This document shows positions 1 to 64,000 of a stretch of 64,000 nucleotides of DNA, piece by piece. Below the pieces are notes generated by a model that saw only the letters and a list, made by a program, of their open reading frames with translations, was not told where the DNA came from and ran no database searches. The position numbers and the translations under genes were made by a program. The first letter of the stretch is position 1, and every line of letters starts with the position of its first letter. The DNA is from Leucoraja ocellata (Eukaryota). Where the stretch lies: positions 186,001-250,000 of the forward strand of contig JAWMAR010000384.1 in NCBI GenBank assembly GCA_036785375.1. Reading direction: 5' to 3'.

Positions 1-520
1 AACGTTTGTTGGAGTATTTGGAGACAAAGTATTTTTTTGAATTCTTTGAAAGTAGAGGCATTTGCGCTCATTCGCGGATGCATTTGTTTGCTGGGCCCGG
101 TGTTAATGCCTAGAATTTAAAGCTTATATCCCTCTCCACAACTGCTCCACTAAAACAAACTGGCCTGGGGTCCCCGGACTTCCTCTTTTTGAAGTCAGCG
201 ACCAGTTCCGTCTTGTTGCTTTGGAGCGAAAGGTTGTTGTTCTGACACCACTCAACCAAGTGTTCCGTCTCTCTTCTCTATGTTGACGCAGCACCATCAG
301 TGATTCATCCAAACAGAATGGTGTTGGGGGTGGATCAATAGATGACATTGGAGCTGTGCTTCATTCCATGTGTGTACAGGAAGTAGAACAGGGTGTAAAG
401 CCGCAGCCTTGAAATGCACTGTGTTGTTGGTCAATGGGGAGGAGATGATGTTCCCCATCCGCACTCGGTCACTTGAAGCTAAGTCACCAAACAGTAAAAT
501 GGTGACTAAACTGATTGTAA
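1..520 (-). mobile_element. Degenerate Rex1/Babar-like LINE RT fragment (paralogs ~13900-14500, ~28720-29320)
   Basis: Minus-strand remnants resemble the RT C-terminal region of the intact element at 40364-41251; many frameshifts. Confidence 0.6.
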
Positions 521-1522
521 CCACTGATCTGCAGTCCCAGCCACCCCTGGTAACATATCACTACCCCACCTTGTTTATTATGAATATTTCTACCTTTGGA
601 AAAAAATAAAGACTGCTTCTACCACATTTTCAGAAACGTAATTGATGAGGCTTTCTCCATTCTGAGAGATGTGTTTTGTTTCTTCACTTTTTGAAGTAGG
701 CATTTATTTTTGTTTAACCGGTGACGTTTAGTTTTAGATTACCCCAGCCGAATTGTCCTCACCCTTCACATGCTGTTAAGACCCCGCATAATCACCTGTG
801 CTTCAATTAAAGCTCCTCTCATGCTTCAAACTGTCGAGCACTCGCTCGTTGCAGATATGGGTCTATTAGTAACCATTTTCTGAATTGCTTCAAAGGCATT
901 TACATTTCAATACTCTGCTCGATTCTGCGATGAAGAATAACTGAAACACTAAGACCCTTTCTCTTTTGTATTCGGTTTTTCTGGCGTTAGATGCTAACAC
1001 TGTTACCTTTCCTAGGCAGTTGTTGTACCTCTTTCTAGCCTGTGGCGAATCCTCACCAACAATTCGAAATAATTCTGCATCTCAAAACACTGAAAATTGT
1101 CAAAATGTAAATATGAAGGGCCTCGACCGGAAACGTTAACCATACCTTCTCTCCAGAGATGCTGCCTGTCGCTCTGTTACCCCAACTTTTTGTGTCTATA
1201 TTGTAAAGAACATTCTTTTGTATCAATTACCCGGCCAAAATTGACATTTCACATGTTCCCACATCCCGCATTTACCAGGCCTTTGCCCATTCACTGCAAC
1301 TATCCACATCCACGGTGGACTTGTTTTGTTCTTCATGTCATTAACAAATTCAACAGCCAACATTTTTTTTTTAGCATTTTTGGAAATTGTGGTTCCAGCG
1401 TTGATCTATGAGGCACATCAGTTTTTGCATCTTTCCAACCCGAATTTTGCCTATTTATGCGTGTTCTATGTTTCAAACTAATCGCCCAATGTTCTTTTCT
1501 TAACCATAAATACCAAGACTCG

Positions 1523-2614
1523 TAGAAAATAGGTGCAAGAGTAGGCTATTCGGCCCTTCGAGCAGCACCGCCATTCAACATGATCATGGCTGATCATCCA
1601 AAATCGGTATCCCGATCCTGCTTTCTCCCCATATCCCTTGGTTCCATCAGCCTTAAAAGCTATATCTAACTCTCTGTTGAATACAACCAGTGATTTGGCC
1701 TCCATTGCCTTCTGTGGCAGAGAATTCCACAGATTCACAACTCTCTGCGTAACAAAAGTGTTTCCGCATCTCTGTCCTAAATGGCCTACCATTTTTTAAA
1801 ACTAGGACGCCTGGTTCTGGATTCCCCATCATCGGGAACATTTTACATGCATCTAGTGTATCCAATCCCTTAAGAATGTTACATGTTTCTATAAGAACCC
1901 CTCTCATCCAAAATGCCAGTGCATATAAGCCCACTCGATCATATGTCAGTTCCACCATCCCGGGAATTAATCTGGTGAACCGACGTTGCACTCCCTCAAT
2001 AGCAAGAATGTCCTTCCTCAAATTTAGAGAACAAAACTGCACATAATACTCCAGGTGTGGTCTCACTAGGGCCCTGTACCACTGCCGTCGGACCACCTTG
2101 TTCCTATACTCAAATCCTCTCGCAATGAAGGACAACGTGCCATTCGATTTTCTTCACTGCCGACTGCACCTGCAAGCTTTCTTTCCGTGACTGGTGTTCA
2201 AGGACACACAGTTCTCGTTTCACCCCCCCTTTCCCAAATTTGACACCATTCAGATAATAATCTGCCTTCCTGTTTTTGCCACCAAAGTGGATAACCTCAC
2301 ATTTATCCACGTTATACTGCATCTGCCATGCATCTGCCCATTTACACATCCTATCCAAGTCACCCTGCTGCCTCATAGCATCCTCCATGCAGCTCACACT
2401 GTCACCCAGCTTTGTGTGATCAGCAAACTTGGAGATGTTGCATTTAATTCCTTCATCTTAATCGTTAATATATATAGTTAATAACTGAGGTCCCAACACT
2501 GAGCCTTGCGGCACTAGTCACTGCCTGCCATTCTGAAAAGGACCCGTTAATTCCTACTCTTTGCTTCCTGTCTGCCATATAGTTCACCATCCATGTCAAT
2601 ACCCTACCTCCAAT
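1523..2614 (-). mobile_element. CR1 LINE 3' fragment
   Basis: Peptides KFADHTKL, WQMQYNVDKCEVIHFG, LVRPHLEY, QRVVNLWNSLP and a CR1 3' tail; frameshifted. Confidence 0.9.
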
Positions 2615-2749
2615 ATTGCCACATTATTTACCAGATCAACCTTAGATTCCTCACCTTATCAAATAGCTGCTCGAAATTATATCTGCCTGGCATGGTACTT
2701 CTTCAAAGCCTTTCGGTAAATTGGTGGAACGTCCTTCATAAATTCATAA

Positions 2750-3570
2750 ATTGCAGGACCAGAATTAGGCCTTTCAGCTCTAATTCTACCCGGCCATTCT
2801 ATCACGCTTGATTTATCTCCACCTCTCAGCCCCTCTCAGCCCCATTCTCCTGACTTATCCCCATAACCCTTAACACTCTTACTAATCACCAACCAATCAA
2901 TCTGCACCTTAAAAATATCCATTGAGTTGGCTTCCACAGCGTTCTGAAGCAATGGATTCCACAGATTCACCACCCTCTGACTAAAGGAATTCCTCCTCAT
3001 CACCTTTTGTAAATGTACGTCCTTTTATTCTGAGGCTATAACCTTTGGTCCTTGACTCCCCCGCTCGTCGAAACATCCACTCCACATCCACTCTATCCAG
3101 GAGGGGAGGGGGCGCTCTCCCAAAGTCTACTATCAATTCCACCGTCTTAAGAACATTAAGCTCCAGATTGTTACGAAGGCACCAGGACGCCAGCTGTGTT
3201 ACTTCCTGTCTGTAGGCAGATTCCTCCTCAACCTGGATCAGTCCAATCAGGGTTGTGTCGCCCCTGGGATCCATGGGATCATCCTCGTAAACCTCCTCTG
3301 GACCCTCTCCAACGCCAGCTCACCCTTCCTCAGATTGGAGCCCGACACCGTTCACAACACTCCAAATGCGGTCTGACCAGTGCCTGATAAAGGTTCAGCA
3401 ATACATCCCTGGTTTTGTATTCTGTTTTTGTGTTCTGGCCCTCTCGAAAGAAATGCTAGCATTGCATTCGCCTTCCCGACTACAGACTTGTAAATTAACT
3501 TTTGGGGAATCCTGCACCAGCACTCCCAAACCCCTTTGCACCTTACGTTTCTGAATGCTCCCTTTCTCAA
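2750..3570 (-). mobile_element. CR1 3' fragment interrupted by a Rex1-like RT fragment (~3099-3265); paralogs ~16733-17553 and ~31520-32345
   Basis: The chimeric ORF 2981-3274 joins LASWCLRNNLELNVLKTVELIVDF (Rex1-like) to CR1-like LDRVDVE..GESRT. Confidence 0.75.
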
Positions 3571-4998
3571 CAATATTTTGACTTTTGCGAGATGACCTTA
3601 TTGATTATTTTGTCAATACCCTTTATATCGTTTTAGTAACAGCTTGCAATATTTCTGTCTCTCCTCCTTTCTGAATGTAAATGATCACCAAGGAACGTCC
3701 ATGGTAGTTTTGAAATAAAAACTCAAAGCAATGAATTCAGCGCTGCATTGGGATGAATTAAGATTCTAGAATGAAATACAATACATCTTAACACCCTGTC
3801 AGCCCGTGGCTCTATCAACTTCCTAATGATTGCAACGTTTGTGAGTTTGTTCCTTGCTTCCACTTCCATGTCTGCAGCCGTTTCTGGGATGTTGTCCGTG
3901 TTCTGTAGCAGTGCAGACCGAAGACATTTTTCAGTTTACATTTTCTGTCATCTCCATATTCCCCTTTACTTTTACCCCAGATCCCCTACTTCACTGTCCA
4001 GTCTGTAGGTTGTAATAAAAATGACAGCATTTCTTACTATCATGCATTAACACTTCTAGCTGACGTCCACCAATACTTTAATATACTCATTGAACGCTTC
4101 GACATATTATTTTACAATTCGCTGTTCAATTTTCTGATTTCCATTCAACTTTGCTCATAGAAATGTTTTGTGCTCTTAGTTTAATGCTGTCTTTAACATG
4201 TTTAGATAATCGTGGATGTTTTATTTCTTGTGGCACGTGTGTAGTTTCTGTCTTTTGAATGGTTACGTTGAAAGCTTCCGTCTACATCTGGAATTTCCGA
4301 TATTTTAATTGAATTTGCTGGTGGATTTCAAGTTCAAGTTCACATTTAGTGTCACATACACGCACCAATTATGGTACCGTGATATTTGTGTTACCGTGCA
4401 GCCCATTCAAGTAAAAATAACACAACACATTCAGCTGGCTCCGTTCCATGGCATGCATTTACCCCTATACAGCATTCCCTCACCCTCACATTTCTACTTT
4501 AATTAATGATGTATTGTTCTTCCCATGCCCTTCAATTCGACCATCTGAAGGGTCGTTCTCTCGCATTGCGATGAAGACATATTAACAGACTCTCCTGTGC
4601 CGTTTAATTTCACCATTAAAGTGGACACTTTAAATCCAATGAAGGGGCTAGTGGTGGAATGGTGCCTTGCGATATTACACGACTGCGAATTATTTGTAGG
4701 AAAAGGACAAAGGTGTTATTTTATAATTATTTGGGAGCTTAAGGTGATTAGTGCAAAGTCTGTACAGTGCCACCATTCAACACAGCTGACACCGTTTACT
4801 CAGTAAATAAGAGCCTGCTCTCACACAACAGTTCCCGTCTGAGTCTCAGAGCTTCTCTCCCCCTCCCCCCGCCGCCGTTGAGTTCACCGTTGTCTGCTAT
4901 TCTCCTCCCACTTAAAACAACATGAATATTTCTTTCTCCCAAAGGGCTGGAGCTGCAGAAATATCATTTTACCCCGATCCAATAATTCAGTGAATCGG

Positions 4999-5057
4999 TG
5001 TCACGTGGATAAAGATTTGCATGAATAATTAATAATTAGTGACTGAAGACTTTAAAA
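4999..5057 (+). promoter_or_regulatory. Ig light-chain promoter, cluster 1 (E-box CACGTG 5002-5007, octamer ATTTGCAT 5015-5022, TATA-like TTTAAAA ~5051)
   Basis: Canonical light-chain-orientation octamer ~100 bp upstream of the leader ATG. The same E-box/octamer module precedes all four clusters. Confidence 0.85.
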
Positions 5058-5121
5058 GAGAAACTTGGAAAGGGCTCAAAACCGCGCTTGTGCAGCAAAA
5101 TATTCCCTTATAACCTTCAAC

Positions 5122-5167
5122 ATGGCTGAATGGGTTTGGGTTCTCGCCTTGGTGACCTGTTTCCACT
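5122..5167 (+). CDS. IgL: Ig light chain cluster 1, leader exon (MAEWVWVLALVTCFH)
   Basis: Hydrophobic signal peptide followed by a phase-1 GTGAGT donor at 5168; splices in frame to the acceptor at 5263. Confidence 0.9.
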
Positions 5168-5263
5168 GTGAGTAGAGCGCAGAATAATTAATGCTGTATC
5201 GTTTTACATTCTGCTGTGTTTTTTTTCTAATGGTTCTGTATATTTATCTGTTATTTCTATCAG

Positions 5264-5602
5264 CTATAAACGCGGAGACTACCTTGACTCAGAGCCCGTC
5301 TATATCACAATCGCCGGGAACAACCGTGAAAATCACCTGTACACTGTCAGGGGGCAGCATCAGTAGCTTCTACACGAGCTGGTACTGGCAGAAGCCGGAC
5401 AGCAGCCCTGTCTTGGTGTGGTATCAAACCACCAGAGGCACCGGAATTCCAGACCGATTCACGGGATCCGTGGTCTCATCCACGAACCAAATGCATTTAA
5501 CCATCACCAACGTGCAATCGGAGGACGCGGCCGATTATTACTGTGCTGTGTGGGATGGCAGTACATACACCTTTGGGAGAGGAACCAAACTGAATCTAAG
5601 CA
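5264..5602 (+). CDS. IgL: Ig light chain cluster 1, germline-joined VJ exon (type I / sigma-cart-like), CDR3 AVWDGSTYT
   Basis: Polypyrimidine-CAG acceptor; V-set hallmarks (Cys, SWYWQK, DAADYYC) continuous with FGRGTKLNL; GTAAGT donor at 5603; no RSS between V and J. Confidence 0.95.
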
Positions 5603-7984
5603 GTAAGTAAAGTATTCACGGTGTGAAACAACGAATGGTTGAACTTGGGTTTTGCTTTCCATCACAAATCCTCGGTAGAAATATCCTATTAGACCTAAGT
5701 AGAACACAACGGGCCAGCCAGCATCTCCGGTAGACGTATAGATGGGCAATGTTTCGTGTCGGAACCTTTGCGAGAATTTCCCGAACGGAAATATCATCTT
5801 TCTTTGTGGACCAGAGATGCTGTCTGATCCGCTGGATTACTTCAGCACTTTGTGTTGTACTCAAGATGCCAACATTCGCGGTTCCTTGTTTCTCCTACGT
5901 GAAGTTGTGTTTTTTTAATAATCCTTTACCTCCATCCCTACAATACTCCGGGAAATCTGCGCTCATCTATCCGTGGCTTCTTGATCATCGTGGAATTTAA
6001 TGCCTTCGCAGACTGGCAGCTGTGCTTCAAAGTTGTTAAATTCTGGAATGACCTGAAAGTCTATTTCCCACTTTCTTCCCTGATGTTCACGAAACCTGCT
6101 CCTTTAACAGGAATACTGATTCTCTGATTTGAAGTATCCTCAAGTGGCGGGTTCCATGTGAGACTGCTGCTATTGGTCACTTTGCTTCAATATAAGCGGA
6201 ATGCAAACCAAAACTGTTGCCGTTACTTGAACAAATGTTTGGGAAATTATGAGATAACTTACAGTATATTGTGGACACGGATAATACCAACTCTGATAGT
6301 GGACCAAATAGAATCATTGGAAGCATCCAAAGGAAAGTTAATAAACATTTGGCAAGGGATGTCGGTGAATTTAAATGGGATATTTTTGGAATTGCAAATA
6401 CCCATTAGGGCAAATTGCGCGAAGTTGATTTCTGATCGTTTTAATGATACCATGAGGGTGAAGTGGCGTTTAGACAGGTTTACACGCGCTCCCTACAACA
6501 GCGCTAAAACTAATTGTCAGGGAAAAGGTTAAAAACAATATTTAAACGATTCGCACGGCAGCATTTCAATTCCCTTTGCGCGAAAGCGTGGAGGATTGTT
6601 GCAAGTCTGATTCAGCTCCGAAATGAGAAACAAGAGCAGAACCGGATTCTGGTTCATTTCTCGTTCAGCGAGCCATTGCCACCTTAGCTGATCACATTTG
6701 TGTGGATATGCCGTCAGACTCTTTGTACCCTTGACTCTTGTAGATCCTGCAAGGGATTTTGATGCTGGTTCTCCGATTGCCATCGAGAGTATGATATAGC
6801 AGAAAACGCAGACTGCTCATTATGCTGTTAAACATGATCCCTCTGAGTGTTGATTTTTTTTACGGGCAGGCAGTTGGTAGACCGACATGTCAAAAAAGCT
6901 TCAAAGAGCGAGACATCATTTTGCCATTTTCGGATAAATTAATGCAGAAATGGGCACACGTGTATACGAGGTTATTGCTGAATTGCCTTGAATCGTACGA
7001 TTGGAAGGAAATAGTACAGCGTCTTTAAATTCAGCATTAGCTTGAAATGTTTTTTAAAGTCCGAATATGTTGGATGTTAAACCCAGAGCTGTCTGGACAT
7101 GTGTCAGAAGGAATTTGAATCTGACCAAAACATTTCTTTAGTTTTACCTTTCATTTTTCTGCCCGCCACCATTATTGAATCATGAACTTTCTGGACGATG
7201 TGGAAGATTCACTAATAAGTAACATTCTAAAGACTGTTCCGGGATAGAATTGGGATTACTATTTAAACAAGCATTAATTTGGAAATGCTGCTCATTCTGC
7301 CAGGATTAGTTGTATTTACATTTTTTCTGCCCGTTTCCATGATCTGTAGAAAATCGTATGTTATATGTTTTATCAAACCTCGGATATACCCCCATAAAAA
7401 TTAACTTATCATGATTCTGCTGTATAAAATGAGGTTTATAAATGAACGGTACTTGTAAAGCCAGTGCAGTACACGGCCATAGAGCCACGGAGTTATGCAG
7501 CGGTGGAACAGTCCTTCAGTCCAGCTATTTCATGCCGACCGGGTTGCCCTACTTGAGCTGGTCCCATTTGCGCGTGTCAGGCCCATATCTCTTTGAACAT
7601 TTCTTATCCAAGTATTAATTCAAATGTTTATTTAAATGGTGTTATTGTACCTGCCTCATCAACTTCTTTGGGGAACTCATTCCATGGAGTCAACGCGTTA
7701 TGTGAACAAATGTTGCCCTGAACCTAAACCCACTAATTCTTCATTCTCCTACTACGGGGAAAAGACTCCCTGTGCTAACCCTATGTATTCCCCTCGCGAT
7801 TTTGTAACCGCCATGCGATCACCCTAAGGTCTTCTACACTCCAAGGACTAACGTCCTCGCATATCCAATCTATCCAACGAGTCGGCATATATCTTGCCTG
7901 GAGTCATTCCAGCTGAATCGATTCTGACTTTTAAATCAACTGATAAATAATTCATTTGTATTTATTTCAATTCTTTATTTCCAG

Positions 7985-8307
7985 GTCCGCGCTCCCCCAC
8001 CGTTTCCATTCTGGCGCCATCAATGGGTGAAGTCACCGCAAAAAGTACCGCCACCCTGGTGTGTTTGGTGAGCGGGTTCAACCCGGGCGTTGTGGACATT
8101 AAGTGGACCGTGGACGGCAGTGCGAGCAGTGACGGCGCTGCGACCAGCCGGGTCCAGCAGGAGAAGGACAACTCGTTCAGTGCGAGCAGTTACCTGACTC
8201 TGCCAGCCGCCTACTGGAACTCACACGATCTTTACTCCTGTGTGGTTAAACACGAAACCCAGGCAACCCCGATTAAGGCAGACATCGCCAGATCCAGTTG
8301 CCTCTAA
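7985..8307 (+). CDS. IgL: Ig light chain cluster 1, constant exon
   Basis: ttatttccAG acceptor, phase matches the VJ exon. C1-set motifs (ATLVCLV, FNPG, W, SSYLTL, YSCVVKH) and penultimate Cys (SSCL). Spliced CDS 708 nt = 235 aa. Confidence 0.95.
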
Positions 8308-8486
8308 TTCAAAGGATCAAATTCCCGATTTGCTCCATTTCTTTGTAAATTAATCCAATATTCAGATATGGAATGTTCGCTTTAACAGGGTATTTGTTCA
8401 AACGCAGCACGTGTGCATTTTGTTGCCGTGAATGCGCTGTTGGTATTTTACGATGAACTGAAAAACGATAATGTAACATTTAATGC

Positions 8487-8492
8487 AATAAA
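8487..8492 (+). terminator. Polyadenylation signal AATAAA, cluster 1
   Basis: AATAAA 180 nt after the stop, conserved in clusters 2 and 3. Confidence 0.6.
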
Positions 8493-10673
8493 ACAGATTA
8501 ATCTACTTACAATGCATCGTTGTCATTTTCTGTGCAAATGTCCTTGCCTTCAATAGAATAAAAACAATAATGTCCGATGATGCCAGTGTGTAGAAACTGG
8601 CGTTTTGTGAAACGTTGTTATATTTCAAATAAAGTGCGTGTTCATGATTGATCGTAGATCCATGTGTTAGGACAGTTGAAGGGACCGCTTGAACATACCC
8701 CCCTCACCCCCCCCCCCCCCCCCCCCCCCAGATAGAAGATATTAGGTGCAAACCAGTGTCTCCTATTTTGGATATCCCAAAAATACGGAAGCGCAGTCTT
8801 GGCATTACGCTAATATGCTTGAAGTACCCAAATGTGTCCAATCGTTCCGCACTAAATATCACAATATATCAGTGTTTATACCAGGAAAAACGCGATGACA
8901 AGTGTGGTTTGACGGATTAGTTAACCGCGGCATTACCGTGGTCTTTAATCAGCTCAACATTAATCACCAGAAGTGGTCATATATTTAAACAGTATAACGA
9001 GAGGAATAAATTTCAGGCTCGTAGGGGTGAGCCCAGTTGGCAGAGGAATGCGGGGGCTGGTGGGCAGGAGAACTCATCTCTGTACCGTAAAATAAAGTTG
9101 TCTGGCTGCTCACAATAACACAAGATGTAGCTTCGAGTAAATGTTCATCCAGCATGAAGTGGCGCTGCATTCGACGATGTTCTGTGGTCCCTGCAGTTAT
9201 CTTGCTCTTAGATGCTGAATCAATCCAAAAATATTGACATAATCTGCAGCACCTTTGGTATATTTACAGTTCTTGTCATTTATGGGGAGGCAAATGTAAA
9301 CTGCTTGATGTGAAAATGCTGGTATTGCCCAAGATGCAATTCGGTGCATTAAAACAATATATCAGGAGCCTACAGCTAGGATTAAGGTAAATGGAAACAT
9401 ATCAAAACGGATCCAGTTAGAGAGGGGCACAAGGCAAGGATGCTGTCTTTCTCTTACTCTCTTCGTTTTGTATATTGAACCCTTAGCACAAGCAATAAGG
9501 CAGAGAGAAGACCTGCAGGGGGTCAAAATGGGGGGAAAGAACATATAATTGGTCTTTTCGCTGATGATATCATTATTTTTCTTGAACGGCCAGATATATG
9601 TCTCCCAAATGTAATGAACCTATTTGAAACAAATGGATACTACTCAGGGTATAAACTGAATATAACAAAAACACAAATTATTTCATTCAATTATTCTCCA
9701 TCCCAACAAATCAGAGATGCATATAATCTGGAATGGAATTCTAAAACGATGCAGTATCTTGGTGTAACTATAACCAAAACACTTTCCAACTCGTTTGAAA
9801 CTAATTATAACAAAATTGAAGAAAACATCAAAAATGATGTTGAAAGGTGGTCGACCCTTCCTCTAGACTTCAGTGCCAGAATACAAACGGTAAAAATGAA
9901 TATCCTACCTAAACTACTATATTTATTCCAATCTCTCCCAATTAATGTCCCCCGAGATAAATCCATAGCCTGGGATAAAATGATCTCTAGATTCATTTGA
10001 AATAGCAAAAAAACAAGAATAAAACTAACAACACTTCAACTGCCGAAAAGCAAGGGTGGAATGGCTTTACCAAATCTGAGGAAATACATTTATGTAGCTC
10101 AACTCAGACCTCTGTTGGTGTAGACCTGATTATGAATCTCGATGGAAAGAAATTGAAAGGTAGATACAGGGTTACCAGATCCAGATTTTGGTGGGAGACT
10201 AATATCTGAGAGGGGCTTTGAGACACGCTATGGACCACATAGTAGCATTTACGTTAGAAATATGTAATGTTATAGTGGAAAAATACAAATTAAAAAGAGG
10301 GGTTCACGCATTGAAGTGGTTCGCATATGACTCAAAGTTTAACCAGGGGTGTATGATTCAAAATTCAAAGAATGGGCACAAAAAGGCATAATGGCAATGT
10401 ATACAGTTTCAGAAAATGGCGAGTTTATGAGCTTCCAAGATTTAAAGTCAAAGTCTGGTCTCGAAAACAATGATTTTTTTAGATACTTGCAATTAAGAGA
10501 CTACTTTACAAAAGAGGTAAGGCCAGAACTAGATGAAACTTCAAATAATGTGATCAAGGTGATTGTGGATGCATACAAACAGAAGGGGTCTCGGGTCAAC
10601 TCTGCTTTCTACCAAGCTCTGATGGGAAGCGGGGGAGAATCAACGCTCTACATAAAAACAAATTAGGAAGCAG

Positions 10674-10804
10674 NNNNNNNNNNNNNNNNNNNNNNNNNNN
10701 NNNNNNNNNNNNNNNNNNNNNNNNNNNNNNNNNNNNNNNNNNNNNNNNNNNNNNNNNNNNNNNNNNNNNNNNNNNNNNNNNNNNNNNNNNNNNNNNNNNN
10801 NNNN
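10674..10804. other. Assembly gap (N run)
   Basis: Run of N; the paralogous position in copy 2 is an (AAT)n(AAG)n microsatellite. Confidence 0.95.
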
Positions 10805-11255
10805 TTATATAGCACATTTATAGTCACTTTTCATTGACCCCAAAGTGCTTTACATAATTTAAAAATCAGTTCCATACAAAGCATAAAGATGGGTTAACAA
10901 AATAATAAAATGCATAAACAGGACACAACATGTAACATAACCATCCACCACAGCATTCATCACTGTGGTGGAAGGCACAAAAAATTTTGGCCGTCCTCCT
11001 CCATTTCCCCCCCCGTGGACAAGACCAGAGTCCAGAGTCCAGTCCAGGATCGGTCTTTCCTCACCGGAGACCGCGGCTTCAAGATTGTGTAGGCCGCAGG
11101 CCGGCGGTTGAGATTTAAAGTCCCCGCCGCAGCCAGAAGCACCGTAGACTGCAGGGCCGGCAGTTGAAGCTCCCCTCCAGGGGTGATGGTAAGTCCATGC
11201 CGGGCCCGCGGTAGAAGTTATCCGCGGGCCGGCAATGGCGGCTTCTTCTTCACCC
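10674..11255 (-). mobile_element. GC-rich non-autonomous retroelement with an L2-type 3' tail, nested in L1 (tail end falls in the N gap)
   Basis: Minus strand ends tgtaaagcactttg...aaatgtgctatataa; it interrupts L1 ORF2; complete paralog at 25098-25645. Confidence 0.7.
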
Positions 11256-12636
11256 ATAAGAAGAATGGTATCAAATGTGTGAAACACAATGTCCTTCCAC
11301 AAGCACACTAGTATGGAAAGAGTTTTTCTGGAAGAATCTATCTCGCTTTTTTTATAAGCAGCAAACTCGCTGTCCAACAACACTGTTGGAGGCTGTGTCG
11401 GAATACGGAGGCAGACCACTCGCATATTTTCTGGAACTGTGTAAAGATAAGGCCATACTGGGAAATTATTAATGCAGCTGTAAAAAATATCTTGGGTTAT
11501 AAAATTCCAAATACCTGCCATGTGATGTATCTGGGGCGTATTAAAGATATTGTAAAAATAAAAGATACATATTTGATTAAAGTTTTGCTTGCAGCAAGTA
11601 AGAAGGCCATTACCAGGCAGTGGCTTAATGAAAAAGTCCAAAACAGGAACAGTGGTTAGAAATTGTGCGAGACATCTTTAATATGGAGAAATTGACATAT
11701 TCCTTGAGAGTCAAGGAAAATTCATTTGAGAAGATCTGGGAATAATGGACCATTTATTTGAGCCATGACACCAATTAGATAAATGCCGAGCTAGATATGG
11801 GAATATCGCGTTATATAGAACTAGATGGTATGTTTGTATGATTATTGAATTATCTCCAGATAACTAATCAATGTAATGTTTTTGCTTTTTTTAAGTTGGT
11901 AAAGTGAACCACACGGTCTTATTCCATTTTTTTTTTTATTTACTTCTTTTATTTCCCCTATCTACTTATTTTTTTATTTTGATTGTTGTTTTTCTTACTT
12001 TGTTTTATTTATGGTGATGGTGTTGCACGGTTTTGTATATATCTCTTAAAAAACAAAGAAAATAAGTTGACCATTTGACCGCGTGGGCAGAAGATACTGA
12101 TGCAGTCTCCGATTATAACGGTAGATGGCGCTGCCGTACCTTACATCTGTGATGAAGCTCAACACGGCCAATTCTGAAATGGGTCAAACGCAATATTGTG
12201 TCTGAGGTCACGTACAGGCCAGACCAGCAATAATTGGATTATTTTCCCCTTGAAGGATATATTTGGGATCCAGTTGTTTTGTAATAATCAATCATACAAA
12301 CTGATGTTTCTTTTTAAATATTCCAGAAACTTAACATAATTTAGATTCCACACCTTCCCTGGTGAAATATGTCTGGATATGTGGTCAAGGCCTTTGCGTG
12401 ATGTGATTTCGGTTTGAAACCATTGCTTATCTTCACTTCCTTCACCTTTGCAGGGAGCGAATAGGAGGAATCTTTCACTGCATAAAAATATTCTTCTTTC
12501 ACAGTTTTCCGATTCAGCCACGGTTTAACCAAAGCTTGAGAGGTAACCTCTCCGCTTACTCGATACTTCGTTCTTTGAAACCTCACATATATCACAGGTT
12601 TTTGCTCACTACTCTGTCATATGCTGAGATAATAGA

Positions 12637-13045
12637 GCAGCTGGGCTTGTTCACTCTGAAGGATGAGAGGATATCTCATTGAAACATATACGATTGTTAA
12701 AGGGTTGGACACGCGAGAGGCAAAAAACATGTTCCCGATGTTGGAGGAGTCCAGAACCAGGGACCACAGTTTAAGAATAAGGACTAAGCCATTTAGAACG
12801 GAGACGAGGAAACACTTTTTCTCACAGAGAGTCGTGAGTGTGGAATTCTCTGCCTCAGAGGGCAGTGGAGGCAGGTTCTCTGGATGCTTTCAAGTGAGAG
12901 CTAGATAGGGCTTTTAAAAATAGCGGAGTCAGGGGATATGAGGAGAAGGCGGGAATGGGGTACTGATTGGGGATGATCAGCCATTGAATGGCGGTGCTGG
13001 CGCGAAGGGCCGAATGGCCTCCTCCTGCATCTATTATCTGTAGTC
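12637..13045 (+). mobile_element. CR1 3' end fragment (paralog ~27616-28025)
   Basis: MRGYLIETY...ESRTRDHSLRI...FFSQRVV plus CR1 tail gaagggccgaatggcct. Confidence 0.85.
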
Positions 13046-15506
13046 TATTATCTACTCTCGCGATATATCTTTCTACCTTGGCAGATGTGTGCTCATGAAC
13101 ACAAAGTCCCTCGGTTCCTGCGAACTTTGAACCCACATTGCCTCCCCCTCCCCCTCCCCCTCCCCCTCCACACACGAGGCAAACTATACAAGCTCATACT
13201 TCTCTGTGATAGGTTTCATCCATCATTTACCTACTCATTCTCCTGTCATATTGAAGTTTGAAATGCTCGCTGAGTACTCTCTCTCCCTCTCCTGCGTGTA
13301 AGCCGCTATTCCATCATGATTGTTGATGTGAATATATTGCTATTGGTACAGAACACAACTAGTTATGGGGATAGAGGAGAATTAAATCATTGGCCAAAAT
13401 GCTCGTGCATACTGAATGTGAATAATGAGAAGGGCCGAATGGCCTCCTCCTCCGGGAGAGACTTTAATATTTTTTTTGGACAAACATGAAGACAGTTGCA
13501 AACATGATTTTGTACATTTGAGTGGGTTTTGGTCCCAGGATTTTAGCCCCAGGTTTTCCATCTATCCAATTTGCCACGGTGTTGAGTGTCAATGAAAGTC
13601 ATAAAGATTTAAACAACGACGCATGACATAAATAACTGAACATTGTTCTCTTAAAAGAAACAAACAGAAAATCCAATTACAACTCATTTTAAACCGAGAA
13701 CTCTTGTTTGCAGAAACATCGCAGACACGTGGACTGTGACAGAAAATACACAGGAATAAATGATACATAAATTATACAAGTACATCAGAAAGAAAGAAAC
13801 AAGATTGCGGCCAAAAACATAATAATAATAAAACATGTCGATTGTGTACAAGTTTTGGGGCATAGTGTCCCGTTATGGAGGCAGAATTAGGGGTATGTTG
13901 GTCCTTCCAAAAGCTGGATAGTTGTAGGCAAGTAACTGTTGAACCGGGTGATGTATTTTCTGTAGTAGATCTGTAAAGGTTTGTTGGAGTATTTGGAGAC
14001 AAAAAGTATTTCTTTAAAATTCTTGGAAAGTAGAGGCATTGACGCTCCTTCACGGATGCAGTTGTTTGCTGGACCCGGGACACGTCATCCACAATGTTAA
14101 TGCTTAGAATTTAAAGCTGATAACTCTCTCCACCACTGCTCCATCAAATACTAACTGGCCTGAGGTCCCCGGACTTCCTCTTTCTGAAGTCAGCGACCAG
14201 TTCCGTCTTGTTGCTTTGGAGCGAAAGGTTGTTGTTCTGATACCACTCAACCAAGTGTTCCGTCACTCTTCTCTATGTTGACGCAGCACCATCAGTGATT
14301 CATCCAAACAGAATGGTGTTAGGGGTGGATCAATAGATGACTTTGGAGCTGTGGGTGTAAAGGAAGTAGAGCAGGGTGTAAAGCCGCAGCCTTGAGATGC
14401 GCTGTGTTGCTGGTCAATGGGGAGGAGATGATGTTCCCCATCCGCACTCGCTCACTTGAAGCTAATTCACCAAACAGTAAAACGGTGACTAATGTGATTG
14501 TAACCACTGAGCTGTAGTCCCATCCACCTCTGGTAACATATCACTACCCACCTTGTTTATTATGAATATTTCTACCTTTGGAAAAAAATAAAGACTGCTT
14601 CTACCACATTTTCAGAAACGTAATTGATGAGGCTTTCTCCATTCTGGGAGATGTGTTTTGTTTCTTCACTTTTTGAAGTAGGCATTTATTTTTGTGTAAC
14701 CGGTGACGTTTAGTTTTAGATTACCCCAGCCGAATTGTCCTCACCCTTCACATGCTGTTAAGACCCCGCATAATCACCTGTGCTTCAATTAAAGCAACTC
14801 TCATGCTTCAAACTGTCGAGCACTCACTCGTTGCAGATATGGGTATATTAGTAACCATTTTCTGAATTGCTTCAAAGGCATTTACATTTCAATACTCTGC
14901 TCGATACTGCGATGAAGTACAACTGAAACACTAAGACCCTTTCTCTTTTGTATTCGGTTTTTCTGGCGTTAGATGCTAACACTGTTACCTTTCCTAGGCA
15001 GTTGTTGTACCTCTTTCTAGCCTGTGGCGAATCCTCACCAACAATTCGAAATAATTCTGCATCTCAAAACACTGAAAATTGTCAAAATGTAAATATGAAG
15101 GGCCTCGACCCGAAACGTTAACCATACCTTCTCTCCAGAGATGCTGCCTGTCCCTCTGAGTTACCCCAACGTTTTGTGTCTATATTGTAAAGAACATTCT
15201 TTTGTATCACTTACCCGGCCAAAATTGACATTTCACATGTTCCCACATCCCGCATTTACCAGGCCTTTGCCCATTCACTGGAACTATCCACATCCACGGT
15301 GGCCTTGTTTGGTTCTTCATGTCATTAACAAATTCAACAGCCAACATTTTTTTTTTAGCATTTTTGGAAATTGTGGCTGCAGCAGTGATCTATAAGGCAC
15401 ATCAGTTTTTGCATCTTTCCAACCCGAATTTTGCCTATTTATGCGTGTTCTATGTTTCAAACGAATCGCCCAATGTTCTTTTCTTAACCATAAATACCAA
15501 GGTTCG

Positions 15507-16598
15507 TAGAAAATAGGTGCAGGAGTAGGCTATTCGGCCCTTCGAGCAGCACCGCCATTCAGCATGATCATGGCTGATCATCCAAAATCGGTATCCCGTT
15601 CCTGCTTTCTCCCCATATCCATTGGGTCCATCAACCCTAAAAGCTATATCTAACTCTCTGTTGAATACAACCAGTGATTTGGCCTCCACTGCCTTCTGTG
15701 GCAGAAAATTCCACAGATTCACAACTCTCTGCGTAACAAAAGTGTTTCCGCATCTCTGTCCTAAATGGCCTACCATTTTTTAAAACTAGGACGCCTGGTT
15801 CTGGATTCCCCATCATCGGGAACATTTTACATGCATCTAGTGTATCCAATCCCTTAAGAATGTTATATGTTTCTATAAGAACCCCTCTCATCCAAAATGC
15901 CAGTGCATATAAGCCCACTCGATCATATGTCAGTTCCACCATCCCGGGAATTAATCTGGTGAACCGACGTTGCACTCCCTCAATAGCAAGAATGTCCTTC
16001 CTCAAATGTAGAGAACAAAACTGCACATAATACTCCAGGTGTGGTCTCACTAGGGCCCTGTACCACTGCCGTCGGACCACCTTGTCCCTATACTCAAATC
16101 CTCTCGCAATGAAGGCCAACGTGCCATTCGATTTTCTTCACTGCCGACTGCACCTGCAAGCTTTCTTTCCGTGACTGGTGTTCAAGGCCACACAGTTCTC
16201 GTTTCACCTCCCCTTTCCCAAATTTGACACCATTCAGATAATAATCTGCCTTCCTGTTTTTGTCACCAAAGTGGATAACCTCACATTTATCCACGTTATA
16301 CTGCATCTGCCATGCATCTGCCCATTTACACATCCTATCCAAGTCACCCTGCTGCCTCATAGCATCCTCCATGCAGCTCACACTGTCACCCAGCTTTGTG
16401 TGATCAGCAAACTTGGAGATGTGCATTTAATTCCTTCATCTTAATCGTTAATATATATAGTTAATAACTGAGGTCCCAACACTGAGCCTTGCGGCACTAG
16501 TCACTGCCTGCCATTCTGAAAAGGACCCGTTAATTCCTACTCTTTGCTTCCTGTCTGCCATATAGTTCACCATCCATGTCAATACCATACCTCCAATA
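15507..16598 (-). mobile_element. CR1 LINE 3' fragment (copy 2)
   Basis: Paralog of 1523-2614. Confidence 0.9.
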
Positions 16599-18981
16599 TT
16601 ACCACATTATTTACCAGATCAACCTTAGATTCCTCACCTTATCAAATAGCTGCTCGAAATTATATCTGCCTGGCATGGTACTTCTTCAAAGCCTTTCCGT
16701 AAATTGGTGAAACGTCCTTCATAAATTCATAAATTGCAGGACCAGAATTAGGCCTTTCAGCTCTAATTCTACCCGGCCATTCTATCACGCTTGATTTATC
16801 TCCACCTCTCAGCCCCTCTCAGCCCCATTCTCCTGACTTATCCCCATAACCCTTAACACTCTTACTAATCACCAACCAATCAATCTGCACCTTAAAAATA
16901 TCAATTGAGTTGGCTTCCACAGCGTTCTGAAGCAATGGATTCCACAGATTCACCACCCTCTGACTAAAGGAATTCCTCCTCATCACCTTTTGTAAATGTA
17001 CGTCCTTTTATTCTGAGGCTATAACCTTTGGTCCTTGACTCCCCCACTCGTCGAAACATCCACTCCACATCCACTCTATCCAGGAGGGGAGGGGGCGCTC
17101 TCCCAAAGTCTACTATCAATTCCACCGTCTTAAGAACATTGAGCTCCAGATTGTTACGAAGGCACCAGGACGCCAGCTGTGTTACTTCCTGTCTGTAGGC
17201 AGATTCCTCCTCAACCTGGATCAGTCCAATCAGGGTTGTGTCGCCCCTGGGATCCCTGGGATCACCCTCGTAAACCTCCTCTGGACCCTCTCCAACGCCA
17301 GCTCACCCTTCCTCAGATTGGAGCCCAAAACTGTTCACAACACTCCAAATGCGGTCTGACCAGTGCCTGATAAAGGCCCAGCATTACATCCCTGGTTTTG
17401 TATTTTGTTTTTGTGTTCTGGCCCTCTCGAAAGAAATGCTAGCATTGCATTCGCCTTCCCGACTACAGACTTGTAAATTAACTTTTGGGGAATCCTGCAC
17501 CAGCACTCCCAAACCCCTTTGCACCTTACGTTTCTGAATGTTCCCTTTCTCAACAATATTTTGACTTTTGCGAGATGACCTTATTGATTATTTTGTCAAT
17601 ACCCTTTATATCGTTTTAGTAACAGCTTGCAATATTTCTGTCTCTCTTCCTTTCTGAATGTAAATGATCACCAAGGAACGTCCATGGTAGTTTTGAAATA
17701 AAAGCTCAAAGCAATGAATTCAGCGCTGCAATGGGATGAATTAAGATTCTCGAATTAAATACAATACATCTTAACACCCTGTCAGCCCGTGGCTCTATCA
17801 ACTTCCTAATGATTGCAACGTTTGTGAGTTTGTTCCTTGCTTCCACTTCCATGTCTGCAGCCGTTTCTGGGATGTTGTCCGTGTTCTGTAGCAGTGCAGA
17901 CCGAAGCCATTTTTCAGTTTACATTTTCTGTCATCTCCATATTCCCCTTTACTTTTACCCCAGATCCCCTACTTCACTGTCCAGTCTGTAGGTTGTAATA
18001 AAAATGACAGCAATTCTTACTATCATGCATTAACACTTCTAGCTGACGTCCAACAATACTTTAATATACTCATTGAACGCTTCGACATATTATTTTACAA
18101 TTCGCTGTTCAATTTTCTGATTTCCATTCAACTTTGCTCATAGAAATTTTTTGTGCTCTTAGTTTAATGCTGTCTTTAACATGTTTAGATAATTGTGGAT
18201 GTTTTATTTCTTGTGGCACGTGTGTAGTTTCTGTCTTTTGAATGATTACGTTGAAAGCTTCCGTCTACATCTGGAATTTCCGATATTTTAATTGAATTTG
18301 CTGGTGGATTTCAAGTTCAAGTTCACATTTAGTGTCACATACACGCAGCAGTTATGGTACCGTGATATTTGTGTTACCGTGCAGCCCATTCAAGTAAAAA
18401 TAACACAATACATTCAGCTGGCTCCGTTCCATGGCATGCATTTACCCCTATACAGCATTCCCTCACCCTCACATTTCTACTTTAATTAATGATGTATTGT
18501 TCTTCCCATGAACTTCAATTCGACCGTCTGAAGGGTCGTTCTTTCGCAATGCGATTAAGACATATTAACAGACTTTCCTGTGCCGTTTAATTTCACCATT
18601 AAAGTGGACACTTTAAATCCAATGAAGGGGCTAGTGGTGGAATGGTGCCTTGCGATATTACACGACTGCGAATTATTTGTAGGAAAAGGACAAAGGTGTT
18701 ATTTTATAATTATTTGGGAGCTTAAGGTGATTAGTGCAAAGTCTCTACAGTGCCACCATTCAACACAACTGACCACTTTTACTCAGTAAATAAGAGCTTG
18801 CTCTCACACAACAGTTCCCGTCTGAGTCTCAGAGCTTCTCTCCCCCTCCCCCCGCCGCCGTTGAGTTCACCGTTGTCTGCTACTCTCCTCCCACTTAAAA
18901 CAACATGAATATTTCTTTCTCCCAAAGGGCTGGAGCTGCAGAAATGTCATTTTACCCCGATCCAATAATTCAGTGAACCGG

Positions 18982-19040
18982 TGTCACGTGGATAAAGATT
19001 TGCATGAATAATTAATAATTAGTGACTGAAGACTTTAAAA
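18982..19040 (+). promoter_or_regulatory. Ig light-chain promoter, cluster 2 (CACGTG 18985-18990, ATTTGCAT 18998-19005)
   Basis: Same module as cluster 1. Confidence 0.85.
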
Positions 19041-19104
19041 GAGAAACTTGGAAATGGCTCAAAACCGCGCTTGTGCAGCAAAATATTCCCTTATAACCTT
19101 CAAC

Positions 19105-19150
19105 ATGGCTGTATGGGTTTGGGTTCTCGCCTTGGTGACCTGTTTCCACT
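19105..19150 (+). CDS. IgL: Ig light chain cluster 2, leader exon (MAVWVWVLALVTCFH)
   Basis: Signal peptide; GTGAGT donor at 19151. Confidence 0.9.
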
Positions 19151-19248
19151 GTGAGTAGAGCGCAGAATAATTAATGCTGTATCGTTTTACATTCTGCTGT
19201 GTTTTTTTTTTCTAATGGTTCTGTATATTTATCTGTTATTTCTATCAG

Positions 19249-19593
19249 CTATAAACGCGGAGACTACCTTGACTCAGAGCCCATCTATATCACAATCGCC
19301 GGGAACAAACGTGAAAATCACCTGTACACTGTCAGGGGGCAGCATCGGTAGCTTGTACACGAGCTGGTACTGGCAGAAGCCGGACAGCAGCCCTGTTTTC
19401 GTGTGGTATGAAACCACCAGAGGCACCGGAATTCCAGACCGATTCACGGGATCCGTGGACTCATCCACGAACCAAATGCATTTAACCATCACCAACGTGC
19501 AATCGGAGGACGCGGCCGATTATTACTGTGCTGTGCGGGATGGCAATACAGTCACATTCACCTTCGGGAAAGGAACCAAACTGAATCTAAGCA
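19249..19593 (+). CDS. IgL: Ig light chain cluster 2, germline-joined VJ exon, CDR3 AVRDGNTVTFT
   Basis: CAG acceptor, open V-J frame ending FGKGTKLNLS, GTAAGT donor at 19594. Confidence 0.95.
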
Positions 19594-21988
19594 GTAAGTA
19601 AAGTATTCACGGTGTGAAACAACAAATCGTTGAACTTGGGTTTTGCTTTCCATCATAAATCCTCGGTAGAAAGATCTTATTAAACCAAAGTAGACAGGAC
19701 GGGTCAGCCAGCTTCTCCGGTAGAAGTATAGATGGGCAATGGTTTGTGTCGGAACCTTTGCGAAAGGTTCCCGAACGGAAATATCATCTTTCTTTGTGGA
19801 CCAGAGGTGCTGTCTGATCCGCTGGATTACTTCAGCACTTTGTGTTGTACTCAAGATGCCAACATTCGCGGTTCCCTGTTTCTCCTACGTGAACTTGTTT
19901 TTTTTTTAAATAATCCTTTACCTCCATCCCTACAACACTCCGGGAAATCTGCGCTCATCTATCCGTGGCTTCTTGATCATCGTGGAATTTAACGCCTTCA
20001 CAGACTGACAGCTGTGCTTCAAATGCGAAGTTGTTAAATTCTGTAATGATCTGAAAGTCTATTTCCCACTTTCTTCCCTGATGTGCATGAAACCTGCTCC
20101 TATAACAGGAATACTGATTCTCTGATTTGAAGTATCCTCAAGTGGCGGGTTCCATATGAGACTGCTGCTATTGGTCACTTTGCTTCAATATAAGCGGAAT
20201 GCAAACCAAAACCTTTGCCGTTACTTGAACAAATGTTCGGGAAATTATGAGATTTCATTAACTTACAGTATATTGTGGACACGGATAGTACCAACTCTGA
20301 GAGTGGGCCAAATAGAATCATTGGAAACATCCAAAGGAAAGTTAATAAACATTTGGCAAGGGATGTCGGTGAATTTAAATGGGATATTTTTGGAATTGCA
20401 AATACCCATTAGGGCAAATTGCGCGAAGTTGATTTCTGATCGTTTTAATGATACCATGAGGGTGAAGTGACGTTTAGACAGGGTTACACGCGCTCCCTAC
20501 AACAGCGCTAAAACTAATTGTCAGGGAAAAGGTTAAAACCAAAATTTAAACGCTTCGCACGGCAGCATTTCAATTCCCTTTGCGCGAAAGCGTGGAGGAT
20601 TGTTGCAAGTCTGATTCAGCTCCGAAATTAGAAACAAGAGCAGAACCGGATTCTGGTTCATTCCTCGATCAGCGAGCCATTGCCACCTTAGCTGATCACA
20701 TTTGTGTGGATATGCCGTCAGACTCTTTGTACCCTTGACTCTTGTAGATCCTGCAAGGGATTTTGATGCTGGTTCTCCGATTGCCATCGAGTGTATGATA
20801 TAGCAGAAAACGCAGACTGTTCATTATGCTGTTAAGCATGATCCCTCTGAGTGTTGATTTTTTTTAAGGGCAGGCGGTTGGTAGACCGACATGTCAAAAA
20901 AGCTTCAAAGAGCGAGACATAATTTTGCCATTTTCGGATAAATTAATGCAGAAATGGGCACACGTGTATACGAGGTTATTGCTGAATTGCCTTGAACCGT
21001 ACGATTGGAAGGAAATAGTACAGCGTCTTTAAATTCAGCATTAGCTTGAAATGTTTTTTAAAGTCCGAATATGTTGGATGTTAAACCCAGAGCTGTCTGG
21101 ACATGTGTCAGAAGGAATTTCAATCTGACCAAAACATTTCTTTAGTTTTACCTTTCATTTTTCTGCCCGCCACCATCATTGAATCATGGACTTTCTGGAC
21201 GATGTGGAAGATTCACTAATAAGTAACATTCTAAAGATTGTTCCGGAATAGAATTGGGATTACTATTTAAACAAGCATTAATTTGGAAATGCTGCTCATT
21301 CTGCCAGGATGAGTTGTATTTACATTTTTTCTGCCCGTTTCCATGATCTGTAGAAAATCGTATGTTATGTGTTTTACCAAACCTCGGATATACCCCCATA
21401 AAAATTAACTTATCATGATTCTGCTGTATAAAATGAGGTTTATAAATGACCGGGAATTGTAAAGCCAGTGCAGTACACGGCCATAGAGCCACGGAGTTAT
21501 GCAGCGGTGGAACAGTCCTTCAGTCCACCTATTTCATGCCGACCGGGTTGCCCTACTTGAGCTGGTCCCATTTGCGCGTGTCAGGCCCATATCTCTTTGA
21601 ACCTTTCTTATCCAAGTATTAATTCAAATGTTTATTTAAATGGTGTTATTGTACCTGCCTCATCAACTTCTCTGGGGAACTCATTCCATGGAGTCAACGC
21701 ATTATGTGAACAAATGTTGCCCTGAACCTAAACCCTCTAATTCTTCATTCTCCTACTACGGGGAAAAGACTCCGTGCGCTAACCCTATGTATTCCCCTCG
21801 CGATTTTGTAACCGCCATGCGATCACCCTAAGGTCTTCTACACTCCAAGGACTAACGTCCTCGCATATCCAATCTATCCAACGAGTCGGCATATATCTTG
21901 CCTGGAGTCATTCCAGCTGAATCGATTCTGACTTTTCAATCAACTGATAAATAATTCATTTGTATTTATTTCAATTCTTTATTTCCAG

Positions 21989-22311
21989 GTCCGCGCTCCC
22001 CCACCGTTTCCATTCTGGCGCCATCAATGGGTGAAGTCACCGCAGAAAGTACCGCCACCCTGGTGTGTTTGGTGAGCGGGTTCAACCCGGGCGCTGTGGA
22101 CATTAAGTGGACCGTGGACGGCAGTGCGAGAAGTGACGGCGCTGCGACCAGCCGGGTACAGCAGGAGAAGGACAACTCGTTCAGTGTGAGCAGTTACCTG
22201 ACTCTGCCAGCCGCCTACTGGAACTCACACGATCTTTACTCCTGTGTGGTTAAACACGAAACCCAGGCAACCCCGATTAAGGCCAACATCGCCAGATCCA
22301 GTTGCCTCTAA
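21989..22311 (+). CDS. IgL: Ig light chain cluster 2, constant exon
   Basis: Intact C1-set domain. Spliced CDS 714 nt = 237 aa. Confidence 0.95.
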
Positions 22312-22490
22312 TTCAAAGGATCAAATTCCCGATTTACTCCATTTCTTTGTAAATTAATCCAATATTCAGATATGGAATGTTCGCTTTAACAGGGTATTTG
22401 TTCAAACGCAGCACGTGTGCATTTTGTTGCCGTGAATGCGCTGTTGGTATTTTACGATGAACTGAAAAGCGATAATGTAACATTTAATGC

Positions 22491-22496
22491 AATAAA
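22491..22496 (+). terminator. Polyadenylation signal AATAAA, cluster 2
   Basis: Position paralogous to 8487. Confidence 0.6.
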
Positions 22497-25095
22497 ACAG
22501 ATTATTCTAGTTACGATGCATCGTTGTCATTTTCTGTGCAAATGTCCTTGCCTTCAATAGAATAAAAACAATAATGTCCGATGATGCCAGTGTGTAGAAA
22601 GTGGCATTTTGTGAAACTTTGTTATATTTCAAATAAACTGCGGTTTCATGATTGATCGTAGATCCAGGTGTTAGGACAGTTGAAGGGACCGCTTGCAACC
22701 CCCTCTCACATGTATCCACCGATCTATCACTTGGCCAGCTGTATCGCACCTCATATCTATTTTACACATTTACCTCCTCTGTTCCAGGGGCACGACCTGA
22801 AATTATGCCTCGCAATTCTAATCAGCTGTTGCCTGACCCGGCAAGTCATGTGGAGTCCAATGGCGAAGTCTTGTTTTGCTGGATTTGTCCGGTATTATGA
22901 CCACCTCTCTGATCGAATTTACCTCTTCAATCCACTTCTTGTCAGACTTTTCCATGATCTACATTGATATTCTACACCCAGTTGCAAGTCGAACATATCC
23001 ATGCTTTGTCCCCATTTTCCTACCCCCGCGAGGCTTCCTTTACTTTTGATGGGCGACGGGTATTTTGGAAATACTGGTCAGCGTTTAGTGTTTCATCAAC
23101 GCAGTATTCCTCAACCTCCATACGAGCTTGGATATTTGGCCCAGTAAGCTCCACGGCGCCACGTGGTTTATTTACAAGAGGTAGTTCAAACAGGTACTAT
23201 AACAACATTTAATAAACATTTGGACAGGTACATTGATAGGAAAGGTTTAGAGGGATACGGGCCACCGCGGGCAGGTGGGAATTGTTGGGCCGAAGGGCAT
23301 TTCCCTACTGAATAACTCCTAGTGATACTTTTAAAAAATGAAGATAGGTGCAGGAGTAGGCATTTCGGCCCTTCGAGCCTGCACCGCCTATCAATATGAT
23401 CATGGCTGATACATGCTTACAGCGGATCTGCAGAAATGATCGGGACCTGTACAAAAAGAAGCCCAGTTGGCAGAGGAATGCGGGGGCTGGTGGGCAGGAG
23501 AACTCATCTCTGTACCGTAAAATAAAGTTGTCTGGCTGCTCACAATAACACAAGATGTAGCTTCGAGTAAATGTTCATCCTGCATGAAGTGGCGCTGCAT
23601 TCGACGATGTTCTGTGGTCCCTGCAGTTATCTTGCTCTTAGATGCTGAATCAATCCAAAAATATTGACATAATCTGCAGCACCTTTGGTATATTTACAGT
23701 TCTTGTCATTGATGGGGAGGCAAAGGTAAACTGCTTGATGTGAAAATGCTGGTATTGCCCAAGATGCAATTCGGTGCATTAAAACAATATATCAGCAGCC
23801 TACAGCTAGGATTAAGGTAAATGGAAACATATCAAAACGGATCCAGTTAGAGAGGGGCACAAGGCAAGGATGCTGTCTTTCTCCTACTCTCTTCGTTTTG
23901 TATATTGAACCCTTAGCACAAGCAATAAGGCAGAGAGAAGACCTACAGGGGGTCAAAATGGGGGGAAAGAACATATAATTGGTCTTTTCGCTGATGATAT
24001 CATTATTTTTCTTGAACGACCAGATATATGTCTCCCAAATGTAATGAACCTATTTGAAACAAATGGATACTACTCAGGGTATAAACTGAATATAACAAAA
24101 ACACAAATTATTTCATTCAATTATTCTCCATCCCAACAAATCAGAGATGCATATAATCTGGAATTCTAAAACGATTCAGTATCTTGGTGTAACTATAAGC
24201 AAAACACTTTCCAACTTGTTTGAAACTAATTATAACAAAATTGAAGAAAACATCAAAAAGGATGTTGAAAGGTGGTCGACCCTTCCTCTAGACTTCAGTG
24301 CCAGAATACAAACGGTAAAAATGAATATCCTACCTAAACTACTATATTTATTCCAATCTCTCCCAATTAATGTCCCCCGAGATAAATCCATAGCCTGGGA
24401 TAAAGTGATCTCTAGATTCATTTGGAATAGCAAAAAAACAAGAATAAAACTAACAACACTTCAACTGCCGAAAAGCAAGGGTGGAATGGCTTTACCAAAT
24501 CTGAGGAAATACTTTTATGTAGCTCAACTCAGACCTCTGTTGGTGTAGACCTGATTATGAATCTCGATGGACAGGGTTACCAGATCCAGATTTTGGTGGG
24601 AGACTAATATCTGAGAGGGGCTTTGAGACACGCTATGGACCACATAGTAGCATTTACGTTAGAAATATGTAATGTTGTAGTGGAAAAATACAAATTAAAA
24701 AGAGGGGTTCACGCATTGAAGTGGTTCGCATATGACTCAAAGTTTAACCAGGGGTGTATGATTCAAAATTCAAAGAATGGGCACAAAAAGGCATAATGGC
24801 AATGTATACAGTTTCAGAAAATGGCGAGTTTATGAGCTTCCAAGATTTAAAGTCAAAGTCTGGTCTCGAAAACAAAGATTCTTTTAGATACTTGCAATTA
24901 AGAGACTACTTTACAAAAGAGATAAGGCCAGAACTAGATGAAACTTCAAATAATGTGATCAAGGTGATTGTGGATGCATACAAACAGAAGGGGTCTCGGG
25001 TCAACTCTGCTTTCTACCAAGCTCTGATGGGAAGCGGGGGAGAATCAACGCTCTACATAAAAACAAAATAGGAAGCAGAATTAAAGATTCAGATA

Positions 25096-25097
<2 letters not shown>

Positions 25098-25181
<84 letters not shown>

Positions 25182-25645
25182 TTATTTATATAGCACATTT
25201 ATAGTCAAATTTCATTGACCCCAAAGTGCTTTACATCATTTAAAAATCAGTTCCATACAAAGCATAAAGATGGGTTAACAAAATAATAAAATGCATAAAG
25301 AGGACACAACATGTAACATAAACATCCACCACAGCATTCATCACTGTGGTGGAAGGCACAAACAATTTTAGCCATCCTCCTCCATCCCCCCCCCCCCCCC
25401 CCCCGTGGACAAGACCAGAGTCCAGAGTCCAGTCCAGGATCGGTCTTTCCTCACCGGAGACCGCGGCTTCAAGATTGTGTAGGCCGCAGGCCGGCGGTTG
25501 AGATTTAAATTCTCCGCCGCAGCCAGAAGCACCATAGACTGCAGGGCCGGCGGTCGAAGCTCCCCTCCAGGGGCGATGGTAAGTCCATGCCGGGGCCGCA
25601 GTAGAAGTTATCCGCGGGCCGGCAATGGCGGCTTCTTCTTCCCCC
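25098..25645 (-). mobile_element. GC-rich non-autonomous retroelement with an L2-type tail ending in (CTT)n(ATT)n
   Basis: Interrupts L1 ORF2 between ...AELKIQI and EEWYQMCE; compound microsatellite at ~25100-25180. Confidence 0.7.
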
Positions 25646-26430
25646 ATAAGAAGAATGGTATCAAATGTGTGAAACACAATGTCCTTCCACAAGCACACTA
25701 GTATGGAAAGTGTTTTGCTGGAAGAATCTATCTCGCTTTTTTTTATAAGCAGCAAACTCACTGTCCAACAACACTGTTGGAGGCTGTGTGGGAGTACAGA
25801 GGCAGACCACTCGCATATTTTCTGGAACTGTGTAAAGATAAGGCCATACTGGGAAAATGTTAATGCAGCTGTAAAAAATATCTTGGGTTATAAAATCCCA
25901 AATACCTGCCATGTGATGTATCTGGGGCGTATTAAAGATATTGTAAAAATAAAAGATACATATTTGATTAAAGTTTTGCTTGCAGCAAGTAAGAAGGCCA
26001 TTACCAGGCAGTGGCTTAATGAAAAAGTCTAAAACAGGAACAGTGGTTAGAAATTGTGCGAGACATCTTTAATATGGAGAAATTGACATATTCCTTGAGA
26101 GTCAAGGAAAATTCATTTGAGAAGATCTGGGAATAATGGACCATTTATTTGAGCCATGAGACCAATTAGATAAATGCCGAGCTAGATATGGGAAGATTGC
26201 GTTATATAGAACTAGATGGTATGTTTGTATGATTATTGAATTATCTCCAGATAACTAATCAATGTAATGTTTTTTCTTTTTTTAAGTTGGTAAAGTGAAC
26301 CACGGTCTTATTCCAATTTTTTTTTTTAATTTACTTCTTTTATTTCCCCAATCTACTTATTTTTTTATTTTGATTGTTGTTTTTCTTACTTTGTTTTATT
26401 TATGGTGATGGTGTTGCACGGTTTTGTATA

Positions 26431-27016
26431 TCTATTATCTATTATATATATAAAACTCAAATCCGTCCGTCTGCCTGCAGTACGGATCCCTTCCTGCCTT
26501 TCGATTCGTGCCCGATACTCGCAGATGTCCAATCGGAATGGCCGATGCTCGCAGATGTCCAATCGGAATGGATTCATTTGCATGTACGGCTGCCGGCTGC
26601 ATTTCTTCCTTTGATTCATTGCCACGCCCAATCCAGACGCTCAATCTCCGAGATATTTTCCATTTCGGTAGAGATTTCGCTTTTCTTTCTAAGTATCCGC
26701 TCCTCATTTCATTTCGTCGTGTTGAAGTACATGTTTTTAGTCAAATCCTTCTCCCCACCCCACCCCCCCACACCCCCAAGTATTTCACAAATAAACAGGC
26801 TTCTCCATCTACATGTCAGCTTCCAACACACTTCGAAACAAAGTTGCAAGAGAGGAACACTGAACTTTTCACTGCTGCAGCAGGCAGGGGAGGGCTGCAA
26901 TCTTACATTTGGGAACGGGCTCAGTTCCAATGGAGGAGACGGGTGCATGGTGGAATATTGGGTTGGGGGATCACACCATTGGGGGAGCAGACCCAACGGG
27001 TCTGCACTTGGTCTAG
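26431..27016 (+). mobile_element. Non-autonomous Helitron (586 bp)
   Basis: 5' TC(TATTATCTATTATATATATAAAAC); 3' hairpin GCAGACCC-AAC-GGGTCTGC (26987-27005) then CTAG; inserted at A|T with no TSD; empty site in copy 1 at 12039/12040. Confidence 0.92.
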
Positions 27017-30000
27017 TATCTCTTAAAAAACAAAGAAAATAAGTTGACCATTTGACCGCGTGGGCAGAAGATACTGAAGCAGTCTCCGATTATAACGGTA
27101 GATGGCGCTGCCGTACCTTACATCTGTGATGAAGCTCAACACGGCCAATTCTGAAATGGGTCAAACGCAATATTGTGTCTGAGGTCACGTACAGGCCAGA
27201 CCAGCAATAATTGGATTATTTTCCCCTTGAAGGATATATTTGGGATCCAGTTGTTTTGTAATAATCAATCAAACAAACTGATGTTTCTTCTGAAATATTC
27301 CAGACACTTAACATAATTTAGATTCCACACCTTCCCTGTTGAAATATGTCTGGATATGTGGTCAAGGCCTTTGCGTGATGTGATTTCGGTTAGAAATCAT
27401 TGTTTATCTTCACTTCCTTCACCTTTGCAGGGAGCGAATAGGAGGAATCTTTCACTGCATAAAAATATTCTTCTTTCACAGTTTTCCGATTCAGCCACGG
27501 TTTAACCAAAGCTTGAGAGGTAACCTCTCCGCTTACTCGATACTTCATTCTTTGAAACCTCACATATATCACAGGTTTTTGCTCACTACTCTGTCATATG
27601 CTGAGATAATAGAGCAGCTGGGCTTGTACACTCTGAAGGATGAGAGGATATCTCATTGAAACATATACGATTGTAAAGGGTTTGGACACGCGAGAGGCAA
27701 AAAACATGTTCCCGATGTTGGAGGAGTCCAGAACCAGGGACCACAGTTTAAGAATAAGGACTAAGCCATTTAGAACGGAGACGAGGAAATACTTTTTCTC
27801 ACAGAGAGTGGTGAGTGTGGAATTCTCTGCCTCAGAGGGCGATGGAGGCAGGTTCTGGATGCTTTCAAGTGAGAGCTAGATAGGGCTCTTAAAAAAAGCG
27901 GAGTCAGGGGATATGGGGAGAGGGCGGGAATGGGGTACTGATTGGGGATGATCAGCCATTGAATGGCGGTGCTGGCGCGAAGGGCCGAATTGCCTCCTCC
28001 TGCATCTATTATCTATAGTCTATTGTCTACTCTCGCGATATATCTTTCTACCTTGGCAGATGTGTGCTCATGAAACCAAAGTCCCTCGGTTCCTGCGAAC
28101 TTTGAACCCACATTGCCTCCCCCTCCCCCTCCCCCTCCCCTCCACACACGAGGTGAATATATTGCTGTTGGTACAGAACACAACTAGTTATGGGGATAGT
28201 GGAGAATTAAATAATTGGCCAAAATGCTCGTGCATACTGAATGTGAATAATGCGAATGTTACCTCCGGGAAAGACTTTAATATTTTTTTTGGACAAACAT
28301 GAAGACAGTTGCAAACAGGATTTTGTACATTTGAGTGGGTTTTGGTCCCAGGATTTTAGCCCCAGGTTTTCCATCTATCCAATTTGCCAAGGTGTTGAGT
28401 GTCAATGAAAGTCATAAAGATTTAAACAACGACGCATGACATAAATAACTGAACATTGTTCTCTTAAAAGAAACAAACAGAAAATCCAATTACAACTCAT
28501 TTTAAACCGAGAACTCTTGTTTGCAGAAACATCGCATACACGTGGACTGTGACAGAAAATACACAGGAATAAATGATATATCCATTATACATGTACATCA
28601 GAAAGAAAGAAACAAGATTGCGATGAAAAACATAATAATAAAAAAAACACGTCGATTGTGTACAAGTTTTGGGGCATAGTGTCCCATTAGCGAGGCAGGA
28701 TTAGGGGTATGTAGGTCCTTCCAAAAGCTGGATAGTTGTAGGCAAGTAACTGTTGAACCGGGTGATGTACTTTCTGTAGGAGATCTGTAAATGTTTGCTG
28801 GAGTATTTGGAGACAAAAAGTATTTCTTTAAAATTCTTTGAAAGTAGAGGCATTGACGCTCATTCGCGGATGCCGTTGTTTGCTGGACCCGGGACACGTC
28901 ATCCACAATGTTAATGCTTCGAATTTAAAGCTGATAACTCTCTCCACCACTGCTCCATCAAATACTAACTGGCCTGAGGTCCCCGGACTTCCTCTTTCTG
29001 AAGTCAGCGACCAGTTCCGTCTTGTTGCTTTGGAGCGAAAGGTTGTTGTTCTGACACCACTCAACCAAGTGTTCCGTCTCTCTTCTCTATGTTGACGCAG
29101 CACCATCAGTGATTCATCCAAACAGAATGGTGTTGGGGGTGGATCAATAGATCTTTGGAGCTGTGGATGTAAAGGAAGTAGAACAGGGTGTAAAGCGCGC
29201 AGCCTTGAGATGCACTGTGTTGCTGGTCAATGGGGAGGAGATGATGTTCCCCATCCGCACTCGCTCACTTGAAGCTAATTCACCAAACAGTAAAATGGTG
29301 ACTAATCTGATTGTAACCTCTGACCTGCAGTCCCCTTCCACCTCTGGTAACATATCACTACCCCACCTTGTTTATTATGAATATTTCTACCTTTGGAAAA
29401 AAATAAAGACTGCGTCTACCACATTTTCAGAAACGTAATTGATGAGGCTTTCTCCATTCTGAGAGATGTGTTTTGTTTCTTCACTTTTTGAAGTAGGCAT
29501 TTATTTTTGTCTAACCGGTGACGTTTAGTTTTAGATTACCCCAGACGAATTGTCCTCACCCTTCACATGCTGTTAAGACCCCGCATAATCACCTGTGCTT
29601 CAATTAAAGCAACTCTCATGCTTCTAACTGTCGAGCAATTCCTCATAAGACAACTCACTCGTTGCAGATATGGGTCTATTAGTAACCATTTTCTGAATTG
29701 CTTCAAAGGCATTTACATTTCAATACTCTGCTCGATACTGCGATGAAGTACAACTGAAACACTAAGACCCTTTCTCTTTTGTATTCGGTTTTTCTGGCGT
29801 TAGATGCTAACACTGTTACCTTTCCTAGGTAGTTGTTGTGCCTCTTTCTAGCCTGTGGCGAATCCTCTTCAACAAATCGAAATAATTCTGCATCTCAAAA
29901 CACTGAAAATTGTCAAAATGTAAATATGAAGGGCCTCCACCCGAAACGTTAACCATACCTTCTCTCCAGAGATGCTGCCTGTTCCTCTGAGTTACCTCAA

Positions 30001-30336
30001 CTTTTTGTGTCTATATTGTAAATAACATTCTTTTGTATCACTTATCCTGCCAAAATTGACATTTCACATGTTCCTACATCCCGCATTTACCAGGCCTTTG
30101 CCCAATCACTGGAACTATCCACATCCACAGTGGCCTTGTTTCGTTCTTCATGTCATTAACAAATTCAACAGCCAACATTTTTTTTTAGCATTTTTAGAAA
30201 TTGTGGCTCCAGCAGTGATCTATGAGGCACATCAGTTTTTGCATCTTTCCAACCTGAATTTTGCTTATTTATGCGTGTTCTATGTTTCAAACTAATCACC
30301 CAATGTTCTTTTCTTAACCATAAATACCAAGACTCG

Positions 30337-31393
30337 TAGAAAATACGTGCAGGAGTAGGCTATTCGGCCCTTCGAGCAGCACCGCCCTTCAACATGATCA
30401 TGGCTGATCATCCAAAATCGGTATCCCGTTCCTGCTTTCTCCCCATATCCCTTGGTTCCATCAGCCCTAAAAGCTATATCTAACTCTCTGTTGAATACAA
30501 CCAGTGATTTGGCCTCCACTGCCTTCTGTGGCAGATAATTCCACAGATTCACAACTCTCTGCGTAAAAAAAGTGTTTCCGCATCTCTGTCCTAAATGGCC
30601 TACCATTTTTTAAAACTAGGACGCCTGGTTCTGGATTCCCCATCATCGGGAACATTTTACATGCATCTAGTGTATCCAATCCCTTAAGAATGTTATATGT
30701 TTCTATAAGAACCCCTCTCATCCAAAATTCCAGTGGATATAAGCCCACTCGATCATATGTCAGTTCCACCATCTCGGGAATTAATCTGGCGAACCGACGT
30801 TGCACTCCCTCAATAGCAAGAATGTCCTTCCTCAAATTTAGAGAACAAAACTGCACACAATACTCCAGGTGTGGTCTCACTAGGGCCCTGTACCACTGCC
30901 GTCGTACCATCTTGTTCTTATACTCAAATCCTCTCGCTATGAAGGCCAACGTGCCATTCGATTTTCTTCACTGCCGACTGCACCTGCAAGCTTTCTTTCA
31001 TTTACTGATGTTCAAGGCCACCCAGTTCTGGTTTCACCTCCGCCTTCCTGTTTTTGCCACCAAAGTGGATAACCTCACATTTATCTACGTTATACTGCAT
31101 CTGCCATGCACCTGCCCACTCACCCATCCTATCCAAGTCACCCTGCAGCCTCAGAGCACCCTCCATGCAGCTCACACTGTCACCCAGCTGTGTGTGATCA
31201 GCAAACTTGGAGATGTTGCATTTAATTCCTTCATCTTAATCGTTAATATATATTGTTAATAACTGAGGTCCCAACACTGAGCCTTGCGGCACTAGTCACT
31301 GCCTGCCATTCTGAAAAAGACCCGTTAATTCCTACTCTTTGCTTCCTGTCTGCCATATAGTTCACCATCCATGTCAATACCCTACCCCCAATA
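30337..31393 (-). mobile_element. CR1 LINE 3' fragment (copy 3)
   Basis: Paralog of 1523-2614. Confidence 0.9.
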
Positions 31394-33768
31394 TTACCAC
31401 ATTATTTACCAGATCAACCTTAGATTCCTCACCTTATGCCTGCTCGAAATTATATCTGCCTGGCATGGTACTTCTTCAAAGCCATTCGGTAAATTTCGGA
31501 AACGTCCTTCATAAATTCATAAATTGTAGGACCAGAATTAGGCCTTTCAGCTCACTAATTCTACCCGGCCATTTTATCACGCTTGATTTATCTCTCCCTC
31601 TCAGCCCCTCGCAGCCCCATTCTCCTGACTTATCCCCATAACCCTTAACACTCTTACTAATCACCAACCAATCAATCTGCACCTTAAAAATATCCATTGA
31701 GTTGGCTTCCACAGCGTTCTGAAGCAATGGATTCCACAGATTTACCACCCTCTGACTAAAGGAATTCCTCCTCATCACCTTTTGTAAATGTACGTCCTTT
31801 TATTCTGAGGCTATAACCTTTGGTCCTTGACTCCTCCGCTCGTCGAAACATCCACTCCACATCCACTCTATCCAGGAGGGGAGGGGGCGCTCACCTAAAG
31901 TCTACTATCAATTCCACCGTCTTAAGAACATTGAGCCCCAGATTGTGACGAAGGCACCAGGACGCCAGCTGTGTTACTTCCTGTCTGTAGGCAGATTCCT
32001 CCTCAACCTGGATCAGTCCAATCGGGGTTGTGTCGCCCCTGGGATCCCTGGGATCACCCTCGTAAACCTGCTCTGGACCCTCTCCAACGCCAGCTCACCC
32101 TTCCTCAGATTGGAGCCCAAAACTGTTCACAACACTACAAATGCGGACTGACCAGTGCCTGATATAGGCTCAGCAATACATCCCTGGTTTTGTATTTTGT
32201 TTTTGTGTTCTGGCCCTCTCGAAAGAAATGCTAGCATTGCATTTGCCTTCCCGACTACAGACTTGTAAATTCACTTTTGGGGAATCCTGCACCAGCACTC
32301 CCAAACCCCTTTGCACCTCTCGTTTCTGAATGTTCTCTCTTTCTCAACACCATTTTGACTTTTGCGAGATGACCTTATTGATCATTTTGTCAATACCCTT
32401 TATATCGTTTTATTAACAGCTTGCAATATTTCTGTCTTTCTTCCTTTCTGAATGAAAATGATCACCAAGGAATGTCCATGGTCGTTTTGAAACTCAAAGC
32501 AATAAATTCAGCGCTGCAATGGGATGAATTAAGATTCTAGAATGAAATACAATACATCTTAACACCCTGTCAGCCCGTGGCTCTATCAACTTCCTAATGA
32601 TTGCAACGTTTGTGAGTTTGTTCCTTGCTTCCACTTCCATGTCTGCAGCCGTTTCTGGGATGTTGTCCGTGTTCTGTATTAGAGCACACCGAGGATATTT
32701 TTCAGTTTACATTTTCTGTCATCTCCATATTCCCCTTTACTTTTACCCCAGATCCCCTACTTCATTGTCCAGTCTGTAGGTTGTAATAAAAATGACAGCA
32801 ATTCTTACTATCATGCATTAACACTTCTAGCTGACGTCCAACAATACTTTAATATACTAATTGAACGCTCCGACATATTATTTTACAATTCGCTGTTCAA
32901 TTTTCTGATTTCCATTCAACTTTGCTCATAGACTTTTTTTGTGCTCTTAGTTTAATGCTGTCTTTAACATGTTGAGATAATCGTGGATGTTTTATTTCTT
33001 GTGGCACGCGTGTAGTTTCTGTCTTTTGAATGATTACTTTGAAAGCTTCCGTCTACATCTGGAATTTCCGATATTTTAATTGAATTTGCTGGTGGATTTC
33101 AAGTTCAAGTTCACATTTAGTGTCACATACACGCACCAATTGTGATACAGTGATATTTGAGTTACCGTGCAGCCCATTCAAGTAAAAATAACACAATACA
33201 TTCAGCTGGCTCCGTTTCGTGGCATGCATTTACCCCTATACAGCATTCCCTCATCCTCACATTTCTACTTTAATTAATGATGTATTGTTCTTCCCATGAA
33301 CTTCAATTCGACCGTCTGAAGGGTCGTTCTCTCGCATTGCGATGAAGACATATTAACAGACTCTCCTGTGCCGTTTAATTTCACCATTAAAGTGGACACT
33401 TTAAATCAATGAAGGGGCTAGTGGTGGAATGGTGCCTTGCGATATTACACGACTGCGAATTATTTGTAGGAAAAGGACAAAGGTGTTATTTTATAATTAT
33501 TTGGGAGCTTAAGGTGATTAGTGCAAAGTCTGTACAGTGCCACCATTCAACACAGCTGACACCGTTTACTCAGTAAATAAGAGCCTGCTCTCACACAACA
33601 GTTCCCGTCTGAGTCTCAGAGCTTCTCTCCCCCTCCCCCCGCCGCCGTTGAGTTCACCGTTGTCTGCTATTCTCCTCCCACTTAAAACAACATGAATATT
33701 TCTTTCTCCCAAAGGGCTGGAGCTGCAGAAATAATTTTTTACCCCGAGCCAATAATTCAGTGAATCGG

Positions 33769-33827
33769 TGTCACGTGGATAAAGATTTGCATGAATAATT
33801 AATAAATAGTGACTGAAGACTTTAAAA
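33769..33827 (+). promoter_or_regulatory. Ig light-chain promoter, cluster 3 (CACGTG 33772-33777, ATTTGCAT 33785-33792)
   Basis: Same module as cluster 1. Confidence 0.85.
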
Positions 33828-33891
33828 GAGAAACTTGGAAAGGGCTCAAAACCGCGCTTGTGCAGCAAAATATTCCTGTATCACCTTCAAC

Positions 33892-33937
33892 ATGGCTGTA
33901 TGGGTTTGGGTTCTCGCCTTGGTGACCTGTTTCCACT
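33892..33937 (+). CDS. IgL: Ig light chain cluster 3, leader exon (MAVWVWVLALVTCFH)
   Basis: Signal peptide; GTGAGT donor at 33938. Confidence 0.9.
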
Positions 33938-34034
33938 GTGAGTAGAGCGCAGAATGATTAATGCTGTATCGTTTTACATTCTGCTGTGTTTTTTTTTCTA
34001 ATGGTTCTGTATATTTATCTGTTATTTCTATCAG

Positions 34035-34379
34035 CTATAAACGCGGAGACTACCTTAACTCAGAGCCCGTCTATATCAAAATCGCCGGGAACAACCGTGA
34101 AAATCACCTGTACACTGTCAGGGGGCAGCATCAGTAGCTTGTACACGAGCTGGTACTGGCAGAAGCCGAGCAGCAGCCCTGTCTTCGTGTGGTATGAAAC
34201 CTCAAGAGGCACCGGAATTCCAGACAGATTCACGGGATCCGTGGAATCATCCACGAACCAAATGCATTTAACCATCACCAACGTGCAATCGGAGGACGCG
34301 GCCGATTATTACTGTGCTGTGTGGGACGAAAGTAAAAAAAAATTCACATTCGGGAGAGGAACCAAACTGAATCTAAGCA
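34035..34379 (+). CDS. IgL: Ig light chain cluster 3, germline-joined VJ exon, CDR3 AVWDESKKKFT
   Basis: Open V-J frame and canonical splice sites. The frame depends on an A9 homopolymer in CDR3. Confidence 0.93.
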
Positions 34380-36630
34380 GTAAGTAAAATATTCACGGTG
34401 TGAAAGAACGAATCGTTGAACTTATGTTTTGCTTTCCATCACAAATCCTCGGTAGAAAGGTCCTATTAGACCTAAGTAGAACACAACGGGCCAGCCAGCA
34501 TGTCCGGTAGACGTATAGATGGGCAATGCTTCGTGTCGGAACTTTTGCGAAAGGACTTTCCCGAAAGGAAATATCATCTTTCTTTGTCCTCCAGAGATGC
34601 TGTCTGATCCGCTGGATTACTTCAGCACTTTGTGTTGTACTCAAGATGCCAACATTCGCGGTTCCTTGTTTCTCCTACGTGAACTTGTGTTTTTGTTTAA
34701 ATAATCCTTTACCACCATCCCTACAACACTGAGAAATCTGCGCTCATCTATCCGTGGCTTCTTGATCATCGTGGAATTTAACGCCTTCACAGACTGGCAG
34801 CTGTGCTTCAAAGTTGTTAAATTCTGTAATGATCTGAAAGTCTATTTCCCACTTTCTTCCCTGATGTTCATGAAACCTGCTCCTATAACAGGAATACTGA
34901 TTCTCTGATTTGAAGTATCCTCAAGTGGAGGGTTTCATATGAGACTGCAGCTATTGGTCACTTTGCTTCAATATAAGCGGAATGCAAACCAAAACTGTTG
35001 CCGTTACTTGAACAAATGTTCGGGAAATTATGAGATAACTTACAGTATATTGTGGACACGGAGAATACCAACTCTGACAGTGGGCCAAATAGAATAATTG
35101 GAAACATCCAAAGGAAAGTTAATAAACATTTGGCAAGGGATGTCGGTGAATTTAAATGGGATATTTTTGGAATTGCAAATACCCATTAGGGCAAATTGCG
35201 CGAAGTTGATTTCTGATCGTTTTAATGATACCATGAGGGTGAAGTGGCGTTTAGACAAGTTTACACGCGCTCCCTACAACAGCGCTAAAACTAATTGTCA
35301 GGGAAAAGGTTAAAACCAAAATTTAAACGCTTCGCACGGCAGCATTTCAATTCCCTTTACGCGAAAGCGTGGAGGATTGTTGCAAGTCTGATTCAGCTCC
35401 GAAATTAGAAACAAGAGCAGAACCGGATTCTGGTTCATTCCTCGTTCAGCGAGCCATTGCCACCTTAGCTGATCACATTTGTGTGGATATGCCGTCAGAC
35501 TCTTTGTACCCTTGACTCTTGTAGAACCTGCAAGGGATTTTGATGCTGGTTCTCCGATTGCCATCGAGTGTATGATATAGCAGAACACGCAGACTGCTCA
35601 TTATGCTGTTAAACATGATCCCTCTGAGTGTTGATTTTTTTTACGGGCAGGCGGTTGGTAGACCGACATGTCAAAAAAGCTTCAAAGAGCGAGACATCAT
35701 TTTGCCATTTTCGGATAAATTAATGCAGAAATGGGCACACGTGTATACGAGGTTATTGCTGAATTGCCTTGAATCGTACGATTGGAAGGAAATAGTACAG
35801 CGTCTTTAAATTCAGCATTAGCTTGAAATGTTTTTTAAAGTCCGAATATGTTGGATGTTAAACCCAGAGCTGTCTGGACATGTGTCAGAAGGAATTTGAA
35901 TCTGACCAAAACATATCTTTAGTTTTACATTTCATTTTTCTGACCGTCACCATCATTGAATCATGAACTATCTGGGATAGAATTATGATTACTATTTAAA
36001 CAAGCATTAATTTGGAAATGCTGCTCATTCTGCCAGGATGAGTTGTAATTCATTTTTTTCTGCCCGTTTCCATGATCTGTAGAAAATCGTATGTTATGTG
36101 TTTTACCAAACCTCGGATATACCCCCATAAAAATTAACTTATCATGATTCTGCTGTATAAAATGAGGTTTATAAATGAACGGGAATTGTAAAGCCAGTGC
36201 AGTACACGGCCATAGAGCCACGGAGTTATGCAGCGGTGGAACAGTCCTTCAGTCCACCTATTTCATGCCGACCGAGGTGCCCTAGTTGATCTGGTCCCAT
36301 TTGCTCGTGTCAGGCCCATATCTCTTTGAACCTTTCTTATCCAAGTATTAATTCAAATGTTTATTTAAATGGTGTTATTGTACCTGCCTCGTCAACTTCT
36401 CTGGGGAACTCATTCCATGGAGTCAACGCGTTATGTGTACAAATGTTGCCCTGAACCAAAGCCCTTTAATTCTTCATTCTCCTACTACGGGGAAAAGATT
36501 CCATGCGCCAACCCTATGTATTCCCCTCGCGATTTTGTACACCGCCATGCGATCACCCTAAGGTCTTCTACACTCCAAGGACTAACTGATAAATAATTCA
36601 CCTGTATTTATTTCAATTCTTTATTTCCAG

Positions 36631-36953
36631 GTCCGCGCTCCCCCACCGTTTCCATTCTGGCGCCATCAATGGGTGAAGTCACCGCAGAAAATACCGCCAC
36701 CCTGGTGTGTTTGGTGAGCGGGTTCAACCCGGGCGCTGTGGACATTAAGTGGACCGTGGACGGCAGTGCGAGAAGTGACGGCGCTGCGACCAGCCGGGTC
36801 CAGCAGGAGAAGGACAACTCGTTCAGTGCGAGCAGTTACCTGACTCTGCCAGCCGCCTACTGGAACTCACACGATCTTTACTCCTGTGTGGTTAAACACG
36901 AAACCCAGGCAACCCCGATTAAGGCCAACATCGCCAGATCCAGTTGCCTCTAA
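36631..36953 (+). CDS. IgL: Ig light chain cluster 3, constant exon
   Basis: Intact C1-set domain. Spliced CDS 714 nt = 237 aa. Confidence 0.95.
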
Positions 36954-37115
36954 TTCAAATGATCAATTTCCCGATTTGCTCCATTTCTTTGTAAATTAAT
37001 CCAATATTCAGATATGGAATGTTTGCTTTAACAGGGTATTTGTTCAAACGCAGCACGTGAATGCGCTGTCCGTATTTTACGGTGAACTGACAAACAATAA
37101 TGTAACATTTAATGC

Positions 37116-37121
37116 AATAAA
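37116..37121 (+). terminator. Polyadenylation signal AATAAA, cluster 3
   Basis: Position paralogous to 8487 and 22491. Confidence 0.6.
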
Positions 37122-40100
37122 ACAGATTATTCTACTTACGATGCATCGTTGTAATTTTCTGTGCAAACGTCCTTGCCTTCAATAGAATAAAAACAATAAT
37201 GTCCGATGATGCCAGTGTGTATAAACTGGTGTTTTGTGAAACTTCGTAATATTTCAAATAAACTGCATTTTCATGATTGATGGTGATCCATGTGTTCGGA
37301 CAGCTGAAGGGACCGCTTGCACATACCCCCCCCCCCCCCCCCCCCCAGATTGAAGAAATTGGGTGCCAATCCGTGTCCCTATTTTGATATCCCAGAAATA
37401 CGGAAGTACAGTCTTGGCATTACGCGAATATGCTTGAAGTACTCAACAGTCTCCAATAAATCCGCACAAAATATCACAATATATCAGTGTTTATGCAATG
37501 GAAACCGCGATGAAAAGTGTGGGTTGACGAATTAGTTAACCGCGGCATTACCGCGGTCTTTAATCAGCTCACCATTAATCACCAGAAGTGGTCATATATT
37601 TAAACAGTATAACGAGAGGAATAAAGTTTAGGCTCGTAGGGGTGAGCCCTAGACTCATCTTGAAGGGGGGCTGCGCAACAACAATTAACCGAAGTATAAA
37701 TTGTGATTCCCAGAATTGGGATAAACAACTTTCGGCATATGGAAACTGCTTGGATGTTCTTCTCAGGGAATAACAACACATTTTTAACATAAATTATGAA
37801 AAATTATGAAAATTATAAATTATGAAAATATAAATTATCCGATGTGGGTAAATCCTATCTAAAGAGACCCTCTAGTACGATGTCAATATCCAGTCGTAAA
37901 ATAAATTTATAATTATAAAATATACCACCTATTTGACAAACTTGTTAGTAACAGGTTGGGGACGCCACCTGTCTCCTTTCACCCCCTTCCTCCAAGGTTA
38001 TCCTTCACTCCATTCCCCACTTGGTGCTGATTCCCTTTTCACCCCTAGCCTTTGCCAATTAACCCCCTACCTAATCAACCCCCTCTCACATGTATCAACT
38101 TATAACTTGGCAGGCTTTATCACACCTCATATATATTTTCCAGCTTTCTCCCCTCTGTCCCAATTAGTGCAGAAGGGTCTAGACCTGAAACGATACCTGT
38201 CTATTCCCTAATCAGATATTGCCCGCCCCGGCGAGTCATATAGAATCCAATGGCGGAGTCTTGTTTTGCTGGATCTCTAACCGTGACGGCATTCATGAGA
38301 ATGTTTCTTGGGATCTGTAATCTCAATGCATCAGTAGCGCCTGATGGTTTCAGTCTGAACTTTGGCGTTCATCTGCTCTATCTGATGTATATATTAGTTC
38401 TGGTCATACCTGGCTGCTTATTGCTATTCTCTTCTTATTGATGTATATTTCACAGGATTTCTTAATTGATGATGTCTTTTGCGCTGGTAATCAGGTGATT
38501 GAACCGTTTCCTCAACTAATCCTCCTGTTGTATGGTGCTCAGTTACAGATCGAAACACATCACTTAAATACCGAAATCGAACTTCCAACATTTGTCATAT
38601 TAATTTCATACCATATTTGCAATCATGCGAACATCGCAATGTTCGGCGATGACATGATCTATTCAGTGAGTGCTAACGGCCACATTTTCCAGTCCGAAAC
38701 ACCAATTCATGGATTATTTTCAAGCCCATTGATGTTAATGCTTGAGATTAATAATTGAAGCAATGATTTGGAGCTTTGCATTAAAATACGATGAAAACAG
38801 TTACAAATGGCGTGGGATAGTTACTGCTGACATCCCAAAAGCACATGCACACACACAAATGGAGGGTAGCTGTCAGGGAAATGGGGCGGGAGTGGGTGAT
38901 GTGTAGGCGAACGGGACCAGTCACCCCGGCTCCTAAAATAATGGGTATTGAGCCGCTCAGAACGACCTCATTGTGTAGCACCGTTGTTGCAACAGTGGGC
39001 ACCTACTACAAATGTCATTACTTCGCCATAAGAGCTGCCTCTGTCATTGGACCTATCTTCTGTGAACTTGTGCTTAAGTGTTGAACTAATCTTAAGTAGT
39101 GAAGACCTCCGCAATACTTGAGAGACATTACTGCCTGCCAAAGCTGCTGATGGCATTCAATGTTTTCGAAAGCATTCATGCAACCATATAAATTAATTCA
39201 CATTTCGAAACACATCAAAATGAATGAAAATAAAGCTATGTGCAAATAGTAAATATAGCTACACACAACAGGGAATCTTATAGATGACAATTGAAAACAT
39301 TGAAACAATCTCACTTGAGTATAATACTGTTAGTCACGTTTCCATCATTGACATTTCTCTCAATTCAAATGAATGGACTTGCTTTTCCGCTCCAGTTTAA
39401 TGGACAGGTTCCTCAAAATAATTGTTGTTAAGTTCAGCAAATTCCTGCTCCATTGCCAAACTCCATCAAAAGTATACATTTGATCGAAGGTAGATATAAT
39501 CGGTGAACACAAATCAGCAAAGGTGTCCGCCGTTTGAACATTCACCGGTAGATGGCATTATTGTCTTACATATGTCTGAACAAAGTTCTCGACCCGAAAC
39601 GTCACCCATTCCTTCTCTCCAGAGATACAGCCTGTCCCGCTGAGTTAGTTACTCCAGCTTTTTTGTGTCTATCTTCGGTTTAAACCAGCATCTCTAGTTC
39701 CTTCCTACACATATGCCCATACTTGTGAGCATTACAATTTATTGCAGAGATGATATACATTTACAGTCAATTGTATACAATATCACGACAATGATATTTT
39801 TGCAAAATCCATATAAAATCTATAAACGTGAACGCATCCCTAATGCATGCAATGGTGTCCATGCTCGTGACCTCATTACACCGATTTAATAGGCGAGTGG
39901 TGTTGCATTAGGAAGACGAATATCTTTTAATCCTTCGAATTTCTATACTAAAGATTAAGAAATTATGCATGCAATTATGTAAGTCAGATGATTTGACACA
40001 GGCACATAGAATATATATATATAATCTTAATGGTAAATCAGAGTTTCATATTCTTCAATTTCATATCATGATAAATAGAAGTTATGCAGTGCATACTTTG

Positions 40101-40363
40101 CCCTACGCGAGTCAAATAAATGGAGGGTAGACATTATCGGTACAAACTCATACCCTGATAGGTAGATGTAGCGTTGTGCTTTCATGTTGTGTTTTGGAGC
40201 AAGAGCCTGCAACACTAAACACAATGCTGTCCTAACCATTAGTATTTTATTTATCAAATAAACACCATTTTATTGATTTTATGCGAGTGGGCTAAAACAA
40301 CTGGAAACATTTCAGTCTTGTGTAGGAAGGAACTGCAGATGGTCGTTTAAACCGAAGATAGAC

Positions 40364-41251
40364 CTATGACTGCACACCTGTACATGGTACTAACACCATC
40401 ATCAAGTATGCAGATGATACAACGGTGATTGGCCTCATCAGCAACAACGATGAGCTGGCCTACAGGGAGGAGGTCCAGCACTTAGCAGCATGGTGCGCTG
40501 ACAACAACCTGGCCCTTAACTCCAAGAAGACCAAGGAGCTCATTGTAGACTTCAGGAAGTCCAGAGGCGGCACGCACACCACCATCCACATTAACGGGAC
40601 GGAGGTGGAACGTGTTTCTAGCTTCAGGTTCCTGGGAGTCAACATCTCCGATGACCTCTCTTGGACCCACAATACCTCTATTCTGATCAAGAAGGCTCAT
40701 CAGCGTCTCTTCTTCCTGAGGAGACTGAAGAAGGTCCATCTGTCTCCTCAGATCCTGGTGAACTTCTACCGCTGCACCATCGAGAGCATCCTTACCAACT
40801 GCATCACAGTGTGGTATGGCAACTGCTCTGTCTCCGACCGGAAGGCATTGCAGAGGGTGGTGAAAATTGCCCAACGCATCACCGGTTCCACGCTCCCCTC
40901 CATTGAGTCTGTCCAAAGCAAGCGCTGTCTGCGGAGGGTGCTCAGCATCGCCAAGGACTGCTCTCACCCCAACCATGGACTGTTTACCCTCCTACCATCC
41001 GGGAGGCGCTACAGGTCTCTCCGTTGCCGAACCAGCAGGTCGAGGAACAGCTTCTTTCCGGCAGCTGTCACTCTACTAAACAACGTACCTCGGTGACTGC
41101 CAATCACCCCCCCCCCCCCGGACACTTATTTTTTTTTTTAATTCAAATCGTTTGCTATGTCGCTCTTCAAGGGAGATGCTAAATGCATTTCGTTGTCTCT
41201 GTACTGTACACTGACAATGACAATTAAAATTGAATCTAAATCTGAATCTGA
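40364..41251 (+). mobile_element. Young 5'-truncated Rex1/Babar-like LINE with an uninterrupted RT C-terminal ORF (40365-41096)
   Basis: IIKYADDTTVIGLI, WCADNNLALN.KKTKELIVDFRK, FRFLGV, HP.H.LF.LLPSGRRYRS; TCTGAA-like tail; TSD ATAGAC at 40358-40363 and 41252-41257; inserted in a short interspersed repeat. Confidence 0.9.
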
Positions 41252-41511
41252 ATAGACGCAAAAAACTGGTGTAAGTTGGCGGGTCAGACATCTCTGGAGC
41301 ATCCCTGGAGAAAAGGAATAGATGACGTTTCCGGTCGAATCCCATTTTCAATCATTTCCAAAAACGGGCACCCAAAATTTACCATTCAAGTTTCTGACAA
41401 TGTGTGGGGTATTGGTGAAATCATAATTAGTATTCGAGGAAAACTTTTTAAATTGTGTACATATGCCAATGCATTTGTTATAACGCCATTGCTGATACGC
41501 TCCTCTCCTAG

Positions 41512-41647
41512 NNNNNNNNNNNNNNNNNNNNNNNNNNNNNNNNNNNNNNNNNNNNNNNNNNNNNNNNNNNNNNNNNNNNNNNNNNNNNNNNNNNNNNNNN
41601 NNNNNNNNNNNNNNNNNNNNNNNNNNNNNNNNNNNNNNNNNNNNNNN
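41512..41647. other. Assembly gap (N run)
   Basis: Run of N. Confidence 0.95.
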
Positions 41648-42042
41648 TTCTCCCCCAACGAACCCGTTCCAGACCCCGAAAAGTTCAGAGTGTTTCAGTG
41701 AAGCTGATCACTGCGAGCTGAGCCACTGTGACGTCATCAGTTGAAGCTGGTCTTTTATAAATTGTTTTAAACTTTAATCAGTAATGTTGAGAAATAAAGC
41801 ATAAAATGTTCAGTGAAGGTGCTCTCTGCCTAGAGGGGAAAAATATGAATCGGAATATGTAAAAATCTTGTGAAAGTTGGCATTTTTTTTAAGCTTTAAT
41901 CACGAATAACGTAAAATATAGGATGAAATATTCAGTGAAGTTGATCACTGCCAGCCGAGCCACTGTGACGCCATCAGCGAAAACTGGTCATTTAAAATTC
42001 AAAGTCTTTTGATGTTTTTAAACTTTTACTTTCAATCAGTAA

Positions 42043-42676
42043 CTAGACCAAGTGCAGACCCGTTGGGTCTGCTCCCCCAATGGTGTGATCCCCCAACCCA
42101 ATATTCCACCATGCACCCGTCTCCTCCAATGGACTGAAGCCGTTCTCAAAAGTAAGATTCCAGCACTGCCCTGCCTCCCTCAGCAGTGGATTAAAAAAAA
42201 AATCCAATGGCAACTACCCTGCCTGCTGCAGCAGTGAAAAGTTCAGAGTGTTCCTGTCTTGCAACATTGTTTCGAAGTGTGTTGGAAGCTGACATGTAAA
42301 TGGAGAAGCCAGTTTATTTTTGAAATACTTGGGGGTGGGGGGGGGGAGAAGGATTTGATTAAAAACGTGTACTTCAACACAACAAAATGTAATGAGGAGC
42401 GGATACTTAGAAAGAAAAGCGAAATCTCTACCGAAATAGAAAAGATCTCGGAGATTGAGCGTCTGGATTAGGCGTGGCAATGAATCAAAGGAAGAAATGC
42501 AGCCGGCAGCAGTACATGCAAATGGATCCATTCCGATTGGACATCTGCGAGCATCGGCCATTCCGATTGGACATCTGCGAGTATCGGGCATGAATTGAAA
42601 GGCAGGAAGGGCGCTGGACGGCAGTCGGTCAGATGGCCCCAGAGTTTTATAGATATATAAAAGATAGATAGATAGA
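42043..42676 (-). mobile_element. Non-autonomous Helitron, same family as 26431-27016
   Basis: Minus strand: A|TCTATC... to the same hairpin and CTAG|T; shares the internal 30-bp tandem duplication (gcagatgtccaatcggaatgg). Confidence 0.9.
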
Positions 42677-43749
42677 TGAAGCAGAAACAGTGCAAAAATG
42701 TTTCAACCCTATTTTGAATTAGATATCCACATTTGGAGCAATGTAATGCAAACGATCATGGTTACATTTGTCTATTGAGCTATAGCAGTTTATTTGTTAC
42801 ACGCTTTCGCTCTTCATATGTGATTTCTGCATTGGCATTCCTCCTTCATTTTGTGTTTTCGTACTGAATGTTAGACATCGCGAAATCATGATTCGCCACA
42901 GTGTGCAGAGTTTAATAACTTGGGCTCACAGCCCAACAATTAGTGTGCTAAGATTCTATTTAGTATTGATTAGAATTATGTGTCTGAAGTTCCTGGGAAA
43001 GCTGAACATAGACAAATGATTTGAAGCATCCAAGGGGGGCATTGAGACAGAGACATTGACAATCCTGTTCTTTTTGATACATTGCAGGAAAGCATCAGAC
43101 TGTGCAACAAACCTACTAACCCGGCATCTTTAGGAGCACACATTGTGTATTACAGGAGCGCTAATATTTTCGATATGTCCAAGTACAGTGCCATTTGCGG
43201 AGGTTAATTTGAAACCAATTGTATTTTCAAGAAGGGAAGCACAGCAATATTGGAATGTTGGTAAAGCATGTTAATCCTTATCCTTCCAGAATTTTGGTTG
43301 ATTAACGTGGCACTGTGAAACATCGTATCAATCAAATCATGATCAGCAGTATGGGTAGTTTTTGGAAGTCTTGCAATCATTTGAGAATAAACTTGAGAAT
43401 CTGTTCTATTGTTGCAAAATCTCACAGAAAATATAGAAACACTTTTTAGCCCCATGTAGCATCTACCTATGTAATCGAACATGGTGGATATCAGTTTTTA
43501 CCAAGCCATATATTCATCAGATATCATCTACTATCCTTATAAGACGATTTTTGTACAGTTGGCTTAGTTGTTCAATTTTTTATTGCTATCTTCATCATAT
43601 TTTTCATTTGATTTGATCCCCAGTATTGTGTTTAATGCAATGTTTTGCTTGTTGCTTTCCTTTCTTTATCTCCCCCATCCTTCATAATGTATTTCCTTGT
43701 TTGCTTGCATTCATCAGATGCTTCGGTGGTTTTCAGCGATCATCTAGAC

Positions 43750-44121
43750 CAGGGGTGGGGAATCTGTGGCCTTAAGGCCGCATGCGGCCTTCTAAGCCAT
43801 TAAGCGCGGCCTTTAGAATGAATTCAAATTTTGTAAAACAAATATTTTTATTATTGTTAATATGTTTTTGTTCATCTTTTATTATTTTAATTTAAATCTT
43901 AAAATGAACATATTTAAAATACCAAAGAGTAAAAGAAGTTTCAACGAAATAATCCTCCCCGACTGACGGCCACAATTAAAGCATTAGTAAGTCATGAGGG
44001 CTATTTTAACAAAATAATGTACATTTTGAAGCATATCTAATTGAAGTTTCTTGGATGCGGCCTTATTAGATTACAGCTAACTTAATGCGGCCTTCCACCA
44101 TGAAAAGGTTCCCCACCCCTG
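43750..44121. mobile_element. hAT (Charlie-like) MITE, 372 bp
   Basis: TIR CAGGGGTGGGGAA / TTCCCCACCCCTG; perfect 8-bp TSD ATCTAGAC at 43742-43749 and 44122-44129. Confidence 0.92.
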
Positions 44122-46119
44122 ATCTAGACATTCTGCTGAATTATGCTCAATGGTATTTACAAATGTCCACAATTTAATTGTTCCTGACATTGCCGTGCCA
44201 TGTAAACTGTTATTGACATACTTTGACAGGAATTAGTTTCAGCGACTTATTGCTGTAAGTGTGGAAGGGTGTCGTCTGATTTGAATCAGAAATAGTCTTG
44301 CTGTAATTTGAACATTCTGCATATATCCAGATTTCTTACATGTACTTGGCTTCTTTCCATCTTTCCAATGGATTCATAATAAAAACATTGGTTAGATTAA
44401 TTCCTTGTACTTTTCGCTGTCATTCAACAAATATACGTCATGTGCCTTGCAAGGCTAATGCTGTTTATCTTTCTTGAGCCCCAGTGTCCAAACCTGACAG
44501 CAGTTATCCATTTGCAGCATCAGACACTGTGTACATAGGAGAATTAGTTCTTCATTGTTACGTCATCCTCTTGTCGTAAAGCTCAAAATTCTACTCAAGG
44601 TTTGAATCAGCTTTCATTCATGCATGAACTTCTATATAGCGTTTGCTGCCTTTCGCACAATCTGCAAGGCCTATATATGTTCTTCATTATTCTAATCTTT
44701 CGGTAATCAAGTTCTGAACAATAATGTGTCAACTTTCACAAACACTTGGGGGTTTAGAATAGCTAGGATTTTGAAATGCATTTCAGGGATTTATCACCAA
44801 GATATTTACATCGATGAGATGAGACGAATCAAGGAAGACAGAAAACATGCCCTGGAAAATATTAGCGTATTATTCTAATGTGATAATCTTTGGAGCGAGA
44901 AGCTTCATCAGATCCTGTACATGAACTTTATTTTTCTCTCCATGGAAGTTGCTTGATAGCAGAGTTTCTGAATAGTCCTAATCCATTTTTGTATCATCTT
45001 ATGCCCTTACTTGCCAGATACGTGCCTATTCTCCACCTATCTGCATTCGCATGTAGCCTCCCTTTGTCATCTTCAGAGCTTTGGCTGATTAGACAGCAAG
45101 CTTAAAAACATAATGTAGGTGCCTTATCCGAATCACCTATGTAAACTAATTGACTGCACACCATTATAACTGAAGAAAATGGACAATCGTCTACATTATA
45201 ATACAATTGGGAGAATTAACTAACTGGACGAGTTCACAGATTTGATTTTAGCAGGAAAAGAAAAATTCATGTCCGCGGGTTGACATTTGACATTTGAAAG
45301 GGCTGTGGCACGAAATTTAATATTTACAATCACAGTTCACGTTGTCACATTTAGTCGTATCTGGTCAATAACGCGATGAGCTAAAGGAGCCTACAATAAT
45401 ACCCACTATATGCCCACTAAGAATGGAAAAACTTACATGTTTCCTTTTCCAATTTAAAACAATCCTTTACTCAATTATCTCTGGATCCTTCATCCTCATC
45501 TGTAATAAGTGCCACGACGCTTGCCATTCTGATCGGACAATACTGGTGGTCTCTGCTGCTTTCCTTCATCCCATTAAACCAAACTTCCTCTCCTTTTCAT
45601 CTCTAGCCTTTGCTAAATTTGGACCCCGTCCACCTAAGCCTCCTGGGTCTCCCAGTTGCAAAATAATTATGCTCCATCTCCAGGTCCTTTACTGATGTTT
45701 CTGTCCTGGGCCTCCTGTATTTCCAGGGTGAACAGGCAAAATGGCAGAACTGCGCCTCATATTCCACTTGGGGTTGCTTGCAACCTAACGGAAGATAGAC
45801 ACAAAAGCTATAGTAACTCAGCAGGTCAGACATCATCTCTGAGGAAAAGGGGTGTCGGGTCAAGACCTTTCTTCAGACTGAGAGTCAGGGGAAAGGGAAA
45901 CTAGAAAGATAGACGATGATACTGGAGGTTTTTGTCAGTCTCCCTACCTGCTTCCACGACCTGCAACCTCCGGCAACCACCTGCAAAGTCTCCAGAGGTT
46001 TCCGTTCAGGTTTGCTAAATGGGACAGGGGCATTACAGACAGTGAAACTCACCAGGAAGACAGTGAAACTAGTACAGCAACTGGGTTGGGGGTATGAATT
46101 GTCCAATTTTGAGTTATCC

Positions 46120-46365
46120 CTTACTTTTTTCACCCAGAGAGTTGTGAATTTGTGGAATTCCCTCCCACAGAACCAGTGGAGGCCAAGGCACTGGATGGAT
46201 TTAAGAGAGAGTTGGGTAGAGCTCTAGCGGCTAGTGTAGTCAAGGGATATGGGGAGAAGGCAGGCGCGGGTTATTGATAGGGGACGATCAGCCATGATCA
46301 CAATGAATGGTGGTGCTGGCTCGAAGGGCCGAATGGCCTCATCCTGCACCAATTTTCCATGTTTC
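46120..46365 (+). mobile_element. CR1 3' end fragment
   Basis: FFTQRVVNLWNSLPQ plus CR1 tail. Confidence 0.8.
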
Positions 46366-47544
46366 AGTGTTTCTATGCTTCTATAACTTTGCTCTCGTGT
46401 CTGGCGGTTTCGCGCAAATGTTCTGAAATGTAACTGATGTAATATGCCTTTGTGCCATTGGATGGAAATGTTATACCATTTACACATGTTGTTGTATCGT
46501 GAGCGACCAGAGGGAAATTTGCATTAGTACTTGACATTAGTTGCATGATAAAGTCATTGTGTGGCTCTGCCAAAAAAACTGTTTCGTTCAAATAATTGCC
46601 CTGGATTTTCCTGAATGCGGTTTGACTCTGATCTTTAATGCTTGTCATCTCCATCGATAGAGTGAGTGCACCTTCTGAAAAGAAGACGAGTGCGGTGCCT
46701 GATTGCAAAGAAAGTCTGCTGATGTAATACATCTGAAATAGTAATGGCACATATCGACTAAGGCAGAATCTATGGAGAAAGCGACAGGGTTAATGGTTTA
46801 CGCTGATGATCTTTCGCCAAAACTTAAAAAAAAGAAAACACACATATTTTGAATTGCAGCAAAGTGGGTTGAGGGGGGGATATCAGTAAAATATGTGGAA
46901 CGGGGAGGGGACCAGGAGATATGGATGAGGCTGATATGTGTCGATGAAAATAAAGTGAAGAAGCCTTGCGAGGGGCGACAGACCTACTGGAGGAAGTTTA
47001 AATAGTCATAGAAAGTTACAAGGCAGAAGCACCACCGAATCTGCCTTAGTCCACATCCACCTATTTAGACTAATGTACATGAATCCGATTTCTGTTCGCT
47101 CCACATTCTCAACTGTACATATGAGTACATAGGAGGAGAATGAACTTCAAAATTGTGTAAAATCATGATTATACAGAGGCCGGAATCTATCTACTTCCGC
47201 CTTCCAAAATATATGGAAGAAATTGAGAGGGAAACCAACGCCTCATCCCTGACAGGAATGGATGCCACCTCCCCCCCCCCATCCCCCCATCCCACCCTCC
47301 ATTAATATTAAGCAGTATCCTGACCTCTAGATACAGTATTTCTAAATTTAAAGGAGATGTGCGGAGCAATGTTTATACGCAGAGGGTGGTAAGTGCTTGG
47401 AACGCGCAGTCGTGGGTAGTGAAGTCATGAAGTAGATACATTAGTGGCGTTTAAAATGACTTTTGTGTAGGCGTATTGACATGCAGGGAATGGAGGGATA
47501 TCGATTATATGCAGGCAGATAATGGTTGGCCATGGCATCTAGTT

Positions 47545-48586
47545 GTAGCAATGTTACAAAATTTTGAGATTTAAAAAATCAAGTCTGCAATTTATCCCAT
47601 CAGATAAAGCATAACAATAAGTTTAATTTGACACCTAATTCACTTTCATATCTCAAGTAATAAAAAAGTTATGGCCATTTTCATACTCGGAAATTAGCAT
47701 CTTGTTCCCTATTGATTTTCTATGGACATAACAAAAAAGCTGTGATCGTGGACAGTCAAAAGCACATAACCTTCTTAAAAATTAAGAGAACTGAATGAAA
47801 TTTTCAGTTATCATAAATTGAACCATTCTGAAACAAATATAAAATAATCTAACTTGGATGACCTGAAATTAAAGCATATAATTAGTTAGTTACCCAATTG
47901 TAGCTAATTTCAAACTTCAATTTACTAGATCTAAACATCTATCCATTTCTTAATAAATGATTAACATTTTTAAATAGCCCTAGTGTCCAAATAATATTCA
48001 CAAATAATTCACAATAAAACATGATTTTTAAATCTCATTTACATCGATTTATAGGCCAAATGGAAGGAATTTAGTGTTCAATTGCTGTAAATTAAAGTCA
48101 ATTTAAATCGGCTTTCTAGTGGGTTCCTGTGAACGCGCTGGTTTAGAACGTTCACATTGCGCTGGATTTGTGCCCTCAAATGCCCAGAAAAATACTGCGG
48201 GATATAAAGAGCCCAAAATGAGCTACTCGCTATAGAAAACTTTATATACAGGGTTATATACAAGCCCCATTTAATGTAAAAATAAGGTACATACCTTTAA
48301 TTGTTTGCTTTATAAAACCCTGGGGCTGCGAGAGGTTGCGGAGTGAGAGAGTGATTTTTAAACTACTCTAACTATTTTACAAGGCAATAAAAACTAATAA
48401 TACCTTTTGCGAAGGGATCTTTCAGCGATTTTCCGTTAATGATTTACTAGGCTGAACATTTTCGATTGCAACAGCCTAGTAAAAATCGCGTTTTAAACCC
48501 GCCCCCTCTAAACAGCGCCAAAATCACACACAAGGGGTGGGGCAGATGCTCAGCCACGATTCAGGTAGGTTTTGTAACATACCTAC
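47545..48586. mobile_element. Non-autonomous TIR DNA transposon, ~1.04 kb, superfamily unassigned
   Basis: 17-bp TIRs GTAGCAATGTTACAAAA and TTTTGTAACATACCTAC (15/17 match); flanking direct repeat TAGTT at 47540-47544 and 48587-48591; interrupts a CR1 tail. Confidence 0.8.
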
Positions 48587-48602
48587 TAGTTGGTGGGCTG
48601 AG

Positions 48603-49570
48603 TATTGTATTGTATTCAAATTTATTGTCATTGTCTCAATTTGAGACAACAAAATGAATTTCCCTTACAGGCAGTATCATTAAAAAAAAAAAAATCACAA
48701 AGAAATAATAAAAATAAATAATAAATAAATAATAAAACATATTAAAAATAAAATTGAAATTGAATTAAAATTTAAAAAAAAGCACAAACACAGAAAGTCC
48801 ACGACACAACATAACATATATGGCACCCAGGTGAGGAAGGCACCATAGTCCAGCCAGCCTCCCCTCCGTGTTCATCCGTGGTCGGGGCCTTCCGAGCACC
48901 CGCAGTCGCCGCCCCGGATGGCCCGATGTTCAGGCCCTCACGCCGGGCTGGTGGAACGCCGACGCCGAACCCCGACGGTGAGCATCTTCCTCCTCAGCGG
49001 CCCGGACCTCCTGATCAGCCGCCTCCCGCTGCCGGAGTCTGCAGCTCCCGATTCCACAGGCCGAGCCGGGCAGAGTCGCAGGACCCCGCGTTGTTAGTCA
49101 GCGCCGCCCGCGTTGGGAGCTCCGCAAACCGCAGCTCCATGATGTTGGTGCAGCAGGTCCAGCACTCCGGGCTCCAGACGGCGACCCCCGGTAAGGCATC
49201 GCCAGCCCCGCGATGTTCCAGCGCTGTCCCGCCGCTGCTGGAGCTCCGGTCGATCCTGGCAGGAAAGGCCGCGCCAATCCAGGTAGGTAGGCCGCTGTGG
49301 GGGGAGGGGGGGGGGGGGGGGGGGGCGAGGACGCGACTCGAATAATAGTCGCGTCCTCACCAGGAAGCGGCTGAAGTACGGTATCCCCCGCACCGTGCCC
49401 TCTTCCCCCACATAAAAACACCAAAAAAACACAAAAAAATACACTTTTACATAACTAAATAAACAAAAAAACAAAAAGATACCGGGCTGTAGGTGGAGGC
49501 TGCTGGCACCAGCGCCACCGGAAGTACAATACTTTGTTGGTGGGCTGAGGGGGTTGCGAGGAGCCCGCAA
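48603..49570 (-). mobile_element. GC-rich non-autonomous retroelement with a Rex1-type 3' tail
   Basis: 16-bp TSD TAGTTGGTGGGCTGAG (48587-48602, 49571-49586); minus-strand end ...ttgtctc..gacaatgacaataaatttgaa(tacaa)n. Confidence 0.8.
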
Positions 49571-51132
49571 TAGTTGGTGGGCTGAGGGGCCTCTTCCTGT
49601 GCCATAGTGTTCTTAATAATATGTTCTATCAAGACTCCTCAAGATTTTACGTTTCATTCAAATCCCCTCGCGATCTTCTAAATTCCAGCAGGTGTAAACC
49701 TAGCCCGTCCAGTCTCCCGTAATAATCCTGCTTGTTTCAGATTATCCCCAGATTGCACTCAAGGCATTAATAACATTACTTCAAAAATGATACTAATACT
49801 AAGTAGTATACTAAAGGTATGATTGCGGCAATTGTCAACTACTGAAAAGCACATCCTTCTATTTTCATTCAATCGCCCAGCAAAGAAAAATAGCATTGTG
49901 TTAATTTTTTTAATTACTTGGTACCCGCATTATATGCTTTGGGGTATCATGGACATCCCTAATGGTTTACACAGCATAATTATATATTGAATAGAGAGGA
50001 GACAAGATGGTGCAGTATTGTTTGGTGATCCCGGTGTGGGCCGGTGGTGCAAAAGAGATTGAACAGCGCACATCGAAACAGGAAAGTGTTCACTTTATAG
50101 AGACTGAAGAGAGTCCTTTTGGTGGAATTTAAGGGGAACTCAAAGTGCTGGAGGAACTCAGTGGGGCAGGCTACTTCTGAGGAATGAAATTGACAGATAA
50201 CAGTTCGGATCAGGACCCCTGTTCAAATGGATGTTATGGATAGCATCAGAAGAGGAAGAAGCATAAATGGGAGGTAAAAAATGGAGTCAAAGAAGGAAAT
50301 TGATCGAAAGCCAGCTAAAATAAAACGCCCACATAATTGAGACGGTGAAAGAATGATTTCCCGAATAAACCAAACGCCATGGATCTGAAAAGTCACATCT
50401 ACTTCTGTGGTCATAGGTGCCATCTGACCTACTAACTGTTTCCAGACTTTACTGTTTATTTCCGATATACAGCTTTTTCATTCATAATTACGTGTTTCTT
50501 GCAGAATTTAACTGGATTAAATGAAGGAATCATAATAATTTCCATTCATAAACTTCACTGAAATAAATTGCAAAACCCGCCTCCAGATGTGTCATCTATT
50601 ACAACTGTAAAAAAACTCACTACATCCGAAAGTCTCCAATATTTTTTAATAATCATATGATATTAAAGGAAACACGCAATGAAACATTTTACTCAAATGG
50701 ATCAGTTGGCGTTCCTGTGCTGCGTTTTCTCAGAGCGGATTACTCTCTGAATGTAAATGCAGCCAAATGTCCAGCGACGGAGCGCAAAGCTAACATGGTT
50801 GGTGGAACTTGGTGGTGTAGTTTGTGACTTCCGCATACAATCTAACGTCCGAAAACGTCACGGAACTGATCAGCATCGATATCAACCATTTAGCCAGTAC
50901 CAATTCAAGGACAAGATGCGTTGAACTGAAAGAGTACCATTCCAAGTCACGCGTGCCTTCTGTTTTCATTCAATCGCCCAGCAAAGAAAAATAGCATTGT
51001 GTTAACGTTTTTAATTACTTGGTACCCGCATTATATTCTTTGGTGTATCATGGACATCCTCTAACCGTTTACAAACAATAGTTATATATTGAATAGAGTC
51101 TAAGGAGACAAGATGGTGCAGTATTGTTTGGT

Positions 51133-51790
51133 CAAGAAAGCGAATGGTATGTTAGCATTCATGGCAAAAGGATTTGAGTATAGGAGGAGGGAGGTTCTAT
51201 TGCAGTTGTACAGGGTCTTGGTGAGACCACACCTGGAGTATCGCGTACAGTTTTGGTCTCGTAATCTGAGGAAATACATTCTTGCCATAGAGGGAGTACA
51301 GAGAAGGTTCGCCAGACTGATTCCTGGGATGGCAGGACTTTCATATGAAGAAAGACTGGATAGACTCGGCTTGTACTAGCTAGAATTTAGAAGATTGAGG
51401 GGGGATCTTATAGAAACGTACAAAATTCTTAAGGGGTTAGACATGCTAGATGCAGGAAGATTATTCCCGATGTTGGGGAAGTCCAGAACAAGGGGGTCAC
51501 AGTTTAAGGATAAGGGGGAAGTCTTTTAGGACCGAAATGAGAACATCATTTTTTACACAGAGAGTGGTGAATCTGTGGAATTCTCTGCCACAGAAGGTAG
51601 TTGAGGCCAGTTCGTTGGTTATATTTAAGAGGGAGTTAGATGTGGCCCTTGTGGCTAAAGGGATCAGGGGGTATGGAGAGAAGGCAGGTACAGGATACTG
51701 AGTTGGATGATCAGCCATGATCATATTGAATAGCGGTGCAGGCTCGAAGGCCGAATGGCCTACTCCTGCACCTATTTTCTATGTTTTCCA
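51133..51790 (+). mobile_element. CR1 LINE 3' fragment
   Basis: KKANGMLAF..LYRVLVRPHLEY..QRRFARLIPGM..QRVVNLWNSLP plus tail. Confidence 0.9.
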
Positions 51791-53056
51791 TGTGCCTATC
51801 CATTCCTCAGAATGACCTCACGGGCCAGACTTGTTTAAGAAATAGTTAGACATGTACATTGATCGGACAGGTTTGGAGGGATATGGACCAAGCACAGGCA
51901 AGTGGGACTAGTGTAGCTGAGGCCTTGTTAGCTGGTGTGGGCAAGTTGGGCCGAAGGGCCTGTTTCCACACTGTAGCCCTCTATGACTCTATGACTCAGT
52001 TTTCTAAACTCTGTAATTTCTCGACAATGATCTCAGCCAACCCAATTGTGCCAATTTAACTCCAAAGTTTCCAAGTGTCCTTATTTTCTGATTTGTTGTT
52101 TTACCCATTCAGAAATATGTTTCACTATATTATCGCCCACAATGACACATCCTTCAATGGGCCTTTTGTTTTGTCAAATGCGTTTCAAGGATTTATCGTG
52201 TTTTCATGTAATTGTGCAAAACGCAATTGTCTTTCACATATCTTCATTGCAATGATACTCCGCGTCTTCTTTTCCCTTCTCCATCAATCTGCCCCGAACA
52301 TTTCGAGTTGACAATTGAAGTATTAATGCTTTCAGTCCTATGTCGATGAATACGGAAATTGCGGGAGCGTCCTCTGAATTGTTAGCTCGTCACACAGTAT
52401 TATAACCTACAAATATACATATACACATTGAGAGCTGTTTTGGAGCTTAAACTCTCCAAGCACAAAGTATATGGTGATTTGCCGCAAAGCTTATGCGGTG
52501 CCATCGAAAACCTGCACGATTCATAGCATGTTATCTGTATGGGTAACAACAGCAAAGAAAATAATGGTTTATAAAGTTTCCACAAATTAAGGCTAAAATT
52601 AATTTCAAAAATCTTCGTAAAATCTTCAACGTTTTTTTTCACTCCTTCCAGCTCGGAATCAAAAATACGAAGTTGAAAATTGGAAATCTGAAACAAAAAC
52701 AGTATATGGAGGTGACACTCGGTAGCATCTGTGAAGAGCTGGTTTCTTTGGTTTTGGTGAAGCTTTATTGCCTTAACAAAAGGTCACGTCCTTTTTCCCT
52801 TCACGTGTATTCTCTGAGGTGTTGAGCATCCCTAGTATTTTCTGTTTCTGCACAAAATATATCTGCCTGCCTAACAACTGACTACAAAGCAGTTCCTACA
52901 TCTGGCCATGCAGTTTGCTATTCTTCTGTTCTCCTTTATGATTCTAGCGACCCCCCCCCCCCCCCCCCCCCACCCTCCGCCCTCTACCCTACGCCCAAGC
53001 ACAGAGAAAAGCCCGATGATTTGCCAATATCACTCTACAATGATCCAGTAATTCGA

Positions 53057-53090
53057 TGTCACGTGGATACAGATTTGCATAAATAATTAA
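53057..53090 (+). promoter_or_regulatory. Ig light-chain promoter, cluster 4 (CACGTG 53060-53065, ATTTGCAT 53073-53080)
   Basis: Octamer and E-box at the same 7-nt spacing as clusters 1-3, although the flanks are diverged. Confidence 0.85.
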
Positions 53091-53202
53091 AACTCGGTGA
53101 CGTTGTGATGTCGAGGAGTTCTTAAGGGGAGATTTCTCAAGAACCAGAAACGGACCTCTGTCGGAAAACGTTTAGATTCTGACCCTCGCCACCTCCTTCA
53201 CC

Positions 53203-53251
53203 ATGTCTGAATGGATTCGCGTTCTTGCCGCGTTCGTGTTCTGCTTCCATA
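53203..53251 (+). CDS. IgL: Ig light chain cluster 4, leader exon (MSEWIRVLAAFVFCFH)
   Basis: Kozak-like accATG, signal peptide homologous to clusters 1-3, phase-1 GTAAGT donor at 53252. Confidence 0.9.
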
Positions 53252-53341
53252 GTAAGTAGAAACCCTAATCACCAGGCAGCTGCTCTTTGCATTCTGCTGA
53301 TAGATTGTATGTTTACGAATATTAATTTGTTATTTCACCAG

Positions 53342-53674
53342 CTTCAATCGCAGTGATTTTGGTGACTCAGGACCCTACGTCCATCTCCACTTCTCCGGGG
53401 GAAACGGTCAAGATGACTTGTACCCTCTCAGGAGCCCAGATGAGCAGCTACTACACTAGCTGGTATTGGCAAAAGACCGGCAGCGCCCCGGTCCTTGTGT
53501 GGTATGAGACCACCAGAGCTTCTGGAATTCCAGATCGATTCACCGGTACCGTGGATAAGCCGAACAATATAATGCACCTGACCATCACCAACCTGCGAGC
53601 TGAGGATGTCGCCGATTATTACTGTTTAGTTGGAACTATTGGCTTCGGGAAAGGAACCAAATTGAATCTAAGCA
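53342..53674 (+). CDS. IgL: Ig light chain cluster 4, divergent germline-joined VJ exon, 6-aa CDR3 LVGTIG
   Basis: ttatttcaccAG acceptor; VTQDP...C...SWYWQK...DVADYYC-LVGTIG-FGKGTKLNLS; GTAAGT donor at 53675. Confidence 0.95.
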
Positions 53675-56120
53675 GTAAGTACAATAATGACCACCTGAAA
53701 ATTAGCACAAGGCAACATCCGCTTTCACTTTGATCCGATTTTTAAAGCGCTTTACAAGTTGTCCTCCAATTCTTGCGATATTACGGGCGAATTAAGTCGG
53801 TGGCTTTAAGTTGAAATTTCTGCCAGTTTAATGTATTCACGCAGGATATGTGAGTAGCCGCGAGTGAGAGATAGAGAAAGTCAAACGCGAAAGACACCTC
53901 CTGTTAGTTCAAGTTGGGGGAAATAAACGAGCAGGTGGGAGCGGTCAGCGACTAGGCAGCATCTATGGAGACACAGAGGTGTTCAACATTTCAGGTTGAG
54001 TCTCTGAATTGGGACAAGGTATAACGAGGCCCCCGCAGATGGTTCTGAGTTCCTCCACCAGTTTATTTTTGTTTTGCAGCATTTGCAGCATCTGCCATCG
54101 CTCATGCCTCCGTGTTTAAAATCTTGGAGCGGGCGGACGAATCACTTATTAAGCTGATCTTCTCATCAAGCGTTTCAGCCTTGAGAAGAGAAGGGAATGG
54201 TTAAGCGTGGATGTAACAAAACCATGCGTGATAGATTAAAAAGTCACTTAGCTGAGTGAGTGTGGAAAGCATCACTGACGCGCAGACGAAAATAGAGAAT
54301 TGCTGGTTCCGCCAGTGCAATATCGGCCTATTTCGCGTTTGTTATTCCCGAATCTTTCTCTTTCTATATTCTACATACTCGATAGTATGGAAATCTCCGT
54401 TATCGCGTCATGCTGATGTACACTTGTTCATGTCTAAGTAACTACTCGATTTAAAAAATCTCATTTTGTTATCACAGTTGTGGGATGGTTCTCTAATCTC
54501 AGGAAAATCTGATGCGTTGGCTTTCTCTAAATTTGGCCTCTTAATAGTCAACATTATTGTCACCATGAAGATCAAAACTCAGGATTACCCCTCAAGCATC
54601 TCATGCTTCCTATCTCCCTTTTCATCCTTAACATGCTCATGAAATCTATCTCTTTGCCTAATAGCTTTCCCCTCCCCGTTTGTTATTCTACGTGAATGGT
54701 CTGACTGTGTTTAACAATGCCTTATGAGGCATTTTGCTGTGACATTCGACGAGAAAATAAATTTCGAATTAACTTCCGAGCCGAAACTCATTTCCAGTAA
54801 ATACAAAAAACTCAATTATAAAATCTGCAAACGCCGCTATTTTATTTCACACTAAACACCTTCGTGAGCATTTTCTGATTCTGGCATATCATTCACTTTC
54901 GTTAACTTTTATTTGAATATCTTTGTATTTGGCAAGTTGTTCAGTCCAATATAACTGAACATGTTGATACTGTCGCGATAGAAATAATGTTTGGCTGCAT
55001 TAGTTTGGAATATGGTACGTCGTATATATATATATATAAATATATCGAAGTAAGTATTTTGTGCAATATTTACATTTTTTTAAATATTTATATCTTCAAA
55101 TCTACCATTGGTAAGGAGTCAATGAAGTATTTTATTAGACTTTTGAAGGGCTGACGATAAACTGCGAACTGTTCATTATTTCAATCGCGCTGGATATTTC
55201 AATCAAAAATCTTCCTTTATTCTGGACCATGCGGGCAAAATGGAATTAGTGACTTGAGTTTGAGGTTGACACGGATTGTGGCTTTCAACCTTCTATACGA
55301 TAAAATTAAAGATCCGTGCTTATTCAGGAACTTTTCAAAACGAATCAATGTTGCTGCGACTGTAGCGGTTGCAGCGGTTAGTAATATTTACACGTGCACT
55401 GTGTGAACTGTGCGAAGTGTGTTTTAAGACAGCAATAGAAGGGCAATACAGAAAACTAGATGTTGAAATCCTGAATGAAACGCAAAGTGCTCAGCACTTT
55501 GGTAAGTGGGTCAGCGGGTCAGGCAGCATCTGAGAAGGGTTCATTAAATTGTTGCGGAAATCAATCGGCATTGATCACAGAGAAATATTTTGAGTTTGGC
55601 GGCTAATCTCCAAATCTCGCCGCATTTAATTTCAAGGGTGGAATGAAATGGACCGAAGCATTTCTTTGTAAGACTCCCGCTTTAATTAATGTTGATTCCT
55701 CTGACCGACCCCATCTTCCCCCACCCCTACTCAATCGCCCAGTTTACATCAAGATTGTCCCAATTACATTTTCAACCACGAGGATGTAAATAGGATAAGC
55801 ATTTAATGGAACACAACGTATTTACGGGAGTGTCTCTTTCCAAAATATCTACCAAAAATCATTGATTTATTCTTACATTTGTGAATTGTTTCCAGACCTT
55901 TGGACAAACTGTAGTAATGATCTTCTGTTGCACAGACATTTTCACGTGTTTGCAAAATTAGATTAATTGTAAAGTAGTGGAAATAAAAACATAATACACG
56001 GTGTCAGGAGTAGACTACCCAATACTTCCAGTTGGATCCGAAGATACTCCATTCATATTAATCCTAAACGGCCTGAAAGATATTCTGTTTAAGAAAGAAC
56101 TACAGATGCTGGAAATATCG

Positions 56121-56322
56121 AAGGTAGACAAAAATGCTGGAGAAACGCAGCGGGTGAGGCAGCATCTATGGAGCGAAGGAATAGGTGACGTTTCGGATCG
56201 AGACCCTTCTTCAGACCTTCTTCCGTCTAAAGAAGGGTCTCGACCCGAAACGTCGCCTATTTCCTTCGCTCCATAGATGCTGCTTCACCCGCTAAGTTTC
56301 TCCAGCATTTTTGTCTACCTTT
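56121..56322. repeat. Long inverted-repeat interspersed element (~96-bp arms, 8-nt loop) in the cluster 4 J-C intron
   Basis: aaggtagacaaaaatgctggagaaac...tcagac mirrors gtctaaagaagggtc...gcatttttgtctacctt. Related copies or half-copies at ~1115, ~5700-5870, ~39590, ~58040-58200, ~59250 and ~63150. Confidence 0.85.
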
Positions 56323-56571
56323 GAAAGATATTCTGAATCTGTTCTCTCTGGTGCTGGGGGAAATGTTCTCGCTGCATGCAATCTTTCAAGACATCAAAGG
56401 AGTTTGCCTGTTTCGATGCTCTGAAATCCAGAGATTGCATCCCCATCTACTCAATTCTCCCTCACACGGCAAACAATCTATCTCTGGAACCCGGGGAAGC
56501 AAAAAAAAACCACTTGATTCGGAAGGCCAGCGTTAATAATCCACTATGCTGTACTTCTTTCTATTTTCCAG

Positions 56572-56894
56572 ATCCCCAGCCTCCCGCGGTGTCAGTCCTT
56601 GGGCCATCAGAGGAAGAAATCGCGGGAAAGGGCACCGCCACTCTGGTGTGTTTGGTGAACGGGTTCAACCCGGGCGTTGTGGACATTGAGTGGACGGTGG
56701 ACGGCAGTGCGAGAAGTGATGGCGTCGACACAGGCCGAGCCCAGCAGGATCAGGACAACACGTTCAGTACCAGCAGTTACCTGACTCTGCCAGCCGCCTA
56801 CTGGAACTCACACGAGCTTTACTCCTGTGTGGTTAAACACGAGACTCAGACAACCCCACTGAAGACAAACATCGCCAGATCTGGTTGTGCTTGA
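56572..56894 (+). CDS. IgL: Ig light chain cluster 4, constant exon
   Basis: ctattttccAG acceptor; PQPPAVSVLGPSEEE...ATLVCLV...YSCVVKH...SGCA. Spliced CDS 705 nt = 234 aa. Confidence 0.95.
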
Positions 56895-56930
56895 TTCAAA
56901 AATATGATGTCTTGAATTGATACATTTGGA

Positions 56931-56936
56931 AATAAA
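56931..56936 (+). terminator. Candidate polyadenylation signal AATAAA, cluster 4
   Basis: First AATAAA after the stop, 36 nt downstream; not at the position used by clusters 1-3. Confidence 0.4.
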
Positions 56937-59819
56937 ATTCACGCACAGAGATTACATGTCTGTTTTCTTTTATAGATTTTTTTCAGTCACAGAAAATGCA
57001 CAATGTAATTTAATATAGAGAGGAGAGCAATAATGTCTCATTTATCGCCCTGCATTGCTCGACTATTTTGTACCAAAACAATGATATCCTAAATATGCAT
57101 TAATACATTAGTAAATATGCTGAGCAAAAGTTTTAACTTCAGCAAATTAACTTTACAACAGTTAGGACGGAAACGATGCAGTACACGAAGAGTTTATTCG
57201 CCATGGTTTTGTTTCCAGGCCATGGCGCCTAATTAAACGAATCCAAGTTTGTCTTTTTAAGTACGTTTATGGAAGCGTTAATTCGCAACCACCCAATTAT
57301 GTGCAGAGTCACCTTCTCAGATTATATTTTCACGACAGTGACAATGTTGCCACTGCCGTAGTCCAGTACTCCAGTAGGGTACTCCAGTACCGTAGACTTC
57401 ATTCAGACTTATTATGGAGTACACAACTCGCCGGGAAATTAAAACCGATCAAGTAAGATGGGAAAGTTTGCACTGGTTTGTAGAGGGCCATTGCAACAAC
57501 AACCGGAGAGGGCTAGGTAAATAAAGCAGAAGAAAATTGCTGGAGGAACTCGGGTGGTCGGAGGATCTGGTGTCAAAGAAACTGGCAATGTTTGGGGTCG
57601 AGTGCGTGCATCCGGAATTTTTGTGGAGGGGAGGGGGCCAATATAAAGAGCTAAGAGTGTGGGGGGAAACAGGGGCTGGCTGGTGAAAAGTGGAACTAGT
57701 TAAGAAGGGGCAGAAGGTGCCATGTTAAAGAGGGGGAGTGATACAGTCGGGAGAAAGCAGCTGGTGGGTGGGTGATAGAGACTAATGTGGGGAGAGAAGC
57801 AACAATGAGATAATAGGGGGTGGGGGGAGGGGGGGTGGATTTAGACACAGAAGGTGGAAGATAATGAGCAGAGACACGGGAGGCTGCATTTACGGAAACT
57901 GATAGTGGAGAAAGTGAGGGTTGGTGGGCACATGGAACCAGTTGGACAAGGTGTAGGAAAAAGAAAGTTGTGTAGATCTGATTGAAAGTTCATAATTTTA
58001 ATCAATTATGGAAATACACAGCCGTGTATCAAACTGGGATAGACACAAAGAGCTGTAGTAACTCAGCGGGACAGGCAGCATCTCTGGAGAGAAGGAATGG
58101 GTGACCAAGAAGGGTCTCGACCCGAAACGTCAATCATTCCTTCTCTCCAGAGAAGCTGCCTGTCTCGCTGAGTTACTCCAGCTTTTTGTGTCTATCTTCG
58201 GTTTAAACAAGCATCTGCAGTTCTTCCCCACACATATTATCTCACTGGGATAGTTTACATTCGAAAGGAAGGGATAAATGAGATGGTTTTCACTGGAAAT
58301 GAGATTGATAACAGGATTCAGCATTGAGATGTCACCATGATGATAAGATATGTCACTATGACGATAATAGTCACTATGACGATTAAAAAAAAACGATTCC
58401 CCAATGGGTGAGATGGTGCCCCTCAAATGAAATTGAATGAACTGTGGTCTAGCAGTTAGATCGGAAGCAGGGGGCGGGATGCAATAATCCAGGGTTTGCT
58501 CATTGGCTGGTTAAGCGGAGTTCTATTCCAGTCAGGAGAGGCGCAGATCGTAAAACGTTACGATGGGGAATAAACTGGGTGAAAACAAGAAGCAAACGGA
58601 TTAAGTCAGTCAGCAAAATAATAGCTTGTGGATTTGACCGTGGAGAATTAATAAATCGTCTGCGGTCCCAGGATTTTTGAGTGGGGTCCCTGTATGCTGA
58701 ATGGACTTGGAAGGGCATTTTGAACGGCCAAAACTGTCCCCGAAACGAGCTTGATAGAAGCTGATCCTTGAAAATTATGACGCGTGCGATGTGATGCCCC
58801 CCCCCCCCCCCGCCCCCCTCCCCCCCCCAACCCCCCAGTGAGCTCCAATTTCTCAACAAACCCCAGGGTCGTGCTAATTGGCCACTGTAACTTTCAGTTA
58901 ATGGAGGAGCATTAATTGACATTGTGGGCGAATAGATCACGAGGAAATAAGAAGGAGAGCGGGATGGATTGGGTTGTTCTCTGACCTGCGAACACTCCCA
59001 TCCATGTCGTTGTCAAATCTGGAATCGAAGCATGAAAATATCAAGCTGTCACCCGGATGTCCATATATGGGACCTCCCATTAATGTGGAATTATTGACAT
59101 TTATTTTCAATCATTCTGCTGAGAGCTTTTGTTATTTAAGTTATTCAAGTGGAAAATGTACTTACTCCTGGCCTACTCCTGCACCTATTGTCTATTGTCT
59201 ATTGTCTATTGTGGGTGACACCAAAGAAAGAGGAACTCATTATTATCGGTAGACATAAATGCTCGATTAACTCAGCGGGACAGGCAACGTTTCTGGTGAG
59301 AAGGAATGGGTGACGTTTTGGGTTAAGACCCTTCATCAGACCCTTCGTCAGCTTCATGTAAAATAACTCCAAAATGATACATTGACCACGAATGACAGCA
59401 CACGCACGTTGATTGAATGTAATGAATCCAAACCTTACGAAATTAATCTACTTTCATTATTTAAGAGAAAGGAATTCTGTAGGTTAGGTAGTGTAAAACC
59501 TAGAAATTAATTGTTCAGCAATGTCATGCGTAGAGCTGTTAGAATGTGAAAATGAATCCCATCAAGAAATTGGGCCATTCGGCCCATCAAGTCTACTCGA
59601 CCATTCAATCGTGGCTAATCCATCACTCTCCCCTTACCCCATTCTACTACCTTCTCCCCATAACCTCTGACACCTATGAATTTGTGCATTTATTTGGTAT
59701 CAAAAAATATATCAATGCATGGTTATCAAATTAATCAACATGCGCCAACGTGGATCGCATTCCACCTAATTCTAAATTTTGGGTAGCCACCAGAGAGGAA
59801 ACATAGTCGTCAACTACCA

Positions 59820-62200
59820 CAATGAACTCCCTCAATAGCAAGAATGTCCTTCCTCAAATTTGGACACCAAAACTGCACAGGGCCCTGAACAACTGCAGAA
59901 GAACCTCTTTGTTGCTATACTCAACTCCTCTTGTGATGAAGGCCAACATGTAATTCGCTTTTCTCGCTGCCCGCTGTACCTGCATGCTTGCTTTCATTGA
60001 TTGATGAACAAGGACCCCAGATCCCATTGTACATCCCCTTTTCCCAACTTGACACCATTTAGACAATAATCTGCCTTTCTGTTATGCCACCTCACATCTA
60101 TCCACATTAAACTGCATCTGCCATGCATCTGCCCACTCACCCAACCTGTCCAAGTCACTCTGCATCCTCATAGCATCCTCCTCACAGTTCACACTGCCAA
60201 CCAGCTTTGTGTCATCTACAAATTTGCTAATGTTACTTTCAATCCCTTCATCTAAATCATTAATATATATTGTAAATAGCTGCGGTCCCAGCACCTAGCC
60301 TTGCGGTACCCCACTAGTCACTGCGTACCATTCTGAAAGGGACCCGTTAATCCCTACTCTTTGTCTCCTGCCTGCCAACCAATTTTTTATCCATGTCAGC
60401 ACCCTTCCCCCAATACCATGTGCTCTAATTTTGCCCACTAATCTCCTATGTGGGACCTTATCAAATGTTTTCTGAAAGTCCAGGTACACTACATCCACTG
60501 AATCTCCCTTGTCCATTTTCCCAGTTACATCCGCAAAAAAACTCCAGAAGATTAGTCAGGCATGATTTCCCCTTCGTAAATCCATGCTGACTCAGACCGA
60601 TCCTGCTACTGCGATCCAAATGTGCTGCTATTTCATCTTTTATAATTGAATCCAGCGTCTTCCCCACCACCGATGTCAGGCTAACTGGACTATAATTCCC
60701 TGTTTTCTCTCTCCCGCCTTTCTTAAAAAGTGGGATAACATTAGCTACCCTCCAATCCACATGAACTGATCCTTTCTATAGAACATTGGAAAATGATCAC
60801 CAATGCATCCACGATCCCTAGAGCCACTTAAGTACCCTGGGATGCAGACCATCAGGCCCTGGGGATTAATCAGCCTTCAGTCCCACCAACACCATTTCCT
60901 GCCTAATGTGAATTTCCTTCAGTTCCTCCGTCAGCCTGGTTCCTCTGTCCACTACGATATCAGGAAGATTATTTGTGCCCTCCATAGTTGTTTGTGAATG
61001 ATCCACTACATGGATTAATAAGGGTTAATCTACATTAGTGAAGGATCCAAAGTACCTGTTCAACTCGTCTGCCATCTCCTTGTTCCCTATAATAAATTCG
61101 CCCTGTTCAGTCTTCAAGGGTCCAACTTTGGTCTTAACTAAATTTTCCCTCTTCACATACCTAAAGAAGCTTTTACTATCCTCCTTTATATTCCTGGCTA
61201 GTTTACCTTCGTACCTCATATTTTCTCTACGTATTGCCTTTTTAGTTATCTTCTGTTGTTCTTTAAAAGTTACCCAATCCTCTGGCTTCCCGCTTATCTT
61301 TGCTATGTTGTACTTTTCTTTTCTTTTATACTTTCCCCGACTTCCCTTGTCAACCACGGTCGCCTCTTACTCCCCTTGGAATCTTTCTTCCTCTTTGGAA
61401 TGAACTGATCCTGCACCTTCTGTATTATTTCCAGAAATACCTACCATTGTTGTTCCACTGTCATCCCTGCTAGGGTATCTTTCCAGTCAACTTGGCCAGC
61501 TCCTCCTTCATGGCTCCATATTCCCCTTTGTTCAACTGTAACACTGACACCTCCGATTTACCCTTCTCCCTCTCAAATTGTAGATTAAAACGTATCATAT
61601 TATGGTCACTACCTCCTAATGTCTCCTTTGCCTCGTGTTCCTTTATCAAATCCGGTTCATTGCACAACATTAAATCCAAAATTGCCTTCTCCCTGGTAGG
61701 CTCCAATACAAGCTGCTCTAAAAACCCATCAGGGAGGCACTCCACTAACTCCCTTTCTTGGGGTTCAGAACCAACCTGATTTCCCCAGTCCACCTGCATG
61801 CTGAAATCTCCCATAACAACCTTTACAACATGCCAATTTTAACTCTTGATTCAAACCTGCACCCTATATCCAGGCTATTGTTTGGGGGGCCTGTAGATGA
61901 CACTCATTAAGGTCTTTTTACCCTTACTATTTCTCAGTTCCATCCATACTGACTCTACATTTACTGATTCTATGTCACCCCCCGCAAGGGACTGAATTTA
62001 ATTCCCCACCAGCAGAGCTACCCCACTCCCTCTGTCCACCTGTCTGTTTTTCGTTAGGACGTATATAATAGAATATTCAGTTCCCAGCCCTGGTCCTCTT
62101 GCATCCATGTCTCTGTAATTCCCACAACATCATACTTGCCAATTTCTGGCTCAAGCTCATCCACTTTATTTCTTAAACTTCGCGCAATACAACACCTTGA
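59820..62200 (-). mobile_element. Large degenerate CR1 ORF2 fragment (endonuclease and RT)
   Basis: YDVVGITETW, MGDF, LDL.LCN, SDH, DWRVANVIPLFKKG, QHGF.KGKSCLTNL, YLDFQK.FDKVPH, SGVPQG, FVDDTKL; multiple frameshifts. Confidence 0.92.
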
Positions 62201-64000
62201 CTTCGTTATCTACCTCCCCTCTCACTCCGGTCCCTATTGGCCCCGACCTTACTCTCTTTCCCTTCTCGAACATTCCTTCACATTAATTCGGGAGTCTTAT
62301 GTAACTTTTCCTGTACTCACTTCCGCATTAACTCTATCTTTATACTAATTTGTCAATCCCTCCTCCCCCCCCCCCCCCCCCCCCACCCCCCATCCCGCTG
62401 ACTAGTTAGAACGCAACAAAAGCTTTTCACTGTACCTCGGTACACGTGACAATATACTAAACACGAACTCCTAGTAGAGGTTGCTATTGAATCAGCCGGT
62501 GCTTTTGAATGACGGAGAATTTTCAGGTGCTAAGCATCCCAAATTTGTTACAAATTGTATTTTCTGAAGCATATCAGCGATTCGTGGGGTTTGTGATCAT
62601 CTGATAGCTCATGGCTACCGTCGCCCCAAGCAAAGATGATCTTTTTCCCAATTAGCTTTTAATTCCAGATTTCTTGCAAGTCATTACTAATTCAAACCCG
62701 CAAACAGTGGAACATAATGTCTGAAATAACACACATTTTCTTATGCTATTACTTCGCGTGTGCCAGATGTGCTTACACCGGTAGGTGGTTATGTTGTAGA
62801 CCTTAAACCTCCGTCTAGAAGATTATCGATAGAAAGATAACTAAGAAATTAATATTGAATTGCTAAACTTGCTATTGTGTTGTACTGCTTACAGCCGCAA
62901 GAACGTGTAGCAATCAATAAAGGGCTATAGGCCGATTGCGAGTTTATGTACAGGGACATATCTATCCATGCACTGTATACTTGTATTTATACTTATGCAT
63001 CTTAAATATGCATGGCATGTTTTATACTTTGGCAATATAACAATGTATTTTTTATCATGCCAATAAAGTTTTTTAATTGAAATTAAAATTGAAATTGATA
63101 AATGTCTTCGGAAGCCGCGCCCGTAATAAGTCCGAGGAAAGATCTGGACTCAAAACATCACCTATTCCCTTTCTCCAGAGATGCTGCCAACCCCGCTGAG
63201 GTACTCCAGCTTTTTATGTCTTTCTTCCCTGAATACACAAGGTCGAATAGTCTGCGCACTGCAATCTTTTATAGGCTTTGTCGAATTCATGCGCTTCGAT
63301 TGTTCAGAATGATTCTACCCCTCTGTACTCGGCGCGGGTGTTTTCCAGTCGACTAAAGTTCCCAGATCCGACTGGCTCAGATTGGAACAACAGCAGCAGG
63401 AGCACCAACAACACGTGCTGTGCATGAGTCAAAGAGAGCATCACGTTAAAATCTTCGCCCTCTGTCCGAACTCACGAGAGATTGTCTATATTTCCGAAGG
63501 CCTTTGACTATCAGAAATATTTATCAACTGGTAAATCAGGGCCATTCAATTAAATAAGGAAAAAAAGTGAAAGGCAAGAAATTATTATTACCGACGTAAG
63601 ACAATGGTAATAATTTAAAACATTTAAAAAAATAATAAAAGCAATTTCAGATGTTGCAAACCGGGACAAAAAAACAAATTGCTGGAGGATCTCAGAAGGT
63701 TTGGCAGCATCAAATAAAACAAACTACCATATTTTAACCTAACTTCCGCTCGCTTTATACGCCAGAGAATGAGCTGGCTAATCCTATACCGCCTGATCAC
63801 CGACAAGATTTCAGCGTGTGTGTGTGTGTAAATGCGGTGGAATCTCGAGATCAATAGTGGTCGAGGCCCCGGACAAAATGGCTGATGGAGGTATCAAACG
63901 TTTTTTATGGTTGGATTTTCACTAAAGTTCTTCAAAAAGTCCTTTAACTTAAAGCCAGATAAGTCATGGGATCAATGCTTTGTCGGAGATTAGTTTAGTT

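What the first reader, a model, noticed from the sequence alone, without database searches (positions are those of the whole stretch)
5122..56894. Tandem array of four intact, germline-joined Ig light-chain genes: a hard-wired antibody repertoire
Seen: each cluster has V fused in frame to J in genomic DNA with no RSS, intact L/VJ/C splice sites, an octamer promoter and a C-terminal Cys. Established: cartilaginous fish use a cluster-type Ig organisation and some clusters are germline-joined; skate type I light chains are the classic case. Inference: these genes can be expressed without RAG, so they need another mechanism of locus choice and exclusion.
Basis: partly seen in the sequence, partly recalled or inferred. 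Interest (0 to 1): 0.7.

Follow-up and report, generated by a model that had tools for sequence, protein, structure and literature searches.

The report
Pre-joined skate lambda light-chain genes
Four intact antibody light-chain genes, likely from a skate, carry their V and J parts already fused in the genomic DNA, the known normal state of the lambda class in sharks and rays, so the finding is real but ordinary apart from unusually divergent third binding loops among near-identical copies.

Summary
Observation confirmed. Four same-strand leader-VJ-C genes (5122-8307, 19105-22311, 33892-36953, 53203-56894) have open frames, GT/AG phase-1 introns, an octamer 107-130 bp upstream, and V fused in frame to J with no RSS in the exon. 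Nearest relatives are skate proteins (90-94%). Reviews state all cartilaginous-fish lambda genes are germline-joined, so this is known biology. 'Hard-wired repertoire' is overstated: it concerns only one light-chain class. Genes 1-3 are recent 14-15 kb tandem duplicates; gene 4 is an old paralogue. One detail deserves note: CDR3 differs by up to 11 of 33 nt between copies whose flanks differ by 3-4%, the excess spills into the neighbouring intron, and one CDR3 is closer to another skate's than to its neighbours'. This fits old joins kept diverse by selection while conversion homogenises the rest. Expression and exclusion were not testable.

The parts
4980..5032 (+). Gene 1 promoter block: E-box-like CACGTG (5002-5007) 7 nt before the octamer (5015-5022)
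   Evidence: 53-bp block 87% identical to gene 4 promoter; motif names recalled
5122..5167 (+). Gene 1 leader exon
5264..5602 (+). Gene 1 fused VJ exon, CDR3 9 aa
7985..8307 (+). Gene 1 C exon, penultimate Cys; first AATAAA-type signal at 8487
9030..23459 (+). Tandem duplication unit holding gene 2; begins with a broken LINE-type reverse transcriptase fragment
   Evidence: self-BLAST; boundary sequence; RVT_1 match
18998..19005 (+). Gene 2 octamer
19105..19150 (+). Gene 2 leader exon
19249..19593 (+). Gene 2 fused VJ exon, CDR3 11 aa
21989..22311 (+). Gene 2 C exon
23460..37649 (+). Tandem duplication unit holding gene 3
33785..33792 (+). Gene 3 octamer
33892..33937 (+). Gene 3 leader exon
34035..34379 (+). 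Gene 3 fused VJ exon, CDR3 11 aa
36631..36953 (+). Gene 3 C exon
53038..53090 (+). Gene 4 promoter block with the same E-box-like site and octamer (53073-53080)
53203..53251 (+). Gene 4 leader exon
53342..53674 (+). Gene 4 fused VJ exon, CDR3 6 aa; older lambda subfamily shared with other skates and sawfish
56572..56894 (+). Gene 4 C exon, penultimate Cys; first AATAAA-type signal at 56931

Best explanation
These are four intact immunoglobulin lambda (type II) light-chain clusters, likely of a skate, whose V and J are fused in frame in the genomic DNA, so each would be expressed in B cells by transcription and splicing alone, without RAG acting on it. Shown: exon anatomy, fusion, lambda affinity, and the three 14-15 kb tandem copies plus one old paralogue. 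Inferred: the joins are ancient and inherited; copy number grew by unequal crossing-over; gene conversion keeps flanks and frameworks alike while selection keeps old, different CDR3 loops, which gives a small inherited light-chain repertoire. Inferred from other species: a B cell switches on these promoters (octamer plus E-box) stochastically or late, pairs the chain with a RAG-rearranged heavy chain through the penultimate Cys, diversifies it by somatic hypermutation, and reaches one specificity through limited promoter activation plus heavy-chain pairing preference rather than through rearrangement feedback at this locus.
For: Anatomy. Class: 81 of 83 VJ hits and 113 of 115 C hits are named cartilaginous-fish proteins; C identity 69-75 of 107 to three named sandbar-shark lambda chains versus 42-48 of 105-106 to two named sigma chains and a skate member of the sigma clade; V 54-68 of 90 versus 29-36 of 84; sigma splits off at 100/100 in the V tree; CDR2 2 aa versus 7 in all 8 sigma-2 sequences tabulated; penultimate Cys as in the named lambda chains, terminal in sigma. 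Inherited join: gene 4 has a thorny-skate counterpart with the same 6-aa junction length, 4 of 6 residues and 93.6% overall identity; three reviews/papers state lambda is always joined. Old CDR3s: CDR3 differences 3/27, 6/27, 11/33 nt against 3.0-3.8% in the J-C intron (p 0.047, 4e-4, 1e-8); the 150 nt of intron after J vary at 19/149 columns versus 81/1846 further on (p 9e-5); gene 3 CDR3 matches a thorny-skate CDR3 at 9/11 but its neighbours at 5/11 and 6/11, while its leader+V is closer to the neighbours; copy-specific sites are clustered along the unit (101 of 224 adjacent pairs alike versus 82 shuffled, p 0.004). CDR3 lengths in 81 named relatives are 5 (11), 6 (1), 8 (1), 9 (32), 11 (26), 12 (9), 13 (1), with none of 7 or 10.
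Against: No expression, sperm-DNA or single-cell data were available. No type I or kappa sequence was retrieved, so those classes are excluded by CDR2 length and by high identity to lambda, not by a direct tree test; the node joining the window genes with named lambda chains is not strongly supported on its own (83/72 and 93/86). CDR2 of 2 aa is one residue below the 3-7 range tabulated for lambda, although 9 of 114 named relatives share it. The gene 1 versus gene 2 CDR3 excess is weak (up to 6 differences occur in equal windows of intron). Three copies are too few for a real dN/dS test, and CDR1 and CDR2 show no clear excess (1-3 of 30 nt). The intron 'skirt' was noticed after looking, and other 40-column windows reach 8-9 variable columns against 10 at CDR3. 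The exclusion mechanism rests on analogy and recall.
Confidence: 0.88

Rival explanations
1. The junctions of genes 1-3 are independent, recent RAG joins in germ cells: a split lambda cluster was duplicated first and each copy was joined separately, as shown for nurse-shark kappa (NS4).
For: The differences concentrate at the V-J border and include a 6-nt length change, which resembles trimming and addition; independent germ-cell joining is documented for NS4 (PMC2193156 passages).
Against: All 4 of 4 joins are in frame, no split cluster, RSS pair or orphan segment lies in the window; split lambda genes are not reported in the reviews read; joining would not raise divergence in the intron after J; gene 3's CDR3 is shared with another skate; lengths 7 and 10 are absent from 81 relatives.
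Confidence: 0.05
2. The fused exons are somatic rearrangements from lymphocyte DNA captured by the assembly.
For: The tissue sequenced is unknown; blood of these fish holds lymphocytes (general knowledge).
Against: Four of four clusters are joined and in frame; a genome-derived protein of another skate has the same junction length and most residues as gene 4; no mixed or split allele is visible; lambda is non-rearranging in erythrocyte Southern blots of nurse shark (PMC2435157 passages).
Confidence: 0.01
3. Genes 1-3 are partly an assembly artefact (alleles or mis-ordered contigs laid in tandem), so the true copy number is lower.
For: The window has two N gaps (10674-10804, 41512-41647), one between genes 1 and 2.
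Against: Three versions differ pairwise by 2-4% plus private insertions, more than two haplotypes can supply; the first gap sits exactly where the sister unit has an (ATA)n(AAG)n microsatellite and the alignment runs on across it; the database cluster nearest genes 1-3 in thorny skate has 10 members.
Confidence: 0.05
4. The genes are retro-copies of rearranged mRNAs, or intact-looking but silent donors for gene conversion.
For: LINE-type reverse transcriptase fragments are abundant nearby; fused receptor genes serve as conversion donors in chicken (PMC2193156 passage).
Against: Both introns, the promoter and poly(A) signals are retained in all four; the promoter block is conserved between gene 4 and genes 1-3 while introns no longer align; C exons vary less (0.9-2.2%) than the J-C intron (3.0-3.8%); lambda is reported expressed in adult clearnose skate (PMC5192425 section 5.1).
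Confidence: 0.03

Closest known systems
Cartilaginous-fish Ig lambda (type II / NS3) light-chain clusters, e.g. sandbar shark lambda, nurse shark NS3, little skate type II
   Same: One leader-VJ-C cassette per cluster, V-J joined in the germ line, octamer promoter, penultimate Cys, 64-70% C identity and 60-76% V identity to named sandbar-shark chains, CDR1 of 8 aa, CDR3 of 9 or 11 aa in the commonest classes.
   Different: CDR2 is 2 aa rather than the usual 3 (66 of 114 relatives have 3, 9 have 2); gene 4 has a 6-aa CDR3 seen otherwise only in one thorny-skate protein.
Lambda gene models of thorny skate (Amblyraja radiata), little skate (Leucoraja erinacea) and Rhinoraja longicauda
   Same: 89-93% protein identity for genes 1-3 (P0001-P0003), 93.6% for gene 4 (P0071); same two subfamilies at 100/95 and 100/89 support.
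   Different: None of the returned proteins is identical; the three nearest relatives of genes 1-3 have a 3-aa CDR2. Other members of those clusters could not be listed.
Skate type I (sigma-2 / sigma-cart) light chains (Anderson et al. 1995, PMC2192082)
   Same: All joined in the germ line in skate, many clusters, differences concentrated in CDRs with replacement excess (abstract).
   Different: A separate isotype with CDR2 of 7 aa and its own C-region clade (supplementary tree text); split in horn shark, whereas lambda is joined everywhere.
Recently joined nurse-shark kappa (NS4) genes (Lee et al. 2000, PMC2193156)
   Same: V-J fused in the germ line with normal octamer promoter.
   Different: NS4 has split and joined genes side by side, with pseudogenes among the joined; here no split relative is seen.

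Membership tests
Ig light-chain gene, cluster type | Split leader, one V-set domain with J motif, one C1-set domain, in one cassette | tested here: met
Ig light-chain gene, cluster type | Octamer upstream of the leader and C-terminal inter-chain Cys | tested here: met
   octamer at -107/-130; Cys penultimate
Ig light-chain gene, cluster type | Expressed in B cells and paired with heavy chain | not testable with these tools
   no transcript or protein data
Cartilaginous-fish lambda (type II/NS3) | V and C closest to experimentally named lambda chains | tested here: met
   C 69-75/107 and V 54-68/90 to three named sandbar-shark lambda chains; placed among them in both trees
Cartilaginous-fish lambda (type II/NS3) | V-J joined, no RSS | tested here: met
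   4 of 4 genes in this assembly; germ-cell DNA itself not examined
Cartilaginous-fish lambda (type II/NS3) | CDR1 3-9 and CDR2 3-7 residues (range in PMC5985310, 12 sequences) | tested here: inconclusive
   CDR1 8 fits; CDR2 2 is one short, but 9 of 114 relatives with lambda-type C share it
Sigma-2 (type I / sigma-cart / NS5) | CDR1 8 and CDR2 7 residues in all members | tested here: not met
   CDR2 is 2 in all four
Sigma-2 (type I / sigma-cart / NS5) | C region in the sigma-2 clade | not tested
   no named sigma-2 protein came back
Sigma (type IV) | CDR2 9-10 residues; V and C group with named sigma chains | tested here: not met
   CDR2 2; C 40-46%; sigma is a separate clade at 100/100
Kappa (type III / NS4) | V and C group with shark kappa | not tested
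   no named shark kappa came back; kappa is listed as not determined for little skate
Lambda-2 of ray-finned fish | CDR1 5-7 and CDR2 2-3 residues | tested here: not met
   CDR2 fits but CDR1 is 8; not found in cartilaginous fish

The most novel reading that the evidence does not exclude
Skates actively rewrite the junctions of their pre-joined lambda genes in the germ line (junction-focused conversion between clusters, or renewed RAG-type joining), so that each lineage builds a heritable CDR3 repertoire on an almost fixed framework: V(D)J-like diversity moved from the lymphocyte to the germ line. The milder form, old CDR3 lineages kept by selection across species like MHC alleles, is part of my best explanation (about 0.5) and was not found in the literature searches.
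Probability: 0.07. Interest if true: 0.7.

Novelty: new member of a known kind. Interest (0 to 1): 0.22.

Why it matters
As a class this is textbook comparative immunology: joined lambda clusters have been described since the 1990s. The window's modest value is practical. Four neighbouring genes with fixed, distinguishable CDR3s (9, 11, 11, 6 aa) are natural barcodes for asking in single skate B cells how many non-rearranging loci are active, and three near-identical copies let one separate junction history from flank history, which bears on whether lambda joins are ancient relics or repeatedly remade.

Tried and rejected
RSS scan: only chance-level hits; the best, at the leader splice donor of genes 1-3 (7/7 heptamer, 7/9 nonamer, 22-nt spacer, minus strand), is one duplicated site, absent from gene 4, and rejected as chance. 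Germ-line AID footprint: variable C/G sites in VJ are not enriched at WRC/GYW hotspots (3 of 19 versus 41 of 175) and the leader region is nearly invariant (1-2 of 142), so rejected. Conversion of CDR2 from gene 4 into genes 1-3: the sliding identity there (17-20 of 24) is no higher than in frameworks (up to 21 of 24), so unsupported. A single short-CDR3 clade: in the V tree the 5-6-aa CDR3 genes fall in at least three places; no formal clade test was run. Intronic enhancer motifs: no kappa-B or octamer match in the J-C introns, only E-box-like hexamers. Rfam and tRNA scans: nothing. PDB search returned only distant antibody chains and did not help classification. A search seeded with a sigma chain gave sigma references but no named type I or kappa. 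The look-up of further members of the skate clusters could not be made, so whether they share the 2-aa CDR2 stays open. Three look-ups for two key papers (Iacoangeli 2017; Criscitiello and Flajnik 2007) found nothing held. No structure or complex was predicted. No nucleotide collection of fish genomes or transcripts was on hand.

Full report
Observation. All 8 introns are GT...AG and phase 1 and the spliced frames are open (235, 237, 237, 234 aa). Pfam calls the exons of genes 1 and 4 V-set and C1-set. An exact octamer sits 107, 107, 107 and 130 bp before the ATG, with an E-box-like CACGTG 7 nt upstream of it; this 53-bp block is 87% identical between genes 1 and 4 although their J-C introns no longer align. 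The motif names are recalled. V runs straight into the FGxG of J. A loose RSS scan found 25 hits against 17.6 expected (range 10-26, 20 simulations), none inside a VJ exon; tblastn and short blastn found no orphan V, J or C. The inter-chain Cys is penultimate.

Array structure. Self-BLAST shows genes 1-3 in head-to-tail units of about 14-15 kb at 93-97% identity. The unit starts at about 9030 and 23460 with a broken LINE-type fragment and the last copy ends at about 37649. The first unit runs off the left end of the window, so the array may be longer. The N gap at 10674-10804 falls where the sister unit has an (ATA)n(AAG)n microsatellite, and the alignment resumes across it. Gene 4 lies 16 kb further on and shares only exons (74% VJ, 88% C), the promoter block and common repeats.

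Class and organism. Of 83 proteins found with the gene 1 VJ exon, 81 are named cartilaginous-fish proteins, one is a turtle protein and one is unnamed; of 115 found with the C exon, 113 are named cartilaginous-fish proteins. The nearest are skates: 89-93% for genes 1-3, 93.6% for gene 4, so the window is likely from a skate; I did not try to identify the assembly. NCBI's automatic name 'lambda-1 like' is not diagnostic, because sigma chains carry it too. I therefore used records named by depositors. Against three sandbar-shark lambda chains the C regions match at 69-75 of 107 and V at 54-68 of 90; against nurse-shark and horn-shark sigma and a skate member of that clade, 42-48 of 105-106 and 29-36 of 84. 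In trees of 57 rows (54 chosen by hand from 207 stored proteins plus the four genes, one dropped for lack of a J anchor) sigma is a separate clade (100/100 in V); genes 1-3 join thorny- and little-skate proteins (100/95) and gene 4 joins another thorny-skate protein (100/89), then Rhinoraja and sawfish. The deeper nodes linking them to the sandbar chains are only 83/72 and 93/86, and the C tree is the quick one. No named type I or kappa protein was retrieved, so these were not in the tree. Type I is excluded by CDR2 length: 7 residues in all 8 sigma-2 sequences of PMC5985310 Table S5 (isotype labels lost in the text extraction and read with the main-text passage) against 2 here. The 2-aa CDR2 is also one short of that table's lambda range, but 9 of 114 named relatives share it.

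What is known. PMC4279169 (passages), PMC5192425 (passages and section 5.1) and PMC12227049 (passages) each state that cartilaginous-fish lambda genes are all joined in the germ line; the last adds that a cluster of them lies in the human chromosome 9 MHC paralogue. PMC5192425 reports lambda expression in clearnose skate, low in embryos and dominant over sigma-cart in adults. PMC2192082 (abstract and references only) describes at least 89 joined type I clusters in little skate with differences concentrated in CDRs. PMC2193156 (passages) shows recent RAG-like germ-cell joining for nurse-shark kappa and notes cDNAs from all-joined isotypes. PMC2435157 (passages) uses NS3 as a non-rearranging standard and proposes limited trans-factors and H-L compatibility for heavy-chain exclusion. 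PMC8873125 and PMC6901605 (passages) added only references. [quoted passage not shown] That NS3 genes hypermutate is also recalled. Of the 15 supplementary files of PMC5985310 I read two; the others, and the papers not held, may bear on the class definitions and on whether the CDR3 pattern below is already described.

How it most likely works. Shown: each cassette has everything needed to give a light chain by transcription and splicing. Inferred: it pairs with a heavy chain that still needs RAG; further diversity comes from hypermutation; one specificity per cell comes from limited promoter activation plus pairing preference. None of this was testable here.

The one unusual detail. Among genes 1-3 the upstream 2 kb differ by 2.1-3.7%, the J-C intron by 3.0-3.8%, C by 0.9-2.2% and V frameworks by 2.6-4.5%, but CDR3 differs by 3/27 (plus a 6-nt indel), 6/27 (plus the indel) and 11/33 nt, with gaps placed to minimise differences. 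For genes 2 and 3 no equal window in 5.1 kb of flanks exceeds 7; for genes 1 and 2 the excess is within flank range. The changes include synonymous ones (3.0 of 7.3 sites for genes 2 and 3). The 150 nt of intron after J vary at 19 of 149 columns, the next 250 at 18 of 248, the rest at 81 of 1846 (noticed after looking). Gene 3's CDR3 matches a thorny-skate CDR3 at 9 of 11 residues but its neighbours at 5 and 6 of 11, while its leader plus V is closer to the neighbours (103/109 and 101/109 versus 100/110). Copy-specific substitutions are clustered along the unit (p 0.004 after thinning), as expected of conversion or unequal exchange. Among 121 named cartilaginous-fish hits, 114 had all four anchor residues (7 dropped; none of them has a CDR3 of 7 or 10), and 81 of these belong to the short-CDR2 V family; their CDR3 lengths are 5 (11), 6 (1), 8 (1), 9 (32), 11 (26), 12 (9), 13 (1), and the 5- and 9-aa classes occur from chimaera to sharks and rays. 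These are 90%-cluster representatives picked by similarity, not a census. Together this fits old joins held apart by selection while the rest is homogenised, better than fresh joining, which would not touch the intron, should leave split or out-of-frame relatives, and should give a smoother length spread. An AID footprint was not seen. Searches showed no paper on this pattern, but the library lacks most of the relevant journals.

Verdict. Real, correctly described, re-classified as lambda, and an expected feature of any cartilaginous-fish genome. New member of a known kind; interest 0.22.

Noticed in passing
window 5002-5022, 18985-19005, 33772-33792, 53060-53080: An E-box-like CACGTG at a fixed 7 nt before the octamer is conserved in all four promoters, including the old paralogue; a candidate element for lambda-specific activation.
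   Followed up: partly
window 5603-5752 and equivalents in genes 2 and 3: Intron just after J is about three times more variable between copies than the rest of the intron (19/149 versus 81/1846).
   Followed up: yes
end of each VJ exon (e.g. window 5593-5601): All four J regions encode an N-L-S sequon, the only potential N-glycosylation site in each chain.
   Followed up: no
window 5170, 19153, 33940 (minus strand): RSS-like match (7/7 heptamer, 7/9 nonamer, 22-nt spacer) overlapping the leader splice donor of genes 1-3; absent from gene 4; within chance counts.
   Followed up: partly
window 56118-56324: A 205-bp near-perfect hairpin (89% self-complementary, -108 kcal/mol as DNA) in the J-C intron of gene 4, MITE-like or an inverted SINE tail pair.
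   Followed up: partly
window 9030-12040 and 23460-26431: Broken LINE-type element (RVT_1 match at 9479-9997) whose start coincides with the duplication boundary; possible role in unequal exchange.
   Followed up: partly
window 40362-41096: 244-aa open frame matching the end of RVT_1 plus ALKBH8_N, typical of a fish non-LTR retrotransposon (family assignment recalled).
   Followed up: no
window 26429-26892 and 42214-42674: A 470-bp repeat in inverted orientation (90%) with an internal 30-bp tandem pair; the first copy is an insertion private to the gene 3 unit.
   Followed up: no
window about 1500-3300, 15450-17300, 30290-31400, 59836-61838: Decayed LINE-type fragments, mostly minus strand; endonuclease and RVT_1 matches at 61470-61835 and 60461-60772.
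   Followed up: no
   Followed up: partly
gene 4 CDR3 (window about 53626-53643) and proteins P0037, P0048, P0061, P0062, P0064, P0066, P0074, P0078, P0079, P0124: A very short CDR3 class (5 aa, 6 here) recurs in nine genera from chimaera to rays, hinting at a conserved special-purpose light chain.
   Followed up: partly
window 1-4900: The first duplication unit is cut by the window's left edge, so more lambda clusters may lie upstream.
   Followed up: no

Follow-up and report, generated by a model that had tools for sequence, protein, structure and literature searches.

Light-chain genes whose V and J segments lie pre-joined in the germline forgo junctional diversity, and how such genes keep their usefulness is an old question. 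It is raised again by a 64-kb stretch of Leucoraja ocellata contig JAWMAR010000384.1 (the window), in which near-identical tandem units carry germline-joined VJ exons with different CDR3s. A sequence-only reading of the window had proposed that one ancestral join was amplified and then diversified by positive selection or conversion. The array allows a haplotype-level test in which selection combined with recombination between copies can be set against RAG or AID activity in the germline.

Germline-joined lambda clusters and their copies

The window contains four Ig light-chain VJ exons, in each of which V reads in frame into J (Table 1). Three of them belong to intact VJ-C clusters in tandem units of ~14 kb, and the fourth is a more distant relative. 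Each ~14-kb unit comprises an octamer, a leader, a VJ exon and a C exon with an open frame of 236-238 aa, and V and C alternate 1:1 along the locus, so that each cluster holds a single V, a single J and a single C. From CDR3 to CDR3, in the order a4, a5, a6, the units are spaced by 13,985 and 14,786 bp. Their divergence is 2.5-4.0% in substitutions across 9.5-12.9 aligned kb, and both this near-identity and the positions, sequences and lengths of the three CDR3s are as the sequence-only reading had given them.

Table 1. Coordinates of the lambda array and its features within the 64-kb window
Feature	Position	Strand	Basis or remark
Three tandem ~14-kb VJ-C units; array runs on upstream with three more	1..37649	+	self-BLAST
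Ig octamer promoter motif, copy 1	5015..5022	+	octamer found 5' of 4/4 VJ genes in the window
Leader exon, copy 1	5122..5167	+	joint 5167->5264 (GT..AG), contigs of 2/3 RNA-like runs
Germline-joined VJ exon, copy 1 (a4)	5264..5602	+	open through YYC..FGxG to the donor site
CDR1, copy 1	5350-5373	+	
CDR2, copy 1	5425-5430	+	
CDR3, copy 1: AVWDGSTYT, 9 aa	5545..5571	+	DNA identical to that of a3, the next copy upstream, beyond the window
VJ-C joint, copy 1	5602->7985 (GT..AG)	+	3/3 RNA-like runs
J-proximal intron, raised diversity, block-like haplotypes	5603..5820	+	pi 0.070 vs 0.026 in remaining intron
Lambda constant exon, copy 1	7985..8307	+	
Octamer, copy 2	18998..19005	+	
Leader exon, copy 2	19105..19150	+	
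Germline-joined VJ exon, copy 2 (a5)	19249..19593	+	
CDR3, copy 2: AVRDGNTVTFT, 11 aa	19530-19562	+	
Lambda constant exon, copy 2	21989..22311	+	
Octamer, copy 3	33785..33792	+	
Leader exon, copy 3	33892..33937	+	
Germline-joined VJ exon, copy 3 (a6, the array's last)	34035..34379	+	
CDR3, copy 3: AVWDESKKKFT, 11 aa	34316-34348	+	
Lambda constant exon, copy 3	36631..36953	+	
First cluster of a second joined lambda subfamily, ~70% identical, 6-aa CDR3	53073..56888	+	

The best protein matches were skate lambda chains (85-88%), followed by ray and shark lambda chains, these names being mostly automatic annotations. At full length, the chain has an identity of 93% with a Leucoraja light chain record, 66-67% with sandbar shark lambda, which was reportedly the subject of Hohman et al. 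in 1993, and 62% with a chimaera light chain, and human lambda-6-type chains are among the closest solved V domains. Judged by sequence, the genes belong to the chondrichthyan Ig lambda (type II) clusters, and their V and J are germline-fused. They have in common with the cartilaginous-fish clusters of that type (type II, NS3) the single V, J and C per cluster and the germline fusion, and do not differ from them in kind; what is added here is an array resolved on two contigs, with 11 CDR3s among its 12 copies and units that are mosaic. Spliced contigs that lack both introns and have GT..AG joints were found in three runs, from two studies, that we guess to be RNA; because these contigs were matched at 85% likeness, most cannot be assigned to a single copy.

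When paralogs were collected genome-wide, as the sequence-only reading had suggested, 12 copies of 94-100% identity were found among the 25 top candidates scored, and searches with the C exon and the J-C intron returned the same 12 among their own top candidates. Six lie on the contig of the window (C384; a1-a6, of which a4-a6 are in the window) and six on a second contig (C531; b1-b6), all with joined and open VJ exons. Eleven distinct CDR3s occur in these 12 copies; the one pair with the same CDR3 is a3 and a4, and no CDR3 is common to both contigs. In flank stretches sampled over some 130 kb, the contigs align collinearly at 97-98.8%, and the closest cross-contig partner of any unit is at least 2.2% different. 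The two contigs are likely two haplotypes, although RAG1 is single-copy in the assembly and they could instead stem from a recent segmental duplication. The same uncertainty, together with the presence of tandem 14-kb repeats on two contigs, gives some room to the idea that the differences stem from misassembly, chimeric copies of the repeat or B-cell DNA carrying somatic mutations. However, copy b1 matches an independent GenBank protein, AAA59379.1, at 111 of 112 VJ residues, an RNA-like contig from another sample shows 0 differences to 5475-5602, where the 9-aa CDR3 lies, and is spliced to C, and errors would show no preference for replacements in CDRs. We regard such an artefact as extremely unlikely.

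Divergence of the binding loops

The sequence-only reading stood or fell with whether the CDRs diverge more than the intron, and they do so by far. Across the 12 copies, mutations per site amount to 0.88 in CDR3, 0.67 in CDR2 and 0.25 in CDR1, compared to 0.06-0.13 in the frameworks (about 0.10 overall), 0.109 in the J-C intron and 0.062 in the C exon, which puts CDR3 at about eight times the divergence of the J-C intron. Counted as variable sites, CDR3 has 22/33 against 227/2213 in the intron (p=3e-14) and CDR1 and CDR2 together 10/30 (p=0.0006), whereas the framework does not differ from the intron (27/270, p=1). The 33 nt of CDR3 hold 29 mutations and 11 haplotypes at a pi of 0.246; the maxima in 3,932 overlapping non-coding windows of the same size were 22 mutations and 10 haplotypes, both below CDR3, and the maximum in the 2,181 such windows of the intron was 11 mutations. 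Diversity is also raised in the J-proximal intron, with 37/208 variable sites against 190/2005 in the remaining intron (p=0.0004), and is not raised in the leader intron or the framework. Every length change among the 12 copies is in frame, including a 3-nt indel in CDR2 (3/12 copies), where no junction exists.

For comparison, 18 stretches of the locus from two other joined lambda subfamilies were considered, of which four were without the standard VJ motif (two being joined genes with a variant motif and two being without a V) and two divergent copies were excluded, leaving six copies of each subfamily. In both, CDR1 and CDR2 diverge 2-4x as much as the intron, and CDR3 only 1.5-1.6x. Since the first two loops are raised more than CDR3 in these subfamilies, the excess of divergence tracks the loops and not the junction as such.

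The original argument for selection drew on the changes between copies 1 and 2. The count of 10 replacement and 3 silent changes was exact under the gap placement that had been chosen (11:3 under the other), but its ratio is that of neutrality: the VJ exon has 251.5 N sites and 75.5 S sites, so that pN and pS are both 0.040, and 10:3 by itself is uninformative, being just what neutral change in this exon would give. The omega of the whole exon is likewise not different from 1 (p=0.41), and the whole-exon ratio was on these two grounds ruled out as proof of selection. What did hold is the placement of the changes, as the CDRs hold 6 of the 10 replacements (p=0.003 relative to the CDR share of sites). 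Over all 12 copies, replacement and silent changes number 38:4 in the CDRs vs 17:10 in the framework (p=0.012). Codon models gave an omega of 2.09 for the CDRs, 2.06 for CDR3 and 0.61 for the frameworks; in likelihood-ratio tests against 1, under a model that ignores recombination, p was 0.051-0.061 for the CDRs and 0.10-0.14 for CDR3, and an omega above 1 in the CDRs is thus borderline.

That omega is not significantly above 1 suits a neutral explanation, whereby CDR3 is unconstrained and lies either in a divergent tract of old age or where mutation or slippage is locally frequent, and selection is unneeded. So does the uneven non-coding diversity along the unit, where one upstream window reaches a pi of 0.225, near that of CDR3 but with only 6 haplotypes. 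Silent diversity, too, is raised in CDR3 (pairwise pS 0.22 vs pN 0.25; p=0.035 for the 3 silent changes among 6.5 sites) as well as in the next 200 bp of intron, which would be expected if selection shields old variants from homogenisation and is also compatible with a local hotspot. Unconstrained sites, however, should diverge at the level of the intron, i.e. 0.11 per site, while replacement changes in CDR3 reach 1.09 per site, and 29 of 32 CDR3 changes are replacements even under a count that favours silent paths. All length changes in the 12 copies are, moreover, in frame, and CDR3 is not hypervariable in the two sister subfamilies. Neutrality of CDR3 therefore seems unlikely to us, and we continue with diversifying selection on the loops as the preferred reading.

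The junction and the mosaic structure of the copies

If each CDR3 recorded an independent RAG-mediated V-J join made in germ cells, CDR3 would be expected to depart from the tree of its flanks, as it does here, and RAG1 is intact in the assembly. There is also a precedent in a shark: according to Lee et al. 2000 (PMC2193156; commentary PMC2193153), nurse shark kappa (NS4) has split and joined copies side by side, and at least 5 independent RAG-like joins were inferred. The L. ocellata array resembles NS4 in having VJ joined in the germline among very similar paralogs, but differs in that neither split copies nor a junction RSS were found. Each of the 20 J motifs detected along 420 kb of these contigs is joined, and a scan of the same 420 kb for RSSs yielded 13 weak matches, 9 of which are one chance match over the leader splice donor, and none at a junction. 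A locus scan and the genome searches revealed no split relative of the joined copies among the top candidates scored, where 12/12 close J-intron matches and 12/12 close C matches are joined copies. Three reviews likewise describe the cartilaginous-fish lambda genes studied so far as all germline-joined (PMC4279169, PMC5192425, PMC12227049).

The CDR3s themselves also speak against separate joining events. Ten of the 12 have 11 codons, all 11 of which vary, and steps of 1-2 nt connect the CDR3s of six copies. The junctions align codon by codon and differ stepwise, and they are without the pattern of one trimmed junction with N/P additions, P nucleotides not being directly scorable without split ancestors; the alignability on which the sequence-only reading depended was thus borne out. 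Independent germline joins are, in our view, very unlikely. The 6-nt indel between the 9-aa and 11-aa CDR3s is present and in frame as described, but its site between ACA repeats is ambiguous, and it fits equally well or better after the STY motif, which the 9-aa CDR3 has in common with the 11-aa copies a2, b2 and b3. A contig from a different organism appears to have a CDR3 of 11 codons with a b3-like end, and 9-residue CDR3s are found in 1/6 Amblyraja records of the subfamily and in 8/8 Rhinoraja domains examined.

Somatic hypermutation has its zone in the CDRs and the J-proximal intron. Here the changes are focused on the same regions, which could suggest that AID-type hypermutation leaks into germ cells and alters the V exon; 4/5 hotspot G/C sites in CDR3 vary, which is not significant (p=0.24) and has low power for CDR3 alone. 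The test for AID hotspots that the sequence-only reading had in mind nonetheless gave no enrichment, as WRC/GYW sites in the VJ exon are variable no more often than the remaining G/C sites (7/42 vs 24/132, OR 0.90, p=0.67). Nor was an excess of tandem substitutions found, with 1 same-partition pair in the VJ exon vs 7 in the distal intron, and the framework and the leader intron, contrary to a leak, are not raised. An AID leak is accordingly quite unlikely as a source of the differences.

Selection on the loops has to be read together with recombination among the copies. A four-gamete test gave Rm=56 over 158 informative sites, and incompatibility between near sites was 0.305 vs a minimum of 0.422 in 500 permutations. 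The distances between CDR3s are weakly correlated with those of V (r=0.33) and with those of the adjoining intron shoulder (r=0.17, p=0.09), and not with those of the distal intron and C (r between -0.06 and 0.02), so that, in the comparison of CDR3 and flanks proposed at the outset, CDR3 does not follow distal intron or C. The copies are mosaics. Copies a3 and a4 differ at 9/211 V sites up to FR3, compared to 24 of ~3,100 from FR3 as far as the 3' UTR (p=0.0001), and are one CDR3-J-C block behind two different V fronts. In the pair a4/b2 the V is alike (1.1%) and the CDR3s are very different, and in b2/b5 the C and UTR are identical (0%) and the CDR3s, again, very different.

Age of the CDR3 types and comparison with known systems

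The most probable interpretation of these findings is that diversifying selection keeps the variety of CDR3s in tandem copies that descend from an ancient join and are otherwise homogenised and reshuffled by crossover and gene conversion. The proposal of a single join, amplified and then diversified by selection or conversion, is thereby largely supported by the CDR-focused replacements, the mosaic copies and the lack of an RSS at the junction, with the omega above 1 borderline. It needs to be amended as regards the join, which appears inherited and single but was probably not made just before the latest amplification. Joined lambda-type homologues occur across sharks, rays and chimaera, with CDR3 classes of 5, 9 and 11 aa recurring in sharks and rays, and the V-J join is for this reason probably older than that amplification.

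The course of events can be envisioned as follows. An ancient V-J join would have been inherited through gene duplication, and ordinary point mutation and in-frame indels would have supplied new CDR3s. Unequal crossover and conversion among the tandem copies would homogenise the flanks and reshuffle the loops, while selection would shield the binding-loop variants from homogenisation. Where the breakpoints of such exchanges fall near FR3 or in the J-C intron, a CDR3 could become paired with another CDR1/CDR2 or another C, and some CDR3 types would predate the present near-identity of their flanks. Shark lambda undergoes somatic hypermutation in B cells, and the pre-made repertoire of the skate may then be refined in the same manner.

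The comparison with other skates hints at the age of the variants. In framework plus C proteins, the 12 copies and two Leucoraja records grouped against five Amblyraja copies (96/88), whereas a tree of the C domain only did not separate Amblyraja from the L. ocellata copies. The mean CDR3 difference is 5.5 aa within the L. ocellata genome vs 4.5 aa against Amblyraja, the nearest CDR3 to that of a2 is an Amblyraja one, and KK-type and CxxSTY-type CDR3s are present in both. Because framework and C cluster by lineage and yet CDR3 types recur in Amblyraja, the CDR3 variation may be partly old rather than fresh, convergence being another possible source of the recurring types since the comparison comprised proteins only and few records (5 Amblyraja, 2 Leucoraja and 6 Rhinoraja). 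This pattern, like the near-identity of the units, suggests concerted evolution in which CDR3 types were retained, some of which would be older than the present likeness of their flanks.

Multigene families with an MHC-like patchwork escape concerted evolution at their ligand-binding sites. The L. ocellata array is like them in its homogenised flanks, its peak of replacement divergence and its mosaic copies; the difference is that the protected site is a former V(D)J junction. Also comparable are the type I light chains of skate (sigma-2 / sigma-cart), for which Anderson et al. 1995 (PMC2192082) describe at least 89 clusters, all joined and expressed, with differences concentrated in CDRs and replacement exceeding neutral substitutions. 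On that account, both systems are germline-joined with CDR-focused replacement, and the isotype differs. A literature search that was thin in subscription journals revealed no publication that deals with conversion or selection inside the lambda arrays of skates. As the principle is published for skate type I, the gain is one of detail, i.e. the mosaic units, the lack of any CDR3 common to the contigs and the possible trans-genus CDR3 types; the array is a known kind of gene in finer detail, and what the haplotype-level mosaic and such CDR3 types add to it is modest. A bolder interpretation, which we put forward tentatively and hold to be conceivable if somewhat doubtful, is that V and J parts are shuffled over evolutionary time without RAG. 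Crossovers in FR3 and the J-C intron would pair old, balanced CDR3 lineages, some of them cross-genus, with different CDR1/CDR2 sets, the two chromosomes of one animal would share no CDR3, and each skate would possess a personal, MHC-like polymorphic light-chain repertoire.

Variation among the close copies and their flanks

Whole units sort into classes, with a3, b1, b4 and b5 set against the remaining copies; these classes span both contigs and show no agreement with the CDR3 types. Across the upstream flank and its equivalents, diversity among the 12 close copies (pi) is 0.085, far above that of the intron. In three copies, a2, b2 and b3 (stretches L003, L004 and L006), an extra cysteine replaces the Trp at CDR3 position 3; two Amblyraja/Leucoraja records also carry this cysteine, and no partner cysteine was seen in the V domain. 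When translated at fixed length, the C exon of b4 (L010) starts out of frame, and its match covers 327 bases versus 326, which together suggest a 1-nt insertion or an assembly error where the exon begins.

Additional lambda subfamilies and a possible pseudogene

A second joined subfamily, ~70% identical, has CDR3 lengths of 6, 8 and 9 aa; in the copy of stretch L017 the reading frame of J is lost beyond FGKG, which is likely a frameshift or sequencing error. The orientation of further lambda subfamilies on C384 is opposite to that on C531, and their distances differ between the two contigs, suggesting either an inversion polymorphism or a misassembly. In these subfamilies, CDR1 and CDR2 vary more than CDR3, and the FR1 of one copy (L092) contains a stop. 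The VJ of L016 is joined and carries the motif variant YHC, no normal FR1 can be read in its upstream frame, and it is possibly a pseudogene.

RSS-like match and inverted repeats

In 9 of the 12 copies an RSS-like match spans part of the leader exon together with its splice donor, probably by chance. The two inverted repeats are probably remnants of small transposons.

Coordinates of the features discussed (G000, the assembly)
Feature	Location	Strand	Description
Upstream flank	window 1930-3970		
RSS-like match	window 5133-5170; also 19153, 33940	-	heptamer without mismatches and nonamer with two, separated by a 22-bp spacer
Second subfamily	window 53073-56888; G000:C384:239195-274668; C531:952287-971531		
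Inverted repeats	window 56118-56324; 58038-58196		160-200 bp, self-complementarity 84-88%
L016	G000:C384:283109-283424		
Further subfamilies	G000:C384:714000-848404	-	
Further subfamilies	C531:978894-1166400	+

Follow-up and report, generated by a model that had tools for sequence, protein, structure and literature searches.

A germline-joined skate lambda light-chain gene with a six-codon CDR3 and its place among the short-loop lambda genes of cartilaginous fishes

The reason for which sharks and rays maintain entire light-chain families in pre-joined form in the germline is an old open question, and the available part of PMC2193156 poses the question whether joined genes serve special functions. 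The stretch of skate DNA analysed here (64 kb, hereafter the window) contains four germline-joined light-chain clusters, all on the forward strand, the last of which (cluster 4) carries a very short CDR3. If that loop is only a length variant, cluster 4 belongs to a known family as one of its ordinary members. We asked to which isotype the gene belongs, how widely such loops occur and where this one may have come from.

Anatomy of the clusters and integrity of the junction

Clusters 1–3 form 14-kb tandem units with 94–97% mutual identity:

5122 to 8307, forward strand: cluster 1, joined lambda; CDR3 AVWDGSTYT (9 residues) at 5545–5571
19105 to 22311, forward strand: cluster 2, joined lambda; CDR3 AVRDGNTVTFT (11 residues) at 19530–19562
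33892 to 36953, forward strand: cluster 3, joined lambda; CDR3 AVWDESKKKFT (11 residues) at 34316–34348

Their CDR3s differ by 2 codons despite this identity, so length shifts come easily in the family, and the clearly different loops suggest fast germline change centred on the CDR3. No further Ig remnants were found by tblastn in the 64-kb window. Frames between the clusters (9479–9997, 24096–24545 and 40362–41093) we take to be reverse-transcriptase-like, of LINE type. Assembly gaps (N) occupy 10674–10804 and 41512–41647; the latter sits between clusters 3 and 4, and the distance between these two is therefore not fully sequenced.

Cluster 4 comprises the following features:

53073 to 53080, forward strand: Ig-promoter octamer ATTTGCAT, lying 130 nt 5' of the ATG, likewise in clusters 1–3
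53203 to 53251, forward strand: leader exon, 16 codons plus 1 nt
53252 to 53341, forward strand: leader intron of 90 nt with GT..AG borders and 67% identity to clusters 1–3
53342 to 53674, forward strand: VJ exon of lambda (type II), joined in the germline and lacking an RSS
53506 to 53511, forward strand: CDR2 of 2 residues (ET), IMGT limits placed by hand
53626 to 53643, forward strand: 6-codon CDR3 LVGTIG, predicted to form a tight hairpin with a 3-residue turn
53675 to 56571, forward strand: J–C intron, 2897 nt, unalignable to the neighbours' introns
56572 to 56894, forward strand: C-lambda exon including the stop, with a penultimate Cys for a putative bond to the heavy chain
56931 to 56936, forward strand: polyadenylation signal AATAAA

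The CDR3 codons are TTA GTT GGA ACT ATT GGC, flanked by Cys (TGT, 53623–53625) and FGKG. They read exactly as the six-residue germline loop of a preliminary description of this DNA, which had also correctly given 9–11 residues for the neighbours (9, 11 and 11). That description further called the gene intact, and the octamer, leader, splice sites (GT/AG borders at both introns), C exon, Cys and AATAAA are indeed all present in this germline-joined VJ–C gene, along with an open frame of 234 aa ending in the penultimate Cys. The leader is almost the same as in Amblyraja and Leucoraja protein models, and one additional residue in FR1 (QDPT) marks the V branch of cluster 4. Genomic contigs continue from V through J into the intron, as expected of a gene joined in the germline, and searching 52700–55390 for exact matches to the heptamer and the nonamer gave none. 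A poly-C tract lies 5' of the gene, near 52950–52970. Palindromic short repeats occur at 56118–56324, within the J–C intron, and at 58038–58196.

The far divergence of V and introns described earlier is confirmed: cluster 4 is ~69% identical to clusters 1–3 across leader–VJ and 81–82% across C, and its J–C intron shares a single 43-nt match with theirs. The framework dN/dS against clusters 1–3 is 0.17–0.19 at a dS of ~1.0 (0.36–0.38 in the C region), a sign of purifying selection that bears out the long retention proposed for the gene.

The short junction is no assembly slip, since ungapped contigs bridge it and extend into the intron in three of four public sequencing runs (X1, X8 and X9); the fourth, X2, has a 62-nt piece at the junction, too short to be counted as bridging. 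The contig of X1, possibly the source sample, shows 0 differences from cluster 4. Two further contigs of the same V type in X9 carry 9 extra bases in the junction. The single short-junction contig of X8 has T>C at 53644, where the Phe codon of J begins, turning Phe into Leu. Within 53000–53800, the depth in X1 is ~6 for contigs identical to the window versus ~18–22 for variant contigs of the same V type, which, depth being no copy number, hints at further copies of the cluster 4 branch.

Isotype of cluster 4

Two horn-shark proteins served as named comparators, WKK30313 (lambda) and WKK30312 (Igsigma-2). Cluster 4 is 63% identical to the former and 38% to the latter in V, and 72% and 44%, respectively, in C; more broadly, its C region shows 68–74% identity to lambda as opposed to 43–48% to other isotypes. 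The V tree places it in the lambda clade (94/93) with WKK30313, AAA59379 and sandbar-shark lambda, sigma-2 forming a separate clade. In structure, human lambda-6 ranks first both among single-domain PDB matches and in the fold comparison (TM 0.90). By hand numbering, CDR1 has 8 residues and CDR2 has 2. The available text of PMC5985310 gives 3–9 and 3–7 residues for lambda and a sigma-2 CDR2 of 7 in all species; the CDR1 thus falls inside the lambda range, the hand-numbered CDR2 lies one residue under it, and the 7 residues typical of sigma-2 are absent. A 2-residue CDR2 is common to cluster 4, clusters 1–3 and a sawfish paralog.

Clusters 1–3 closely resemble AAA59379, which the accessible portion of PMC4762898 assigns to type II. 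Because that list contains label errors (a wrong species, another accession under two types), our isotype call rests on the tree with named comparators. A sawfish accession that is also among our protein matches is labelled IgLL in the part of PMC12227049 at hand. The available sections of PMC5192425 and PMC4279169 report joining for every lambda gene of cartilaginous fish, so germline joining in cluster 4 is the family norm. Overall, judged from its sequence, cluster 4 is an Ig lambda (type II, NS3) light-chain gene.

This outcome bears directly on the preliminary description, which had placed the gene in type I and proposed it as an ortholog of the joined NS5 (sigma-cart) partner of nurse-shark IgM1gj, or else as a surrogate-like chain. 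The joined VJ, the short loop and the presence of a single divergent copy within the window would fit such a reading. However, V and C group with lambda and not with sigma-2. The lambda5 surrogate component consists of J–C without V. The IgM1gj partner is reported as sigma-2, with the pairing confirmed, in the available parts of PMC5192425 and PMC4279169, and cluster 4, being lambda, is not its ortholog. Orthology to sigma-2 is refuted by the V and C identities to the named comparators, by the separate clades and by the CDR2 length (2 versus 7 residues). As for the surrogate option, VpreB as described in the accessible part of PMC2193156 is a V without J plus an extended tail, while cluster 4 has a complete leader–VJ–C with no additional tail and hence is not a surrogate chain. 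We regard both versions of this reading as highly improbable.

Distribution and phylogeny of short loops

Three protein searches and cluster look-ups yielded 128 usable database proteins which, with the four window genes, make a set of 132 lambda rows. Short rows are over-represented in it, as one search (best 120 of 150) used a short-loop profile as query; a plain search with the window's own V returned 5 short loops among 43 cartilaginous-fish matches. Fifteen truncated, fused, mis-spliced or redundant rows were left out (P0007, P0062, P0063, P0075, P0096, P0100, P0123, P0124, P0141–P0146 and P0149), and the trees also omit a bat match (P0003) and 10 redundant Callorhinchus sequences (P0052–P0061). 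Most rows are protein models from genome annotation, DNA having been read for the skate genes only.

Among the matches listed, CDR3s of 5, 6, 8, 9, 11, 12 and 13 residues occur in 14, 3, 20, 48, 37, 9 and 1 of the 132 rows, respectively, the three of 6 residues all being skate, and none has 7 or 10. At the level of these models, the 5–6-residue CDR3 is a separate recurring length mode and no one-off. A gene-model artefact (a false V–J intron creating short loops) appears unlikely, as the short-loop protein models keep FGxG; in a horn-shark sigma-2 model (P0266), from a family reported as split, J is missing altogether. Short loops were found under 15 of 24 species labels (window included, among the matches listed):

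Chimaera: Callorhinchus KASDT
Sharks: Heptranchias LVSRT; Pristiophorus FAGRT; Heterodontus YAASI; Cetorhinus FTAKT; Carcharodon FIPNI; Carcharhinus YAART
Rays: Pristis (sawfish) YAART and YVAKI; Narcine FAART; two Mobula YAART; Hemitrygon YAART; Hypanus YSART
Skates: Amblyraja LVGNIG and FVSTIG; window cluster 4 LVGTIG

YAART is thus identical in one shark and four rays (Carcharhinus, Pristis, two Mobula, Hemitrygon). The other 9 labels lack a short row among the matches listed: Leucoraja (3 rows), Rhinoraja (8 rows), Squalus, Mustelus, two Scyliorhinus, Chiloscyllium punctatum, Hemiscyllium and Hydrolagus, with 1–8 rows each, which is weak evidence of absence. Ginglymostoma (nurse shark) has no protein among the matches listed in the protein searches. 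The first CDR3 residue is Y, F or L in 16 of 17 short versus 3 of 115 long rows (matches listed; rows not independent), the only short loop without a bulky first residue being that of the chimaera; this could reflect either descent or structural need.

The preliminary description had suggested searching shark, ray and chimaera genomes for joined type I genes with a short CDR3. The short loops are there in all three groups, but they are lambda and not type I. Its term "invariant" does not hold either, because the loop varies among skate genes (LVGTIG, LVGNIG, FVSTIG) and the same V branch also has loops of 8 and 9 residues.

A sigma-2-clade light chain of the coelacanth (Latimeria, AHG59326; rows P0314/P0286) has a 5-residue CDR3, SAQKH, one hint that minimal loops have been fixed repeatedly. 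It accounts for both of the short junctions among 46 in the distant matches.

Our trees use 90–121 columns only; the one built from leader, V and J excludes the CDR3, 8 partial-leader rows and 25 of the 28 rows of a second subfamily. In this tree ten short rows alone form a clade (98/95), one per species among the matches listed, from 4 sharks and 6 rays (P0079, P0080, P0098, P0147, P0102, P0148, P0064, P0015, P0020 and P0049); the V-only tree recovers the same ten together with two long catshark rows (99/91). The clade is marked by leader W[VI]GV plus FR2 WSE, a signature present in 10 of 17 short versus 2 of 87 long rows (matches listed). Cluster 4 lies outside it and lacks the signature, and its loop, of 5–6 residues with Y, F or L first, is of the kind that characterizes the YAART clade. 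None of the 17 database skate rows among the matches listed falls in that clade.

The branch of cluster 4 itself (100/99 in the V tree, 100/82 with leader and J) unites it with both Amblyraja short genes and sawfish YVAKI, and also holds long loops from Pristis (9 residues), Rhinoraja (9) and Leucoraja (8). The Heptranchias and Carcharhinus rows, placed together, and the Callorhinchus row lie elsewhere, so that on V the short rows require 5 label changes and are not one clade. Monophyly, which the preliminary description had put up for checking, failed: with 107 rows, a tree that unites every elasmobranch short row in a single clade is rejected (p-AU 0.012). A sister relationship between the whole cluster 4 branch and the ray YAART genes is compatible with a 59-row subset (p-AU 0.42), albeit not demonstrated. 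The database proteins closest to cluster 4 among the matches listed are all skate (Amblyraja 89–95%, Leucoraja 89%), and the nearest non-skate V is that of sawfish YVAKI (82%). Identity to the sawfish YAART V is 56%, and the loops LVGTIG and YAART agree at 0 of 5 positions.

In the C-region tree the sequences group by species, which makes it uninformative for orthology and points to sequence exchange between clusters; with such exchange at work, V trees need not follow the junction.

Two further groups of lambda-like chains were seen. The second lambda V subfamily (28 rows, P0110–P0140) has a long CDR2 and an 8–9-residue CDR3 and draws on the same species-specific C pool. Cetorhinus and Carcharodon have an additional divergent lambda-like chain (P0191/P0311).

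Origin of the loop, predicted structure and known systems

The recurrence of the very short loop makes it likely, as far as the protein models go, that it is a design long kept in cartilaginous-fish lambda. The account of cluster 4 that we favour, somewhat above even odds, is that of an ordinary lambda chain in which an old short-loop cassette sits on a new V framework, giving a recessed L3. In an early batoid, duplication, or else gene conversion between adjacent clusters, would have placed a 5-codon CDR3–J cassette on a second V framework. The sawfish would retain both forms (YAART and YVAKI); skates would later have gained one Gly codon and seem no longer to possess the original copy. Transfer of this kind would be expected to leave YAART on different frameworks, as in Carcharhinus and the rays (Carcharhinus and Pristis V are 67% identical although both carry YAART), and YVAKI on the cluster 4 framework beside YAART in the sawfish. 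The species-grouped C regions are likewise expected under exchange between clusters. On the other hand, the link between cluster 4 and YAART passes through YVAKI alone, the short rows are non-monophyletic, the cluster 4 branch carries long loops too, and 9 of 24 species labels have no short row among the matches listed.

Some of these points also fit an independent origin, in which an 8–9-codon loop was cut down within the sawfish and skate branch; any likeness to other short loops would then come only from a tight hairpin needing a bulky first residue, and cluster 4 would be one more length variant widening a hard-wired lambda repertoire. The non-monophyly of short loops on V, the long-loop paralogs sharing leader and V with cluster 4, the quick change of CDR3 length among clusters 1–3 and the 5-residue loop of the coelacanth sigma-2-clade chain all agree with it. 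It is harder to reconcile with the gap in the length distribution (0 rows of 7 or 10 and 14 of exactly 5 among 132, matches listed) and with sawfish YVAKI, which has the length and Tyr start of YAART on the cluster 4 framework. We consider such shortening possible, if rather unlikely.

A bolder extension of the cassette account is that a lambda cassette of minimal L3 has been kept since before the shark–chimaera split, with CDR3–J rather than V as the selected unit, gene conversion holding it at about one copy per lineage and the product serving, within an innate-like antibody, as dedicated partner of one heavy chain; in skates, cluster 4 would then stand in for the YAART gene. This whole scenario we hold to be doubtful. 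Improbable, in our estimate, is also the proposal that, early in life, short-loop lambda pairs by preference with a single germline-joined heavy chain to give an antibody of fixed specificity, parallel to nurse-shark IgM1gj with sigma-2. That pair is a precedent (available parts of PMC5192425 and PMC4279169), joined kappa genes are expressed in pups (accessible part of PMC2193156), and among the matches listed the short-loop gene is retained one per species, with near-constant YAART in rays. Against this, the skate loop is not constant, and in the clearnose skate, as described in the sections of PMC5192425 available, embryos and hatchlings are dominated by sigma-cart and not lambda, which is the adult-dominant isotype.

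The AlphaFold model of cluster 4 (pLDDT 96) predicts a closed hairpin: strand F extends over Leu-Val, the next three residues form the turn, and strand G resumes at Gly-Phe. The octamer promoter would drive transcription in B cells, with no RAG step needed by the anatomy of the joined gene, and the C-terminal Cys would bond the chain to an IgM or IgW heavy chain. With the tight L3 hairpin and the 2-residue CDR2, the light chain would present a face that is flat or recessed. The bulky first CDR3 residue (Y, F or L) would pack the VH–VL interface in the space left by the missing loop, and the heavy-chain CDR3 or a bulky antigen would fill the site. Since so little of the light chain would protrude, specificity would depend on the heavy chain, which would make most of the antigen contact.

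The literature searched, with subscription journals mostly outside its coverage, gave no description of a short-CDR3 lambda class, and a search of the available part of the elephant-shark supplement (PMC3964593) gave nothing relevant. The sandbar-shark YAART chain corresponds to an old database entry (AAC59643) and may already have been shown in print. The significance of the locus comes mostly from the shark–ray 5-residue clade and less from cluster 4, which shows the short-loop trait on a second framework: a lambda chain with a 5-residue loop, one per species among the matches listed and nearly unchanged across a shark–ray split of at least 200 Myr (PMC2193156, part available), is a testable candidate for a specialised joined chain.

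Compared with known systems, cluster 4 shares with cartilaginous-fish lambda (NS3, sandbar-shark; AAA59379, WKK30313) the joined VJ–C minicluster, the octamer and a short CDR2, at 60–63% identity in V and 68–74% in C. It differs from the usual lambda (CDR3 of 8–12 residues with a small first residue) in its 6-residue CDR3 with a bulky first residue, its CDR2 of 2 and its extra FR1 residue. With the shark–ray 5-residue clade it has in common a very short loop, Y, F or L at the first position and the FGKG start of J, but leader and V framework are different and the loop has 6 residues instead of 5. Models of that clade are:

XP_051887750, XP_062929402, XP_059837293, XP_069789815, XP_067911425, XP_078408983 and XP_041058882

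The preliminary description ascribes a very short CDR3 to the joined NS5 gene of the nurse shark. This sigma-2 partner of IgM1gj is germline-joined like cluster 4 but belongs to another isotype, most genes of which rearrange, so that a joined one is exceptional there, unlike in lambda with its uniformly joined genes. Neonatal expression and pairing are known for the NS5 chain (PMC5192425 and PMC4279169, parts available). Finally, human VRC01-class antibodies have a 5-residue CDRL3 (PMC6936959, part available) and offer an analogy in which a minimal L3 opens the site, as it may in cluster 4. According to the same portion of that paper, a crowded epitope is more easily contacted with an L3 of 5 residues, a mammalian precedent, and such loops occur in 0.1% of mouse light chains. 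The VRC01-class loop arises from rare somatic junctions and is not homologous to that of cluster 4, which is hard-wired; the skate gene suggests that a minimal L3, a rare somatic product in mammals, has been fixed in the germline more than once.
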